DNA from: a virus
Taxonomy: Duplodnaviria > Caudoviricetes
Strand: one strand, 5' to 3'
Length of the DNA: 54,066 nucleotides
Virus record (IMG/VR): IMGVR_UViG_3300042519_001321
Span: 1 to 54,066 of that record
The notes under the pieces are model-generated. The model was given only the letters and a program-made list of their open reading frames with translations. It ran no database searches and was not told where the DNA came from. How positions within the stretch are numbered: the first letter of the stretch is position 1; each line of letters opens with the position of its first letter. Positions 1-54,066 of this stretch are shown here, piece after piece. A program made the translations under genes and the position numbers.

Positions 1-599
1 TCGCCCCATCCGCAACTATAAATACCCTTTTCTTTTAAGTTGTTATCATCGAGAATCTTTTTTGTAAAATAAATTCGTTCTTTTCTAGCTAGTCTGCCTA
101 AACTTAAATAATAATATGATCTATTTTTAGAGGTAGTATTATGTTCTGTAGGATACCCAGCAGTATGATTATTATTTAATATTTGAAAAAACATGTTTCC
201 GGTCTTATGAAATATTTCAATATCGTCAACATGAGCATAAATGAACCCTGCGGTTAAACCACCATCAACCCATATAATTTTTTTGTAGCCATAGTTTTTA
301 ATAATGTCAAAAACAACATTCCAATAAACAGAATTAAGTGCTTCACTTAGATAACCAACCATAATGTAATCTTTTTTAGGCAGTTTCTCTAACGCAGCCC
401 GAGTGTATGCAGGCATGCTAAATTCTGTCATGCATTGATAATCTATAATATTAAAAGTCTCTGTATTATCTAATAAATTATATAATTCATTGTAACCTTG
501 ATCACAATAAATGATATCGATACCTTGGCGAGTGACGCCTTTAGTTAACCGGAACGGATCAGGTAGTACTCCTGTTACATTATTAGTCTCAGTATTCAT
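1..599 (-). CDS. Partial CDS running off the left edge; putative GT10-like/GT-B glycosyltransferase, probable paralog of 3160..4317
   Basis: Not in the ORF track. I translated it by hand from the ATG at 599, which overlaps the end of the 589..1833 gene: MNTETNNVTGVLPDPFRLTKG...YYLSLGRLARKERIYFTKKILDD...GIYSCGWG, with no stop before position 1. The LSLGRLARKER block aligns loosely with MFVGRPNFQK of 3160..4317. The product call is inference because the diagnostic C-terminus lies outside the window. Confidence 0.6.
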   Translation of the reverse strand, partial: MNTETNNVTGVLPDPFRLTKGVTRQGIDIIYCDQGYNELYNLLDNTETFNIIDYQCMTEFSMPAYTRAALEKLPKKDYIMVGYLSEALNSVYWNVVFDIIKNYGYKKIIWVDGGLTAGFIYAHVDDIEIFHKTGNMFFQILNNNHTAGYPTEHNTTSKNRSYYYLSLGRLARKERIYFTKKILDDNNLKEKGIYSCGWG

Positions 600-1833
600 G
601 TTTAAATCCGTATTTCTCTACCATTTCTATTAGTTCAGGAAAAACAGTTCGCCAAGTTAAATTAGCAGGATGCTCACGTTGCTTATCGAGTTGATCATTA
701 TACTTGCAGAATTGCTCCCACTTAGTCTCATCCCAACTGTCATTTTCAAATAACCCTGTTATATTTGAAAAATGCACACCGTTACCATATTTTCCGTTTC
801 TATATTTTGTAATAATTTCTTTTCTTACTTCAGGTGGTAGTACAGCCGGACTTAAAAAGTCTGGATCATAAACAAAGTTCATGTCAACAGGTACTTGTGC
901 CCAATCTAAAAATTCTTCTAGATAAGCAAAATTGTATGCACTAACAGTTTGCGTGATTCGCACAGTTAACTCAGTCTGCATTAACGTATTTAAATTGTTT
1001 CTAACGTCAGCCCAATATGTAGGATAACGTATATAATGATTGCGAATATTTAAATCGTCGATACTAGGACATACACGAGTTTCTTTAAATTCACTCCACA
1101 GTGGAATAGCTTGCTCTGGTAAGTTAGTCATATTGATGTTGTACCACAGTGTGATATTCTTACTGCGACCGCTTTCTACTAGCTTGCGTAAGTATTTCCA
1201 GTGAGCTTTAATCAGTGTAGGCTCACCGCCGTTAATGTATAGTACTTCCATGTTAGGCGCACAGTTATACAAGTCTTCATAGAACGCATCATCTTCAGGC
1301 CACCTGAAGTCATTCTTGTGATCTAACCAACTATAGCCGTCATTTACGAAATCAAGCGTTTCAACCAATTCTTTATAGTCACGGCGCCATTGACTACTAC
1401 TTGCTGGATTGCAAGTGCGACACCGAACATTGCAAACATTGCCAAGCCTAAGCTCAACAAAACGCAAATCAAGAGGAATGCCCCCGTTAGCGTCAGTACT
1501 GCTAGCAGCCCAAGAAAGGCTTCTGTGAGGGTACTGTTCGATTTCATGTACACGTTTGCTGCGTATTCCCTTATCTTCTTCATCATAACACCTCGTACAC
1601 GCAGCAGGTTTTTCATCATTTAACATCTGCTGCCTAATTTCTTTGAAATAATCACTGTTCATGTGAGTATCGATATTGTGATCATTTAAGTTAAAAAACT
1701 CATCACGATCGTTTCCGTAGTTTCTAGCGCGGTTCTTTCCGGCGGTGTGGTCGCTAATACAACATGGTGTGACTCCCCCGTGAGGGTGAGTGCCTAAATG
1801 TATCCATGGTAGAGGACAGTAGGTTTTACTCAT
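589..1833 (-). CDS. Radical SAM protein with N-terminal twitch/SPASM-like Cys cluster (paralog 1)
   Basis: CNVRCRTC (CxxxCxxC) and INGGEPT motifs; N-terminal YCPLPWIH...TPCC...CTRC; C-terminal DKQR...VFPEL. Confidence 0.92.
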   Translation of the reverse strand: MSKTYCPLPWIHLGTHPHGGVTPCCISDHTAGKNRARNYGNDRDEFFNLNDHNIDTHMNSDYFKEIRQQMLNDEKPAACTRCYDEEDKGIRSKRVHEIEQYPHRSLSWAASSTDANGGIPLDLRFVELRLGNVCNVRCRTCNPASSSQWRRDYKELVETLDFVNDGYSWLDHKNDFRWPEDDAFYEDLYNCAPNMEVLYINGGEPTLIKAHWKYLRKLVESGRSKNITLWYNINMTNLPEQAIPLWSEFKETRVCPSIDDLNIRNHYIRYPTYWADVRNNLNTLMQTELTVRITQTVSAYNFAYLEEFLDWAQVPVDMNFVYDPDFLSPAVLPPEVRKEIITKYRNGKYGNGVHFSNITGLFENDSWDETKWEQFCKYNDQLDKQREHPANLTWRTVFPELIEMVEKYGFKHEY

Positions 1834-3167
1834 ATAAATGAACCTTTAGCTACAGCGCCGTATTTAGGATCAGCTAATGCTTTAGCATAATGAAAATCGT
1901 AATCAAAATAAGGTTTGATTATTTCGTATAGCTCGGGGAATGTTGTTCTAAAGTCCTCTCCCCTATATAGATCACCAGCAACTATTTGTTGCATAAACAT
2001 TCTACGGCGGACTGCCATCTCGGTTTCTACTGTAATATTTGGATCGGGTACATCACTCCAGTCGCGCATTGGTATAACAACTTCTTCTAACGGTGTCAGC
2101 ACATGATTAATAATACCTTTAATCTGCCCTTCAATTGATGGATTAGGAAAAGTTATATTTTGTAACGGCGCAACAATACGTGATTTTACGAATTCTTCAA
2201 ACACATTACTGTTGTACCAGCTAGGGAAATGAACCATGTTAAAGAAAATTTCAAAGTTAGGCCAGCGAGTTGAGAATACATCAATATATTCTTTAAGGTA
2301 CATAACATTCATTGCAGACACAGTACATGTGATGCTTACGTAAATTTCTTTGTTTGTGTGTAATGTATGGAAGTGATCTAAATTAGCACTAACAATATCC
2401 CAATCTGCTCCGTGACGGAGATATTCGAAACGTTCTTTTGATGCTGCATCAATACTAACACCAAATCCTACATCTTTGAAGTTTGCAATCAATTTACCTA
2501 CTAGATCTGTATGCAGTTGTGTACCGTTTGTACTAAAGTTTAGAGCAATATCTTTAGAAATTCCGCGGTCAATAAGTTTTTCTGCAAAGGCTTTAAACTC
2601 TTTCATGTACAGAGGTTCGCCGCCCATAATTTCTAGATACTTAATATCCTTAATCCAGTCGTCCATCTCAGTCCAAAACTTTGCATTTTCCATGTCGTCC
2701 ATAGGAATTTGCACCGTTTCTTTTAAATATGGTAAGCCGCGATCTTCTGATTCTTTGACCCACTTACTGCTGTAGTTAGGATTGCAGGTTCTGCATTTGA
2801 TATTACATGTTGTTCCTAAGATGAGCTGAAAATCCTGTGGCATTTCTGGTTCAACAGAATAATCAATTTCTTCATAGCGCCATTTAGCATAGCCATTATA
2901 CATTTCACGCTTAGACTGTTTACCATTTGCTTCATCTTGCCAACAGTGTTTACAATTTGTAGGTAATTTTCCTTCGCGAATTTCTTGGCGAATGTTTTTA
3001 TAGTAGTCGCTGTGGAAAATATCCCTTACGCTAGTACTGCCCAAAGTAAACGGATCACCGTTTGTGTCGTAGACCCGCTCTTGTGCGATGCAGCAAGTCC
3101 TTACAAAACCGCCAGGTTCGTTGCTCATGTGCTTCCAGAGCAAGCTACAATATCTAGGTTCAGACAT
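1830..3167 (-). CDS. Radical SAM protein with N-terminal twitch/SPASM-like Cys cluster (paralog 2)
   Basis: CNIKCRTC, MGGEPL, STNGT and VSIDA motifs; N-terminal YCSLLWKH...RTCC...CKHC; ATGA overlap with the downstream gene. Confidence 0.92.
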   Translation of the reverse strand: MSEPRYCSLLWKHMSNEPGGFVRTCCIAQERVYDTNGDPFTLGSTSVRDIFHSDYYKNIRQEIREGKLPTNCKHCWQDEANGKQSKREMYNGYAKWRYEEIDYSVEPEMPQDFQLILGTTCNIKCRTCNPNYSSKWVKESEDRGLPYLKETVQIPMDDMENAKFWTEMDDWIKDIKYLEIMGGEPLYMKEFKAFAEKLIDRGISKDIALNFSTNGTQLHTDLVGKLIANFKDVGFGVSIDAASKERFEYLRHGADWDIVSANLDHFHTLHTNKEIYVSITCTVSAMNVMYLKEYIDVFSTRWPNFEIFFNMVHFPSWYNSNVFEEFVKSRIVAPLQNITFPNPSIEGQIKGIINHVLTPLEEVVIPMRDWSDVPDPNITVETEMAVRRRMFMQQIVAGDLYRGEDFRTTFPELYEIIKPYFDYDFHYAKALADPKYGAVAKGSFI

Positions 3168-4317
3168 CTACTAATTCCTCTTTTTCATTATAAATCTTGT
3201 AAGCTAGGTTATAATTATAATCTAAAATTTCTTGTACTTGTGGTGATTGAATTCTTTCCTGCAATTCACTAAAAGACATAGACAGTGTTGATTCAACTTG
3301 ATCAAGTATAGCAGTTAGCCTGTCATAAAAATTTTCTATACTATCATAACTTTCATCAAACAAAATTCCATCAAATGTTTTAAATCCCCAAGATTTAAAT
3401 TGTTTTAGTGAATGAGGCATACCAAGTCGAATAAATGGAACTTTTAATAATACACATTTAAACGTTTTTTCTGATATCATATCTTCCTTCCACCATTTAT
3501 TGGCTTGTTTAAACCTCAAGTAGTCATCGTAATTATTAAAGTCTTCGTTTTCTAAATAGTCAACAGTAAAATTAAATAATCCTTTAGAAAAATACGAACT
3601 AAATTTAGTTGAGTCGCCACCCCAAGGTAATGTTAGATCGGGATGTTCTTGTTTTCCTGTTTCAACAGAACCAGGTAGTTCTTTAAGTTTTTCAACATTA
3701 ATATTTAAACTACTAGGTGGTGTATAGTTATCATATAAAAATGTTGAAACAATATCATGTTCTAATAAAGAATCCTTAATAGTATCTAAATACCATTTTA
3801 CGATGATATTTTTTTGAAAATTAGGTCTCCCAACAAACATCGACATTTTTTTATCTGCAATAGTAGATGACTTAGTGTACCCGCGGTCTATAAGTTTTGC
3901 TAACCAGAATCTTTTACTTTGACTTTTAACTGTCATTCTGTTAGTAATAGAATTTTTGTCGCACCAATTATTATAAGTTTCTCTGCCATATACATTAGAT
4001 GTTAATAGTATTATATTTGTAATATTAAACTTTAGTTTTGCAGATAAATTATGTAAAAATTCAAACCACGATAGTTCTTTTTTTAAATGAATATGATCAG
4101 TATTTAAAAATGTTATAGGTTCATGGATATAGTCTAGTATTATATTTTTGTTAGGAAATTTTATACTTACTTCTTCGAGTAGTTTTTTTAATTTAAATTC
4201 AATATTGCCCTTACAATTAAAAAGAAACCCACCATGCAAATTAACATAATAAGAAGTTAGGGGAGAGTGAACTCCCCTAACTCTCATGTTTTTTGTTATT
4301 GCTTTTTGCAATAACAT
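3160..4317 (-). CDS. Putative glycosyltransferase, GT10 (fucosyltransferase)-like C-terminal motif
   Basis: EDMISEKTFKCVLLKVPFIRLG...GFKTFDGILFDESYD resembles the GT10 donor-binding motif (DYxTEK...PVVxG); visibly AT-rich; coupled to both neighbours. Confidence 0.55.
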   Translation of the reverse strand: MLLQKAITKNMRVRGVHSPLTSYYVNLHGGFLFNCKGNIEFKLKKLLEEVSIKFPNKNIILDYIHEPITFLNTDHIHLKKELSWFEFLHNLSAKLKFNITNIILLTSNVYGRETYNNWCDKNSITNRMTVKSQSKRFWLAKLIDRGYTKSSTIADKKMSMFVGRPNFQKNIIVKWYLDTIKDSLLEHDIVSTFLYDNYTPPSSLNINVEKLKELPGSVETGKQEHPDLTLPWGGDSTKFSSYFSKGLFNFTVDYLENEDFNNYDDYLRFKQANKWWKEDMISEKTFKCVLLKVPFIRLGMPHSLKQFKSWGFKTFDGILFDESYDSIENFYDRLTAILDQVESTLSMSFSELQERIQSPQVQEILDYNYNLAYKIYNEKEELVDV

Positions 4318-5600
4318 TATCTAGTATTGCCATAATGAACAACAGTTACACCCTCTAAGTGCGGTGTCTTACGCCATGGATCAACCACAACACTGCTAGC
4401 AGCAAAGTTAAGAGCTGTGCCATTAGCTGTTGCTACCGTGAGTGCTTCATCAGCACCGGTAACTCGATGATCAGCATACCAACCTTTTACAAAGTCTAGC
4501 TGTTCACCGTAAGTGATCTGCGGATTGTGTGCTAGTAAATAAACTGCCGGGCTAGATAGAACGTCAGCCGGAGGTACTTCTCCCATTACTTCATCTAAAT
4601 AATAAAGTTTAGCACCTAGCTGTTCTACATAATGTCCAACTAACATACTACTACTACCGGCATCATACGGTACTAAAGGCTTGTATGCTTTACCTACAAT
4701 AATAACAGGCTTGCCGTCAGCAAGTTCAACTAACTTTTTAGCCATGTTTTCTGCTTGTACTTCACGTGAGCGCATCACAGCGTCAAATAAGTCGTAGCCT
4801 AAGTCTAGCCTTTCAGCTAGATGACGTAGTGCAATATTATCGCGAGGATGACATGCACCACCATCGCCCATACCAGGCTTCATGTAACCAGGTCCCATAA
4901 TGCGTCTGTCGCTTGATGCTAGTGCATCGCAAACTACTTCGGCATTAACATGACCTAGCTTCTCTGCTACGTCTTGAATCATATTTACTAGACTTACTTT
5001 AGCACTAATAAATGTATTATAGAACACTTTAATACACTCGGTTTCCTCCCACGTGCCAATGATATAACGTGGTTCGTTCTGCATAATAGTCTTGTAGAAG
5101 TCTACAAGTTCCTTTGCATCACCTGTTTCACTGCCATCTTCTGTGCCGATCATAACCATTTCTGGGTTAACCATGTCCCACTTAACAGTACCCATAGCAA
5201 TTAAGTACGGGTTATAAATGAAACGTGCATTAGTTATTAATGGTTGCAATTGACTGCGAACTGTACCTGGTAGCACAGTCGAAATAAGAACAATTAACTG
5301 AGAGGGGGTTGCAACAGCATTTACCTGACGTAGTACATCTTTAACTACACTGTAGTCAAAGTCTTTGTTGGGTAAATGGCTGGTAGGTGCTTTGCCATCA
5401 TATTGTGGGTCATGCGGCGTTTCCACTGCAATGAATACAATATCTTGCCCTTGCACCGCCTGCTCTAAGTTGGGGACCATCTTAAAGTTTTCTGGGGTGC
5501 GGGCAGAGATATCGTACCCTACAACATCATGTACCTCGGCAACCATCTCGGCGCAGGCTTGTCCTAACTTGCCTACTCCAATAAATCCGATTGAGGCCAT
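4317..5600 (-). CDS. ugd: UDP-glucose/GDP-mannose dehydrogenase family protein
   Basis: Rossmann GFIGVGKLG, IAVETP, ISTVLPGT, catalytic Lys region IKVFYNTF, catalytic Cys motif GDGGACHPRD, C-terminal GKAYKP and VDPW; SD AGGAG upstream. The exact sugar is not determinable from sequence. Confidence 0.9.
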   Translation of the reverse strand: MASIGFIGVGKLGQACAEMVAEVHDVVGYDISARTPENFKMVPNLEQAVQGQDIVFIAVETPHDPQYDGKAPTSHLPNKDFDYSVVKDVLRQVNAVATPSQLIVLISTVLPGTVRSQLQPLITNARFIYNPYLIAMGTVKWDMVNPEMVMIGTEDGSETGDAKELVDFYKTIMQNEPRYIIGTWEETECIKVFYNTFISAKVSLVNMIQDVAEKLGHVNAEVVCDALASSDRRIMGPGYMKPGMGDGGACHPRDNIALRHLAERLDLGYDLFDAVMRSREVQAENMAKKLVELADGKPVIIVGKAYKPLVPYDAGSSSMLVGHYVEQLGAKLYYLDEVMGEVPPADVLSSPAVYLLAHNPQITYGEQLDFVKGWYADHRVTGADEALTVATANGTALNFAASSVVVDPWRKTPHLEGVTVVHYGNTR

Positions 5601-5643
5601 TTGTATCTCCTAATTTTTTAAATACAGTTTTAACTGTACGCAA

Positions 5644-5651
5644 TATTTATC
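5644..5651 (-). promoter_or_regulatory. T4-late-like promoter box GATAAATA upstream of the dehydrogenase gene
   Basis: Intergenic, one mismatch to the T4 gp55 consensus TATAAATA; the same box recurs in other intergenic gaps. Confidence 0.55.
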
Positions 5652-5669
5652 AGGAGATTTTTATATTGT

Positions 5670-7064
5670 TTAATGTTTTGGTTCACGCATCCACCAATCA
5701 TACAACTCTGGATCAGCAGCATATATGTTTTCGATACGTAGGGGCTGATCAGGACGGATATCAGCAATCTTATCCTGCCAGTTACGTCCTTTAAAAAATG
5801 ATTCTTCTGCCTGATCGGGCCACTGTTCTTGGAACGTAGGTGTTACTAGCATATTCTCTAATTCACGTATTAGAGTCTGTTGCTTGTGTGTAGCTCTAGG
5901 CACAATGTAATCTAAATTATCTTTGATAATACGATCTAAAATGTGCCGCGGTAATGCCATAGGACTGAATACGATATCAGGGTGGAACGCAAACATACGT
6001 TTAGTTTCAATCTTAACATCTAGTTCCAGTGCATAGTTAAAGAAGGTTTTAAGGTCAAACAGGCCTGGACCTGTTAGTGTAAGATCCATAAGCATACGAT
6101 CTTTGCCACCGGGTAATGCCACACCTTCTCGGAAGTTCTGGTCCCATTCTTTCCATTTAAGTCCAGTACGAACAAATTCACCGATAGACCCAGTGCCATC
6201 AATACTAGCACACATAGTCCAATCTTTAGCTTTAGGTAGCCAATCGTACAAATAATGATTATTAAATCTAATTCTGCTTAAGTTACTATTATAGCGCAAA
6301 TGTACTTTCTTTAAATTATCATCTTGTGCAAGTCGATCCATAGCACGCCAATGTATGTCGTACATTAATGGCTCTCCGCCAACCCAATAAATTTCTTCTA
6401 CAACTCCACTGCAAATAGCAGCCCAAAATTCTTCCTCAACTACTTCTTTTTGGAATCGGTTAATGATTGTCTTATTCTCCGGGACCATAAAGGGCTGATT
6501 GGTTGAGTTCCATAATCCGTGCTTTCGTTTCTCTGCTTCCCAGCTCGACGAAAGAGGCTCACCACACGTACGACACTTAAAATTGCATAAATTACTGACC
6601 CTATAGTCAAAGCTAATAGGAACCATATTAGTACGTCCATCATCATCTGTCTCCTCAAATGCTTGTTCTATTTTATCTTTAAATAGAAATCCTGTAAACC
6701 ATTGGCGATATGTGCTTTGACTTAGAATACTGTCGTTGCACACTGCACACTGGGGGATTGTTTCACCAGCCATTAGCTTCTTGCGAATATCCATCATATA
6801 GGGACTATTCCAGTGCTCGTCTAGGCTAATGGGTTTGTAATCATCGATAGTACCCACATCCTTGTACTTACCAGTGCTTTTATCATTGCTAGCGTCAATG
6901 TATTGACGCTGCATCATGTGTTCTTCCCGACTAGCACAACACATTCTACGCTCGCTCTGCGGACTAATATATGTATGTGTCCATGGTGCCATGCAGAATG
7001 TTCTGTTAGGTGACTCAGGGCTCATTTGCCCGTGTTCCCAAATTGGTTTAATTTTGTTTGTCAT
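5670..7064 (-). CDS. Radical SAM protein with N-terminal twitch/SPASM-like Cys cluster (paralog 3)
   Basis: CNFKCRTC, VGGEPL, YNSNLS and ASIDG motifs; N-terminal FCMAPWTH...RMCC...CAVC. Confidence 0.92.
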   Translation of the reverse strand: MTNKIKPIWEHGQMSPESPNRTFCMAPWTHTYISPQSERRMCCASREEHMMQRQYIDASNDKSTGKYKDVGTIDDYKPISLDEHWNSPYMMDIRKKLMAGETIPQCAVCNDSILSQSTYRQWFTGFLFKDKIEQAFEETDDDGRTNMVPISFDYRVSNLCNFKCRTCGEPLSSSWEAEKRKHGLWNSTNQPFMVPENKTIINRFQKEVVEEEFWAAICSGVVEEIYWVGGEPLMYDIHWRAMDRLAQDDNLKKVHLRYNSNLSRIRFNNHYLYDWLPKAKDWTMCASIDGTGSIGEFVRTGLKWKEWDQNFREGVALPGGKDRMLMDLTLTGPGLFDLKTFFNYALELDVKIETKRMFAFHPDIVFSPMALPRHILDRIIKDNLDYIVPRATHKQQTLIRELENMLVTPTFQEQWPDQAEESFFKGRNWQDKIADIRPDQPLRIENIYAADPELYDWWMREPKH

Positions 7065-7282
7065 ATCTTATATATATCTATTATACCGTATTGAACCATA
7101 GTAGTTGTTGCTATGTTATGTTTCTTAACTACATCGAGTACTAAGTCAATCATTTTTTGACTGTTGCCGCAGATAATTTTTAGTGGTAATATATCTTGAT
7201 TCATAAAAATGAAATTCTCTACAAGTCGATCTACTTCATGGTGCCGTATTCCGTGTAAATCAAGTATATTGTTGTTATCCAT
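7061..7282 (-). CDS. Stand-alone Smr (small MutS-related) domain protein
   Basis: LDLHG signature near the N-terminus, KIICGNS at the IxGxG position, 73 aa; overlaps both neighbours. Confidence 0.75.
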   Translation of the reverse strand: MDNNNILDLHGIRHHEVDRLVENFIFMNQDILPLKIICGNSQKMIDLVLDVVKKHNIATTTMVQYGIIDIYKI

Positions 7283-8012
7283 TAGCTGCTGCCAATATTT
7301 CTAAGTTTTTAAAAAAGTCATAAAACTGCTGTGGAGTAAGAATACTAGTGTTATCGCTATCTTCGTCACCTAAATACTTTTCAATATAGTCTACGTTCTT
7401 ATACGCAACTGCTACACTAGGAAACACACCCTGATCTTTACTTTCGTAACCCACTATATATGTCTTCTTTAGCAGTTGATCTATATTATGTAGTTTCAAA
7501 TCTTCTAATTTAGGAGGAAAATCATCTGTTGTGTAATACACTGTTACTTTATGTTTGTGCGGAAATAAAACATTAGCATCTTCTAAGTGCTTATAATTAA
7601 AAATAATTTTACTAAAATTATCTTTACAAAAACGACTAAGCTCATAAATGTTTATTGCACTGTGATGTAATTTTATAGTTGTAGCATTGCAGTATTCTTT
7701 AACAAACTCTGCTGCTGCACTATCAGTTACGCTCCATATTACTGGGATACCAATTTGATCTGCAAGTTTAGCAACACGTGAAGCAGTCTCCTTATCGAGC
7801 TCACTTCTTTTAGCTACTTCTATATAAGGCAAATGCCCCCAGCGACTGGGTATCGAAACATATTTTTTATTCTCGTCTATAAGCAATGTAGGAGTACTTT
7901 TAGTAATAACAACAGCATCAGCATTACACTGTGCTGCTGCTATTAGCCGCGTTTCTAGCACATTGATATCATTTTCGTGCCCTACTCCTATATTTGCGTA
8001 TAGCTTAACCAT
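7275..8012 (-). CDS. Divergent NeuB (N-acetylneuraminate synthase)-like TIM-barrel protein, probably non-catalytic
   Basis: YANIGVGHEND...AAAQCNADAV, SEL, GIP...SVTD, IKL, VGYES and IEKY follow the NeuB motif order; no C-terminal SAF domain. Confidence 0.65.
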   Translation of the reverse strand: MVKLYANIGVGHENDINVLETRLIAAAQCNADAVVITKSTPTLLIDENKKYVSIPSRWGHLPYIEVAKRSELDKETASRVAKLADQIGIPVIWSVTDSAAAEFVKEYCNATTIKLHHSAINIYELSRFCKDNFSKIIFNYKHLEDANVLFPHKHKVTVYYTTDDFPPKLEDLKLHNIDQLLKKTYIVGYESKDQGVFPSVAVAYKNVDYIEKYLGDEDSDNTSILTPQQFYDFFKNLEILAAANG

Positions 8013-9663
8013 CGCCCTCTACACCGCCTAAACCATCTGAGTCCGTATCCCATCCAATACTGCTGCCGCCGATTTTTTTAAGTACTTCGGCACGGGCCTC
8101 AGGATCTAACGGACTGTCGTACCAGTCAACGCTTTCTCCTGTTTTACGTTGGCGGATCCCTTGGACAACTACTTCACCATCTTCACTTACGGTACGATGT
8201 GCATAGATACTAGAGTCTTTAGGCTGTTGAATATCCTTTTCAGGTTTGTCAAGAGGAATTACGTTAATACCGTCATAGAACTCAACAAAGTCTGGGAAAG
8301 TTTCTCGGAAGTTTTTACTACGACGGGCATCATACTGTTCGTAGAATACTTTAAAGTCGTGTTCAAGTAATGCACGATCCGCAGTGTTGCGGTGTGGAGT
8401 CTTAACAACGTCTAAATATTCAATTAGACGACTAACTTGATCCTGTTCCCAAGGTTGAACTAACTGCAAACCATTTGCATCACGCTCATCTTTTTCGCGT
8501 ACATCGTTAAGCCAATCAAAAATTTCATCGTGATATTTTTTACGTAACTCATCTGGTAGCGTTAGAGGACTTTGGAAGCTGGGGAAGCGTAGAATATTAC
8601 AGGTAAATCCAGGACGATTGTGTCCGTACTTACGTTTCATTTCTAGCATCCAGTTAAAGAAATCTACAATGCTATGCAAACACAATGAATTAATTGTCAT
8701 CATCATATGCAAGCCTTCGATACGTGCTTCGCTGCAAATACGCTCAAAGTTATGCTTCCATTCTTCCCAGTTTAGACCATCACGAATATACTCAGCTTGC
8801 GGGCCAACAGACTCACAGCTAGTGTACAAGTGAAAACGTGGAATATGCTGTGTACCATCAATTAACTTGTCAATAAGTTCTTTCTTAGAACCTAAGTTAC
8901 TGTTAATAGCAAGACGCATCTTTTGCGCTTGCGGTGTGTCAGCATTTTCTCTGAACCAATCAAACAACTTGTAGATGTCAGGAGTCATTGTAGGTTCGCC
9001 GCCAGTGACACGAATTTCTTCTAGCTCCTTGGACAGCTCCGGCCACCAGCGCCAGAACGCATCCACATATGGATTAAATTCTTCTCTAGTAAATGGCTCT
9101 GCATACGGCGCATCGTCAATAAAGTGACCTCTAGCATCACTACGAATATTTTGATAGCCGCCGTTGTTACGAATGTCTTTGACCCATGTACTAGAGAAAG
9201 CAGGGTTGCAGTACGAACAAGCAAACTGGCACGTACGGTTAAATGCAATCTCAAGTGTCTTTAAGTTGACATCTTCATTAGGATTTAACTTAGCAATCTT
9301 CTTAAGGTCTTCGTCGTCATAGATAACAGTCTTATAGGTGCGGTCACTAACAGGCTCGTTGCCGTCGGCATCCTTGCCCATATCCTCAATCTTCCAGCAG
9401 TATTCACATTCCTTAGGACGCTTGCCCTCCTGCATCATTTCACGCATTTTCTTTTTGTGCTTAGTGTTATGAATTGCGCTAGGATTGTCCTTAAGTTCAG
9501 CAATATCAATGTTATGTGCAGGCGGGTGATGACAGCTAGTGGTGCCGCCATGGCCTAGCCAAATAGTAGCATTGTACCACTTAGCAGCACAGAAAGATTC
9601 ACTCACAGAGTCAATCATTCTCTTTTTAAATTCTCTGTGGCTTTCGCCCTGCTTACGTCCCAT
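8005..9663 (-). CDS. Radical SAM protein with N-terminal twitch/SPASM-like Cys cluster (paralog 4), with acidic C-terminal extension
   Basis: CQFACSYC, TGGEPT and INSNL motifs; N-terminal FCAAKW...SCHHPP...CEYC; DARR...FRETFP. Confidence 0.92.
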   Translation of the reverse strand: MGRKQGESHREFKKRMIDSVSESFCAAKWYNATIWLGHGGTTSCHHPPAHNIDIAELKDNPSAIHNTKHKKKMREMMQEGKRPKECEYCWKIEDMGKDADGNEPVSDRTYKTVIYDDEDLKKIAKLNPNEDVNLKTLEIAFNRTCQFACSYCNPAFSSTWVKDIRNNGGYQNIRSDARGHFIDDAPYAEPFTREEFNPYVDAFWRWWPELSKELEEIRVTGGEPTMTPDIYKLFDWFRENADTPQAQKMRLAINSNLGSKKELIDKLIDGTQHIPRFHLYTSCESVGPQAEYIRDGLNWEEWKHNFERICSEARIEGLHMMMTINSLCLHSIVDFFNWMLEMKRKYGHNRPGFTCNILRFPSFQSPLTLPDELRKKYHDEIFDWLNDVREKDERDANGLQLVQPWEQDQVSRLIEYLDVVKTPHRNTADRALLEHDFKVFYEQYDARRSKNFRETFPDFVEFYDGINVIPLDKPEKDIQQPKDSSIYAHRTVSEDGEVVVQGIRQRKTGESVDWYDSPLDPEARAEVLKKIGGSSIGWDTDSDGLGGVEGDG

Positions 9664-10385
9664 TATGTGTCCTCTTCAATAATATTTCTTAACCGTGGCA
9701 TTAAATGTACGCGAGCCCAAACGGGCGTCGCTGACATTTGATCAGGGTGCATATCGTCTGCCAGTGGCAGATTTTGTTTTACACACCAATCTAGCATTTC
9801 ATCCTCAATAAACTGCACCTTATCTTTATTTAACAAGTGTCGTAGCATTGGCTTATCTTTCTCCGCTACCGCCAACTCCCATCCCAATGTGCATAGTACA
9901 TTATGGCCGGCTGCTGCTAGCAATACAATATGTGCTACTGTTTCTTGTAGCACTACTTCTGCTATACTCTGTAACCCGTAAGGGTCAACAATTTCACGCT
10001 CAAACGCATTTGCGTCCTGACATAACATAACCGAAAGTTTTTCTTTGTCAAAGACATTTGGTAATTGTCTTTGATATTGATATAATGGATCTGTGGATTT
10101 GTCCTTAAGGTTTTGTATCATGTTTATAGGACCAATCTGTATTTCGGGTGTTAACACTGTGTTGAATCTCGATACAGCATTAATTTCCCAAAAGAAAATG
10201 TCATCGCTGCCATATTCGTCTGACAACAAATAGTGTTGGAGTAGCAGTACCTGTGTACGATTGTTACCAGCACCGACTGCAAGATTGTGATATCCCAAAT
10301 TTAACTCTTGGCAAATTTGCCTAGCCCACGAAAACTTGAGATTATCAGCAGTAAGACTATCGCCTAGAAAAACAATCTTTCTCAT
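9663..10385 (-). CDS. SGNH/GDSL hydrolase-fold protein (esterase or acyltransferase)
   Basis: Block I VFLGDSLT, block II NLAVGAG, block V DDMHP. Confidence 0.8.
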   Translation of the reverse strand: MRKIVFLGDSLTADNLKFSWARQICQELNLGYHNLAVGAGNNRTQVLLLQHYLLSDEYGSDDIFFWEINAVSRFNTVLTPEIQIGPINMIQNLKDKSTDPLYQYQRQLPNVFDKEKLSVMLCQDANAFEREIVDPYGLQSIAEVVLQETVAHIVLLAAAGHNVLCTLGWELAVAEKDKPMLRHLLNKDKVQFIEDEMLDWCVKQNLPLADDMHPDQMSATPVWARVHLMPRLRNIIEEDT

Positions 10386-11923
10386 CGTTCCACCAATGCT
10401 TCAGCTTCTTGGCAAATTTGCCACCAGTCTTCCATTTCTGGGAACACTGATAAAAAGTCTGTGTCTCTACGCTGATCATGTTGAGTAAAGAACTTGTAAA
10501 AATTGGCTCGCGCCTTTAGTACTTCTTCTTCACTTAACTTACTGCCCGCTTTCATCCATTCTAGGTTACGGCGTGCTTTATCAATTTCAAAGTCCTTAAA
10601 ACCTCTATAGTCAATGTACTGCTCGTTGGCAGCATTAAGTTCCATAAAAGCAATAGCTTCTTCTAAATAGTCCTGGTACCATTCTGGCATTACTTGTATG
10701 CACTGCCAGTGTGGTGCTCGCAGTAACGGAATATCAAACCAAATACGTTGCTTAGGACGTATCTCGTAATCTGGGTGCTTGTGCCCACCATTATCCGGTA
10801 CTGGTATATATTTAATGCCTTGGCGATCTTTTGCAAACTCTTCGCGGAGCTCTAGTATAAACTGTAGCCATTCACGGAAGCTGGTTAAGCTAAGTGCATT
10901 GAATGTATTAATAAATGTGATAGTAGTGTTGTCTGTTTCGCGTAATACACGCAACACATTTTTCTTTAGCACTTCAAAGTCCATGCCGTTACGCATATAC
11001 TCTGCTTGCTTACCATAACCATCACAGCTAACAAACACAGCAAAGTTCTTACAAGCCGGTGCTACATACCAGTTGTTTCCACTGTTCGGATTAAACTTCT
11101 GTGGATCTTCCCAAATTTGAATCTGTTCTAAACGCTGTAGCGATTCAATAAACTTATCCATTAGCTGTGGCTTTGGCGGAACCATGTTTGATGTTACACT
11201 CATCTCTAACCATGCGTTAGGATTAGCATACACATAGTCCAGTACCTTAAATGTGTTTACGTCCATTAGTGGCTCACCACCGGTCATACGAAACACTTCT
11301 AGATTCTTATACAGTTCAGGCCACCACTTCCAAAACGCTTCTACATATGGATTCTCATCCTGTGCTACACGCAATGGCATTAGTCCTGCACGAGCTAAAC
11401 TTTCTGTGTTGTTATGCTCGCCACCCACAATTTGATACGGTCCGTGGTCTTTGACTTCTTGATGCCAGCTAGTGCTAAGATGTGGGCTGCAATAGCTACA
11501 CTTAAAATTACAGGCTTGATTAAAGTTAACTTCCACATAGCGAGGATTGATATTACCCTCCCAACCAGCAGCCTTAATATCTTCTTTGGCGTTTTGTGCC
11601 CAATATTCACCACTGCGATAAATGCGATCACTGCGGCCACCTACATCTTCAATGCGCCAGCAATAGCTGCACCCAGCTGGACGTTTTCCTTCCAGCATAT
11701 CCTTACGCTGTTCTTTTTTCTCAGAAGTATTGTGCAGTGCGCTAGGATTAACAGCTAGTTCTTCTAAGTCAATTTTATGAGTAGGTGGGTGATAGCAACT
11801 GTGCGTCATGCCATTAGTAAGATGCATAGATACCTGCGCCCACTTTGCATAACACATAGTGGGACTAATTGCATCTAATTCTTTTTGAGCGGCATCAGCC
11901 GCTGTTTCATAATGACTGCTCAT
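10382..11923 (-). CDS. Radical SAM protein with N-terminal twitch/SPASM-like Cys cluster (paralog 5)
   Basis: CNFKCSYC, TGGEPL, TSNM and VSCDG motifs; N-terminal MCYAKW...SCYHPP...CSYC; DQRR...VFPEM. Confidence 0.92.
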   Translation of the reverse strand: MSSHYETAADAAQKELDAISPTMCYAKWAQVSMHLTNGMTHSCYHPPTHKIDLEELAVNPSALHNTSEKKEQRKDMLEGKRPAGCSYCWRIEDVGGRSDRIYRSGEYWAQNAKEDIKAAGWEGNINPRYVEVNFNQACNFKCSYCSPHLSTSWHQEVKDHGPYQIVGGEHNNTESLARAGLMPLRVAQDENPYVEAFWKWWPELYKNLEVFRMTGGEPLMDVNTFKVLDYVYANPNAWLEMSVTSNMVPPKPQLMDKFIESLQRLEQIQIWEDPQKFNPNSGNNWYVAPACKNFAVFVSCDGYGKQAEYMRNGMDFEVLKKNVLRVLRETDNTTITFINTFNALSLTSFREWLQFILELREEFAKDRQGIKYIPVPDNGGHKHPDYEIRPKQRIWFDIPLLRAPHWQCIQVMPEWYQDYLEEAIAFMELNAANEQYIDYRGFKDFEIDKARRNLEWMKAGSKLSEEEVLKARANFYKFFTQHDQRRDTDFLSVFPEMEDWWQICQEAEALVER

Positions 11924-12576
11924 AACTTATCGTAATACCAACCGTTATCCATAAATTCAATGTGCTGCTGCCAGTCCATAACTACTTTATGCATGTATTC
12001 GCCCTTAACAACTGACCAAATTTGGTTGTCGTCGAAACCATCTTTTAAAAGATGGCTAGCAACAAGTTTAGCATATTTTTTCTTTGTTGTCAAGCTCATA
12101 TCACTTACACAACAACCAGCAACTGTTAATCCTTTATCTTTACCACCTATTGTAAAAATCAACTGTTGTTCTGAACCTCGTAATAATCTATATAAAATAG
12201 TATCAGGAAAAGTAGATTTATCATACGCTATACTACTGGTAGAAAACACAAATGTCCCGTTCATTTTATCTTCTAGGTATTTTAACAGTAATAGTTTAAA
12301 CCAAAATCCGACCTTCCAAGTATGCATGAACGTATTATATGTTTCTTTTTGCTCTGCTAAAGGCTTAGTATAATCAAAGTCTGAACTCTGAATATTTGCA
12401 TTAAAGAAAACTCGATCAGGTAATTCGTTAGTGTTAATAGAATTAATAAATTCCTCGGGTTTGCTATAATCTACATTGTGCCGCCCAAACTTAATTACCT
12501 CATGACCTGCTGATTCCAAATCTTCTATAATGTATGATGCATATTCAGACGATGCTCCAAAGAACCAATATTTCAT
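11920..12576 (-). CDS. Degenerate SDR/Rossmann-fold protein
   Basis: FFGASSEYA at the Gly-rich loop position, VFFNA, FVFSTSS, YRLLR at the YxxxK position. I chose the ATG at 12576 as start because it directly follows the upstream TGA (12578-12580). Confidence 0.55.
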   Translation of the reverse strand: MKYWFFGASSEYASYIIEDLESAGHEVIKFGRHNVDYSKPEEFINSINTNELPDRVFFNANIQSSDFDYTKPLAEQKETYNTFMHTWKVGFWFKLLLLKYLEDKMNGTFVFSTSSIAYDKSTFPDTILYRLLRGSEQQLIFTIGGKDKGLTVAGCCVSDMSLTTKKKYAKLVASHLLKDGFDDNQIWSVVKGEYMHKVVMDWQQHIEFMDNGWYYDKL

Positions 12577-12577
12577 A

Positions 12578-13129
12578 TCAACTTTTAATCCTATCAAACA
12601 TCATTGAAATAGAAAATCTATCCTTTTTCTCTTTTTTGTTTAATCCTACGCTGTGAAAACTGTTGTTCGAAACTTTAAATAGTAAAAGTTGATTAGCTTT
12701 TCCGCCTACTTCAATTGGGTTGCTGCCGGTTATGTCTGAATGAAATGTTGTACCGCAAATATCATCTAAGTACAACACACCTCTTATAGGCACTGTTTCC
12801 CAGTGAGTATCGATGTGTATCGGAAATATATTATCAGCTGGCAGTATAGAAGCACTACATTTATTTTCTAAACACGCTTCATTCCATATAGTATTGATGG
12901 CTGTTAATATTAGTTTTTCATTATCTCTAAGTATGCCCATTAATGGATGATAGGAAAGTGAGAAATGATGCTCTAACGAATTATCAGTAATTGTGTAGTT
13001 TGATAAAAACATTTCATTATGTGATTTATCAAACAATACAGGATCAAAAAAGTCGTCGATCAAAATGTATTCTACATCATGACATAGCTTAACATTTTCT
13101 CGACAAATTTGACCAATTTTTGATAGCAT
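12578..13129 (-). CDS. 2OG-Fe(II) oxygenase family protein
   Basis: HxD (IHID), GVLYL, distal His (SFHSV), 2OG-binding RxS (DRFSI); N-terminal LIDDFF typical of the family. Confidence 0.75.
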   Translation of the reverse strand: MLSKIGQICRENVKLCHDVEYILIDDFFDPVLFDKSHNEMFLSNYTITDNSLEHHFSLSYHPLMGILRDNEKLILTAINTIWNEACLENKCSASILPADNIFPIHIDTHWETVPIRGVLYLDDICGTTFHSDITGSNPIEVGGKANQLLLFKVSNNSFHSVGLNKKEKKDRFSISMMFDRIKS

Positions 13130-14124
13130 TAAAGCAGCCCCTTTTCTAACAATTCTTGAATCTGCTGTTCACGAATCATTACGCCCCAACGACGCGGATT
13201 CACATACGTCTTTTTAAAGAACTTGCACATCTGTGGGTCTGGATTAAACAGCATCATTTCGTTAATGCTTTCGTTAAGTTCGTTGCCTAGCTTACAAATT
13301 TCTTCGTATAGTGCTTCTTTGCTCCATGCAAGTTTAGTATAACGACACACAATCGGTCCTGCAAACTGCGGTGCTACTTCTTTGTTGAAATAATCTTTGA
13401 ACCACTCGTAATCGGATATTAAATTTGTGTCCCAATCTGTTAGTACACTTAGCTTACAACCTAAACGTGCGCCGTAAATAGCCCATAGACCGTTTTCCAC
13501 ATCACTGCCAATGTTGCACCATGTCTGTAGTCTGTTATAGTTGCCCCACCAGATCTTGGTCTTGAATTCGTCGGCGCGAACACGTTTGCCCTGATCAAGG
13601 CTCATCTTTACGCCTTCTCTAAAGCCTGCGCGGAATGCCTGAAATGGACTTGCTGTTTGATGTACTTCGCTGAATGTATCGTTAAGCTGAATATAGTTTA
13701 ACTTCCAACAGAACTCCATGCCTTCGCCATCGCCTGCTGCTTCATGTGTTTGCATCTGTAGTGCATACTCTTTAGGCCAGCACTTTAGTCCGCCATTGCC
13801 ATACACTAACCCATTAAGTAAGTTTTTAGCGTTCCAGCTAAAGATGCTTTCGCTAATATTATTGCCGTCATGATCGGTATCAGGTACATCGAGTACTTGC
13901 TCAAAGAAGTCATCCATAACGATGTTGTCACCGTCTACAGTAATAAAACGTTCAGTTTCACTTTGGCGGGCGCACTCTTTATGGGCAGCGTCAAATCCTT
14001 TGACGCCGTGTACCCGCTTTGCCCATGGTACTTTGTTTAATAGATCTGCCCAGTTTTCTTCAGCATTGGGCTCATCGTAGGAGATATAGAAGATGTCTAA
14101 TTCGGTAACATCAATTTTTGCCAT
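13129..14124 (-). CDS. Putative GT-A fold glycosyltransferase-like phage protein
   Basis: ISYDEP, RVHGVKGFDAAH, DxD motif in FITVDGDN, YGNGGLK, QAFRAGFREGVK; SD AGGA upstream. Confidence 0.6.
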   Translation of the reverse strand: MAKIDVTELDIFYISYDEPNAEENWADLLNKVPWAKRVHGVKGFDAAHKECARQSETERFITVDGDNIVMDDFFEQVLDVPDTDHDGNNISESIFSWNAKNLLNGLVYGNGGLKCWPKEYALQMQTHEAAGDGEGMEFCWKLNYIQLNDTFSEVHQTASPFQAFRAGFREGVKMSLDQGKRVRADEFKTKIWWGNYNRLQTWCNIGSDVENGLWAIYGARLGCKLSVLTDWDTNLISDYEWFKDYFNKEVAPQFAGPIVCRYTKLAWSKEALYEEICKLGNELNESINEMMLFNPDPQMCKFFKKTYVNPRRWGVMIREQQIQELLEKGLL

Positions 14125-14139
14125 ATGTATGTCCTGTAA

Positions 14140-14784
14140 TTAAGTACGTACATATTTATCAAAGGCTTTTACGGTGTATATACTAGTTTGAGTTAGATCT
14201 GTTGCGGTGCTAATAGTAACAGTGTTTTCCAGTAATCGTTTTAAAGAAATATATTCACTGTGTATCATTATATGCGGGTTATTTGGTGCAGTAAAGTAGA
14301 ATTTGAGTACCTTTTGTCCGTTAACTGTAGCTGATATTGGGTCAATACTAGAATACTTTTCTATCGTATTTTTAGATAATGTTACCGTAAACACTGTCTT
14401 AGTTAAGTTGCACATACATTCATAGTCTGATGAATTAGTATCTATTAGAAGTAAAGAATTGTTTTCAGTTGATACTACTGCACTTTCTAATGGGCGTGAT
14501 TCTATACTATAAAGATTATCTACAAGCGGATCAATTTTAACATAAAACAAATTCCAATTGTTATTTTCTAAAATTTCTACCTGCTCATTACTAAATTCTT
14601 TGACCTGCCATCCTTCTTTAAGCGGCATATCCTCTTTGCTTATTGAAACTATTGTGCCGTCAGATAAAAAATACACCTTTGGTTGTTTAGCCAATTCCTG
14701 TCTAATAAGTCCAGCAAGGCCGCCTGCTGCGTCTTTAGCTGCTTGAAATCTTAAACGTCGCTCTTCTGCTTCTTTAGATACCAT
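14140..14784 (-). CDS. Hypothetical phage protein
   Basis: 214-aa ORF overlapping the upstream glycosyltransferase gene; no recognisable motif. Confidence 0.75.
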   Translation of the reverse strand: MVSKEAEERRLRFQAAKDAAGGLAGLIRQELAKQPKVYFLSDGTIVSISKEDMPLKEGWQVKEFSNEQVEILENNNWNLFYVKIDPLVDNLYSIESRPLESAVVSTENNSLLLIDTNSSDYECMCNLTKTVFTVTLSKNTIEKYSSIDPISATVNGQKVLKFYFTAPNNPHIMIHSEYISLKRLLENTVTISTATDLTQTSIYTVKAFDKYVRT

Positions 14785-15643
14785 AGTCTTGTTCCATCTG
14801 TTTAATCATTTTAGCTGTGAGCCAGTTTTTTTCTACATAGTGAAATGGCAATAATTGTTGAAAGTTTCCTATTTTAAAGTCTTTGTAATTATTATAGTAA
14901 GTAGGTATAGTTTCAGACCAATTATGGCTTATTAATGATGTAGGCACGTTTTGTACATGGCTTTTCATATGTACAAAAGTCGGCACTGCATCAATATTTT
15001 CTCGAGTACACTCATGTTCGATACCTAGCAGTTGCATGGCTAGTGCAAACGCAACATCACCGCTGAGCCAATCTGGCTTGCCTTCAGGCATGTACTTGTA
15101 AAAGAAACGCTGCCAGTGTTGAAATATGATTTCTGTCATAGCAAACAATTCACTAGCTAATTCACTTTTCTTAAAATAAAAGAAAGCTGTGTACACATTA
15201 GGCAAGTTATTCTTTACAAAGTATTCGCGATAGTAATTACTACTAACAGTTTCTCCGCGAAATGTCCGCACTTTAGTAGTAGCCCATACATCACGTTGAC
15301 TTAATGTATCCCACCAGTGACTCACATCTGTAGGAAATAACATATCTGTGTCTAATATGACGGTTTCTTCATACGGAGACATATACAAATATTTCCACTT
15401 GTTATTGATTTTCCATTGTGAGTCTGCTGCGTCATCTTGCCAAGGAATGTCAACTATATAATCAAATACTTGCTTATGTTTGCTGGTAATTAGTTTCTTA
15501 GTTTCTGCATCCACACATACAGTTAGGTTATTAACTGTACTTTGAGTAAGCTTTAAGTTAAGTGCAAGAGCATAAGCCTGTTGAAGATAATCAACAGTCC
15601 CAGTGTTTTGTGCTATAACTATATAACCTTTACTTGTTGTCAT
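14774..15643 (-). CDS. Putative GT-A (GT8-like) glycosyltransferase
   Basis: KGYIVIAQN, SPYEETVILDTDMLF (DxD), NVYTAFFYFKK, SGDVAFALA, FVHMK; start is either MTTSK (15643) or 15649. Confidence 0.7.
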   Translation of the reverse strand: MTTSKGYIVIAQNTGTVDYLQQAYALALNLKLTQSTVNNLTVCVDAETKKLITSKHKQVFDYIVDIPWQDDAADSQWKINNKWKYLYMSPYEETVILDTDMLFPTDVSHWWDTLSQRDVWATTKVRTFRGETVSSNYYREYFVKNNLPNVYTAFFYFKKSELASELFAMTEIIFQHWQRFFYKYMPEGKPDWLSGDVAFALAMQLLGIEHECTRENIDAVPTFVHMKSHVQNVPTSLISHNWSETIPTYYNNYKDFKIGNFQQLLPFHYVEKNWLTAKMIKQMEQDYGI

Positions 15644-16436
15644 ATACATATTCTATAAATTCAGGACAATGATAATCCGCAAACTGTGTTTTAATAAATG
15701 GTAAAACAATTTCTTTTACAAATTGTGTATGCATATATGATTGAGGATGAAAATCTCTGACTTGTATTTGTTGGCCATCAACTAAGGTTATGTCAAGTAG
15801 AGGAAAGTGGTCGTCTGTCCAGTGCTTGTAACACCAAGTATGCATACTTTCTATAGGTAACCATCTTGTTTTATCTACTAGATTATTTAACCAAGTGATA
15901 TTTGGGTTATTTTTCTGATGCAATGAAATACTGTCTGTCATAAAGTCTGTCATAAAATATTTAATGCCTAGATTGTCAAGATAATTTTGAACCCATAAAA
16001 TTTTTTCTAAGGTTAGTATTCGTTGATTCACATGGTCGTGCAGATGGGTGTAATAAATTTTATTCGTTTTTTCAGTCCAGTGACTGTTCATAATTAACCA
16101 TCCGCCCGGATCGTTTTTTACAACATGTGTTGGATTATAGCGCCAGTTATCATTATTTTCTAGCTGATGGGACAACTTTTCAAAGTATATATCGTGTCTG
16201 TCAGGACCGCTCCACATAATACCAACTAAAATTTCTTCTGGTTTATAGCCTTGCTGTAGTGCTTGCTGAACAGCATATACAGCCTTCCTTGCAATAAGGC
16301 CATTTCCTTGACTGCCCAACCCTACGTGATTGCACTCAATGTTGTACGATGCAGTTAAATGACACGGCCACGAGTACTGATTAGCCACATCAGAAAAACT
16401 ACAACCAGAAGTAATTATATGTTTAAACTGTGCCAT
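15630..16436 (-). CDS. SGNH-like hydrolase-fold protein
   Basis: ITSGCSFS (GxS block I), GLGSQGN, IMWS...R, C-terminal DFHP...H. Confidence 0.65.
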   Translation of the reverse strand: MAQFKHIITSGCSFSDVANQYSWPCHLTASYNIECNHVGLGSQGNGLIARKAVYAVQQALQQGYKPEEILVGIMWSGPDRHDIYFEKLSHQLENNDNWRYNPTHVVKNDPGGWLIMNSHWTEKTNKIYYTHLHDHVNQRILTLEKILWVQNYLDNLGIKYFMTDFMTDSISLHQKNNPNITWLNNLVDKTRWLPIESMHTWCYKHWTDDHFPLLDITLVDGQQIQVRDFHPQSYMHTQFVKEIVLPFIKTQFADYHCPEFIEYVYDNK

Positions 16437-16444
16437 TTCTTCTC

Positions 16445-17077
16445 TTAATAATTCCCTGACGCTAACACGATTTTACAAATATGTTCTAGGCGCTCAATAT
16501 GTTCATATGCTCGCCAAGGTGTAGTATCAATTGCGACTACTCCGTGACCTTTAATGCCCACAATGTCATAAGCGATGTTGCCTTCATTGTCAAGCTCTAA
16601 GTTATTATGACACTGTGTCGCAAGTTCTTCACTAATGGGAGGCACATCTCCTACATTAGGAGCCACTCTAGTATATCTACCCAGTTCAGGGAAGTGTGTT
16701 ACTAGTTCATTCAAGTTAATACCGGCGTGCATTGCAGCAACACAGTATGTAGGATGCACATGAACTACTACACGAATGTCATTACTATGCTGACCTAATT
16801 CTTTCAGTAAACCAAAGTGCAATGGTAGTTCACCGCTTGGTTGTAGCTCGCTGGAGATAGCAGTATAGGGTAGAATCTTGCAGATTGTTTCAGTACCGGT
16901 ATTTACTAGTCCAATCTTTTTAAATTGATCGGGCTGTAGTGTTTGCTTTCTTACCCCACTAGGTGTAATGTAGAAGTGGTCACGGTCATGATGACGAATA
17001 CTGATATTGCCATCACGACTAGTAATCCAGTTACGGGCGTAGGCGTCTTTTAGGATATCACAAATTGTTTCTAACAT
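16445..17077 (-). CDS. Class II aldolase/adducin family protein
   Basis: DGNISIR, ITPSG, PSGELPLH, metal-binding VVHVHP, GHGVV, IERLEH. Confidence 0.9.
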   Translation of the reverse strand: MLETICDILKDAYARNWITSRDGNISIRHHDRDHFYITPSGVRKQTLQPDQFKKIGLVNTGTETICKILPYTAISSELQPSGELPLHFGLLKELGQHSNDIRVVVHVHPTYCVAAMHAGINLNELVTHFPELGRYTRVAPNVGDVPPISEELATQCHNNLELDNEGNIAYDIVGIKGHGVVAIDTTPWRAYEHIERLEHICKIVLASGNY

Positions 17078-17079
17078 AA

Positions 17080-17277
17080 TTATCTTTTGCCTCTAAGTAA
17101 TCTCATTATTCTTTCTTCTTCAAGCTCAGTCCACACAAACCGGCCGCCGTGTATAGGGGGTTTACCAGTGCTAGGATCATAATCAATTAAATGTTCATAA
17201 TAGTGCCGTAACCATACTTGTTCACCACTAGTGACCCGTGTCGGTAACCATGCAAACTTTCTGTGTTCTATCGACAT
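17080..17277 (-). CDS. Small hypothetical phage protein
   Basis: 65 aa with KFAWLPTRVTSGEQVWL, a motif type I recognise from small phage proteins; fills the gap, with AGGA upstream; overlaps the upstream gene by 50 nt. Confidence 0.65.
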   Translation of the reverse strand: MSIEHRKFAWLPTRVTSGEQVWLRHYYEHLIDYDPSTGKPPIHGGRFVWTELEEERIMRLLRGKR

Positions 17278-18166
17278 GATCTAACATTTCCTCACTTATT
17301 CGATTGATTGCCCATTTATTCATAACATGTAAATCTACACTGCTCCACTTAGTTAGCATAAAGTCGCCCGGACTACGTGGCTTTTCTAAATACATGATTA
17401 GCGTACTATCATCAACTGCACTGTGTATGTCGTCGGTGTCAAATGTCTTGTATAGTGTAGTAGGAAGTTGTGGTATTCCTCTATCTTTGAATCCGCTCAT
17501 CATATGCGCTGCTATGCTAAAGCTGTAATCATTTCTATACAAATGGCCTTTCCACTTGTACATATCTTGATAGTACTGACGATTATTTTTTACATGTTTT
17601 ACACAATTAAAGAAACTTTCGGCGTAAGGAGTTTTACGAAAGTATACTACTGTGGCCCAATACATTGTAATACCAAAATCATTTAGTCGATTTAGTGTAG
17701 AATCCTTGCGCTCATACATAATATCCTGATACCGCCAATTCATCATCAGTTCTTCGTTGTGCCCCCAACATTGATTTAGAGTGTCACTTAATATCAAATA
17801 GTCCACATCTAACAAAATAGTTTCTTCGTATGGACTTAAATCATAAGCATCGCAACGATTAACATTATAAAATGATAATGTCTTTGCATTATGACTAGTA
17901 TCTTTAAATGTTCTAATATTTTGTTCTTTAAATTTTTTGTCTTTCTCAACAACAATAATATTATTAATGGCTTTTTTGATTGTTGCTTTACCTAAACTTT
18001 TTTCTGCATAGTCAAGGCTAGCTGGATCGGTTACGACCGTAATATTTTTAATACCTAAGTGACGCTGAATTAGAAAACTATTAACTACAGCTAATCTAAA
18101 ATAATCTATCTCTGCGTTGTTGTGGGCAAACATAATGATGCCGCGATCATTATTTGCCTTCTTCAT
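17228..18166 (-). CDS. Putative GT-A (GT8-like) glycosyltransferase, paralog of 14774..15643
   Basis: RGIIMFAHN, SPYEETILLDVDYL (DxD), YWATVVYFRK, RNDYSFSIA, LHVMNK; shares SPYEET and motif order with the paralog. Confidence 0.7.
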   Translation of the reverse strand: MKKANNDRGIIMFAHNNAEIDYFRLAVVNSFLIQRHLGIKNITVVTDPASLDYAEKSLGKATIKKAINNIIVVEKDKKFKEQNIRTFKDTSHNAKTLSFYNVNRCDAYDLSPYEETILLDVDYLILSDTLNQCWGHNEELMMNWRYQDIMYERKDSTLNRLNDFGITMYWATVVYFRKTPYAESFFNCVKHVKNNRQYYQDMYKWKGHLYRNDYSFSIAAHMMSGFKDRGIPQLPTTLYKTFDTDDIHSAVDDSTLIMYLEKPRSPGDFMLTKWSSVDLHVMNKWAINRISEEMLDHVDRTQKVCMVTDTGH

Positions 18167-18509
18167 TGAGATCTAAAACCTTGTGTACTTTGCGTGATTT
18201 GCGTAGCTTTTCGTATTCTGCATAGTAGTCGTTGGTTACTTCGAAATAACGACTAAGTATTTCACTATAAAAACTTTTTATATCAATTTTAATTGGGTTA
18301 TTATAGATGTCTAGCAGGACTGCATCCGTTTGCTGTTCGTCTAGTAATAACTTACAGAAATTAAGCAGCGTCCGATCAATAGTAAATGTGCCACCGTTAA
18401 TACTGTAGCTAAGAAGACTCTGGGTTTTAGCTCGCAATGCTGCTTGCTGATTATTAAGTGTTACTCGATAATTCGCAAATTCTAGTGCTTGTGTTAGACG
18501 TGTGCTCAT
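18150..18509 (-). CDS. Hypothetical phage protein, possibly a tail-fibre assembly chaperone
   Basis: 119-aa helical ORF (NGGTFTID...LLDIYNNPI) heading the enzyme operon; function is inference only. Confidence 0.7.
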   Translation of the reverse strand: MSTRLTQALEFANYRVTLNNQQAALRAKTQSLLSYSINGGTFTIDRTLLNFCKLLLDEQQTDAVLLDIYNNPIKIDIKSFYSEILSRYFEVTNDYYAEYEKLRKSRKVHKVLDLNEEGK

Positions 18510-18514
18510 AGCTA

Positions 18515-18522
18515 TATTTAAG
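18515..18522 (-). promoter_or_regulatory. T4-late-like box CTTAAATA, 5 nt before the ATG at 18509
   Basis: Directly follows a terminator; no SD before the ATG; same spacing as at 22251 and 48299. Confidence 0.55.
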
Positions 18523-18524
18523 TC

Positions 18525-18560
18525 AAAAAAAAGCCAGTAAGCTAACTTACTGGCTTTTTT
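18525..18560. terminator. Bidirectional rho-independent terminator
   Basis: AAAAAAAAGCCAGTAAG-CTAA-CTTACTGGCTTTTTT perfect inverted repeat with A and T tracts. Confidence 0.9.
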
Positions 18561-18608
18561 AATTCTACTCTTTTAGTGAAATTACTTGGGTATAACCCGT
18601 GTAATTAA

Positions 18609-18788
18609 TTACTTAGGCTGTTCAGCGTCGCCTTCAGCAGTAACTTCAGCTGGTGCTGCTTCGTCAGCTGGTGCTGCTTCTTCTGTAGTTACTGCTGCGT
18701 TCTCAGCTTCAGTGGTTGCGTTGTCAGCTGAACAAGCTGCTAAACCAAGTAGTGCAGTTGCAACTGCGATTGTTGTGATCTTTTTCAT
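18609..18788 (-). CDS. Small Ala/Glu-rich lipoprotein (59 aa)
   Basis: Not in the ORF track. Hand translation: MKKITTIAVATALLGLAACSADNATTEAENAAVTTEEAAPADEAAPAEVTAEGDAEQPK*. Has a basic N-terminus, hydrophobic core and lipobox LAA-C; SD AAGGAG; TATAAATA upstream. Confidence 0.88.
   Translation of the reverse strand: MKKITTIAVATALLGLAACSADNATTEAENAAVTTEEAAPADEAAPAEVTAEGDAEQPK
18646..18680. repeat. Tandem 18-nt-period repeat encoding EAAPA[D/E]
   Basis: TCAGCTGGTGCTGCTTC at 18646-18662 and 18664-18680. Confidence 0.8.
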
Positions 18789-18822
18789 AGCGTTATTTCT
18801 CCTTAAGTGCTTTCGCTTGAAT

Positions 18823-18830
18823 TATTTATA
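18823..18830 (-). promoter_or_regulatory. T4-late consensus promoter TATAAATA for the lipoprotein gene
   Basis: Exact gp55 consensus, between a terminator and the SD of the lipoprotein gene. Confidence 0.65.
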
Positions 18831-18834
18831 TAAT

Positions 18835-18866
18835 AAAAAGCCAGCATATTTAAATACTGGCTTTTT
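18835..18866. terminator. Bidirectional rho-independent terminator
   Basis: AAAAAGCCAG-CATATTTAAATA-CTGGCTTTTT; same stem as 18525..18560. Confidence 0.85.
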
Positions 18867-18943
18867 AGTGTAGTTTATTCTACTCTCGAGTGACCCGCAT
18901 AGTGTGCATTGTTAAGAGGCAGTTTGGGTTCTATTAACTATAT

Positions 18944-19984
18944 TTATGAACCGCTGATAGCTGCCATGCTAATTGTTGGTGCAGTAATAGTAATGCTCGA
19001 ACCGTTTGCATTTGGCTGTCTACGACGTCCGTTTAGTGTAAGTGTACCGTCAATGCTGTCAGTGTATCCACTTGTTTCATCGCCCGAACTTGGCACACCG
19101 TCGGGACCAATAGCACCGTCTGCGGCAGCAGCCGCCGCTGCTGTATATGGGTCAAACCAAGTTGCTCTTAATACAATAACCTGTGGATCGGTGATGCTGT
19201 TGACTCTTCCTTCTAATCTAAAATAGTTTGAAGCGTATGCCCCTGAACCATACTTAATGAATAGTTGCTGAAAGGTAGTTGTTAACTCGTAAAAGCCTAA
19301 ACCTGCGCTTGTGCCTGAGCTACCAGTAGTGTCATTATAGTTCATTAGGACGTCGCCCATTGAGCTTAGTAAGTTAGTCCAGTCAGTGTTTTGCGTACTT
19401 GCACTACCACCTGCACGGGATGAACTTACACCTAGTGCGCCGCCTGCATTAAAAAATGCACGAGCTGCACCCTCACTTGCAAAAGACCAAGTTGTGTCTT
19501 CAGTTAGTGTACTATTCCAAGCTGTTGTTCGTGTAACGTTGCTATCACTAGACATTGTTGTTGATGCTGGGGCAAATCTATTGTCCCAGCAATCTTTGAT
19601 GTTTAACATCAAATTGTTCCAAGTTGTTGCTGCAATCGAAGTAGCTGTAGTTACGTCAGTGCCTACGCCTGTACGTACTGTTTGACCCAAGAATGCACAT
19701 AGAGATTGCACATCGTCCTGTAGACGTTTAAAGCCGCCTGTTGCATTATCTGCATAAATTAACCCGCCGGTACTAGCAGCACTTACACCTGCACCGCCCT
19801 GAGTATAACCGTAGGTATTAGCTGCGGTATATGTACCTAATGTAACATCTGCCGCTGTACCAAGTAGCAAGTTAACGTTTGTTCTTGCGTTGTTAAAGTC
19901 GGCAGGAACAACAGTATCAGTTCCTGCGACAACTTGGGTCATTGTTGTCATTCCTGACGAAGTAATTGTTGCACCTGATGGCAT
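18944..19984 (-). CDS. Putative virion structural protein (tail-fibre-associated)
   Basis: Thr/Ala/Gly/Ser-rich 346 aa; ARAFFNAGG, WTNLLSSMG and GFYELT motifs; follows the tail-fibre gene; SD AGGAG. Confidence 0.65.
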   Translation of the reverse strand: MPSGATITSSGMTTMTQVVAGTDTVVPADFNNARTNVNLLLGTAADVTLGTYTAANTYGYTQGGAGVSAASTGGLIYADNATGGFKRLQDDVQSLCAFLGQTVRTGVGTDVTTATSIAATTWNNLMLNIKDCWDNRFAPASTTMSSDSNVTRTTAWNSTLTEDTTWSFASEGAARAFFNAGGALGVSSSRAGGSASTQNTDWTNLLSSMGDVLMNYNDTTGSSGTSAGLGFYELTTTFQQLFIKYGSGAYASNYFRLEGRVNSITDPQVIVLRATWFDPYTAAAAAAADGAIGPDGVPSSGDETSGYTDSIDGTLTLNGRRRQPNANGSSITITAPTISMAAISGS

Positions 19985-20008
19985 AATATCTCCTAATTTG
20001 TTATAGTT

Positions 20009-21574
20009 TTATTTTACGCCGATAACGGCTTCGACAACGCCTAAGTCATCTGTTGTTTTTTGCTCTAGGCTTCTACCAATAACTTTTCTTGGATCGTATT
20101 CCTTAAAACCTAGGGCCATTGCTACACCGGGTAAATGACTACTAATTAATCTTTCACCCTTAAGTACTGTACCTATAACTTTAACTGGAACGCGACCTGT
20201 TAGTGCTACAGGTAGTCCATCAGCTTCGCTGTTCATTAAGTAAGCAGGATTAGTTGAAATTACACCAAATACATTTAAATCTTCGATGCTGGTTGTTTGA
20301 GTAATTTCAGCACTGCCACCCAATTTAATTACTGTGCCTGGTTCATAAGCTTCATCGCTGGAATAAATTTCTGCCAAGTCAGCATAACGAGCTGATGTTG
20401 AAATAGCTGATACAACGTTTGCAGCAAAACTACCTGCACTGTCTCGTAATACTAATGTATTGGGTGTTGCAGTAGTTACTGCGTCTGTGGCAGTACCTGT
20501 TGCAAAAGTTACGTTACCGCTTACACTAAATTGAGTAGTATGGATTGTGCTAATTCTCGAACTGCTGTTACCGATTGCTACATTACCAGCAGTAAAAATA
20601 GCGCCAGTTGTACCGTTACCTAAGTATAGTGCCCCAGTAAATGTATCTGCAAATCTATAGCTTGCACTACCAATGTTGTAAGTGTTAGTAGCATCAGGTG
20701 TATAACTTCTACCAGTATGAATTACTTCAGTAGCACTAATATTAGCACCGTCACTGCCCACACTACCTAAGTTTAGTCTATATGCTGCATCGGCACGATA
20801 AGCACGTTGACTTAATGCTAGTGATGTAGTATCGTATTCTGTACGTAAGTTTAAGCCAGGACGAATAATTGAACCAATGCCGCCGGTGCCTACTAATTCG
20901 GCGTACCAGTTGCGATCTTCACCTTCAGTGTTGCTGTTAGAGTTAGCTGCTGTAAATTGTGCGTGATCGCTGAAAATAGCCATAATAGTTTCAGCGCCAG
21001 AGCTTGTAACAGTACTGCCAACATTAACCGAAGGACTTGATGAGTCGTTTGCATACATTAATGCTAGAACTGCGCGGTCTACGCCTGTGCTGTCTTTTAA
21101 GAAAATATTACGTAGTTTTGTACCATAGTTAGAGGGACTGCCTATGTTAGTTGTAGCTTGATATGCATTTGAAATTTCTCCTGCATAACCTGCAAATTTA
21201 AAACTGCTACCATCATATATACGTAACTTATCGTCAGTGGTGTCAAACCATGCTGTGCCTGCTGCTAAGTTAGTTGTTGGCTGTGTGGTTCCTACAACAA
21301 TACCAGTTGATCTTTTCCATCGTGTTCCATCGTATACACGTAGTAAGTTCTCTGTTTTGTCGTACCATACTTGACCAGTAAGTGTTGTACTTGCGCTAGG
21401 TGCAGTTGCACTAGCAAAGTTCTCTAACTGGCGTACAGCATTTTGTGCAAAGTATAAACCGTAGTTAGATACATTACGACCAACCAATGCTAACGCATAG
21501 CTGCTGGTATCTATCGTACTGTCAGCAACTGTTGTTGAAACACTCCCGTCACTGTTATTAAATGTATATGGCAT
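20009..21574 (-). CDS. Tail fibre/spike protein with C-terminal autocleaving intramolecular chaperone (Peptidase_G2-like)
   Basis: N-terminal LVGRN...YG...LENFA, repeated GQVWYD..LRVYDG / WFD..LRIYDG units, LVLRDSAGSFAA; C-terminal ARYADLAE...GVISTNPAYLMN...VALTGRVPVKV. Confidence 0.85.
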   Translation of the reverse strand: MPYTFNNSDGSVSTTVADSTIDTSSYALALVGRNVSNYGLYFAQNAVRQLENFASATAPSASTTLTGQVWYDKTENLLRVYDGTRWKRSTGIVVGTTQPTTNLAAGTAWFDTTDDKLRIYDGSSFKFAGYAGEISNAYQATTNIGSPSNYGTKLRNIFLKDSTGVDRAVLALMYANDSSSPSVNVGSTVTSSGAETIMAIFSDHAQFTAANSNSNTEGEDRNWYAELVGTGGIGSIIRPGLNLRTEYDTTSLALSQRAYRADAAYRLNLGSVGSDGANISATEVIHTGRSYTPDATNTYNIGSASYRFADTFTGALYLGNGTTGAIFTAGNVAIGNSSSRISTIHTTQFSVSGNVTFATGTATDAVTTATPNTLVLRDSAGSFAANVVSAISTSARYADLAEIYSSDEAYEPGTVIKLGGSAEITQTTSIEDLNVFGVISTNPAYLMNSEADGLPVALTGRVPVKVIGTVLKGERLISSHLPGVAMALGFKEYDPRKVIGRSLEQKTTDDLGVVEAVIGVK

Positions 21575-21594
21575 TCTTATTCCCTCAAATAATG

Positions 21595-22245
21595 TTAGCT
21601 CAACTGTACTCTGACAGTGTAGATTATCTCAATAATTCTGTTTTGTGACTTTTGTACAGGATGAAAAACAACATGTGTTAACATAGTACTTGTGTTAATG
21701 GGCGTGTCGTCTGTTGGATCGCTGGGATAACTAAACAGCGCCAGCTCATCAAAAATATAGTCGCCTTCGTTTGTTGTACTGCTGTCAAATAAGTCTTGGT
21801 CACTGGGTTCAGCATATCCTAGTGTGCAGGTTACTTTGATATCAGTGTAACTTGGCCCGGGGATAATTTGAATCTTGTCTGTATCAGTATCAGCCGAGAT
21901 AATCTTATAATAAGTTCTACTGTACAGATTAGCGCCAGTTTCGTATGCCTCACTCACACGTGGTGATTTGTAAATAACTCTGCCTGCTGTATCTACGCTG
22001 GTAGCGCCATTTCCAAATGCCATATAATGAACGTAAGCACCTTGTGCATTGTTCAACGCATTAGCAATTAAGTTAGCCATATTTCCGTAATGGATAGCAT
22101 TACGCTTGTTGATGAGTTCTTCGCCTGTTTCTTTGTCGCGAATTAGGATATGCCCACTTAGGCTAATACCCGCAACATCATCTGGCTTATTCTTTTGAGT
22201 ATTTTGCTCTTGCATATTCTCTTTGCCTTCGTCTTTGTCTAACAT
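21595..22245 (-). CDS. Putative baseplate/tail-fibre attachment structural protein
   Basis: GHILIRD...KRNAIH, MAFGNG, FDELALF, LTHVVFHPVQKS...IIYTVRV resemble tail-collar-type proteins. Start is the ATG at 22245 (or 22215) rather than the GTG at 22260, which lies within the promoter box region. Confidence 0.65.
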   Translation of the reverse strand: MLDKDEGKENMQEQNTQKNKPDDVAGISLSGHILIRDKETGEELINKRNAIHYGNMANLIANALNNAQGAYVHYMAFGNGATSVDTAGRVIYKSPRVSEAYETGANLYSRTYYKIISADTDTDKIQIIPGPSYTDIKVTCTLGYAEPSDQDLFDSSTTNEGDYIFDELALFSYPSDPTDDTPINTSTMLTHVVFHPVQKSQNRIIEIIYTVRVQLS

Positions 22246-22250
22246 ACGTT

Positions 22251-22258
22251 TATTTATC
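22251..22258 (-). promoter_or_regulatory. T4-late-like box GATAAATA, 5 nt before the ATG at 22245
   Basis: GATAAATA-aacgt-ATG in the gap after the giant gene. Confidence 0.6.
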
Positions 22259-22284
22259 ACTTTTTTTAAAGTAGTACATAATTT

Positions 22285-25200
22285 TTAAATTCCGTGTATG
22301 AATTTCATCAAACTTTCTGTATTAGCATAGTCTGCGTTAGCAACGTCTGCCAAGCTGAGTGCAGTGTTTGCGCCTACATTAAGTGTAGGAATTTCTAACG
22401 TTACTATTACGTTACCGGTTAGGACTGGCGCAATACTTTCATCAAGCGGATCAATATCAAATGCATGATAATCCCACATACCATCCTGCATAAAGAGGTC
22501 ATCTTCTACAGTAATTGTGTTGTTGGCACCGTCAATATCCTTGATGTAGAAGAATGTAACATTACTTGCATACGATACTGTATAGCTTGTACCTTCTGCT
22601 GTTAGTAAGTTACCATTAGCAGTAATAGCTACTGTCTCGCCCTGATTTAGTAACGCAATAGCATTTGCAGTTGTTGTTAGTGTTAACTGATTTGCACCTA
22701 CAGTAGCATTAGCTGAAGAAACTGCCATGTTTGCTCTTGCAAACGAATTTGCATTTCCGGTTTCTGCATATGCAACATTAGCATAAGCTACAGTAGAAAC
22801 ATTGTATGTTTCATATGTGTAGAATTCTGATCCAACTTCTAGCCATACAGCACGATTTGTATCTAGTCGATTAAAGGTTTCTTCTTCGGAACCTTCTACT
22901 ACAGTGATTACTACATCGTTGTTGTAAATGTCTTTGATTAAGTGATCCTGCACACTAGTACCTGCGCTACCTCTGGTTAGCTGACTAAATGTGTTTCCAT
23001 CTTTACGCTCATATAGTACACGCTCAGTGCCTATCCAAATTACACCAGGATCGCCTGGACGTGGTGTTTGGAATACGCTTGCATCGTCAACTGTAATTTC
23101 GGTTGAGTATGTGTAGACGTTTGATGTTACTGTTGCAGTTTTATTAGATGAAATTCTAATAAACTCAGTATCACCAAATAAGTTCTGGTGCATACGGTAT
23201 TGTACTGCAACTGCACTTGGTGTTACAGGAGTTGTGCTAGTGTTGCCGCTAGCATACGGACTGGTATAGACATCAATGATCAAACTTTCTAGCGGATCAA
23301 GCATTACCATTTCTTCAGGACGCTCTTCACCGTACAGGACCTTCTTAAATGTTGCGCCGTCGAAACCTTCGTAGGTTTCATTATTACGTCTTAGTGTAAT
23401 ATTGCCCTGTGTTAGTTCACTAAAGATACCTTCGTAGTTAGTTACTTCAACATTTCTATCAAACCCGTACACATCCCATGCATCAGTATCCCATCCAAAG
23501 TTAGTTAAGAATGTGGTTGTTGGATCTAGGCCGTACACTACTTTGCTAAACACATTAGCATCAATAGTTTCGCCTCTCCAGCCGCCGCCAACTTTTTCTT
23601 TTACAAGATTTAATGTAACAGCCAAGTTACCTGAATTGATAATGTCGTACAACACTGTAGCATTAGTTGTAATGCTGGTGTTAGAGCCAGCTGTAATATC
23701 ATTATAATGTGTACTAACTTCAGCAGCAAATGCAAATCTAACTTCTGAGTCAAACTTAAATATTTTGTCAATTGCTCTCATTTGAACATTAGCAGTAATC
23801 TGTGCTTCTGTCATTTGGTTCAAGTTAGCAATGTTTCTAGCAATACTTAAATTAATTGGTGTTGTGCTTGCATTATGGCCAAATTGTGTCAGCTGATAGT
23901 TTGTTCGATCAAATACTAGTGTAGTATTATTATGTCTAAATACACTATCACCCTTGTTTGTAATGCTAAAGTAATTACTATAAGCATTGTCAACGAACAT
24001 GATGTTAGCATCATTTTGACTAAAGTCATCTAGTACACGTACAACGCCTAGCTCACGATCGATATATGGTGGTTTATCAAAGTCGCTAACCATTGTTGCA
24101 CCAATAGTTTCAATTGGTGGTCGTTTGCCGTCTCTGTATTCGCGAATCTTAGCACTGAATGGCTTAACTTCATTCATATATTCAATGATACGAGCAAAAT
24201 TATCTGGTCTAAATCCAACTGTAGGAATTAAGTCTTCTTCATCTTTCTCAATATATAGATAAGAAGTTTTGAATGCCCAACTTAATTGAGGTTGTTCAGC
24301 GTATGCGTATTTTAACATTTCAAAAAACACTTTATTCCATAGTCCAATGTCGTTAAAGATTGGACTTCTTAGAATGTTTAAAAGCGTTCTTAATTCAAAT
24401 ACAAGTGTCGCGTCTGTTAGTGCTGTCTCTACATTTGATTTCACTTGTAATGTTTCTCGTTTGATAGAAATTAATTTGAAATCTTTTGTAGGAGCAGTGT
24501 ACATCCAAAGTTGTGGTCTGTCTGATGTAGCGGATTTAACTTGAATTACTGAACCGTCGGGTAGATTTTTAAGAGTGTTCAACTCTCCTACACTACCTAC
24601 ATTAAAAATTGGTTTATAACTATTGTTATATCGAATTTTAGTATTGTCGCGATTGTTTACTCTTTCGACTTCATACCAATTTACTCGTTCCAAGTAAGTC
24701 AACGAACTTGGTAAAGTTGCATCCCACGAAGAATATTGTGTTTCAAGTTTTAAGTCAATTAGTAAATTATTAACAATAGTACGCAGTGCTCTGCGAGCTG
24801 CTGTTATATCTCTAAATAATGTTTGACGAGGACGGAAACCAATACCATAACGTTCTACTTCACTTAGAGTAAAATCAGGCACTTGCTGGCCTATAGCATT
24901 TTCACCGCATAAACTGTCAATAAGTTTTTCGCTAATATGATCAGGTATAATACTGTTATTGTCATTTTCACGAACAAGCTTCCATGCAGTATGTTTAATT
25001 CCATCACTGGTAGTATTTCTACTTACGTTAATTTGAATTACATTCTCTTCTTTCATGTGTTGAGAAACGTTATGCAATACAAAGCTTTCATTGCTGATAA
25101 AGCTAGCCATAGATAACCCATACCCAACTGGGTTAGCAATATAACGTGCAATAGTTTCAGTATCAAATTCGCGGCCCAAGCTACGTTTAATTCTACTATC

Positions 25201-28200
25201 AACTATAGTTCTGTTTTGTACCCAGTAATAGTAGTAAGTTACATACTTGCCTGTTTCAGGATCAATACGTCTTTCAGCAATATACTTGTCCGGATATCTC
25301 GGTGTTCCGTTACCGTTCCAGTTCTGCGGAAGTGATCTACTTTCGACCCACTCACAAATAGTAACTGCACTACCTGGGAATGTGCGCCCCCAATTAACCC
25401 AACGCTCGCGGTTTGAACCCTGCTCATACCACATGTACTTGATAGTACTAGTGTCCCACCAAACTTTACCTACATTGTTTAAGCCAAAGTTAGTGCGAGC
25501 ATTGTTATAGTTCACTGGATCGCTTTCAGCAATATAATGAATTTCATTTTGAATGAATCCGGGTAGTACACCTTTAAACGGATCCCATAAATCAAACTGT
25601 ACAGTCTTGTTTCCAGTATCTGGATCATACATTAGTGCGTTCTTAACATAGTTGGTATCGACCATAGGTGTCTGCCAACGCTGTGGTGTGCCGTTTTCTA
25701 AATATGCCCAACCACCTGGTATAAAATCAGGCATTGAGATATTAGCCGGATCTAAGTTAATGTATTGGTCGATCCAGACATTAGCTAATTCATCTCCGTC
25801 TTGTTCTAGATCTGATAGATAAATTTTATTGTTATTATAGTCAAGTACATTGTTATAGCGTTGACTTTCGAACACAAACACATTTACATTTTGTGAGTTT
25901 TGTCCCTGTAATGTTACGGTATCACCAAAAATATTTCTAATGTCGTACTTATAGTACTCTCGTACATATGTTATGCCGCCATCTGCCCCAAAGCCTGTAT
26001 TCTGTAGGTCGGGATTAAATCTCTCTGGATCAGGAATGATCGGACCGTCAGTTTTGATTGAATCAACACAAAGCAATGATAGTATTGTTGGCGGGGCGGC
26101 TTGAGCAGTAAGAGCTTCCGTAGTAGTGTATTTGGCAATGTCTTCTTGCGACAGCAGACCGAATGGACCTGATTCGTATAGATTTTCGTATTCCTTCGCC
26201 AGCTGGCTATCGGATAAGTTTGGCTCTACAAATTCTGCCTCGATACACAACATCCCAACATTGTAGTCACCGATCTCGATTCCTAATTTTTCTGGGAATC
26301 CAGGTGTGTTTGTGTCAATATTAACACTAGGATAGCCTGTTACTAGATTTAATTTACTAACGCCCGGGCCTGTAGGAATAGGTCTGAATGTGATGTCTTC
26401 TGGTAGGTAGCCGGCGCCTGTGAGTGCGTTGTTCAATGCATCAGCAAGTGTTTCAGGCACATTAATATCAGCTATCTGATCAGGTAATCCGAGATCTTCT
26501 TTGGCCCGGCCCTTTTCTGAGCAATCCGGAACTTCGTCTGCGGTTAAGAATACGCGAGCACCAGTACCGCCTGCAACACGTAATGGTGTTGCATAATTTC
26601 CAAATTCAGGATCTAACGGATCAATTACTATAGCATATTGTTTAGCTAGACGTTGACCGCCAATATCGACAGAAGTTTGCGGATCGTATGCGCCAGGCGA
26701 ACCAGTATATGGTGCCCATGTCTTTAACATCGCATCGTATTTAAATTCTGGATATTGTATAGATTGTCTAGTTCCGTCGGATTTTTTAATAATATTAGGA
26801 TGCTTACCGTTTATGAATGGTGGTACTGAATTATTTCCAGTACCACCATACTCAGGATGGTTTTGACCATATGGAGTATTATTTGAGTCCGAAGGATCTG
26901 CTATGCCTAGATTATTACTGTTAGCAAAGGCTGGTAGACCTAACAAGTCATAGTCATATTCTAGTGGAATACCTTGTGTTAAATCTGCTGGGAATACCTT
27001 ATACAAGCCTCTGTCAATAACACGTAGACTCGTAATAGCACCGTTGTCGTCAACGCCAGTTACAATAAATTTAGCAACACGCAGTGGTCCTGCTAGTGAC
27101 TTGTATCCTTTGATAAATGCATAAGAGTCACCAGGATTGCTGTCTGTTGTATCTGCAATATCACTGTTTCTGTCAACAACACCGACTCTAGCACTTAATT
27201 CTGCTGGTACAAGTGGCATACGTTGATCTGCGATTTTCCTCAATGCTCCAGTTGCAACAGCACTTTCAATAGGTTCTCTTAAGCTAAATTCTAATACACT
27301 GATGTTTGACACAACGTTAGCAGTAAAGTACGAGTCTTTAATTGTAATTGTTGTACCGCTAACACTATCAACAGTAAATGCTACATTGTTTAAATAACTC
27401 TGTACAGTATTACCAGCTGCGGTTCCGTCACCTGTTACCAGTAGAGTGATTACACCACCTTCAACGATCTTACCGCTGATTAGTGACGCATTAGCAACGT
27501 TGATAGTTAACGCATCAGTATCATTTATTAAATTAGTGAATGTGTAATTGCTAACGTTAGCTGCACTAATTGTTGTAACTGCGCCTAGTACAATGCTATT
27601 AGCTACTACACGATAGAATGTTGAGCCTGATGCAATTATGCTATTATCAATAACTGAATGATTTTGAACTTCTATGATATTATTATAGTAGTAGGTTAAG
27701 CCCTGCAAGTCAGCTGCGTCAACAGTGAGATATGCACCTGGACCGCGGGGGCTTATGTCAGTAACGGTAACTGATGGAGGATTTTTTACATCGTAGCCGA
27801 TACCGTAGTTAAGCATTCTAACACCAGTGATCGAACCGTTGGTTTCATCAATACTTGTTACTTCTGCTGCTGCACCAGTGCCCGGGCTGTTGTCGCCACC
27901 AAAACTAATTCTTAGGTTGGCTGGGTTGTTGTAGCCGGCGCCAGCTACGTTTACACAGATACTGCCAATTGGGCCTCTGGTATTGTTAGTAGGAGTACCA
28001 CCAATTAAGCGTAGTCTGTCACCGATTTGATAACCACTACCACCGTTTTGATAGGTTGAACTTCTTGTAGTAGTTGTAGTCGTACTTGGTAGAACAGCTC
28101 CGTTCGCAATACCTATTTCATCGTCTGGAACAAATATTGTAGAATTACCGGAACAATCATATAAAGTATATGATGCTGTCGGTGTTTGTATGGAGTTAGC

Positions 28201-31200
28201 ATCACCACCAAATCCAGTTGTTGGCGCCAACACTGTTGCATTTGAACTACAACTTTCAGTGTTAGTAGTGGTTGTTGTTTGTTCAAAACCGCGAACAACG
28301 TGGAAGTCGCCTACACGCTTTAGTGTTCCGCCGCCGCAGCCGTTTTTAATTGCAATTGCGGTATCGCTACATGATCTAATTTTTAGACTTTCTATGCCAT
28401 CTGGATTTTTCTGTACTTGTGCGTCGACACCTGATTGATTACACTTGATTTGAGTAGCAATGTCTCGTGGTGTTGTTCCAGCAACAAATAGCACTCGTGC
28501 ATCATTAAAAAATAACTCTGTTCCTGCGGGTACTGTGGCAAGATCTCTCGAATCAATTAAGACTTCCGGAGTTGGTCTGTAAATGTTTGTTACTGCTGTT
28601 GGGCCTGCCGGGACAAGTTCACCGTTTGGTCCGTAGGTTAACGGAGTAATATTAATAGTAGGCACTCTTGTATATGTGATATTGTCAGTGTCTAACAAGC
28701 CATCTTCAACAGGTACCATAGCAGTAGTACCCAAATCTACTACAGCTTCATTAGTATTAGTTGCAAATGTAGCTGGGATTTCATTAAGCGTTGTAATTGT
28801 TACACCGTTGTTGGCGTCTACTGTGTCGGCACCAGTAGTAATGTTATTTACAGGAACACCATTTAGTGTTACAGATGTACCAACTCGCTTAGGTGCATAG
28901 TTAATATTACGTAGTGTTTGATTTAAATTACCTAGTGTTTTAGTGTTTGGTCTGTACCATGGCTGATCAACTATCTCATAGCTTCTAAGAGGTGTAGAAG
29001 TTCTAGAAACTACAGTTAGTTTTTTAGCTAGAGGAATAGTGAATCCGCCAGTTACACGTTGACTTGTTGCATTAACATATCTGCCGCTGTCTAATGACTC
29101 TGAGTAGCCATATTTTTGTGGATCAACAACTTGCTTTCTGATAGGAGTCTTAAAGCTAGCTGGCATAAAGTTATAACCAGTTAGGCCCTGTTGACTGTAG
29201 CCTGAGAAGTTTGCGCGATAGTTATTCCATCCGGCGTAATCGCGGCCGCTGCCAGTGTATAGTTCACTGTTAACGTTGATATCACCGTAGCCAGCAACGC
29301 TGCCGCCGCCGGGTGCAACACCAGCTGGTGTAGATGAAGGATTAAATGTTGCTGTATCTGGGCAGAGGCGTTGCATAACGGCTCTCATCACAGGATCTAA
29401 GTTTGTTAACTCTCCTGCACGGAACTTACCACAATCGTCTTCGGGACAACTGCGGCTTGCAAATTGTAATACACCACTGTAATCTGGGCCTTTGATGCTA
29501 ACACTAAAGTTACCGTCTTTTTCACCGTTACCATAAATGCCGCGGACGAAATACAACCCGCCGCCCTTTAAGTAAATGCTGCCGGTGGCTTTTCTGTTTG
29601 CGTGGAGACCGCCGTTTTTAACTATAGCATTTTGCCATGTGTAATTTTTATTGCCAAGCTCAGGGTGGTTGCCGTCTGACTTGTAATATTCATCACCAGA
29701 CAAATCATCTTTTGGAGATACCCAAAGCCATGAGCCGTCATCTGACTCCATTTCAAAGTTATAAGTACCCGATTTAGGTGCAAGGAAATAACCTTTAAAT
29801 TCAGTTGTAGAGTATTCAGTAACCGTACCACCCTGTAGCGCACCCAGTCTAACTTGTTGAACTTGTTTGGCGCCGCCGCCTACATAAGCTTGTCCGTCGA
29901 CACCGGCGCTGATCATGCTCTGTGTTGGGCGGCTATATGGGAAGTAAATGTTATCTTCGTTTGCGCCAAATGTACTGGTTTTCTTTTTCCATGAACCAAA
30001 GTAGCCTGCGCCGGCGGGTTTCTTCTTTTTACCAAAGAGAGCGCCAAGTAAACCGCCAATTACGGCACCTACCGCAATAACAACGCCAACTGGCGCAAAC
30101 AACACACCTGCTGACACTGCAAATCCTAAGCCAAAACCTGTGCCTGCAACTGCTAGCGCCGCCGCGCCGCCAAGTAATATAGTAGCACCAGCAGCAGCAC
30201 CAGCTAAGGAAGCAAATATTGAAGTACTCCTACTACTAGTATAAGTGTAACCAGTTATGATACCGCCTTCTTTGTATGCTCTAGAAGGTGATTCCATGCA
30301 GTTGTCGACGTTGATCTCATTTAATGCGACGTCAACTTCGTTAGGTGCATCAGCAAAGTATCTAACGAACAGTGCATATTTGCCTGTTTTATTAGCACTA
30401 CCCTTAGATACAGTGATTCGTACATATTGTCCTTGTGTACAATCTATTGTTCTGTTTAGGAAACCAAAACCACTAACACCTAAAACTTTTTTAGTTGTGG
30501 CGTTAGTTGCTCTTGCAGCAATAGCTCTATCGCTAGCGAACTTGTTCAACGGATTTTCTATCACTCGCTGAGTCAATACACCTAACGCATTTTCAGCTGG
30601 CTTGTAAATAATAGTGTTCAATCCTGGAATAGTATCAAACCCGTAGCGACCGATCTGACTGCCGTTAGTTTCAGCTAAAGTCGAAGGATCTGTTTGCGTA
30701 TCAATAATATAACGTTTTACCTCTTTAAAATCAGGTGTGTCTGACTGCTCAATTGTAATACCATTAACAGATTTAGTACCTGCGCCGTCGTCGTATGAGA
30801 AGTCAAAGATTAATAAGAAAGGATGCTTACCTTGAATATTAATAACATGTGTTTCATCGACCCCGACCGCATCTGTTTTTTCAGTTAGGAGACTTGTTTT
30901 AGGAACAGTTGGTCTTACAGTACATGCACCCATTATTTCGTTACGAGGTGGTACTGGATTCGGTGCACGGGCATCACACGCACTTGGAAGGTCTGATAAT
31001 ACACCACCTGTTAACACAGGAGCCGGAGGTGTTAAATTACGCTCATCAACTAGAGTGACTGCGCTGTAAGGAGTAGGTGTGCCTCTTCCGAACCCTGCGC
31101 CCAATCCTATCTGGCCTATACGTTGCGTAGCAGCACGAGGTGATACTCCTGTACGTACTTCATCATATCTAGGTCGTTCATCATCATCACCGGTTGATCC

Positions 31201-34200
31201 GCCACCTAAAGTTGGTTCTGGAGCAAATGCACCGTAACCTTCTGGTCCCGCATAACCTTCTGGTACAGTTTCACCAGGCAGCAACACACTGTCTGATATA
31301 ACATTCCGCCATCTTTCTCCGCCCCAGCCAGTGTCAGCAATTGGTCGTCTTAGCATTGCGTCAGCTGGAATTTCAGTTAAACGAATATATTTTACTCGAG
31401 CAATAGTGCCGTTGTAATCTTTGTATACAGGTGTTGGGTTCCCGTCATTATCAGGATTGTTGTAATCAAAACCAATCATCTGATTTACATAAGTATGCGG
31501 CTCGGTCCAGAAGCAAGCAACAAATATTTCGTCTGGACGAAGATTTGTTAAAGTTGTATCTGTTGGGTCGTGTATTGCATCTGCAAAAAGATCATATCCT
31601 GAATCAGGCGATTGTATTGGGTACACACTAAATTCTTTACCGTATTTAAATCGTGCTTGTCGAGTGCTCCATCCTTTTCCACTAGATCCTGGATACGGAT
31701 TTGTATCTTCTATAGAATTGAAGGTTGCGCCATCTCCAAATACCAGAGAGTCAGGCACATGATTATCGTTTTCGGAATAATACCCTCTGCCGAAACCCCA
31801 TGCAACATCTGCGCCGCCTGACCCTGGTAGCAAGCCCGGGCCTTCTGCGGCCGGTTCCCATTTACCTGGTGTTATACCTGGTTGCCACATGAAGAATGAA
31901 TTATGTCCAACTGTAAGAATAGCAATGATTGTTTCTGTGTCGGAAGTGGCACTTCCAACAACTGCACCTTCGGGCATAAACCTAAAGTTAGCGTACTTGT
32001 CAGTGCCGTTTCCACCTTTAACCGCAAATGGTTCAGGAATGATTTGCTTTCCTACATAAAATGCAGGCTCAACTGGAGGTATTTCGATGTACTTGAAGTT
32101 CTTAGCTCGGTCATTTCTAGTTGCAGCCCATTTAATACCAGCTGGAGCAGATGAATCAGTGCCGCCAATTGTGTAATACACAGTTTCAGTAAGTAAACCG
32201 TTAAAGCCGTTGTATGCACTTACAGTAGCAAAATAATCGTATGCAAAAGGTAAATCAGCTGGCACAACATCTACAAGTATATAATACACAGTACCTGCAT
32301 TGTTTTGTACAGCTTCATAAACTTCGAATTGCCATACTTCACTAGTTTTTAGTCTCCAACGCGAGTATGTAACTGAGCTGTAAACCACAGTTTCATCCAT
32401 ATTGTATTGAGACCATTTAACTGCTTTAGTAGCAGGATCAATCGGATTAGATTCTGCGGTTCCAGGAATAATTTTTAGTACATTCGCACCATCTGTATGA
32501 CCTCGAGGCAATGCTGGCTTGCTAACTGCATTTTCGATAGTTCTGTTACCCTCATCAGTAACATTATTTCTAGAATCCTCTGAGCCGTCGCTTATGCTCG
32601 AATTAGTAGAGAGTTCAAACTCTAGTCCTGATGCTGATGATCCGCTGATTGTTTCGTAATTCGGAATGTACTTACGTAAGGTTATGTCCCAATAATACAT
32701 AACACCGTTTGAATCAGTGTATCGCATACCTTTGAGCGGGCCTACATATACCGGGCCTGTGTCAAAATTAGGATCGCGACGGTATTCTACTGCATCTGAA
32801 ATTTTCATTTCGCCTGCAACTTTTGTAGAACCCGAATTACCCACTAAATCAATTAAAGATTGTTCATCTCTTACGTATGGACCGTAATTGTGAATCTCGC
32901 TAGCCGTAGTTTTAATATCAGTATCTGGAATGCGAACCGGAGTCTTAAAGTCATTTAGCATATTAAATGATACATTAAGCTTTCCGCTTCTATCTTGTGT
33001 AACAGCAGATCTTCTTAGCCTAATTGCACGATTAATACTCTCAATCATGCCCTCCGGATTGTTGTAGCTACCGATATTGATAACAGAATTGTTTAAAGTT
33101 ACCTTAGTGTGGTCAACTGTGGTAAGAACTGGATATCTAAAATCTGTTGAGATTGGTTCTCTGATAATTACAAAACCAGTAGAAATATTAGCATCTTCAC
33201 TAAGAATAGTATTCTTAAAGGTAATTGTTGTATTTGACAAGTTTTCGTTGATATAATAATCACCCGCCATAACAGGTTGAGTATTTGATGCATACAGTAC
33301 CGTAGTTGCAGCAAGTATTGGACGTCTTGCAATTGTAAATGTGTTCGCACTAATATTTGCAAAGCCACTAGCAACATCAAAATATACACTTGTTGTATCG
33401 TTAACAGCAAAGTCATCTAATACGTTGATGGTATCGCTGCCTACAGAAGTAATTCTGTAAACTTTGTTGTAAATTTTTGGTGTTGCAAAGTGTACAGCAA
33501 CACGTTTGTTTAGATCCACAGAACTCTTTGTGATACCATGTGGGTCAGTAGTTTTAATCTGCATACCTCTTCTAACAATAGTACCAGTTATTTTGTCATC
33601 AGTGGTATACGGAGACGAAATAATAACAGTGTTTGCTTCAGGTGCAGAAACAATTGAATATGCTCCAGTCCATGCATTAGCATAAACCTTAACAACATCT
33701 CCAGGATTTAAGTTATGCGCTGAACTTGTTACTAATTTAGTTAAGTTCATATGTCGGACATCAATAACGTTTGGTCTAGTAGCAGTAATAGTAACATTAC
33801 CAACCGTTTGACTGTTAGAAACAAGCCATGATAAGTTACTACCAGAAGTAATAACCGTATCTGCGGCTATTCCTGCACCGCTTAGACGCATTCCTCTTTC
33901 AATAATCCCACCTGTTACAGCATTAACTGTTAGAACAGTACCAGTAATAGAACCGTTAAATGTAGCAGTTTTTTCAATTACTCCAGGTAGTTCAATAGTA
34001 AACGCATTAGTAGTAGCATTTGATGCTACATAGTGATTTGATATATTACCATAACTAACAAAAGTCGATGTAATGTAGCGCACATTACCCAACCCAGATA
34101 CTACATTTGCATCTTCAAAATAATCACTTTCAATTACAAAGGTATTTGCACTAACATTCTTACTCTTTACATAGTAAATGTTGCCATTGGCAGTGCTGTC

Positions 34201-37200
34201 ACCATCACATAGTAATGTTACAAAACTAGGAGCTGTTACGAATGTAATGTTAGCACTGCTAACAGTAACATTGCCTACGCTATTAAAAGTCACATTAGCG
34301 TTAAAGGTGTAATCAGTTGATTCACCTGCTACTAGCTGCACAGCATCACCGTTACGAATATCAGAGTTAGTAATACCCGAAATTGTAACAACATTGCTTG
34401 GGCTCGAAGCACTTGCTGTTGCTCCTCTGTACACTTTTGAAGATACAGGTAGAATATTTTGAATGGTGATTAAGCTTTCTGGGTGTGGTCCGATGCTCTT
34501 GATTCTAGCCTCAATCATCTTAGGTGGTTGAGGATCCTTAATTAACGCTTTCTTCTGTTGTACAATTGTTTCGTTGGTCCAGATAACCACGCTATCGCTG
34601 ACATTAGCGTTCTTTAGTGTTAAGTAATAATCCATGTACTTAGATGTATTGTCGTTACCAATTAAGTTAGTATCTAAGTAAGCAAATAAACTTCTATCTG
34701 TGTATAAAACTGCTTCGTTACTGCCGGGTTTATTTTCTACAAAAGATGTTCTAGAACCAATAGACTGTAGTCTATATACATTCCAATTTTTAGACTCATC
34801 TTCGGCCATATGAATCAAGCTACCGCCTGCAGGTTTGATTATGATATTAGTATCAAACAAGTCAGGTAAGCTAGCAATATCATATGCCATAAAGTTAACG
34901 TTTGCAGGGTTTACGTAACCTGCATTTGGAATTGTAGGATATTTTTCTGTGGTCAACCCGTAAGAATCAACATTTGTTAATGTTGGCCATAGATTGTTCT
35001 CTCTGCTTCCAGTAGGTTTTCTTAAGAAACGTGACGAATCGTCGATGTCAATTAAAATAATATCATCATCAGTTGCATCAGGTGTGATTTCGTAATTACG
35101 TCTTGTGCCTAGTTTGATTGCGATATGATCGTGTGTTTCAACTTTAATGTTTAACGTACTTCCAGTAATATCGCCCTTGTATGCATTTGTAAAGTCAATT
35201 GTGCCTTTTTCTACTACAAAAACGTTTGACTGACTTGCTAGTACAAAACGAGACGTCTTTGTAGCTGGATTAGGCAGCGATGTTAACACCGAAGTTGGTA
35301 GTAATGAGATATTAGCAAATTCAACTGTTGAAGCAGTAAGGGTATATACTATTTCTTCTGGGCTGTTTTGGATTAAAACACCGTTAACATAAACATCCAC
35401 GAACGGATAGTTATTGTTACTAATAGTGGTATAATTTTCATTAGCAATAGTTGTATTGCCGTTAACTAACCCAGTGTTTAGAAGTACAGTTAGTGGATTG
35501 TTCTGATCGGCAACTGCTGCGGTAGTAATTTGCCATCTATCACCGGCATCATAGTCCCAAGATGCGGCGCCTAGTACCGAATTATTAACACTAACAGTAA
35601 CATCTGCCTTCACTGTGTTATTTGCTACTTCAAAGCCATAGCGTTGGCGAGGCTCGTAGCGGTAGCCGCTACCTACTGTGTTAGTATAGTTAACACCGTT
35701 TTGATAAACATTAACTGCGGAATTTAAGTGTAGATTAGCAGAAGCACTGTTAATAGTAAAACCGTTACCTCTTAGTTCTAGTGTATATTTGTCAACCGTA
35801 GCATTGCCGCCGTCAAGTACATCACTTCTAATAGCAATAGCAGTAACGCCTGCGTTTGCACTGTTAATAGCGTTAACTAGACTGTTGATGTTTGAAATTC
35901 CAGTTGATAAATTAACAGTAGTTGTTACGTTACTTGATCCTGAAAAATCAGTAATTGTTAAATTACCTGTTAGGCTTGCACTAGATGTACTAACGTATTC
36001 TGTGCTGTACGCACGGACTGTTTCAAATGCTGTTTCTTCTAAATCAACAACTATTTCACCTGCAATAACTGTTACACCTACAATTTCACCATAGCCCGAA
36101 CCCGGATTTGTCACCGTTATCGCGCCAAGCTCTCCTGCACTATTAAGTGTAGCAGCGGCAGTGGCTCTTACACCATTACTTTGTACTGGGGCAGAAATAA
36201 TAATTTGTGGAACATTAAAGTATTTGTGCTTGCGTTCCAATACTTCAATCTTTTCTACAATATTAGTTGTGTCTTCCGGGAAAGCAAGAGTAAACAATTG
36301 TGGATCTTGCACTTGATCAATTTTATCAAATTTTAGTTCAATTGCTTGATCCTGATTTGTATCACCAAAATCAGCTACACGTAATGCCCATTCATCGTAA
36401 ACATTAATCTCACTTGCTGGCGAGCGTGAAAGTGCAGGAACAATAGTACCTATGCGCTCTAAGCTAGTAGTTGTTCCTTTGCTTTGTAGCATACCTGTAT
36501 AAAAATCATATTGCTGATCATCGATGATATCTAGTTCAGTCAGATATTGCTTTTGTTCGAAACCAAATACTGCGCGGCTTGCTTCATACAGTTGTTTTTC
36601 TACAGGAATGAATCCTAATTCATGATAGCGGCCTAAGCTTTCAGCCATGTTGTCTAAGTTAGGCTTTAAGCTATCACCTTCAATAACAAAGCCCTGACTT
36701 AGGAATCTACCATCCCAGCCTGCTGTTCTAGTTGCTTTAATCTTTAGTCTAGTATGGCCCTGATTTATAACAGGGTTAAAAATAACATCGTTGAACTGAG
36801 TAACATTATCTATAACAAATGCGTGCTCAATTTCTTTGGTAAAGAGTACCACACCATAAATTTGCTCACCTTCTGGCGGTACAATTTCGATAGTGTTATC
36901 TTGGCGAACAATCTCACAGTCTGTAGGATTAATTGCAACACCGTTTTGGTTTACAATATTGAACTGTGAACGGTCTGTTCTATTGATTTTTGCAATGAAA
37001 CCTCGTGGTGCAACAAATGTGACTTTGTTAGCCATTGGACTAAGTTCCAATGTATTGCCGATTTCCCAAACACCTGTGGTCCAGAACAATAACTGTTTTG
37101 CAGCATAAGCCCAATCGCGTACTTCACCGATAGTCTCGTCAAAGTTACCAAATGTGTAACCCTGTGATTCATGATATCTGCCTAGGCTAATTAAAAAGTC

Positions 37201-40200
37201 AAATAAGTCTTCTGTATTATCGTATACAGTTTCATAATCAACTTTAATAATAGTGCCTGTTGTCTGCTGATATAGTGTACCGGTAGCAGCACCAATTTGT
37301 GGTAGTGCGCCTAGTCTTCTCCACTTAGCAGCATCAAAAGTAGTACCAGTCTTAAATGTTTCTCTTGCAGAATAGTATGCACCTTTATAGCGTATAATTG
37401 TGCCGTCTTTGTAGGTAGTATTCTGTGAATAATCTACAAACTGAGCTGGCGAGCCGCCGACACTAATACGTTCTCTGCCTTTATTCTTATCACTTTGTAA
37501 TGTATTAAAGTAACCTAGGTTTTTATCGTAACCTCTTACTTTATAACCTTCAGATGTCTTTTCAATTATGACGCCACTGTAGAAGTTTCTTGACTTGTAT
37601 GGTGAACCATGGATGTTCACTGTAATATTTTCATGCGGGATGATTAAGCTAGTAGCACTACCTTCATTGCTGTACTGGTCGGTACGTAAAGTCATAGTGT
37701 CTTTGTCAATAAAGCCACTCATTCTATGACCAAGTTTAGTATTTAGGCTGCGTACCTTGGTGATGAAGTCGCTCTCTGGTGACAGCCCCTGGAATCGTAA
37801 CCATGAGTTAATAAATTGGGTATATCCGATGTTGGTAATGAAATTACCGTTAACGTCTTTGTCGCCATGAATCTCAAAATCTGTAGCAGATGTAAAGATC
37901 CAGGGATAATTTGTGTTAACTGACAATTTGTATTTTTTGTTTGCTGCTGGTCTGTAAAGTTTTGTAGGATCAGCAAATTCTGTGGCAAACTTACCAGGTC
38001 TTGCTAGTAATAGTGCTTCAGTTACAGCAAACGGATATACTTCTGAATATTTCCAAGCATTTTCAGCAGGTGCGCCATCGCCAAACTTCCAGCTATCATT
38101 TCTTGCATCTGTTGTACCAAACGTAATCTGCAATGTGCTGGTTAGTGCAGGAGTAGCAGCTACTACACTGCCGCTGCTTAATGTATTATTGCTTAGGTCT
38201 TGTGCTGCTGCGTAGTACTGACCGGCCCATGTTTTAGTTGATGAACTGTGAGTAGCATAGCCGCCGCCAATTGCATATGGGAACATTGGCTTACCAGTAT
38301 TATCTACAGTTACAACATAGTATCGAATTTTAGTAGTTGGACTATCTGGGGTGAACCCGTAGCGTAAGTTGAACTGATTTGTATAGCCCGGTTGGCCTGA
38401 TTTTGTTGCATCAATTTCGTAGTCCTCAACGAACATACCAGTATATGCGCCTCCAGGTGCAACTGATCGCGTACCTTGGCGTAATGCCCAAGGACTTTTA
38501 ATGTTAACAATGTCACTAGTAATATCTTCAGGGTTAGTATAACCATATGGGCCGTAAATTGGGAGGCCGTCAAATGCCCAGCCAACTATAGGACTATGTG
38601 TTGTGCTGTCCCACTTTAGTGCGCCGTCTTCTTCAACAACACCTGCTGTTAGCCCAACTACATCAGGGGTAATAGCGTGATAATGGAATAACCCGCCTAC
38701 AGTACTATGACTGAATGTAGCAAGTTCGTTATAATCATCAATAGTGCCGTTGTTATAGTGCCAAACACCTCGATCATCCCAACTTTTAATTGATTTAGGC
38801 GTGTATAACGAAACCCCGTTAACTAGAACAGCTACAGCATAGTTAGGCATAGCTGTTGGTGAACTAGATACTAGATTTAGGTTAACGTTTGGAATGTTGT
38901 AGGACACATCCTGTTCTTGAATAGGTCCGAAGCCTACTGCATTTGTTTCAACATCAACATTATGGTTAGTAATGTTACGTCCAGCAATATAGATATTGCT
39001 GTTGCTATAAGTTACATTTAAACCATTTACGGTTAATAAAGTATTTGATTTTAGACTAGAAGAAGTATGAAAATTACCTACTGTTACATTTGCTCTGCTG
39101 TTTGACCAAATCGATGTCTTAGTAGTTGTACCAGTGGTGATAATATCTTTAGGAGTTATTAGTTCGCCATTTGCATCTACCGGTAGTACACGATGTAGTC
39201 CTTCTCTGCGATAAGGATTGTTAATTAAATATGCATCAGCAGTTAGATTCTCTCTAGTACCACTACGGATGATGCCTTCTTCTAAGTCATCCCACATAGC
39301 AGTGTTAGCACTGCTGTAATCTGTACCGTACTGATTATCCCACCATAGTGGCTTTTCAAAGAATGCAAGCATTTCCCATGGATGGGTATGCGGTCTTACC
39401 GTATCATAATAATGTTCGTACCATCCTCTCCAGTGACCTGGGAGATTAGTGTTACCGCGATAGTTCCAAGTCCATTCGTTGCTGTCGCTGTAGAATTCGT
39501 TAGTTACAAAGTCAATCTTTTGTGTCAAGGCCCAATTTGAGAAATAGTATCTCATTAGACTAGACCATTCTGTAGTATCGTAACCTGTTTCTCTAAATGC
39601 GCCGGGCTTTAGTGTATAGATGTTTAATTCTGGTAATGCGTTAGCTTCACGGAATTCAGCCTTAGCACTGTTGAACACTCGCTTTTCAAATTCAAGTAAA
39701 ATGTCATCACGGCGGTCGCCGGACAATGTAGTCTTGCTACCATCATGTCCTACTAGTACCCGAATTGGTGTTTGGAAACTGTTATCAATTTCGATGCGTG
39801 GTTCAGATAGAGGATACATACCTAGCATACTAGGCGTTGGCGGACACTGTGCGCTGTCGCGTTCGTCGTTATAAAGTTTAAGTACGATTTCGTCATCTAA
39901 ATCAACACTAACCGAACTTGTTAACACAACAGTGATAGGATTGAAACTAGTAATTGTATAATCTTTGTCAACATTTAACAGTGTTGTTTCAAATGTATCA
40001 GCATTAACGTGATATACTAATAAGCTGTTTTCAATCTTGTTTAGATCAGTAAAATTAGCCGATACAAATTCAGTAGTGTTAACATCGTTAATTTCAAAAC
40101 GTTCCTCGAGATAATTATCACCATAAGGAATTACATATGTTCTGTTGAACACTTCTCTGCCAACGTTGAAAGAGGTAATATTTTGTAGTACTTTTTCTAA

Positions 40201-43200
40201 AATAAATTCGTTTGAAAGACCGTTAGTGTCGAATAATGTGTAATATGCACTGATTTCTTTCTTTAATCGTGCTTTATATTTCATGTATTCTTCAGCATTA
40301 AATCTAATAGCATCTACTAGATTATGTGGTTGATCGTCTAACAGCAATGCACCCAAAATTACGTCTTGATCGGTAACAACAATATCTGTAGCGTATGCTA
40401 CATCTTTGGGTGTACTTGAGAAATTATTAACTTGTAGCGCATCGCCTTCAAAACCTACTTGATGCTCCATGTAGTTTTTAAAGTGTTGTGTAAACTCAGG
40501 CGATGATGTAGCTGTTATTTCTTCGTTAGTAACATTGGTTTTCCAACTTAAAGGTAGTTCAAATTTACTAATAGCTTTGTCACTTACTATCAATTGACCT
40601 GCGTTAGAAAACGCACTGATTTCAATAAAATCACCGTTTGCAAAGTCGAATCTATCGAATACTACATAACCGTCGTTGAATACTCCGTACTGCCAATCGG
40701 TTCGTTTAATACCATTTACATATACATCGACATCGTAACTGTTATCTGACTTTAGATCTGGCACGCATCCAATCCAAAATTCTCTACGAGCATTATCAAT
40801 ATCAAATCGGTCAATAGTATAAGTTGATACTAATCGCTGACGTGCAGGGCGATCTGACGGTACCATCATTGACAGTAATTCATGCTCACCATTGAGCTCT
40901 AACTTATAGAATTTATATCCTTCTGTGCTTATTTGATTTCCACCAAATGGTTGATATGTATGTGAATATTTTGCTTGTGACATATCGACAGTAAATTCGA
41001 TCTCACTGCTTGCTTTAAATCCAATCCACGAAAGCGGGAATCCTAACACATTATCATCGGCACCGGTACCTAATGTGTATGAGAAGATTTTATTGCCTTC
41101 AAAATTATTATTAGGATACTTGCCGTTGTCACCTAAGTAGTCGCCTGCTGTATCATATAAGTTAAACAGCGGTGCTTGATTGGTACTTACTTTTCTTTGG
41201 CATAGTTCTAAACCGGTAGGCGTAAATCTATATTCTGTACCAATATTTTCAGCACCAGAACGAACTAAGATTACATCATCGACGCTTAATTCCCAAGGCA
41301 CAAAGTTAAAATCACCATCTACTGCACCGATCGGATTTAATTCTGGGTGCGGTGCTCTAACAACAGCAATTGTTTCTGAGTCTAAATCTGTAAACGCAAC
41401 ATAAACATATTTTGCGACATCTGATTGCTCATTTGGGAAAATAATACTTTGACGTTCGATCGGTGTGCTGTCAATCAACAATCCTGTTGGTTTCCCGCGA
41501 ACTTCATCAATAGTATATTGCGTACATGCAACTATTACACTGCCAGCACCACGCTTACCGTGATTATATAGTTCTAGGCTGCGATCGAATTCGATGATTG
41601 GTCGTTCTGCACGGAAACGTCTATTTGGCAACTGCATACCAGCATCTTTGAAGTTATCTCGGTGATACCAAAAGTTGATTGTGCTCCAAATATTTTTGTT
41701 TTCAGCCCCACGCTGTATTGTTAGATATTCTGGTGGGCTCGCATTTAATCCTGCGTCCCATAGTGAGTCGCCATCAAATTCGTCGTCGTCTAAATCATTT
41801 CTATCGTATGACCATCGGCCGCCCATTAAGTAGTATTCACCGTTAGCAGGATTAATACCTAAACGTGATCCTGCAGGATAACCTGTAAACTGTGTAGTGG
41901 TTGCAAGTGTTTGCGCTTTGTTAACCGTCCATGTGCTGCCTGATCCTGATACAATAATAGTATGCGGCAATATGCCCGATGCTGAAAGAACCATTCCTAC
42001 TTTAACTGTTCCGCCGCCATCTAAGTCAACTACAGATAGTGTAGTGCCAGAAATAGTTAAGTTTCCTATTACAGGAGTTCCTTCCCATTCGTAGTTTACT
42101 TCTGCAATGAAATCTCTGCCAGCAAAAGTTAGTGCCGGATCTGCTGTTACAACATCACGTTCCAACTCAACTGCATTTGAAAGTACTACTGTTGGCTTAA
42201 CCGTAAATGTTTCAGGGAATGTGTGCGGGGTGTTGTTTGCAACATCAACCCTATAAGTTCCTGTACTACCAGCTGAACCAGTAAGTTGTGAAACGATCTT
42301 AGTTTTGTAAACAATATCGTCATGATGTAACATCATACCTGCTGCTAATGAACCATCATTTACTGCTGTCACAGTAAATGTGGTCGATTTCTTAATAAAG
42401 CCTTGACTATTATTTCCAGTGTCACCTGGAGATGAAGTTACAACATTACCAAGTTCTTTTAGTTGGAATCTGTTAGAGTCAACAACTAATACTTGATATC
42501 TTCCGCCGATAAGAATGTTACTAATAGGTGTGCTGCCACCGGCGTCATAAACAACTTCGTCATCGGTAGTTAGTCCGTGATTTGGATATGTAAATGTTCC
42601 TGTTGTGGGGTTTACATTTGCGGTAGGAACTGTTAAGTATGTACCAAAATAACCTTCTACTTCTGCACCGTTAAATTTTGCAGATACTATGCCGCTGGCA
42701 ACGCCATTAACGCTTTGACTAACTCTAACATTAGCAGGATCAGTTGTTAAGAAAATATCTGCTGTAACAACTACATTACTACTACTAGTAAAAGTGTTTG
42801 CAGTGTCAATATCATATGCAATATTAATATCTGTTAGTTCAACTCCTACAAAACCGGTGTATCCCTGACCTGGGTCACTGACTGGGATGCTTGTGATCGC
42901 ACCGTTTGCAGCAACGTTCGCTGTTGCTACTGCAACATTGACGTTAGAACCTGTTATGCTAACTGTTGGATTTACATACCCAATGCCCTGACTTACAACT
43001 GTGACGCTAGAAACATTACCAGCTTGGTGTGCAATATCTGGATGATTAAGAGGGAAGTATGATCCGTCGTACGGTGCATCTACAGGTGTAGAAAACACAG
43101 TTTGGAATTGGTTACGTCTCGGAACAAAATAAATGCCTTGGCCTACACCTTGTACAATATAGTCAATCTCTAATTCGCTACTAGGAATTACATACTGACC

Positions 43201-43740
43201 TGTAAAACGAATAACCATGCCACTTCTAAATGGCTTACCACCAACAGGTGTATAATATTTTTTGCCTACTATATCACGATCAATATCAATCGGATTTTCT
43301 AGCGTCCCTGCAACAGGAATAACTGTCGGGCCATCTGGAAACCAGTAATATTCCTGATAGTTAACAAACTTATCAATCTCAATAGGTGGTACAAAGCTGT
43401 TAAAGTTTGCACCAAAAATTTTGTTTTGGTTGGAAGTATCAACACCATATGTAGATAAAATATCAATTAACTCGTCAAAGAAAATAAAGTCTTCGCTTTC
43501 TTTGGTTGTGTAATTAATAGTGTTTACCACCGGAGATAATGCATAACGTGCTTTATCATTATTGGGCTCTGCTATGTACCCAGCGATGCCCACATCTGCG
43601 CTCGATTTAGAACCTATATATCCCGATACTACTTCTACGTTTGCTTTACTAAACAGTTGCTCTACAGTGCTTTCAAAAAAGTTTTTGATTGCTGTAGTTT
43701 GTAGTACTACCGGAAGTTTTTTATAGATTTTATTGCTCAT
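22285..43740 (-). CDS. Giant (7151 aa) baseplate wedge/tail-associated structural protein with YHYH, PA14, glycine-zipper and beta-repeat modules
   Basis: Uninterrupted 21.4 kb ORF directly after the gp6-like gene (gp7 position); N-terminal KLP..LQT...F...DKFVNYQEYYW; C-terminal EVKPFSAKIRE; GxGY beta repeats; FHYH...GWAFDGLPIYGPYG; FKGYFLAPKSGTYNF...SDDG. Confidence 0.85.
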   Translation of the reverse strand: MSNKIYKKLPVVLQTTAIKNFFESTVEQLFSKANVEVVSGYIGSKSSADVGIAGYIAEPNNDKARYALSPVVNTINYTTKESEDFIFFDELIDILSTYGVDTSNQNKIFGANFNSFVPPIEIDKFVNYQEYYWFPDGPTVIPVAGTLENPIDIDRDIVGKKYYTPVGGKPFRSGMVIRFTGQYVIPSSELEIDYIVQGVGQGIYFVPRRNQFQTVFSTPVDAPYDGSYFPLNHPDIAHQAGNVSSVTVVSQGIGYVNPTVSITGSNVNVAVATANVAANGAITSIPVSDPGQGYTGFVGVELTDINIAYDIDTANTFTSSSNVVVTADIFLTTDPANVRVSQSVNGVASGIVSAKFNGAEVEGYFGTYLTVPTANVNPTTGTFTYPNHGLTTDDEVVYDAGGSTPISNILIGGRYQVLVVDSNRFQLKELGNVVTSSPGDTGNNSQGFIKKSTTFTVTAVNDGSLAAGMMLHHDDIVYKTKIVSQLTGSAGSTGTYRVDVANNTPHTFPETFTVKPTVVLSNAVELERDVVTADPALTFAGRDFIAEVNYEWEGTPVIGNLTISGTTLSVVDLDGGGTVKVGMVLSASGILPHTIIVSGSGSTWTVNKAQTLATTTQFTGYPAGSRLGINPANGEYYLMGGRWSYDRNDLDDDEFDGDSLWDAGLNASPPEYLTIQRGAENKNIWSTINFWYHRDNFKDAGMQLPNRRFRAERPIIEFDRSLELYNHGKRGAGSVIVACTQYTIDEVRGKPTGLLIDSTPIERQSIIFPNEQSDVAKYVYVAFTDLDSETIAVVRAPHPELNPIGAVDGDFNFVPWELSVDDVILVRSGAENIGTEYRFTPTGLELCQRKVSTNQAPLFNLYDTAGDYLGDNGKYPNNNFEGNKIFSYTLGTGADDNVLGFPLSWIGFKASSEIEFTVDMSQAKYSHTYQPFGGNQISTEGYKFYKLELNGEHELLSMMVPSDRPARQRLVSTYTIDRFDIDNARREFWIGCVPDLKSDNSYDVDVYVNGIKRTDWQYGVFNDGYVVFDRFDFANGDFIEISAFSNAGQLIVSDKAISKFELPLSWKTNVTNEEITATSSPEFTQHFKNYMEHQVGFEGDALQVNNFSSTPKDVAYATDIVVTDQDVILGALLLDDQPHNLVDAIRFNAEEYMKYKARLKKEISAYYTLFDTNGLSNEFILEKVLQNITSFNVGREVFNRTYVIPYGDNYLEERFEINDVNTTEFVSANFTDLNKIENSLLVYHVNADTFETTLLNVDKDYTITSFNPITVVLTSSVSVDLDDEIVLKLYNDERDSAQCPPTPSMLGMYPLSEPRIEIDNSFQTPIRVLVGHDGSKTTLSGDRRDDILLEFEKRVFNSAKAEFREANALPELNIYTLKPGAFRETGYDTTEWSSLMRYYFSNWALTQKIDFVTNEFYSDSNEWTWNYRGNTNLPGHWRGWYEHYYDTVRPHTHPWEMLAFFEKPLWWDNQYGTDYSSANTAMWDDLEEGIIRSGTRENLTADAYLINNPYRREGLHRVLPVDANGELITPKDIITTGTTTKTSIWSNSRANVTVGNFHTSSSLKSNTLLTVNGLNVTYSNSNIYIAGRNITNHNVDVETNAVGFGPIQEQDVSYNIPNVNLNLVSSSPTAMPNYAVAVLVNGVSLYTPKSIKSWDDRGVWHYNNGTIDDYNELATFSHSTVGGLFHYHAITPDVVGLTAGVVEEDGALKWDSTTHSPIVGWAFDGLPIYGPYGYTNPEDITSDIVNIKSPWALRQGTRSVAPGGAYTGMFVEDYEIDATKSGQPGYTNQFNLRYGFTPDSPTTKIRYYVVTVDNTGKPMFPYAIGGGYATHSSSTKTWAGQYYAAAQDLSNNTLSSGSVVAATPALTSTLQITFGTTDARNDSWKFGDGAPAENAWKYSEVYPFAVTEALLLARPGKFATEFADPTKLYRPAANKKYKLSVNTNYPWIFTSATDFEIHGDKDVNGNFITNIGYTQFINSWLRFQGLSPESDFITKVRSLNTKLGHRMSGFIDKDTMTLRTDQYSNEGSATSLIIPHENITVNIHGSPYKSRNFYSGVIIEKTSEGYKVRGYDKNLGYFNTLQSDKNKGRERISVGGSPAQFVDYSQNTTYKDGTIIRYKGAYYSARETFKTGTTFDAAKWRRLGALPQIGAATGTLYQQTTGTIIKVDYETVYDNTEDLFDFLISLGRYHESQGYTFGNFDETIGEVRDWAYAAKQLLFWTTGVWEIGNTLELSPMANKVTFVAPRGFIAKINRTDRSQFNIVNQNGVAINPTDCEIVRQDNTIEIVPPEGEQIYGVVLFTKEIEHAFVIDNVTQFNDVIFNPVINQGHTRLKIKATRTAGWDGRFLSQGFVIEGDSLKPNLDNMAESLGRYHELGFIPVEKQLYEASRAVFGFEQKQYLTELDIIDDQQYDFYTGMLQSKGTTTSLERIGTIVPALSRSPASEINVYDEWALRVADFGDTNQDQAIELKFDKIDQVQDPQLFTLAFPEDTTNIVEKIEVLERKHKYFNVPQIIISAPVQSNGVRATAAATLNSAGELGAITVTNPGSGYGEIVGVTVIAGEIVVDLEETAFETVRAYSTEYVSTSSASLTGNLTITDFSGSSNVTTTVNLSTGISNINSLVNAINSANAGVTAIAIRSDVLDGGNATVDKYTLELRGNGFTINSASANLHLNSAVNVYQNGVNYTNTVGSGYRYEPRQRYGFEVANNTVKADVTVSVNNSVLGAASWDYDAGDRWQITTAAVADQNNPLTVLLNTGLVNGNTTIANENYTTISNNNYPFVDVYVNGVLIQNSPEEIVYTLTASTVEFANISLLPTSVLTSLPNPATKTSRFVLASQSNVFVVEKGTIDFTNAYKGDITGSTLNIKVETHDHIAIKLGTRRNYEITPDATDDDIILIDIDDSSRFLRKPTGSRENNLWPTLTNVDSYGLTTEKYPTIPNAGYVNPANVNFMAYDIASLPDLFDTNIIIKPAGGSLIHMAEDESKNWNVYRLQSIGSRTSFVENKPGSNEAVLYTDRSLFAYLDTNLIGNDNTSKYMDYYLTLKNANVSDSVVIWTNETIVQQKKALIKDPQPPKMIEARIKSIGPHPESLITIQNILPVSSKVYRGATASASSPSNVVTISGITNSDIRNGDAVQLVAGESTDYTFNANVTFNSVGNVTVSSANITFVTAPSFVTLLCDGDSTANGNIYYVKSKNVSANTFVIESDYFEDANVVSGLGNVRYITSTFVSYGNISNHYVASNATTNAFTIELPGVIEKTATFNGSITGTVLTVNAVTGGIIERGMRLSGAGIAADTVITSGSNLSWLVSNSQTVGNVTITATRPNVIDVRHMNLTKLVTSSAHNLNPGDVVKVYANAWTGAYSIVSAPEANTVIISSPYTTDDKITGTIVRRGMQIKTTDPHGITKSSVDLNKRVAVHFATPKIYNKVYRITSVGSDTINVLDDFAVNDTTSVYFDVASGFANISANTFTIARRPILAATTVLYASNTQPVMAGDYYINENLSNTTITFKNTILSEDANISTGFVIIREPISTDFRYPVLTTVDHTKVTLNNSVINIGSYNNPEGMIESINRAIRLRRSAVTQDRSGKLNVSFNMLNDFKTPVRIPDTDIKTTASEIHNYGPYVRDEQSLIDLVGNSGSTKVAGEMKISDAVEYRRDPNFDTGPVYVGPLKGMRYTDSNGVMYYWDITLRKYIPNYETISGSSASGLEFELSTNSSISDGSEDSRNNVTDEGNRTIENAVSKPALPRGHTDGANVLKIIPGTAESNPIDPATKAVKWSQYNMDETVVYSSVTYSRWRLKTSEVWQFEVYEAVQNNAGTVYYILVDVVPADLPFAYDYFATVSAYNGFNGLLTETVYYTIGGTDSSAPAGIKWAATRNDRAKNFKYIEIPPVEPAFYVGKQIIPEPFAVKGGNGTDKYANFRFMPEGAVVGSATSDTETIIAILTVGHNSFFMWQPGITPGKWEPAAEGPGLLPGSGGADVAWGFGRGYYSENDNHVPDSLVFGDGATFNSIEDTNPYPGSSGKGWSTRQARFKYGKEFSVYPIQSPDSGYDLFADAIHDPTDTTLTNLRPDEIFVACFWTEPHTYVNQMIGFDYNNPDNDGNPTPVYKDYNGTIARVKYIRLTEIPADAMLRRPIADTGWGGERWRNVISDSVLLPGETVPEGYAGPEGYGAFAPEPTLGGGSTGDDDERPRYDEVRTGVSPRAATQRIGQIGLGAGFGRGTPTPYSAVTLVDERNLTPPAPVLTGGVLSDLPSACDARAPNPVPPRNEIMGACTVRPTVPKTSLLTEKTDAVGVDETHVINIQGKHPFLLIFDFSYDDGAGTKSVNGITIEQSDTPDFKEVKRYIIDTQTDPSTLAETNGSQIGRYGFDTIPGLNTIIYKPAENALGVLTQRVIENPLNKFASDRAIAARATNATTKKVLGVSGFGFLNRTIDCTQGQYVRITVSKGSANKTGKYALFVRYFADAPNEVDVALNEINVDNCMESPSRAYKEGGIITGYTYTSSRSTSIFASLAGAAAGATILLGGAAALAVAGTGFGLGFAVSAGVLFAPVGVVIAVGAVIGGLLGALFGKKKKPAGAGYFGSWKKKTSTFGANEDNIYFPYSRPTQSMISAGVDGQAYVGGGAKQVQQVRLGALQGGTVTEYSTTEFKGYFLAPKSGTYNFEMESDDGSWLWVSPKDDLSGDEYYKSDGNHPELGNKNYTWQNAIVKNGGLHANRKATGSIYLKGGGLYFVRGIYGNGEKDGNFSVSIKGPDYSGVLQFASRSCPEDDCGKFRAGELTNLDPVMRAVMQRLCPDTATFNPSSTPAGVAPGGGSVAGYGDINVNSELYTGSGRDYAGWNNYRANFSGYSQQGLTGYNFMPASFKTPIRKQVVDPQKYGYSESLDSGRYVNATSQRVTGGFTIPLAKKLTVVSRTSTPLRSYEIVDQPWYRPNTKTLGNLNQTLRNINYAPKRVGTSVTLNGVPVNNITTGADTVDANNGVTITTLNEIPATFATNTNEAVVDLGTTAMVPVEDGLLDTDNITYTRVPTINITPLTYGPNGELVPAGPTAVTNIYRPTPEVLIDSRDLATVPAGTELFFNDARVLFVAGTTPRDIATQIKCNQSGVDAQVQKNPDGIESLKIRSCSDTAIAIKNGCGGGTLKRVGDFHVVRGFEQTTTTTNTESCSSNATVLAPTTGFGGDANSIQTPTASYTLYDCSGNSTIFVPDDEIGIANGAVLPSTTTTTTRSSTYQNGGSGYQIGDRLRLIGGTPTNNTRGPIGSICVNVAGAGYNNPANLRISFGGDNSPGTGAAAEVTSIDETNGSITGVRMLNYGIGYDVKNPPSVTVTDISPRGPGAYLTVDAADLQGLTYYYNNIIEVQNHSVIDNSIIASGSTFYRVVANSIVLGAVTTISAANVSNYTFTNLINDTDALTINVANASLISGKIVEGGVITLLVTGDGTAAGNTVQSYLNNVAFTVDSVSGTTITIKDSYFTANVVSNISVLEFSLREPIESAVATGALRKIADQRMPLVPAELSARVGVVDRNSDIADTTDSNPGDSYAFIKGYKSLAGPLRVAKFIVTGVDDNGAITSLRVIDRGLYKVFPADLTQGIPLEYDYDLLGLPAFANSNNLGIADPSDSNNTPYGQNHPEYGGTGNNSVPPFINGKHPNIIKKSDGTRQSIQYPEFKYDAMLKTWAPYTGSPGAYDPQTSVDIGGQRLAKQYAIVIDPLDPEFGNYATPLRVAGGTGARVFLTADEVPDCSEKGRAKEDLGLPDQIADINVPETLADALNNALTGAGYLPEDITFRPIPTGPGVSKLNLVTGYPSVNIDTNTPGFPEKLGIEIGDYNVGMLCIEAEFVEPNLSDSQLAKEYENLYESGPFGLLSQEDIAKYTTTEALTAQAAPPTILSLLCVDSIKTDGPIIPDPERFNPDLQNTGFGADGGITYVREYYKYDIRNIFGDTVTLQGQNSQNVNVFVFESQRYNNVLDYNNNKIYLSDLEQDGDELANVWIDQYINLDPANISMPDFIPGGWAYLENGTPQRWQTPMVDTNYVKNALMYDPDTGNKTVQFDLWDPFKGVLPGFIQNEIHYIAESDPVNYNNARTNFGLNNVGKVWWDTSTIKYMWYEQGSNRERWVNWGRTFPGSAVTICEWVESRSLPQNWNGNGTPRYPDKYIAERRIDPETGKYVTYYYYWVQNRTIVDSRIKRSLGREFDTETIARYIANPVGYGLSMASFISNESFVLHNVSQHMKEENVIQINVSRNTTSDGIKHTAWKLVRENDNNSIIPDHISEKLIDSLCGENAIGQQVPDFTLSEVERYGIGFRPRQTLFRDITAARRALRTIVNNLLIDLKLETQYSSWDATLPSSLTYLERVNWYEVERVNNRDNTKIRYNNSYKPIFNVGSVGELNTLKNLPDGSVIQVKSATSDRPQLWMYTAPTKDFKLISIKRETLQVKSNVETALTDATLVFELRTLLNILRSPIFNDIGLWNKVFFEMLKYAYAEQPQLSWAFKTSYLYIEKDEEDLIPTVGFRPDNFARIIEYMNEVKPFSAKIREYRDGKRPPIETIGATMVSDFDKPPYIDRELGVVRVLDDFSQNDANIMFVDNAYSNYFSITNKGDSVFRHNNTTLVFDRTNYQLTQFGHNASTTPINLSIARNIANLNQMTEAQITANVQMRAIDKIFKFDSEVRFAFAAEVSTHYNDITAGSNTSITTNATVLYDIINSGNLAVTLNLVKEKVGGGWRGETIDANVFSKVVYGLDPTTTFLTNFGWDTDAWDVYGFDRNVEVTNYEGIFSELTQGNITLRRNNETYEGFDGATFKKVLYGEERPEEMVMLDPLESLIIDVYTSPYASGNTSTTPVTPSAVAVQYRMHQNLFGDTEFIRISSNKTATVTSNVYTYSTEITVDDASVFQTPRPGDPGVIWIGTERVLYERKDGNTFSQLTRGSAGTSVQDHLIKDIYNNDVVITVVEGSEEETFNRLDTNRAVWLEVGSEFYTYETYNVSTVAYANVAYAETGNANSFARANMAVSSANATVGANQLTLTTTANAIALLNQGETVAITANGNLLTAEGTSYTVSYASNVTFFYIKDIDGANNTITVEDDLFMQDGMWDYHAFDIDPLDESIAPVLTGNVIVTLEIPTLNVGANTALSLADVANADYANTESLMKFIHGI

Positions 43741-43755
43741 CTAAATATACACCTT

Positions 43756-46700
43756 TTAACGATCAGCTCTTAATGTTTGTGAACTTATTTTTTCTACTAT
43801 TTCAATGTCTGCTACTGTAGCTGTGCTTGCAAATAACTCGTTTGGCTCTGCTCTTACTGAGAACATATCACCAAATGCGCCCGAAGTGTTTTTAGGAAGA
43901 ATAACAATACTTCCGATTGCACTGCCTAAACGCTGATGGATATATGAGCTTAATTCAGTAAAGTAAAACGTTTCCCCGAACTCCCAATTCTCTGCTTCGA
44001 AGTAGTTATTTATCGCTGTAATTATCTGGGATTTTAATTCGTTATCGCTGATATTATTGCTTAGTTTAACAACTCTAAATTTGGCTTGATATGCCTGTTC
44101 AGCATACGGTCCAAACAATAATTTAAATTTTGCACTGCGATAGACAATGGTATCGCTTGCACTCTTATATTCATTTAGCCCTTCAAATTCGATTGCTAGC
44201 TCAGAGCTCATAGGCTCGAGCGGGAAGTTAGTAACTCCTGGCTGTCTTAAATATGTTTTAACTTGATTATAATAAGAAGTAGTCAACACAATCATCTCAA
44301 CTACGTTACTAATACTCGGATCGATACGCACATCTTTAGGTGCAACATGCTGCCAGCGGATAACTGAATCTTGCTGCAAAGGTTGTGAGGTATCTTGAGT
44401 TGGGCCGCGGCCAACTTTTACAAAGAAGTCGCTGGTTTCAACTAATCTTACACGAGTAATGTTTGTGCTGTCAGGTGTATTTAAATACACTTTATTTTCT
44501 GCCTCAGCATAAACTTTCAATCCTGCTGCTTTACCTTCATCGTTTTCGACTACTGATGCTGTTGCAAAATCTTTTGCAAATAACCAGTTCAATACATCTA
44601 ACGAATAGCCCTTAGCATAACTCTCACTGATTATAGCATTAGCTGAAATGTCAAACCTAATAGTATTTTCTTTTCTAAAATCTGCAATTACACCTTGTGT
44701 AGGTCTATCGTATATATAACCATCAAAATCAGTATAATATTCAAATATCTGAATATTGTTGTCGTATACATATTCTTTAAACTGTAGCGGGCGATCTGGG
44801 ACCATATCACCGTCACTGTCAACAGGGGCAACAATTACTTTCCGAGGGTCAACATAACCATCGTTGTACTTGTATACATCAGATATTTCCCATTCAATTT
44901 CTCTGTCTAGTCTTTCTTTATTTTGTACATAGTCAACAAGGATTTTGTCGCTGCTCACAGCACTGGTTCTATCAGTTGAGTAATGGTACCTGTTTAATTG
45001 TAGATCACTATATATTAAGTTACCAGTCTGTGCAGTTACATTGGCGTTAGCTAAAAACAATCTGCCTGTTACACTAGTATCAACGCTAGACAAGCCAGTT
45101 GTGCCATAGCTATAACAGTTAGCATTGCCGCTGAATACAATCAACGATGTTCCATCATTGGACGGCAACCTATATGTAATATTACCTGTAGCAGGGTCGA
45201 TGATGTTACCACCAAATGTTGTGCTGTTAAAAGGGATAGTAATACGGCTTGGGATTTTATTAATTTGACCTGAGTTGTTTGCAATAGTAACAAATAATGT
45301 TTGTGATTCTAGCTCACCTGTGTCAAACAATGTTGCTAACAACACAGTTGCTTCACTAACATATTGATTACCGGTTGCAGTATCCACTGTATTAGATACA
45401 CTGCCTCTTGGTCGCATTAGACCAAAATTACTTTTCCAGTACACGTTTACATCAAACCATTTTGTATCTCGGGTCTTAAGCACGATCCCAGGATCATACG
45501 TTCTCGGTATGTATGTTGCACCAGTTGAAGTATTTCTCCAACGAAAATCATTTGCGCCTACTTTGTGCCACTCAAACGTGTCATTGTTAAACGGTTTAGC
45601 ATTAATAGTAGTAAATGTAATTTTGTCCTTAGAACTCTTGTTGTTATTGTCAAGCACCTTAACATTTTTAATGTTATAAAACTTAAGATCGTTTTTACTT
45701 TGAACAACATAGTCTTGACCGCGTGAGGTCAAGTTATATCTATAGCTAACTGTGTTAACAGGAAAATATTCCATTAGCAGTAGCCAACTAGAGTCTAGTC
45801 CTTGCCCAGTTGTGTCTTTTTCGTAAGCAACATTAAATGAACCAGTCTTATCTAAATCTTTGTTTGCAATAATATACCACAAGTCTGCATATAGATCGTA
45901 GCCTAAACCAAATGTTCTTCGATTGTTGATTTCGGCTTGAATAGCGTCTGCTTCACTAACCGTAAATAATTTTCTCAACGACACAATAACTTCTGTTGCT
46001 AGCCAGCCGCGGGGAACAGTATCACTTAATGTCCATGGGCCAACACTAGTAACTAGGCCGCTGGCTAGGGCGCCGTTGTTTTCAATGTTAATAATTCTTA
46101 CCCACTTGTAGTCTGACAAGTCGTTTGAGTTAACAAACTTAACCAAGCAGTTTTCTTTAAACATTCTTGTTCGATCATTAATATTCAGCATCACTACCTG
46201 TGTACCCGAACTAAATGTTTCCGTCATATAACCTGTGTCGCCTTGAGCGTCAGCAGGTAATGGTTCCCAACGTATGTTTAAGTTGCTTACAGTAAACTTG
46301 TTTTCCTGGAAGGCGGTCCAATTATTTCTGAGACCATAATAAACAAAATTGTTTATGCGTTGTTTTTTAAGAACTTCCGGTAAAATGCCAACAACCACTT
46401 CGCGCGATGTTGTGTTATCATTAATAACAATAGATTCACTGTCGCTACTATCTTCAACAAATAATATTGCATCCTTAGCAAACGTATCAAGACTTTGATA
46501 CGTACCAGTTGGGTCGTTGATATCTATATAGCGACTATGGCCTGCATGAGTCTTATTGATTGCCTTAAGCTTTAAAATGTTGTTGCTCTGGCTTAATGGA
46601 AACACATTATAGTCTTGAGCAGATACCATTCGGTTCTGTGTATAATAAACTTGTGGTGCTCTACGCTTAATAGCATTTAAACTTTCAGCAGGCAAGCTGT

Positions 46701-47919
46701 TGTTAACACGATATTCGAGCTTAAATGTAAGTGTTAACGCTTGATTTTTATTTTGTTTATCAACATACGGGACCACAATAGAAACGTTTCTTACGTTTTC
46801 AGGTTGTAGAACATAGCGAGTTGGATCGCTGGTTCGATACCATAATCTATACACGCCATACGGACTATTACCAAAGTTGCCATCGCTAAACTTTAGTTTA
46901 ATTCCACCATTATCAACGTTTTCAACTGCGTATAAATTCTTAGTGCCTTTTGAAACACTATTATAGTTTAATGTTTGACCAACAGTGTTTGGTACTTTTT
47001 CCCACTTGCTTAATGGGAGACCGGCGGTGTTGATTTCCTGCAAGTATACATCAGTTTCATTGATATTTAAATCACTGATGGTTTCTTCTCTGTTTTGTAA
47101 AGACAGGGTGTAATCAAAATCTTTAAATTGTAATGTTCCTTGCTTAAACATTACAAAAAACCCTGTATTTTTGCTAGAAAGGCCTAGGCCATCATTTCTG
47201 TAAATAATGTTAAACAAATTAGTAGGATCAGGGTGTCTTTCGAAAAAATACCCGTTATCAATAAAATCAGGATTTATTACGTTAAACGGTCGGGTAACTC
47301 CATCGGCTGCAACACTGAAGTTGTAGGTAATGGGGGCTGTTATCGAAGTGTTTAATTGATATAAGTCTGTGGGAATATTACCTAACACACCTGATTTTAC
47401 TGGTGCAGTAAATCGGTTTGCGCTGCTCATTGCAGCATTTAGTACTGTAATAAACTGCTCATAGCTTAAAGGATTGTTTGCATCATCCCAGAAGACATTA
47501 ACATTATTTAGATTATTACCTTGACTGTCTGTGAGCGATTCTGTTGTTTTAACACCAGTAAGCTTCATTAGGCCGCTTGCTGGAATATTACGTTTCGGGT
47601 TATAGCCAAGCATACGTGCAAGCTTGAATACGCTGTCGCGACGTTCAGCAGTTTCTAAGAAATTCTCTCTGCTGTTTAAATCCATACGGAATGCTAATGA
47701 CTGCGAAAGGTATGCTAGCATTTCGATGATAGCAATGAACTCACTGCTTTCGATATAGTCATTGAAATTTTCTGGATAATTAGTTCTTACATATTCGACC
47801 AGTGCAGTTCTAATGCTGTCAAAATCGTATGCCTGAAAGTTTACTTGACTATACGCTTTATATGCCACTGTCCAATCTTCGGCAGCAAACAAATTATTTT
47901 GTCTATTAACTATTGCCAT
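43756..47919 (-). CDS. Baseplate wedge protein (T4 gp6-like)
   Basis: YDFDSIRTAL, FNDYIESSE, ENFLETAERRDSVFKLARMLGYNPKR, FSDGNFG, ESLNAIKRRAP...QNRMVSAQDY, FGETFYFTEL. Confidence 0.9.
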   Translation of the reverse strand: MAIVNRQNNLFAAEDWTVAYKAYSQVNFQAYDFDSIRTALVEYVRTNYPENFNDYIESSEFIAIIEMLAYLSQSLAFRMDLNSRENFLETAERRDSVFKLARMLGYNPKRNIPASGLMKLTGVKTTESLTDSQGNNLNNVNVFWDDANNPLSYEQFITVLNAAMSSANRFTAPVKSGVLGNIPTDLYQLNTSITAPITYNFSVAADGVTRPFNVINPDFIDNGYFFERHPDPTNLFNIIYRNDGLGLSSKNTGFFVMFKQGTLQFKDFDYTLSLQNREETISDLNINETDVYLQEINTAGLPLSKWEKVPNTVGQTLNYNSVSKGTKNLYAVENVDNGGIKLKFSDGNFGNSPYGVYRLWYRTSDPTRYVLQPENVRNVSIVVPYVDKQNKNQALTLTFKLEYRVNNSLPAESLNAIKRRAPQVYYTQNRMVSAQDYNVFPLSQSNNILKLKAINKTHAGHSRYIDINDPTGTYQSLDTFAKDAILFVEDSSDSESIVINDNTTSREVVVGILPEVLKKQRINNFVYYGLRNNWTAFQENKFTVSNLNIRWEPLPADAQGDTGYMTETFSSGTQVVMLNINDRTRMFKENCLVKFVNSNDLSDYKWVRIINIENNGALASGLVTSVGPWTLSDTVPRGWLATEVIVSLRKLFTVSEADAIQAEINNRRTFGLGYDLYADLWYIIANKDLDKTGSFNVAYEKDTTGQGLDSSWLLLMEYFPVNTVSYRYNLTSRGQDYVVQSKNDLKFYNIKNVKVLDNNNKSSKDKITFTTINAKPFNNDTFEWHKVGANDFRWRNTSTGATYIPRTYDPGIVLKTRDTKWFDVNVYWKSNFGLMRPRGSVSNTVDTATGNQYVSEATVLLATLFDTGELESQTLFVTIANNSGQINKIPSRITIPFNSTTFGGNIIDPATGNITYRLPSNDGTSLIVFSGNANCYSYGTTGLSSVDTSVTGRLFLANANVTAQTGNLIYSDLQLNRYHYSTDRTSAVSSDKILVDYVQNKERLDREIEWEISDVYKYNDGYVDPRKVIVAPVDSDGDMVPDRPLQFKEYVYDNNIQIFEYYTDFDGYIYDRPTQGVIADFRKENTIRFDISANAIISESYAKGYSLDVLNWLFAKDFATASVVENDEGKAAGLKVYAEAENKVYLNTPDSTNITRVRLVETSDFFVKVGRGPTQDTSQPLQQDSVIRWQHVAPKDVRIDPSISNVVEMIVLTTSYYNQVKTYLRQPGVTNFPLEPMSSELAIEFEGLNEYKSASDTIVYRSAKFKLLFGPYAEQAYQAKFRVVKLSNNISDNELKSQIITAINNYFEAENWEFGETFYFTELSSYIHQRLGSAIGSIVILPKNTSGAFGDMFSVRAEPNELFASTATVADIEIVEKISSQTLRADR

Positions 47920-48293
47920 TATTCGATACCTTCATTGATTTGTTTTTCAAAAAGCAAGTATAAACTTTCAGCGTTATTAAATGGTAAGTACTTTAATACT
48001 AACTCAGCTGAAATAGCATGATCAGCTACATAAATTATGAGATCTAGTAACTCTACTCTTGTTTCTTTTGCAACGATTCGTCTTATGTCTTCCTTTATAC
48101 GCGATACTAAAGTCTCGTCATTTGGGTCCATAAGAATGTCCCAAATAATACTACCAAAATTAGGCCGCATCACTCGCTCGCCTTTTTTAGTGTAGAATTC
48201 GTTGAGCAGATCTCGTTTGATGAGCTCTTGATCCGTTACAGTAAACGGAGCTTTTACCCGATCTAAAGTAGTGAATCCTTTGAATATTGCCAT
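47919..48293 (-). CDS. gp25: Baseplate wedge subunit, GPW/gp25 family
   Basis: LIKRDLLN..YTKKGERVMRPNFGS...ETRV signature; start at ATG 48293; TAATG overlap with the gp6-like gene. Confidence 0.92.
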   Translation of the reverse strand: MAIFKGFTTLDRVKAPFTVTDQELIKRDLLNEFYTKKGERVMRPNFGSIIWDILMDPNDETLVSRIKEDIRRIVAKETRVELLDLIIYVADHAISAELVLKYLPFNNAESLYLLFEKQINEGIE

Positions 48294-48298
48294 AACAA

Positions 48299-48306
48299 TA
48301 TTTATC
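48299..48306 (-). promoter_or_regulatory. T4-late-like box GATAAATA, 5 nt before the gp25 ATG
   Basis: GATAAATA-ttgtt-ATG; no SD; a restart promoter is expected here because a terminator lies upstream at 49438. Confidence 0.65.
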
Positions 48307-48348
48307 AAAAAAATTAAATACTGTTTTAATTACCGCTCAAAATAGGTC

Positions 48349-48377
48349 TTGACAAATTTCGAAAAGGTTGTTATAGT
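48349..48377 (+). promoter_or_regulatory. Sigma70-type promoter with extended -10
   Basis: TTGACA (48349-54), 17 nt spacer, TGn plus TATAGT (48372-77). Confidence 0.85.
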
Positions 48378-48408
48378 TACATTAGTGTTTAACATCAGGA
48401 CATAGCAT

Positions 48409-48882
48409 ATGTTTGTAAAGATTCCCGAAAATGGTTACTGGTTCAAAAAGGACAGTATTCGCAAGATTGAAGAAAAGTATGGCGCTAGGTACATGGGTTA
48501 TTGGGCTACCAAGAACAGTCGCGGTGGTTGGAATGACAGCCCTGTAGATGTGTTCTATCAACCTAATCCAGATACCAGTAAAGGCCATACCCATTACTTT
48601 GGTATGTTTATTAAAACAGATCCGTATAGCGGTGAAGGCTCTGGCAGTGTTTATATCACAGAAGCTAGTAGTGCTTTCAGTGACCCAATTGCAGGTATGC
48701 CCACCAACGACGGTGAGGTTATTGTAAGTCGTTATAGGCATGATTATGTTGAAAAAGACGGACGCATGATTGATGGTGGACGCGATTATACTCGTAGTAG
48801 TGTGCATCCAACTGTAATTGTTACAGTAGATGGCGACGAGTTTGTTGTATCAGAAAGGGAAGACATTGAAGAAGGTATCTAA
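48409..48882 (+). CDS. Hypothetical phage protein (early-type)
   Basis: SD AGGA; C-terminal SRYRHDY...IDGGRDYTR motif of a widespread small phage protein family, here without the Cys residues often present. Confidence 0.85.
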   Translation: MFVKIPENGYWFKKDSIRKIEEKYGARYMGYWATKNSRGGWNDSPVDVFYQPNPDTSKGHTHYFGMFIKTDPYSGEGSGSVYITEASSAFSDPIAGMPTNDGEVIVSRYRHDYVEKDGRMIDGGRDYTRSSVHPTVIVTVDGDEFVVSEREDIEEGI

Positions 48883-49051
48883 AGAACAAGCACTAAAGAC
48901 AGCGGCGTTTGTTGCTGTGTTTGGTATCACTGGAATTGTTGCATATGCTGCAACTCGTGCCTATAAGTCAATTATGGACATTGGTGATTTTGACGGTGAC
49001 TTAAGTAACGACTCAGGACTATCTCAAATGATGGGTGAGCGTGACGAATAA
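48866..49051 (+). CDS. Small single-pass membrane protein
   Basis: Likely TTG start at 48866 after GAAAGGGA; hydrophobic AAFVAVFGITGIVAYAA followed by an acidic tail. Confidence 0.65.
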   Translation: MKKVSKEQALKTAAFVAVFGITGIVAYAATRAYKSIMDIGDFDGDLSNDSGLSQMMGERDE

Positions 49052-49077
49052 AGTATTTGTCGTCGATAAAGTTTCGG

Positions 49078-49106
49078 TTGACATTTTAAGCGTAGAATAG
49101 TATAGT
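49078..49106 (+). promoter_or_regulatory. Sigma70-type promoter
   Basis: TTGACA (49078-83), 17 nt spacer, TATAGT (49101-06). Confidence 0.85.
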
Positions 49107-49132
49107 AAGGTGTAGTTAGTAATAACTACATT

Positions 49133-49420
49133 ATGTTCAACTTAACAAAAAGAGTGATCTCAACAATGAGAAAAATTGCACAGAAGTTTGATGAAATTTG
49201 TGCCAAGGCAGAAGCGTATAATAAGGAAAATAAGACCGATCGCTTCTACAAGATGTATGAACAGCGCAAGCGGTTTATTACAATGGGTCTGTATGATAGC
49301 GTAACAAAGAAGTACGCAATATTTGATACCATTAATCTTACCGGTAACTTCCGATACGACAATCATACTGTCCCGCAAGAGCTGTATGATATGGAGCGGC
49401 TAGTTAAGTCAGCTAAGTAA
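49133..49420 (+). CDS. Hypothetical phage protein (early-type)
   Basis: ORF between its own promoter and a terminator; true start may be the downstream MRKIAQ ATG. Confidence 0.75.
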   Translation: MFNLTKRVISTMRKIAQKFDEICAKAEAYNKENKTDRFYKMYEQRKRFITMGLYDSVTKKYAIFDTINLTGNFRYDNHTVPQELYDMERLVKSAK

Positions 49421-49437
49421 GTTCAACGGTTTGAACT

Positions 49438-49469
49438 AAAATGGCAGCAGCAATGCTGCCATTTTTTTT
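49438..49469. terminator. Bidirectional rho-independent terminator between convergent genes
   Basis: AAAATGGCAGCA-GCAA-TGCTGCCATTTTTTTT; preceded by a second hairpin AGTTCAA-CGGT-TTGAACT (49420-49437). Confidence 0.9.
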
Positions 49470-52242
49470 ATCTGCGTGGGCCTGCAAAGTATTCAGTTGG
49501 TCCTACATAATTAGCAGCGTTAAATTCTTCACGTCTCGATTTAATAAGGTCACCCATCTGTCTAGGCGACAACTCGCCGTCAGCAGTTCCATTTGGTGGT
49601 GCAATATTTAAATTATCTGGACTTTGGAATACTTGGCCCTGGAAGTATCGTTTATCATTAAAATCCTGACGGTAGACGAGCTGGTTAGTAGGAGTAGGAA
49701 CGTTACTACCAATAGTAGGTCCGAGACTCCATTGGGCCATTAGTCTAGGCACTTCGTTGTATTTGCCTTCGTTAAGTGCTCGTAGTACGTTACTGTTTCT
49801 AAAATTTTCTTCGCCGATGTCTTTAGCAAAAGCTGATAATGCTTGAGCTTGATTATTATTAAGTGGTACACTAATAGAATTTTTAATGTTGTTGTATGTT
49901 CTTGCCATTTCACTTTGAATGGCGAGTGAACTAGCCACTGGGCCGACGCCATTTCTAAAATCTACTAGTGTGTTACCCAGCGAATCTCGATAAATTAAAC
50001 TACCTGCATCGTTTACAACTTCAATACCCAATTCTTTTAACCTATTAACAGCGTCTAACCCGTCTCTGGCTTGTGCCATAACACCATTAATTTGATTTTG
50101 CATATCTCGAATAGCAGGAATGTTTAAATCGATCGGAAGACCAAATCTGTCTAAACTAAATTGTCTCAATTGTGCTTCTAGTTCTTTTAACTGTTTCATC
50201 GATGCTAGTACTTGTTGCTGTAACGCATTAATGGTAGGAAATCTAACAAGTGGTAGTTGTGCTCTAATAGCCGCAGCAAATGCGCTTTGGTTCATCACTT
50301 CATCTATCTTTTTTTCTAATGCGCTACTAAAATCATTAACAGCATTTCGAACATCTGCATATGTCGGAATAGAATTTTGCAAATTTGCAAGTTCTGCACT
50401 AGCTCTTGAAGCAGCGTCATTTAGTACCCTACTAGCAGACCCTGTTGCGCCCTGTGCTCTAGTTGTTGCGGATTCCACCCCGGCCCTTGCTCTTGCCGAA
50501 GGTGAGTCAGATGATTGTGATACTGGGTTTCCGTTGGCGTCATTATATCCGACGCCTGCATATGAGGCGCCCGGAGTTTGTGCGTCACTTGGTAAACCAG
50601 TTGCATCGGCCGAGGCAGGTGGGAAGTCTGCTGTGACAGATTCGTCTGCACCCTGTGCAGTAGGATCTTCTTTTAGAATAACAGCACCCTGATAGTGCCC
50701 GGAGTATGGTTCAGCAGTAACTAGGCATGTTACGATACTTTTGATAGTATCAGCTTTACCTGAACGATTACCATTATTTTTAATAGCATTTTCACCTCTT
50801 AAGGCAGCATCCATATCAAATTCTGGTGCCGCGGCTGGCTGGTCTTTATGTTCATTTAATCCAATTGGGCCCGGGCCAATTGCTGGCCACGCAACAGATG
50901 TAAATCCAGGACCACTATTTAACTTAACTGCTGATGTACCAACTATACCAACCTCCCCCGGAGAAGTTAACCCTATGCCAGCAGAACCAAATACAGATAT
51001 ACCAGATGCTTTAGCTTCCATCGCAATCGGACCGATTTCTGCGCCTAGACTTATACCCCAAAATCCGCTAGACTGAAACGCCATATCGCCGCCTGCGTTT
51101 ACGTTAACATCGCCACCAGCAGCAGTAACACCATAGTTAAGAGCAGCAAATTGTTGAATATCAGCAGCAGCATCTAATCTAATGGCGCCGCCAGTACCTT
51201 TAGGAGGACCTCCTTTAATATTTGCAGGATTAGTACCCAAGTATTCCTCACCAACGTTGTCGCCCGCTGCTTTAATGTTTACATCATTACCTGCTTCGAT
51301 GTTAATATTCTTATCTGCACGTAGATTTAGATTCCCTTTGCTGCGGATGTTCATCGAACCTTGTCCGTAAAAATTTATATTCCCCAATCGGTCCATCTCA
51401 AACCAGGCTGTGCCTGATTTATTAATCATGTAAATTGAACCGGTGGTATCGTCTAGCATTAACTGTGTGCCACCACCGGTGCGTAAACGAATCATACTAC
51501 TACCAGGATTGTCATCCATAATAAATTGATGGCCGCCCATTCGGTGTGCATTAAGTGGCGTAGTTGTAGAACTACTTCCAGGTTTTAGCGGCCCAGGTGT
51601 TAGTATACCAAATACTTGACTAGGGCTTTCACGTCTCGCACCTGCACTACCTGCGCCACGTAACGGGTCGTTAATCAAACCTTGTGTTACGATACCTTCA
51701 GCAAGATATGGTGCAATCGGACGGCGAACTTCATTACTGTTATGATCTATTCGTGCTTCTTTTTTATTTTTTTCAGCAACCGGGACCTGTAGTTTGCCTT
51801 CACCGTAGGTAAGTGCGCCGGGCATGCCTGGAACCATGTGATTAAATCTATCAGGAAAAACACACCCTATGATATAAGGATGTTTCTTTTTGCCATCGCC
51901 AAATGCCACTAAAACTATATTACCAACATCTGGGGGTACCATCCACATGCCATAACTTTTCTGTGTTTGTTCGTAGCGTTCTACATCAGGATTTACTGGA
52001 ATCGCTGCTACTGGTGTAGAACCTGCAAACGGACTAACCCATGTACATTCCCTATAACCATGTGGATCAGTTTTGTCCTTAGCTAACGCTGGAATAAAAA
52101 CTTGTATTGTGCCGGTACGGCTAGTATCATCCGTCCTAGTAACTTCGCCTTGATATATACCGTAAAGAGGGTTAGTCTCTAGCTGTTCTGCTAGCTGGTC
52201 ATTCTTTTTTGTAGCGATAATTGGATTTGATCTAGTTGACAT
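49468..52242 (-). CDS. Baseplate central spike (gp5/VgrG-like) with C-terminal degenerate phage-lysozyme domain
   Basis: OB-fold DDTSRTGTIQVFIP...WVSPFAG...SYGMWMVPPDVGNIVLVAF; GGHQFIMDD...IRLRTGGG beta-helix; EPYSGH; C-terminal VPLNNNQAQALSAF..DIG..NFRNS.VLRALNEG.Y. Confidence 0.88.
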   Translation of the reverse strand: MSTRSNPIIATKKNDQLAEQLETNPLYGIYQGEVTRTDDTSRTGTIQVFIPALAKDKTDPHGYRECTWVSPFAGSTPVAAIPVNPDVERYEQTQKSYGMWMVPPDVGNIVLVAFGDGKKKHPYIIGCVFPDRFNHMVPGMPGALTYGEGKLQVPVAEKNKKEARIDHNSNEVRRPIAPYLAEGIVTQGLINDPLRGAGSAGARRESPSQVFGILTPGPLKPGSSSTTTPLNAHRMGGHQFIMDDNPGSSMIRLRTGGGTQLMLDDTTGSIYMINKSGTAWFEMDRLGNINFYGQGSMNIRSKGNLNLRADKNINIEAGNDVNIKAAGDNVGEEYLGTNPANIKGGPPKGTGGAIRLDAAADIQQFAALNYGVTAAGGDVNVNAGGDMAFQSSGFWGISLGAEIGPIAMEAKASGISVFGSAGIGLTSPGEVGIVGTSAVKLNSGPGFTSVAWPAIGPGPIGLNEHKDQPAAAPEFDMDAALRGENAIKNNGNRSGKADTIKSIVTCLVTAEPYSGHYQGAVILKEDPTAQGADESVTADFPPASADATGLPSDAQTPGASYAGVGYNDANGNPVSQSSDSPSARARAGVESATTRAQGATGSASRVLNDAASRASAELANLQNSIPTYADVRNAVNDFSSALEKKIDEVMNQSAFAAAIRAQLPLVRFPTINALQQQVLASMKQLKELEAQLRQFSLDRFGLPIDLNIPAIRDMQNQINGVMAQARDGLDAVNRLKELGIEVVNDAGSLIYRDSLGNTLVDFRNGVGPVASSLAIQSEMARTYNNIKNSISVPLNNNQAQALSAFAKDIGEENFRNSNVLRALNEGKYNEVPRLMAQWSLGPTIGSNVPTPTNQLVYRQDFNDKRYFQGQVFQSPDNLNIAPPNGTADGELSPRQMGDLIKSRREEFNAANYVGPTEYFAGPRR

Positions 52243-52245
52243 TTA

Positions 52246-54066
52246 TTAACCGCCTGTATCTGTAAAAAATATTGTTCCGCCGCGCTCGCCGCGGTTCCCT
52301 ACTACTCGATGCCCCGGAGTTCGTAGGGCTCTGTTTCTAAACTCGATATTTGTTCCCGGGCCATATGCACGAACATCATATGCTGTAAAGTTTAACCATG
52401 TGTTATTTGCACCAGACAACTGTGATAAGATATTGTTTGTTACCCTGGCTATCTGTTGCTGACTTGGATTTGTAAAACCTTCACTTGGTTGACGCCCGTT
52501 TGCGCTTGTTCCAGTTACAGCTTGGAATGCATTTCTTGCATATAGTTGGTCTTCGATACCAGTGCCGCGGCCGCCAGAGTTAAGTCTTGCTCTGTTTAAT
52601 ATAACTGCTGCGATATTTGCGTCTTCGGCGCCTCCGCCTCCGCCGCCACTTTCGCCAACTGTTGCCCTAACTAATAATTCCCACTCTCTAGGTGTTATGG
52701 ATCTACCTAAGAATGCTTCAGCTTGAGCCTTAGCTTGTTGACTCTTTTCTCCGCCTAACTGAAGTGCAGGTAAATCTTCAAGTGGTATAGGTCCTGTTGT
52801 AGGATCATTTGTGCCGTCGCCACTAGCAGTTTCGCGAGCCGATGCCGCTTGGTTAAGAAAGTCATTTTCTTCTTCGGCAGTGAAATAATCGTCCCATGCA
52901 GGAGGTGTCGTGCCCGGTGGAACTCGTTTAATCCATTGCAGTGGAACACTATGTTCTTTTACTGCCTGAATTTCAGTTGTATATACCCCGTTGCTGAATT
53001 TATTTTTCCACTTAAGTGGCATATATAGCCCACTAAAATATCCGCTGGTTCTACCATCGCTCCAATATCCTGAGTTTTCATCTTCATCACTTATATTGTA
53101 ATCGTATTGAGTTGGTGTGCCGATAGTTAATAAAAAATAATAGGTTGTCTTATTAGGGTATACTGTTTTATCAGGACTACTTTTACCATATTCAAATTTT
53201 CCATCAGCCAACGAAGTTAACCAGTAAGGATCACCTCGAAGACTTAAATCTATGTTAAGTAAAAAATGGTCGCCTTCAGATCTCGTTCTATAAACATAAC
53301 CCATTAACACACTGGACGGACCAGTACTAGTCATCCCGCTGAGCGGACTGTTAACACTTCTGGTTTGTGGCGTTGCGCCGCCTGCTCCTGTGGGGACATT
53401 TGTGTCTAATACATTTAGCCCAGCGGCTTCGATTTCTTCTGTAGTAAATCTACCTGGCTGTACAATATCCTCGGAGTACAAAAACCCACTTACTTCAGGT
53501 GCATAGCTGCCCGAATTAGTAACATTTACTAGCGGTGCTGTTGTCGGAGTAGCAGCAGGATCACCTCCCTCACTAGTTTCTAGTGCTCTTACTAATCGCT
53601 GAGCTTCTGTTGCTGCTAACGAATCTACTAAAGTTCTCACCGATGTTCCGGTTGCATCATTTAAAATGCCTGCAATTTCGGCTGGGGATCTGTCAATGGT
53701 TCGCGCAATGCCGTCAACTCTATCTCCAATTTCTGAACCAAGTCCTCTTATCTTGTTGAAAATATCTACTAATGATTTTTTATTTCGTGCAGTTTGTGCC
53801 GCCTGTAGTTCTGGAATCAATGATAAATCTCTATTTCGGGCTTCACTGTTGGATCTTGCAGGCGCTGATGTTACCGAAAACTCACCAGCTGTGCCACCGC
53901 TAGGTGGTAGTAATATAGTTACTGCATTATCAAGTGAGATATCTAAATTAATAATTTGATCGTTGAGTCCAGTAAAAATATAAAAATATGATTTATGCAG
54001 CGCACCTGCATTATATAAATCTTGCAACCTCTTAGTAGCAATAGCAGTGATCGGTCGTTCTTTACC
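52246..54066 (-). CDS. Partial baseplate hub protein (start beyond right edge) with C-terminal SleB/Hydrolase_2-like cell wall hydrolase domain
   Basis: Frame is open to the window edge (GKERPITAIATKRLQDL...); YIFTGLN..I and LSLRGDPYWL hub-type motifs; C-terminal LLVRATVGES...IAAVILNRAR...NAFQAV. Confidence 0.75.
   Translation of the reverse strand, partial: GKERPITAIATKRLQDLYNAGALHKSYFYIFTGLNDQIINLDISLDNAVTILLPPSGGTAGEFSVTSAPARSNSEARNRDLSLIPELQAAQTARNKKSLVDIFNKIRGLGSEIGDRVDGIARTIDRSPAEIAGILNDATGTSVRTLVDSLAATEAQRLVRALETSEGGDPAATPTTAPLVNVTNSGSYAPEVSGFLYSEDIVQPGRFTTEEIEAAGLNVLDTNVPTGAGGATPQTRSVNSPLSGMTSTGPSSVLMGYVYRTRSEGDHFLLNIDLSLRGDPYWLTSLADGKFEYGKSSPDKTVYPNKTTYYFLLTIGTPTQYDYNISDEDENSGYWSDGRTSGYFSGLYMPLKWKNKFSNGVYTTEIQAVKEHSVPLQWIKRVPPGTTPPAWDDYFTAEEENDFLNQAASARETASGDGTNDPTTGPIPLEDLPALQLGGEKSQQAKAQAEAFLGRSITPREWELLVRATVGESGGGGGGAEDANIAAVILNRARLNSGGRGTGIEDQLYARNAFQAVTGTSANGRQPSEGFTNPSQQQIARVTNNILSQLSGANNTWLNFTAYDVRAYGPGTNIEFRNRALRTPGHRVVGNRGERGGTIFFTDTGG

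Follow-up and report, generated by a model that had tools for sequence, protein, structure and literature searches.

The window analysed here, a 54,066-nucleotide stretch of DNA, is a fragment of the genome of a giant lake-water phage, about 85% of which lies outside the fragment, and carries an island of 21 genes whose product is most likely a heavily edited sugar decoration. As the best explanation we propose that the window holds the first 18.5 kb of a ~30-kb phage-encoded pathway. Tentatively, and with slightly less than even confidence, we take this to be a cytoplasmic oligosaccharide assembly and editing pathway coupled to the distal tail-fibre genes, with virion decoration as the best reading. 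The island comprises 21 minus-strand ORFs, all co-oriented, that run from position 18509 down to 3. Neighbouring genes overlap at 16 of their 20 junctions, the other four being gaps of 2, 8, 15 and 69 nt (ORF coordinates), in agreement with the about 20 co-oriented, mostly overlapping genes described in an earlier sequence-only reading of this DNA. None of the 21 proteins contains a membrane-type segment, and the gene content fits the soluble glycan assembly and tailoring line proposed there. Gene content, the family memberships listed below, solubility, synteny and promoter motifs are direct observations. The island is truncated at g01 by the contig end; in a 97%-identical relative three further N-twitch enzymes, a DUF6071 protein and a carbamoyltransferase lie beyond the window.

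Fibre-like genes are located directly upstream of the island:
20009..21574, minus strand: g23, 521-aa tail-fibre-like protein with PHROG tail-fibre/virion matches (phrog_6427 at 1.4e-17; phrog_19602 'tail fiber protein' at 2.6e-9)
18944..19984, minus strand: g22, ORF for a 346-aa Ser/Thr/Ala/Gly-rich fibre-like protein, candidate acceptor; no match in Pfam and PHROG searches

Gene order was counted over 80 related viral loci. A g22-like gene precedes g21 in 23/23 loci and g20 follows g21 within 20 nt in 25/25, and in many uncultured phages the fibre genes are followed by the same core, g22-g21-GT8-GT8-g14-radical SAM. In 37 loci the first radical SAM gene has more than 5 kb of sequence 5' of it; BLAST found GT or fibre homologs in only 19-26 of these, which counts against virion decoration.

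The region between the fibre genes and the island, and the island itself, contain the following elements:
18835..18866, minus strand: hairpin 1 (terminator-like) 3' of g22, with the stem GCCAG...CTGGC and a T run behind it
18609..18788, minus strand: 59-aa ORF with a lipoprotein signal and the lipobox L-A-A-C, not an island enzyme
18525..18556, minus strand: terminator-like hairpin 2, directly 5' of the island promoter box
18510..18521, minus strand: late-type box TTAAATA with a 5-nt spacer to the g21 ATG
14153..14160, minus strand: GATAAATA box within the 3' end of g15, 28 nt ahead of the g14 start
5644..5651, minus strand: GATAAATA box, ahead of an AGGAG, within the 69-nt gap that separates g06 from g05

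TAAATA-N5-ATG is present in 11/11 sequences of the window's clade and hairpin 2 in 10/11, and since no Shine-Dalgarno sequence stands at the box, g21 appears to have a leaderless start. Similar late-type boxes also precede the fibre genes of relatives. For the GATAAATA box before g14, coding-sequence conservation could also account for its presence. The 59-aa lipoprotein ORF has TATAAATA (18823-18830) and AAGGAG 5' of its start; the earlier statement that the window lacks signal peptides thus does not fully hold, although the 21 enzymes show no membrane-type segment. The terminator-like hairpins divide the fibre genes from the island, an observation that speaks against virion decoration. So does the arrangement in nine distant loci, where a consensus TTGACA-17-TATAAT-type sigma-70 promoter heads the island while the fibre genes keep late-type [TCGA]ATAAATA boxes. 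Judged from these promoter sequences, the island in the nine loci is probably expressed outside the late phase as well. The late expression suggested before is supported by the conserved box in the window's own clade, whereas the sigma-70-type promoters of distant relatives argue against a strictly late, virion-only role.

Five radical SAM enzymes with N-terminal twitch domains, all NF033640 matches, are encoded in the island:
10382..11923, minus strand: g11, N-terminal-twitch radical SAM, 321 bits
8005..9663, minus strand: g09, N-terminal-twitch radical SAM, 318 bits
5670..7064, minus strand: g06, N-terminal-twitch radical SAM, 296 bits
1830..3167, minus strand: g03, N-terminal-twitch radical SAM, 296 bits
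589..1833, minus strand: g02, N-terminal-twitch radical SAM, 364.5 bits

All are full-length members of NCBIfam NF033640 (N_Twi_rSAM; 296-364.5 bits, cut-off 170), and each carries CX3CX2C, GGEP and four N-terminal cysteines with the Fe-S cysteines intact, which confirms the five twitch radical SAMs recognised earlier. To our knowledge no member of this family has an experimentally assigned activity. The paralogs are just 20-31% identical to one another yet their orthologs are well kept, with 45-97% identity across phages and 41-54% to Bdellovibrionota ORFs, and therefore they are likely to have distinct conserved activities. The best-conserved member across phages is g11, with 572 related stretches on viral contigs (45-97% identity) and 7650 proteins at E<=0.001. 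g09 is 51-54% identical to two ORFs of one Bdellovibrionota genome and g06 49% identical to a Bdellovibrionota ORF (E 9e-161). The N-terminal domain matches the twitch domain of BtrN (E 9e-5), and the core weakly matches cytosylglucuronate decarboxylase. The best solved structure for the core is the RiPP maturase 8vpo (E 1.4e-8, covering only the generic core), an entry cited in the available excerpt of a paper on cyclopropyl synthases (PMC10878394).

In Bdellovibrionota genomes arrays of N-twitch enzymes occur in six regions without phage fibres. Their neighbours are GT2 transferases (two regions), a sugar nucleotidyltransferase together with a GDSL protein, a DegT aminotransferase, a HAD phosphatase, and g14-, g04- and g10-like genes; the six regions showed no set of peptidase or transporter genes. 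The proximity of GT2, sugar-nucleotide and amino-sugar enzymes favours sugar substrates for the N-twitch family. Such a bacterial setting, in which the same sets of enzymes occur but phage fibres do not, speaks against a strictly late, virion-only role.

The glycosyltransferase-like proteins differ in how far their assignment reaches:
17228..18166, minus strand: g20, GT8/glycogenin-like GT-A protein with DxD
14774..15649, minus strand: g16, GT8/glycogenin-like GT-A protein, phrog_1903
13129..14124, minus strand: g14, conserved DxD protein, probable glycosyltransferase domain
3160..4317, minus strand: g04, 385-aa protein of a phage-rich family without a Pfam model
3..599, minus strand: g01, g04-superfamily protein of which the contig end leaves the N-terminal 199 aa

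The g16 profile matches glycogenin-1/-2 in 19/22 rows at E 1e-5 to 7.5e-5. Its paralog g20 (hhalign 99.7%), with the invariant DxD residues D120 and D122, gives glycogenin matches at E about 1 only. The g14 family has 1574 members among 1.84 billion representatives, with D64, D66 and 52 further residues invariant; family and PDB searches gave no match, and in 8/16 forms scanned homologs are fused to GT1/GT28-type GT-B domains. Usually g14 stands immediately 5' of a radical SAM gene (26/50 cases). Thus, of the three DxD GT-A-like proteins proposed previously, g16 and g20 are borne out by their GT8 likeness, and g14 is suggested by its motif and fusion partners. The 'GT10-like' label given to g04 and g01 was not confirmed: PDB, Pfam and PF00852 comparisons lent it no support, the sole lead being an Atlas score of 0.80. 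None of the 1382 relatives of g04 carries a GT family, and some are fused to a PF05175 methyltransferase. g01, whose full-length form in the 97%-identical relative has 394 aa, is 28% identical to a 400-aa ORF of the related locus L080, which also matches the g04 profile (hhalign 92%).

The remaining island genes include putative sugar-tailoring enzymes:
18150..18509, minus strand: g21, 119-aa first island gene, no known family, overlaps g20
17080..17277, minus strand: g19, 65-aa ORF overlapping the g20 end, phrog_7749 at 1.4e-8
16445..17077, minus strand: g18, class II aldolase/epimerase family (PF00596 8.7e-29, 101 bits)
15630..16436, minus strand: g17, DUF6071 protein (PF19547 31.7 bits, cut-off 27)
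14140..14784, minus strand: g15, 214-aa protein, no family match; homologs in near relatives only (12/82 loci)
12578..13129, minus strand: g13, 2OG-Fe(II) oxygenase-like (PF13661 E 0.0036, below cut-off)
11920..12597, minus strand: g12, SDR-like Rossmann protein (Pfam Epimerase E 0.062)
9663..10385, minus strand: g10, SGNH/GDSL-type hydrolase-like (GDS motif, Lipase_GDSL_2 E 0.048)
7275..8012, minus strand: g08, NeuB-family TIM-barrel domain, short form (PF03102 44.6 bits, cut-off 22.1)
7061..7282, minus strand: g07, 73-aa ORF, homologs in 5/82 loci, weak Smr match (E 0.0085)
4317..5600, minus strand: g05, nucleotide-sugar 6-dehydrogenase family (PF00984 2.7e-18, PF03721 2.8e-15)

The nucleotide-sugar dehydrogenase, aldolase II and NeuB-like fold named earlier are all recovered. 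g05 belongs to the UDP-glucose/GDP-mannose dehydrogenase family (phrog_9148 at 1e-97; TIGR03026 150 bits, under the cut-off of 189.8), and g08 is NeuB-like as a domain, falling far short of the NeuB equivalog (38 bits, cut-off 400). Other assignments were upheld in part. Of the two proposed SGNH proteins, g10 is suggested by its motif, with G8, S10, N42, D210 and H213 invariant, and a weak Pfam score, while a PDB profile search with it gave nothing; g17 is a DUF6071 protein by PF19547. The H-x-D, distal H and R-x-S readable in the g13 translation, together with its weak score, are consistent with a 2OG oxygenase. For g12, all six PDB profile matches are SDRs with weak scores (E 0.06-1.5); Y-x-x-x-R replaces Y-x-x-x-K, and S121, Y136 and R140 are invariant. 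g21 has a mean column identity of 62% over 16 homologs, one cysteine and no variable core region. g19, without homologs in the 82 loci, is probably a variable insert.

For every substrate, product and target of the island we infer the following route. Host nucleotide sugars would be diversified by g05 (uronic acid), g08 (NeuB-type condensation) and g18 (aldolase/epimerase). g20 and g16 may initiate a glycan at a hydroxyl acceptor and lengthen it, possibly assisted by g21, and g14 and the g04/g01 family could add further residues. The N-twitch enzymes, of which the window has five and the complete island eight, each from an apparently old, separately conserved subfamily, would then take hydrogen from particular sugar positions in BtrN-type chemistry, yielding keto, epimeric or deoxy sugars, and g12 (SDR-like) and g13 (2OG oxygenase-like) might finish these edits. 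O-acyl groups could be handled by the SGNH-type g10 and g17 and carbamoyl groups by the carbamoyltransferase beyond the window. The acceptor would most likely be one of the phage's own fibre proteins, whether g22, g23 or the giant g25, and would receive its glycan in the cytoplasm ahead of assembly.

Aminoglycoside clusters appear to hold a similar mix of glycosyltransferases, BtrN-type twitch radical SAM, dehydrogenase, 2OG oxygenase, carbamoyltransferase and SGNH proteins. This likeness, the BtrN match, and the weak cytosylglucuronate decarboxylase match alongside a uronic-acid-forming dehydrogenase would also suit genes that make, in the infected cell, a soluble metabolite in the style of aminoglycosides or nucleoside antibiotics, a pseudo-oligosaccharide or nucleoside-sugar unattached to the virion. 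Both g11 and g14 are much better conserved than the fibre proteins, which is more in keeping with a small, conserved substrate than with a variable protein and speaks against virion decoration; the bacterial islands without fibres point the same way, and a cyanophage set of radical SAM and aminotransferase genes among glycosyltransferases is read as 'antibiotic synthesis genes' in the portion of PMC12801897 at hand. We nevertheless consider a free metabolite unlikely, given that the window contains no cyclitol/scaffold synthase and no exporter, that the island keeps a constant position behind fibre genes and that it starts at a late-type box. Remodelling of the host surface, i.e. LPS or capsule sugars altered during infection, for example to block superinfection, seems to us quite improbable. 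The sigma-70-type promoters of distant relatives would permit early expression, and GT-rich regions of marine myophages are read as O-chain modification in the excerpts available, both for a pelagimyophage hypervariable region near the tail fibres with GT8, UDP-glucose dehydrogenase and radical SAM cassettes (PMC7029224) and for cyanophage glycosyltransferase sets (PMC12801897). As presented there, however, the proposal is based on annotation, and among the 21 island proteins there is neither a membrane segment nor a lipid-carrier transferase, flippase or polymerase; moreover, in the window's own clade the island starts at a late-type box.

Hypermodification of DNA, in which the transferases would attach sugars to a modified base and the other enzymes, radical SAM and tailoring, would edit them to protect the DNA from host nucleases, has in our view only a slim chance. 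Phage GT-A and GT-B enzymes do attach diverse glycans to 5hmC or 5hoC in DNA, and the routes described so far depend on a thymidylate-synthase homolog, or on a C5-methyltransferase with a 5mYOX dioxygenase, beside the glycosyltransferase (bioRxiv 10.1101/2023.12.21.572611; PMC13326640; both as far as the accessible text goes). The 2OG-oxygenase-like g13, the early-type promoters of distant relatives and two thymidylate-synthase homologs in phage RsoM2USA would fit such a target; the constant fibre linkage does not, and none of these partner enzymes is encoded in the window. PF00303 (thymidylate synthase) was found in 0/2 relatives at least 90% complete and in 1/5 records overall, PF00145 (C5-methyltransferase) in 0/5 records, the two near-complete relatives included (control positive in 9/14 genomes), and PF12851 in 0/5 records, its control likewise giving no matches. 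With about 85% of the phage's own genome outside the window, the earlier argument against DNA targets is thus strengthened only indirectly, through two near-complete relatives. Slimmer still is the chance of direct protein chemistry, with the radical SAMs cross-linking, epimerising or oxidising residues of the fibre or of g21, in the manner of RiPP and anSME-type enzymes, and glycosylation proceeding separately. Most SPASM/twitch enzymes act on peptides, the best solved core match is a RiPP maturase, and g21, at the head of the island, is short and highly conserved. Against this, the 8vpo match is limited to the generic core, g21 has a single cysteine and no variable core region, a family search detected no RiPP recognition element in the window, and the bacterial neighbours are sugar enzymes without a peptidase or transporter set in the six regions.

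Virion decoration, the reading we prefer, can be compared with one cultured phage. RsoM2USA has the same gene order, there located after the virion proteins ORF356, ORF359 and ORF361, which are confirmed by mass spectrometry, and its ORF355 is a homolog of g22 (34% identity). The synteny with tail and fibre genes that the sequence-only reading had proposed to check is thus found both in the locus counts (25/25 and 23/23) and in RsoM2USA.

All genes of interest in the window lie on its minus strand, where transcription runs from the baseplate genes towards an island of sugar-related enzymes.

Genes of interest in the window, in order of transcription
49468-52242, minus strand: baseplate hub, first in transcription order
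43756-47919, minus strand: gp6-like baseplate wedge, 42% identical to the wedge of PA5oct-like Pseudomonas phages
22285-43740, minus strand: 7151-aa ORF, after the wedge and ahead of the fibre genes
after the 7151-aa ORF, minus strand: g24, g23 and g22, three smaller fibre-region genes
18509 down to 3, minus strand: the island, 21 ORFs (g21 first, g01 last)

The window (54,066 bases, the whole virus record) represents about 15% of the estimated genome, so the source would be a jumbo phage of roughly 350 kb, and many lake-water metagenomes contain DNA nearly identical to it. Approximate positions in the 7151-aa ORF are aa 1626-1811 for a YHYH domain and aa 4644-4756 for a PA14/GLEYA carbohydrate-binding domain, and near aa 4551 a hydrophobic stretch rich in Gly and Ala gives a membrane-like score. 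The product of g23 matches tail-fibre PHROGs. A spacer of 434 nt separates g22 from the island, within which 16 of the 20 junctions overlap by coordinates. Two plus-strand ORFs (48409-48882 and 49133-49420), neither with a family match, are found among the minus-strand baseplate genes, and 48308-49467 is the sole stretch of the window with positive GC skew. Inside the island, g19 (65 aa, 17080-17277) overlaps the end of g20 and matches phrog_7749, with homologs in none of 82 related loci. Around the aldolase gene (16400-17100), joints and loose ends in metagenome contigs indicate that this stretch varies within the population. Megablast of the island against 50,697 phage records returned no match.

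Judged by its gene content, the block is a genuine, conserved and soluble pathway of predicted sugar assembly and sugar editing, centred on the radical SAM family NF033640 (NCBIfam N_Twi_rSAM, 'twitch domain-containing radical SAM protein'). All five radical SAM enzymes of the window pass this model over its full length (g02 364.5, g03 296, g06 295.8, g09 318.3 and g11 321 bits; curated cut-off 170 bits). In an alignment of 17 phage and bacterial relatives the CX3CX2C motif and the GGE SAM-binding motif (GGEP) are invariant, as are four cysteines in the domain that precedes the core, as expected for one auxiliary 4Fe-4S cluster, and all of these are present in each of the five window enzymes. 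In g02, g03 and g06 the N-terminus is also recognised by the SPASM model of Pfam. The five paralogs share a pairwise identity of only 20-31%. With a profile built from the alignment, the N-terminal domain matches the C-terminal twitch domain of BtrN (E 9e-5), while the best match of the core is the RiPP maturase 8vpo (E 1.4e-8); phmmer searches of the PDB with g02 and g11 gave nothing meaningful. Both matches are generic within the SPASM/twitch group. BtrN, the substrate of which is sugar-like, serves by analogy as the working model for the chemistry of the island enzymes. The family is large: the viral contig collection contains 572 stretches related to g11, 80 of which (45-97% identical) were kept, and 7650 of 8000 scored candidates from the protein collection are detectable relatives of g11. 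Our literature search for a reaction or function of the N-terminal-twitch (N-twitch) family NF033640 found none. We also considered g21 as a RiPP-type precursor and set this aside, as the protein is conserved along its entire length and has a single cysteine.

We then analysed the proteins that resemble glycosyltransferases. g16 and g20 are homologous to each other (hhalign 99.7%), and the family profile of g16 matches glycogenins (GT8; E 1e-5) over positions 4-106, the half holding the DxD motif. For g20 the profile matches to GT8 reach only an E of about 1, with D120 and D122 invariant. Pfam assigns no glycosyltransferase family to either protein, even at E<=5. The DxD protein g14 is the best-conserved island protein outside the radical SAM enzymes, with 54 invariant residues including D64-x-D66, and it has neither a Pfam relative nor a PDB relative by profile search. 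Its family comprises 1574 members in a profile search of 1.84 billion representatives. We scanned 16 of the 150 members listed, picked for unusual length: in 8 of these a GT1/GT28-type GT-B domain (Glyco_tran_28_C, EryCIII-like, UDPGT) precedes the g14 domain, while Sel1 repeats occur in four, a weak GT2 match in one and no further content in three. Comparison of g14 with the GT8-like families by hhalign yields 0.2-3.7%. Further leads are a Glyco_tranf_2_3 match at E 0.039 in one of 17 members, a PF00535 match at E 0.001 in one fused relative, and an Atlas cluster that bears a GT2-like name. Large proteins (850 to about 1940 aa) that consist of repeated g14-like domains or end in one are found in L100, L013, L050, L053 and L101 (8224-11526), usually downstream of a g11 ortholog. 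Based on the GT-B fusions and this multi-domain context, g14 is likely a glycosyltransferase.

The sequence-only reading had described g04 and g01 as GT10-like, an assignment that the sequence tests do not bear out. The two proteins form one superfamily with 1382 detected relatives, some of them fused to a small methyltransferase domain, and no Pfam family. PF00852 is matched by none of 12 family members and by none of the 120 relatives listed, and no solved GT10 structure is recovered by PDB profile search, which gave nothing useful for g04. A search for PF00852 in five related genomes was also empty, but its control was silent too and the result is therefore uninformative. The sole pointers to GT10 are an Atlas lead at 0.80 and an [ST]-E-K motif that we presume to resemble GT10. 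A tblastn search of the phage records with g04 found no match.

Further island proteins are assigned partly by family models and partly by motifs. g05 belongs to the UDP-glucose/GDP-mannose dehydrogenase family, with PF03721 (N-terminal NAD domain) and PF00984 (central domain) above their cut-offs, and scores 150 bits against the NCBIfam subfamily model, below the cut-off of 189.8, so the assignment stops at the family and does not extend to a substrate. g18 is a class II aldolase and g17 a DUF6071 protein. g08 holds only a short NeuB barrel within its 245 aa and no C-terminal SAF domain; as an N-acetylneuraminate synthase it scores 38 bits with TIGR03569 (cut-off 399.65), so that equivalog level is not reached. 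The SGNH/GDSL catalytic residues of g10 (G8, S10, N42, D210 and H213) are invariant in five homologs; the SGNH family model matches at E 0.048 only, and a PDB profile search gave nothing useful. g13 and g12 are called 2OG-oxygenase-like and SDR-like, respectively, from motifs or sub-threshold scores.

The island is cut by the end of the window. In L101, a 97%-identical relative that carries eight N-twitch genes, the full 394-aa g01 is followed by three more N-twitch enzymes and a second DUF6071 protein, then by a small ORF and, 3 nt after its end, a carbamoyltransferase gene. Next in order are an 80-aa ORF, an 1100-aa protein with a terminal g14-like domain and a 230-aa ORF, after which the genes are convergent. 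With this continuation the full island would span about 30 kb. The small ORF, the product of which is acidic (L101 13284-13463), lies past the left end of the window.

This gene set is widespread in related viral loci. At least two radical SAM ORFs occur in 70 of 80 loci (median 3, range 1 to 8 within about 21 kb), and whole related records contain 5 to 21 radical SAM matches each. g20 starts within 20 nt after g21 in 25 of 25 loci, and a g22-like gene precedes g21 in 23 of 23. Where the first radical SAM gene is preceded by more than 5 kb (37 viral loci), BLAST detects g14 in 26, g16 and g20 in 23, g21 in 20 and g22 in 19, the remainder being without a BLAST-detectable homolog. Conservation is uneven, as g11 and g14 retain about 60% and 47% identity where the GT8-like proteins and g22 drop to about 30-40%. 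Of 50,697 deposited phage genomes, only that of the cultured Ralstonia phage RsoM2USA has both g11 (34% identity) and g14 (44% identity). Its minimal island consists of a g22-like gene (ORF355), g21 (ORF354), the GT8-like pair (ORF353 and ORF352), g14 (ORF350) and a radical SAM gene (ORF349), and directly follows ORF356, ORF359 and ORF361. According to the accessible part of the report on this phage, these three proteins were found in virions by mass spectrometry (PMC8504454).

The radical SAM family is not restricted to phages. In Bdellovibrionota, a phylum with predatory bacteria among its members and with a Bacteriovoracaceae MAG among its carriers, NF033640 scores above the cut-off in 79 of 301 sampled genomes and in none of 14 control genomes. 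Many carriers have at least five scored N-twitch genes, frequently arranged in tandem, and first-look candidates number up to 36. Across six regions selected for several NF033640 matches each, the arrays adjoin GT2 transferases (two regions) and a PMT_2 protein. Other neighbours are a DegT-type aminotransferase, a HAD phosphatase, a GDSL protein together with a sugar-type nucleotidyltransferase, more radical SAM genes and SDR-like proteins. Homologs of g14 are present in two of the six (39% and 31% identity), one of which also has weakly g04-like and g10-like ORFs. One region holds ORFs that share 49-54% identity with phage g06 and g09, which indicates that the radical SAM subfamilies predate the phage-bacterium split of these genes. 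By gene neighbourhood, the subfamilies keep company with predicted sugar metabolism in phage and bacterial settings alike. One Bacteriovoracaceae MAG, in which housekeeping genes surround three N-twitch genes, had suggested no link to sugars, a view that the six-region sample changed. We excluded L100, a 14-kb contig filed under a Gammaproteobacteria MAG, as bacterial context; its multi-g14-domain proteins, carbamoyltransferase, DUF6071 protein and three N-twitch genes resemble a phage island that was binned with the wrong genome.

In the spacer between g22 and g21, a terminator-like hairpin is the first element. Next come an exact TATAAATA and AAGGAG, upstream of an ORF for a 59-aa lipoprotein, then another, nearly identical hairpin, and finally TTAAATA followed after 5 nt by the g21 ATG, with no Shine-Dalgarno sequence before g21. 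We take TATAAATA to be the T4 late-promoter consensus. The late-type box that the sequence-only reading had noted at the island head is real as a motif: TAAATA-N5-ATG is present at the first island gene, and a Shine-Dalgarno sequence is absent there, in 11 of 11 clade sequences (window 18510-18521 and L005-L010, L012, L014, L017 and L080), 10 of which also keep the hairpin before the island. Such constant spacing suggests that the late transcript of the island is leaderless. Two intermediate relatives have TATAAATA or CATAAATA with a leader of 26-27 nt, and 12 relatives have [TCGA]ATAAATA boxes ahead of fibre genes (g22, g23 or g24). On the coding strand of the window ATAAATA occurs seven times, three of them within 45 nt upstream of a start (lipoprotein ORF, g14 and g05), while such zones make up 3% of the window sequence.

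The 59-aa lipoprotein ORF itself (18609-18788, minus strand) lies between the fibre genes and the island, bracketed by the two hairpins, and encodes a signal peptide, a lipobox L-A-A-C and an acidic Ala/Pro/Glu-rich tail; several metagenome contigs end within this repetitive tail. The product could be a spanin-like or an exclusion lipoprotein.

A different arrangement is seen in nine more distant loci, in which the island-start gene has a consensus TTGACA-17-TATAAT-type promoter, as g14 paralogs and g11 often do, while the upstream fibre genes retain late-type boxes. In a complete 162-kb record, promoters of this type number 25, compared to one for the reversed control pattern. TTGACA-N16-18-TAYANT is 6- to 25-fold more frequent than its reversed control in G003, G004, G006, G007 and G008, with a strong single-strand bias per record. 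From these motifs, the island of the distant phages is probably transcribed by unmodified host polymerase, in which case its expression there would not be only late.

Which molecule receives the sugars has to be weighed from this evidence. The constant position of the island behind the fibre genes and the late-type box make decoration of the phage's own fibre proteins the best-supported target, which we put slightly short of an even chance. Four other readings keep some probability because terminators separate the fibre genes from the island, other clades have sigma-70-type promoters, g14 and g11 are strongly conserved, and bacteria carry homolog sets. We consider it unlikely that the island makes a free metabolite, a reading in line with the accessible text of PMC12801897, which labels a cyanophage radical SAM gene among 13 transferases as an antibiotic-synthesis gene, from annotation. 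A change of the host surface by the island enzymes is rather improbable. Host O-chain modification has been proposed, again from annotation, for the fibre-side region of pelagimyophages (PMC7029224, in the part available), but a classical surface-polysaccharide route is disfavoured as none of the 21 island proteins has a membrane-type hydrophobic segment and a lipid-carrier transferase, a flippase and a polymerase are all absent from the island.

DNA modification appears quite improbable. Known routes to glycosylated DNA, as described in the available parts of bioRxiv 10.1101/2023.12.21.572611 and PMC13326640, require, beside the transferase, either a thymidylate-synthase homolog or a C5-methyltransferase paired with a 5mYOX dioxygenase. 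Neither base-activating partner is present in the window, that is, in about 15% of the genome. Among five related records PF00303 is matched in one, and in neither of the two that are at least 90% complete, while PF00145 is matched in none of the five; RsoM2USA has two PF00303 matches. A search of related genomes for PF12851 (Tet_JBP) is uninformative, its control being silent. Direct protein chemistry by the radical SAM enzymes is the least probable of the four, and very doubtful. Returning to the decoration of fibres, a more specific version, which we regard as possible and less likely than fibre decoration as such, would have each N-twitch subfamily make its own kind of radical edit (a keto, epimer, deoxy or C-C change) to a glycan linked to the distal fibre proteins. 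The number and mix of paralogs would then form a combinatorial sugar code on the receptor-binding apparatus, and Bdellovibrionota would apply such chemistry to some structure on their own surface.

The N-twitch enzymes constitute an abundant family, as seen from the g11 relatives, the viral stretches and the Bdellovibrionota counts, without a known reaction. The joining of five to eight deeply diverged paralogs to glycosyltransferases behind the fibres suggests that aquatic phages devote up to a tenth of the genome to unusual sugar chemistry. Placed on fibres, the product would matter for host recognition, for shielding from defences and for the reading of host range from genomes; as a free metabolite or a DNA adduct, it would be a phage-made compound or a DNA modification of a new class. 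A combinatorial fibre-glycan code, if true, would provide the first radical-SAM-dependent virion glycan together with several new radical SAM reactions. Under any target, the island offers a defined enzyme set for finding radical SAM reactions on carbohydrates.

A literature search for a role of radical SAM enzymes in phage glycosylation returned only PMC7029224, PMC12801897 and unrelated papers. In the accessible text of the former, the hypervariable region beside the tail fibres of pelagimyophages holds 'radical SAM cassettes' as well as UDP-glucose dehydrogenase and GT8 transferases. Together with the 'LPS-related' regions of large cyanomyophages (PMC12801897), these regions have the same gene mix adjoining the tail-fibre genes of T4-like aquatic phages. 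In the parts available, however, both papers are confined to annotation and prefer the host O-chain or DNA as the target, and neither defines the core of g21, two GT8-like genes, g14 and an N-twitch gene or the radical SAM family.

In mycobacteriophages, phage glycosyltransferases adjoining structural genes reportedly decorate virion proteins (Freeman et al. 2023, as described in citing papers). These systems comprise one or two transferases without radical SAM or tailoring enzymes. Glycosylation of phage 5hmC/5hoC DNA uses GT-A and GT-B enzymes, sometimes with sugar-nucleotide enzymes, that build mono- to oligosaccharides. In the available descriptions these clusters adjoin the thymidylate-synthase homolog or the C5-MT/5mYOX pair, but neither of these is found in the window or in two near-complete relatives, and the word 'radical' is absent from the accessible texts of bioRxiv 10.1101/2023.12.21.572611 and PMC13326640. 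The likeness to BtrN (butirosin 2-deoxy-scyllo-inosamine dehydrogenase, PDB 4M7S/4M7T) is limited to the twitch-type auxiliary cluster domain, which is C-terminal in BtrN but N-terminal in the island enzymes, and the island lacks cyclitol pathway genes. With the NF033640 family at large the island enzymes share the full-length score, the four-cysteine N-terminal domain and CX3CX2C, and in the phage they occur as a tandem set of five to eight paralogs.
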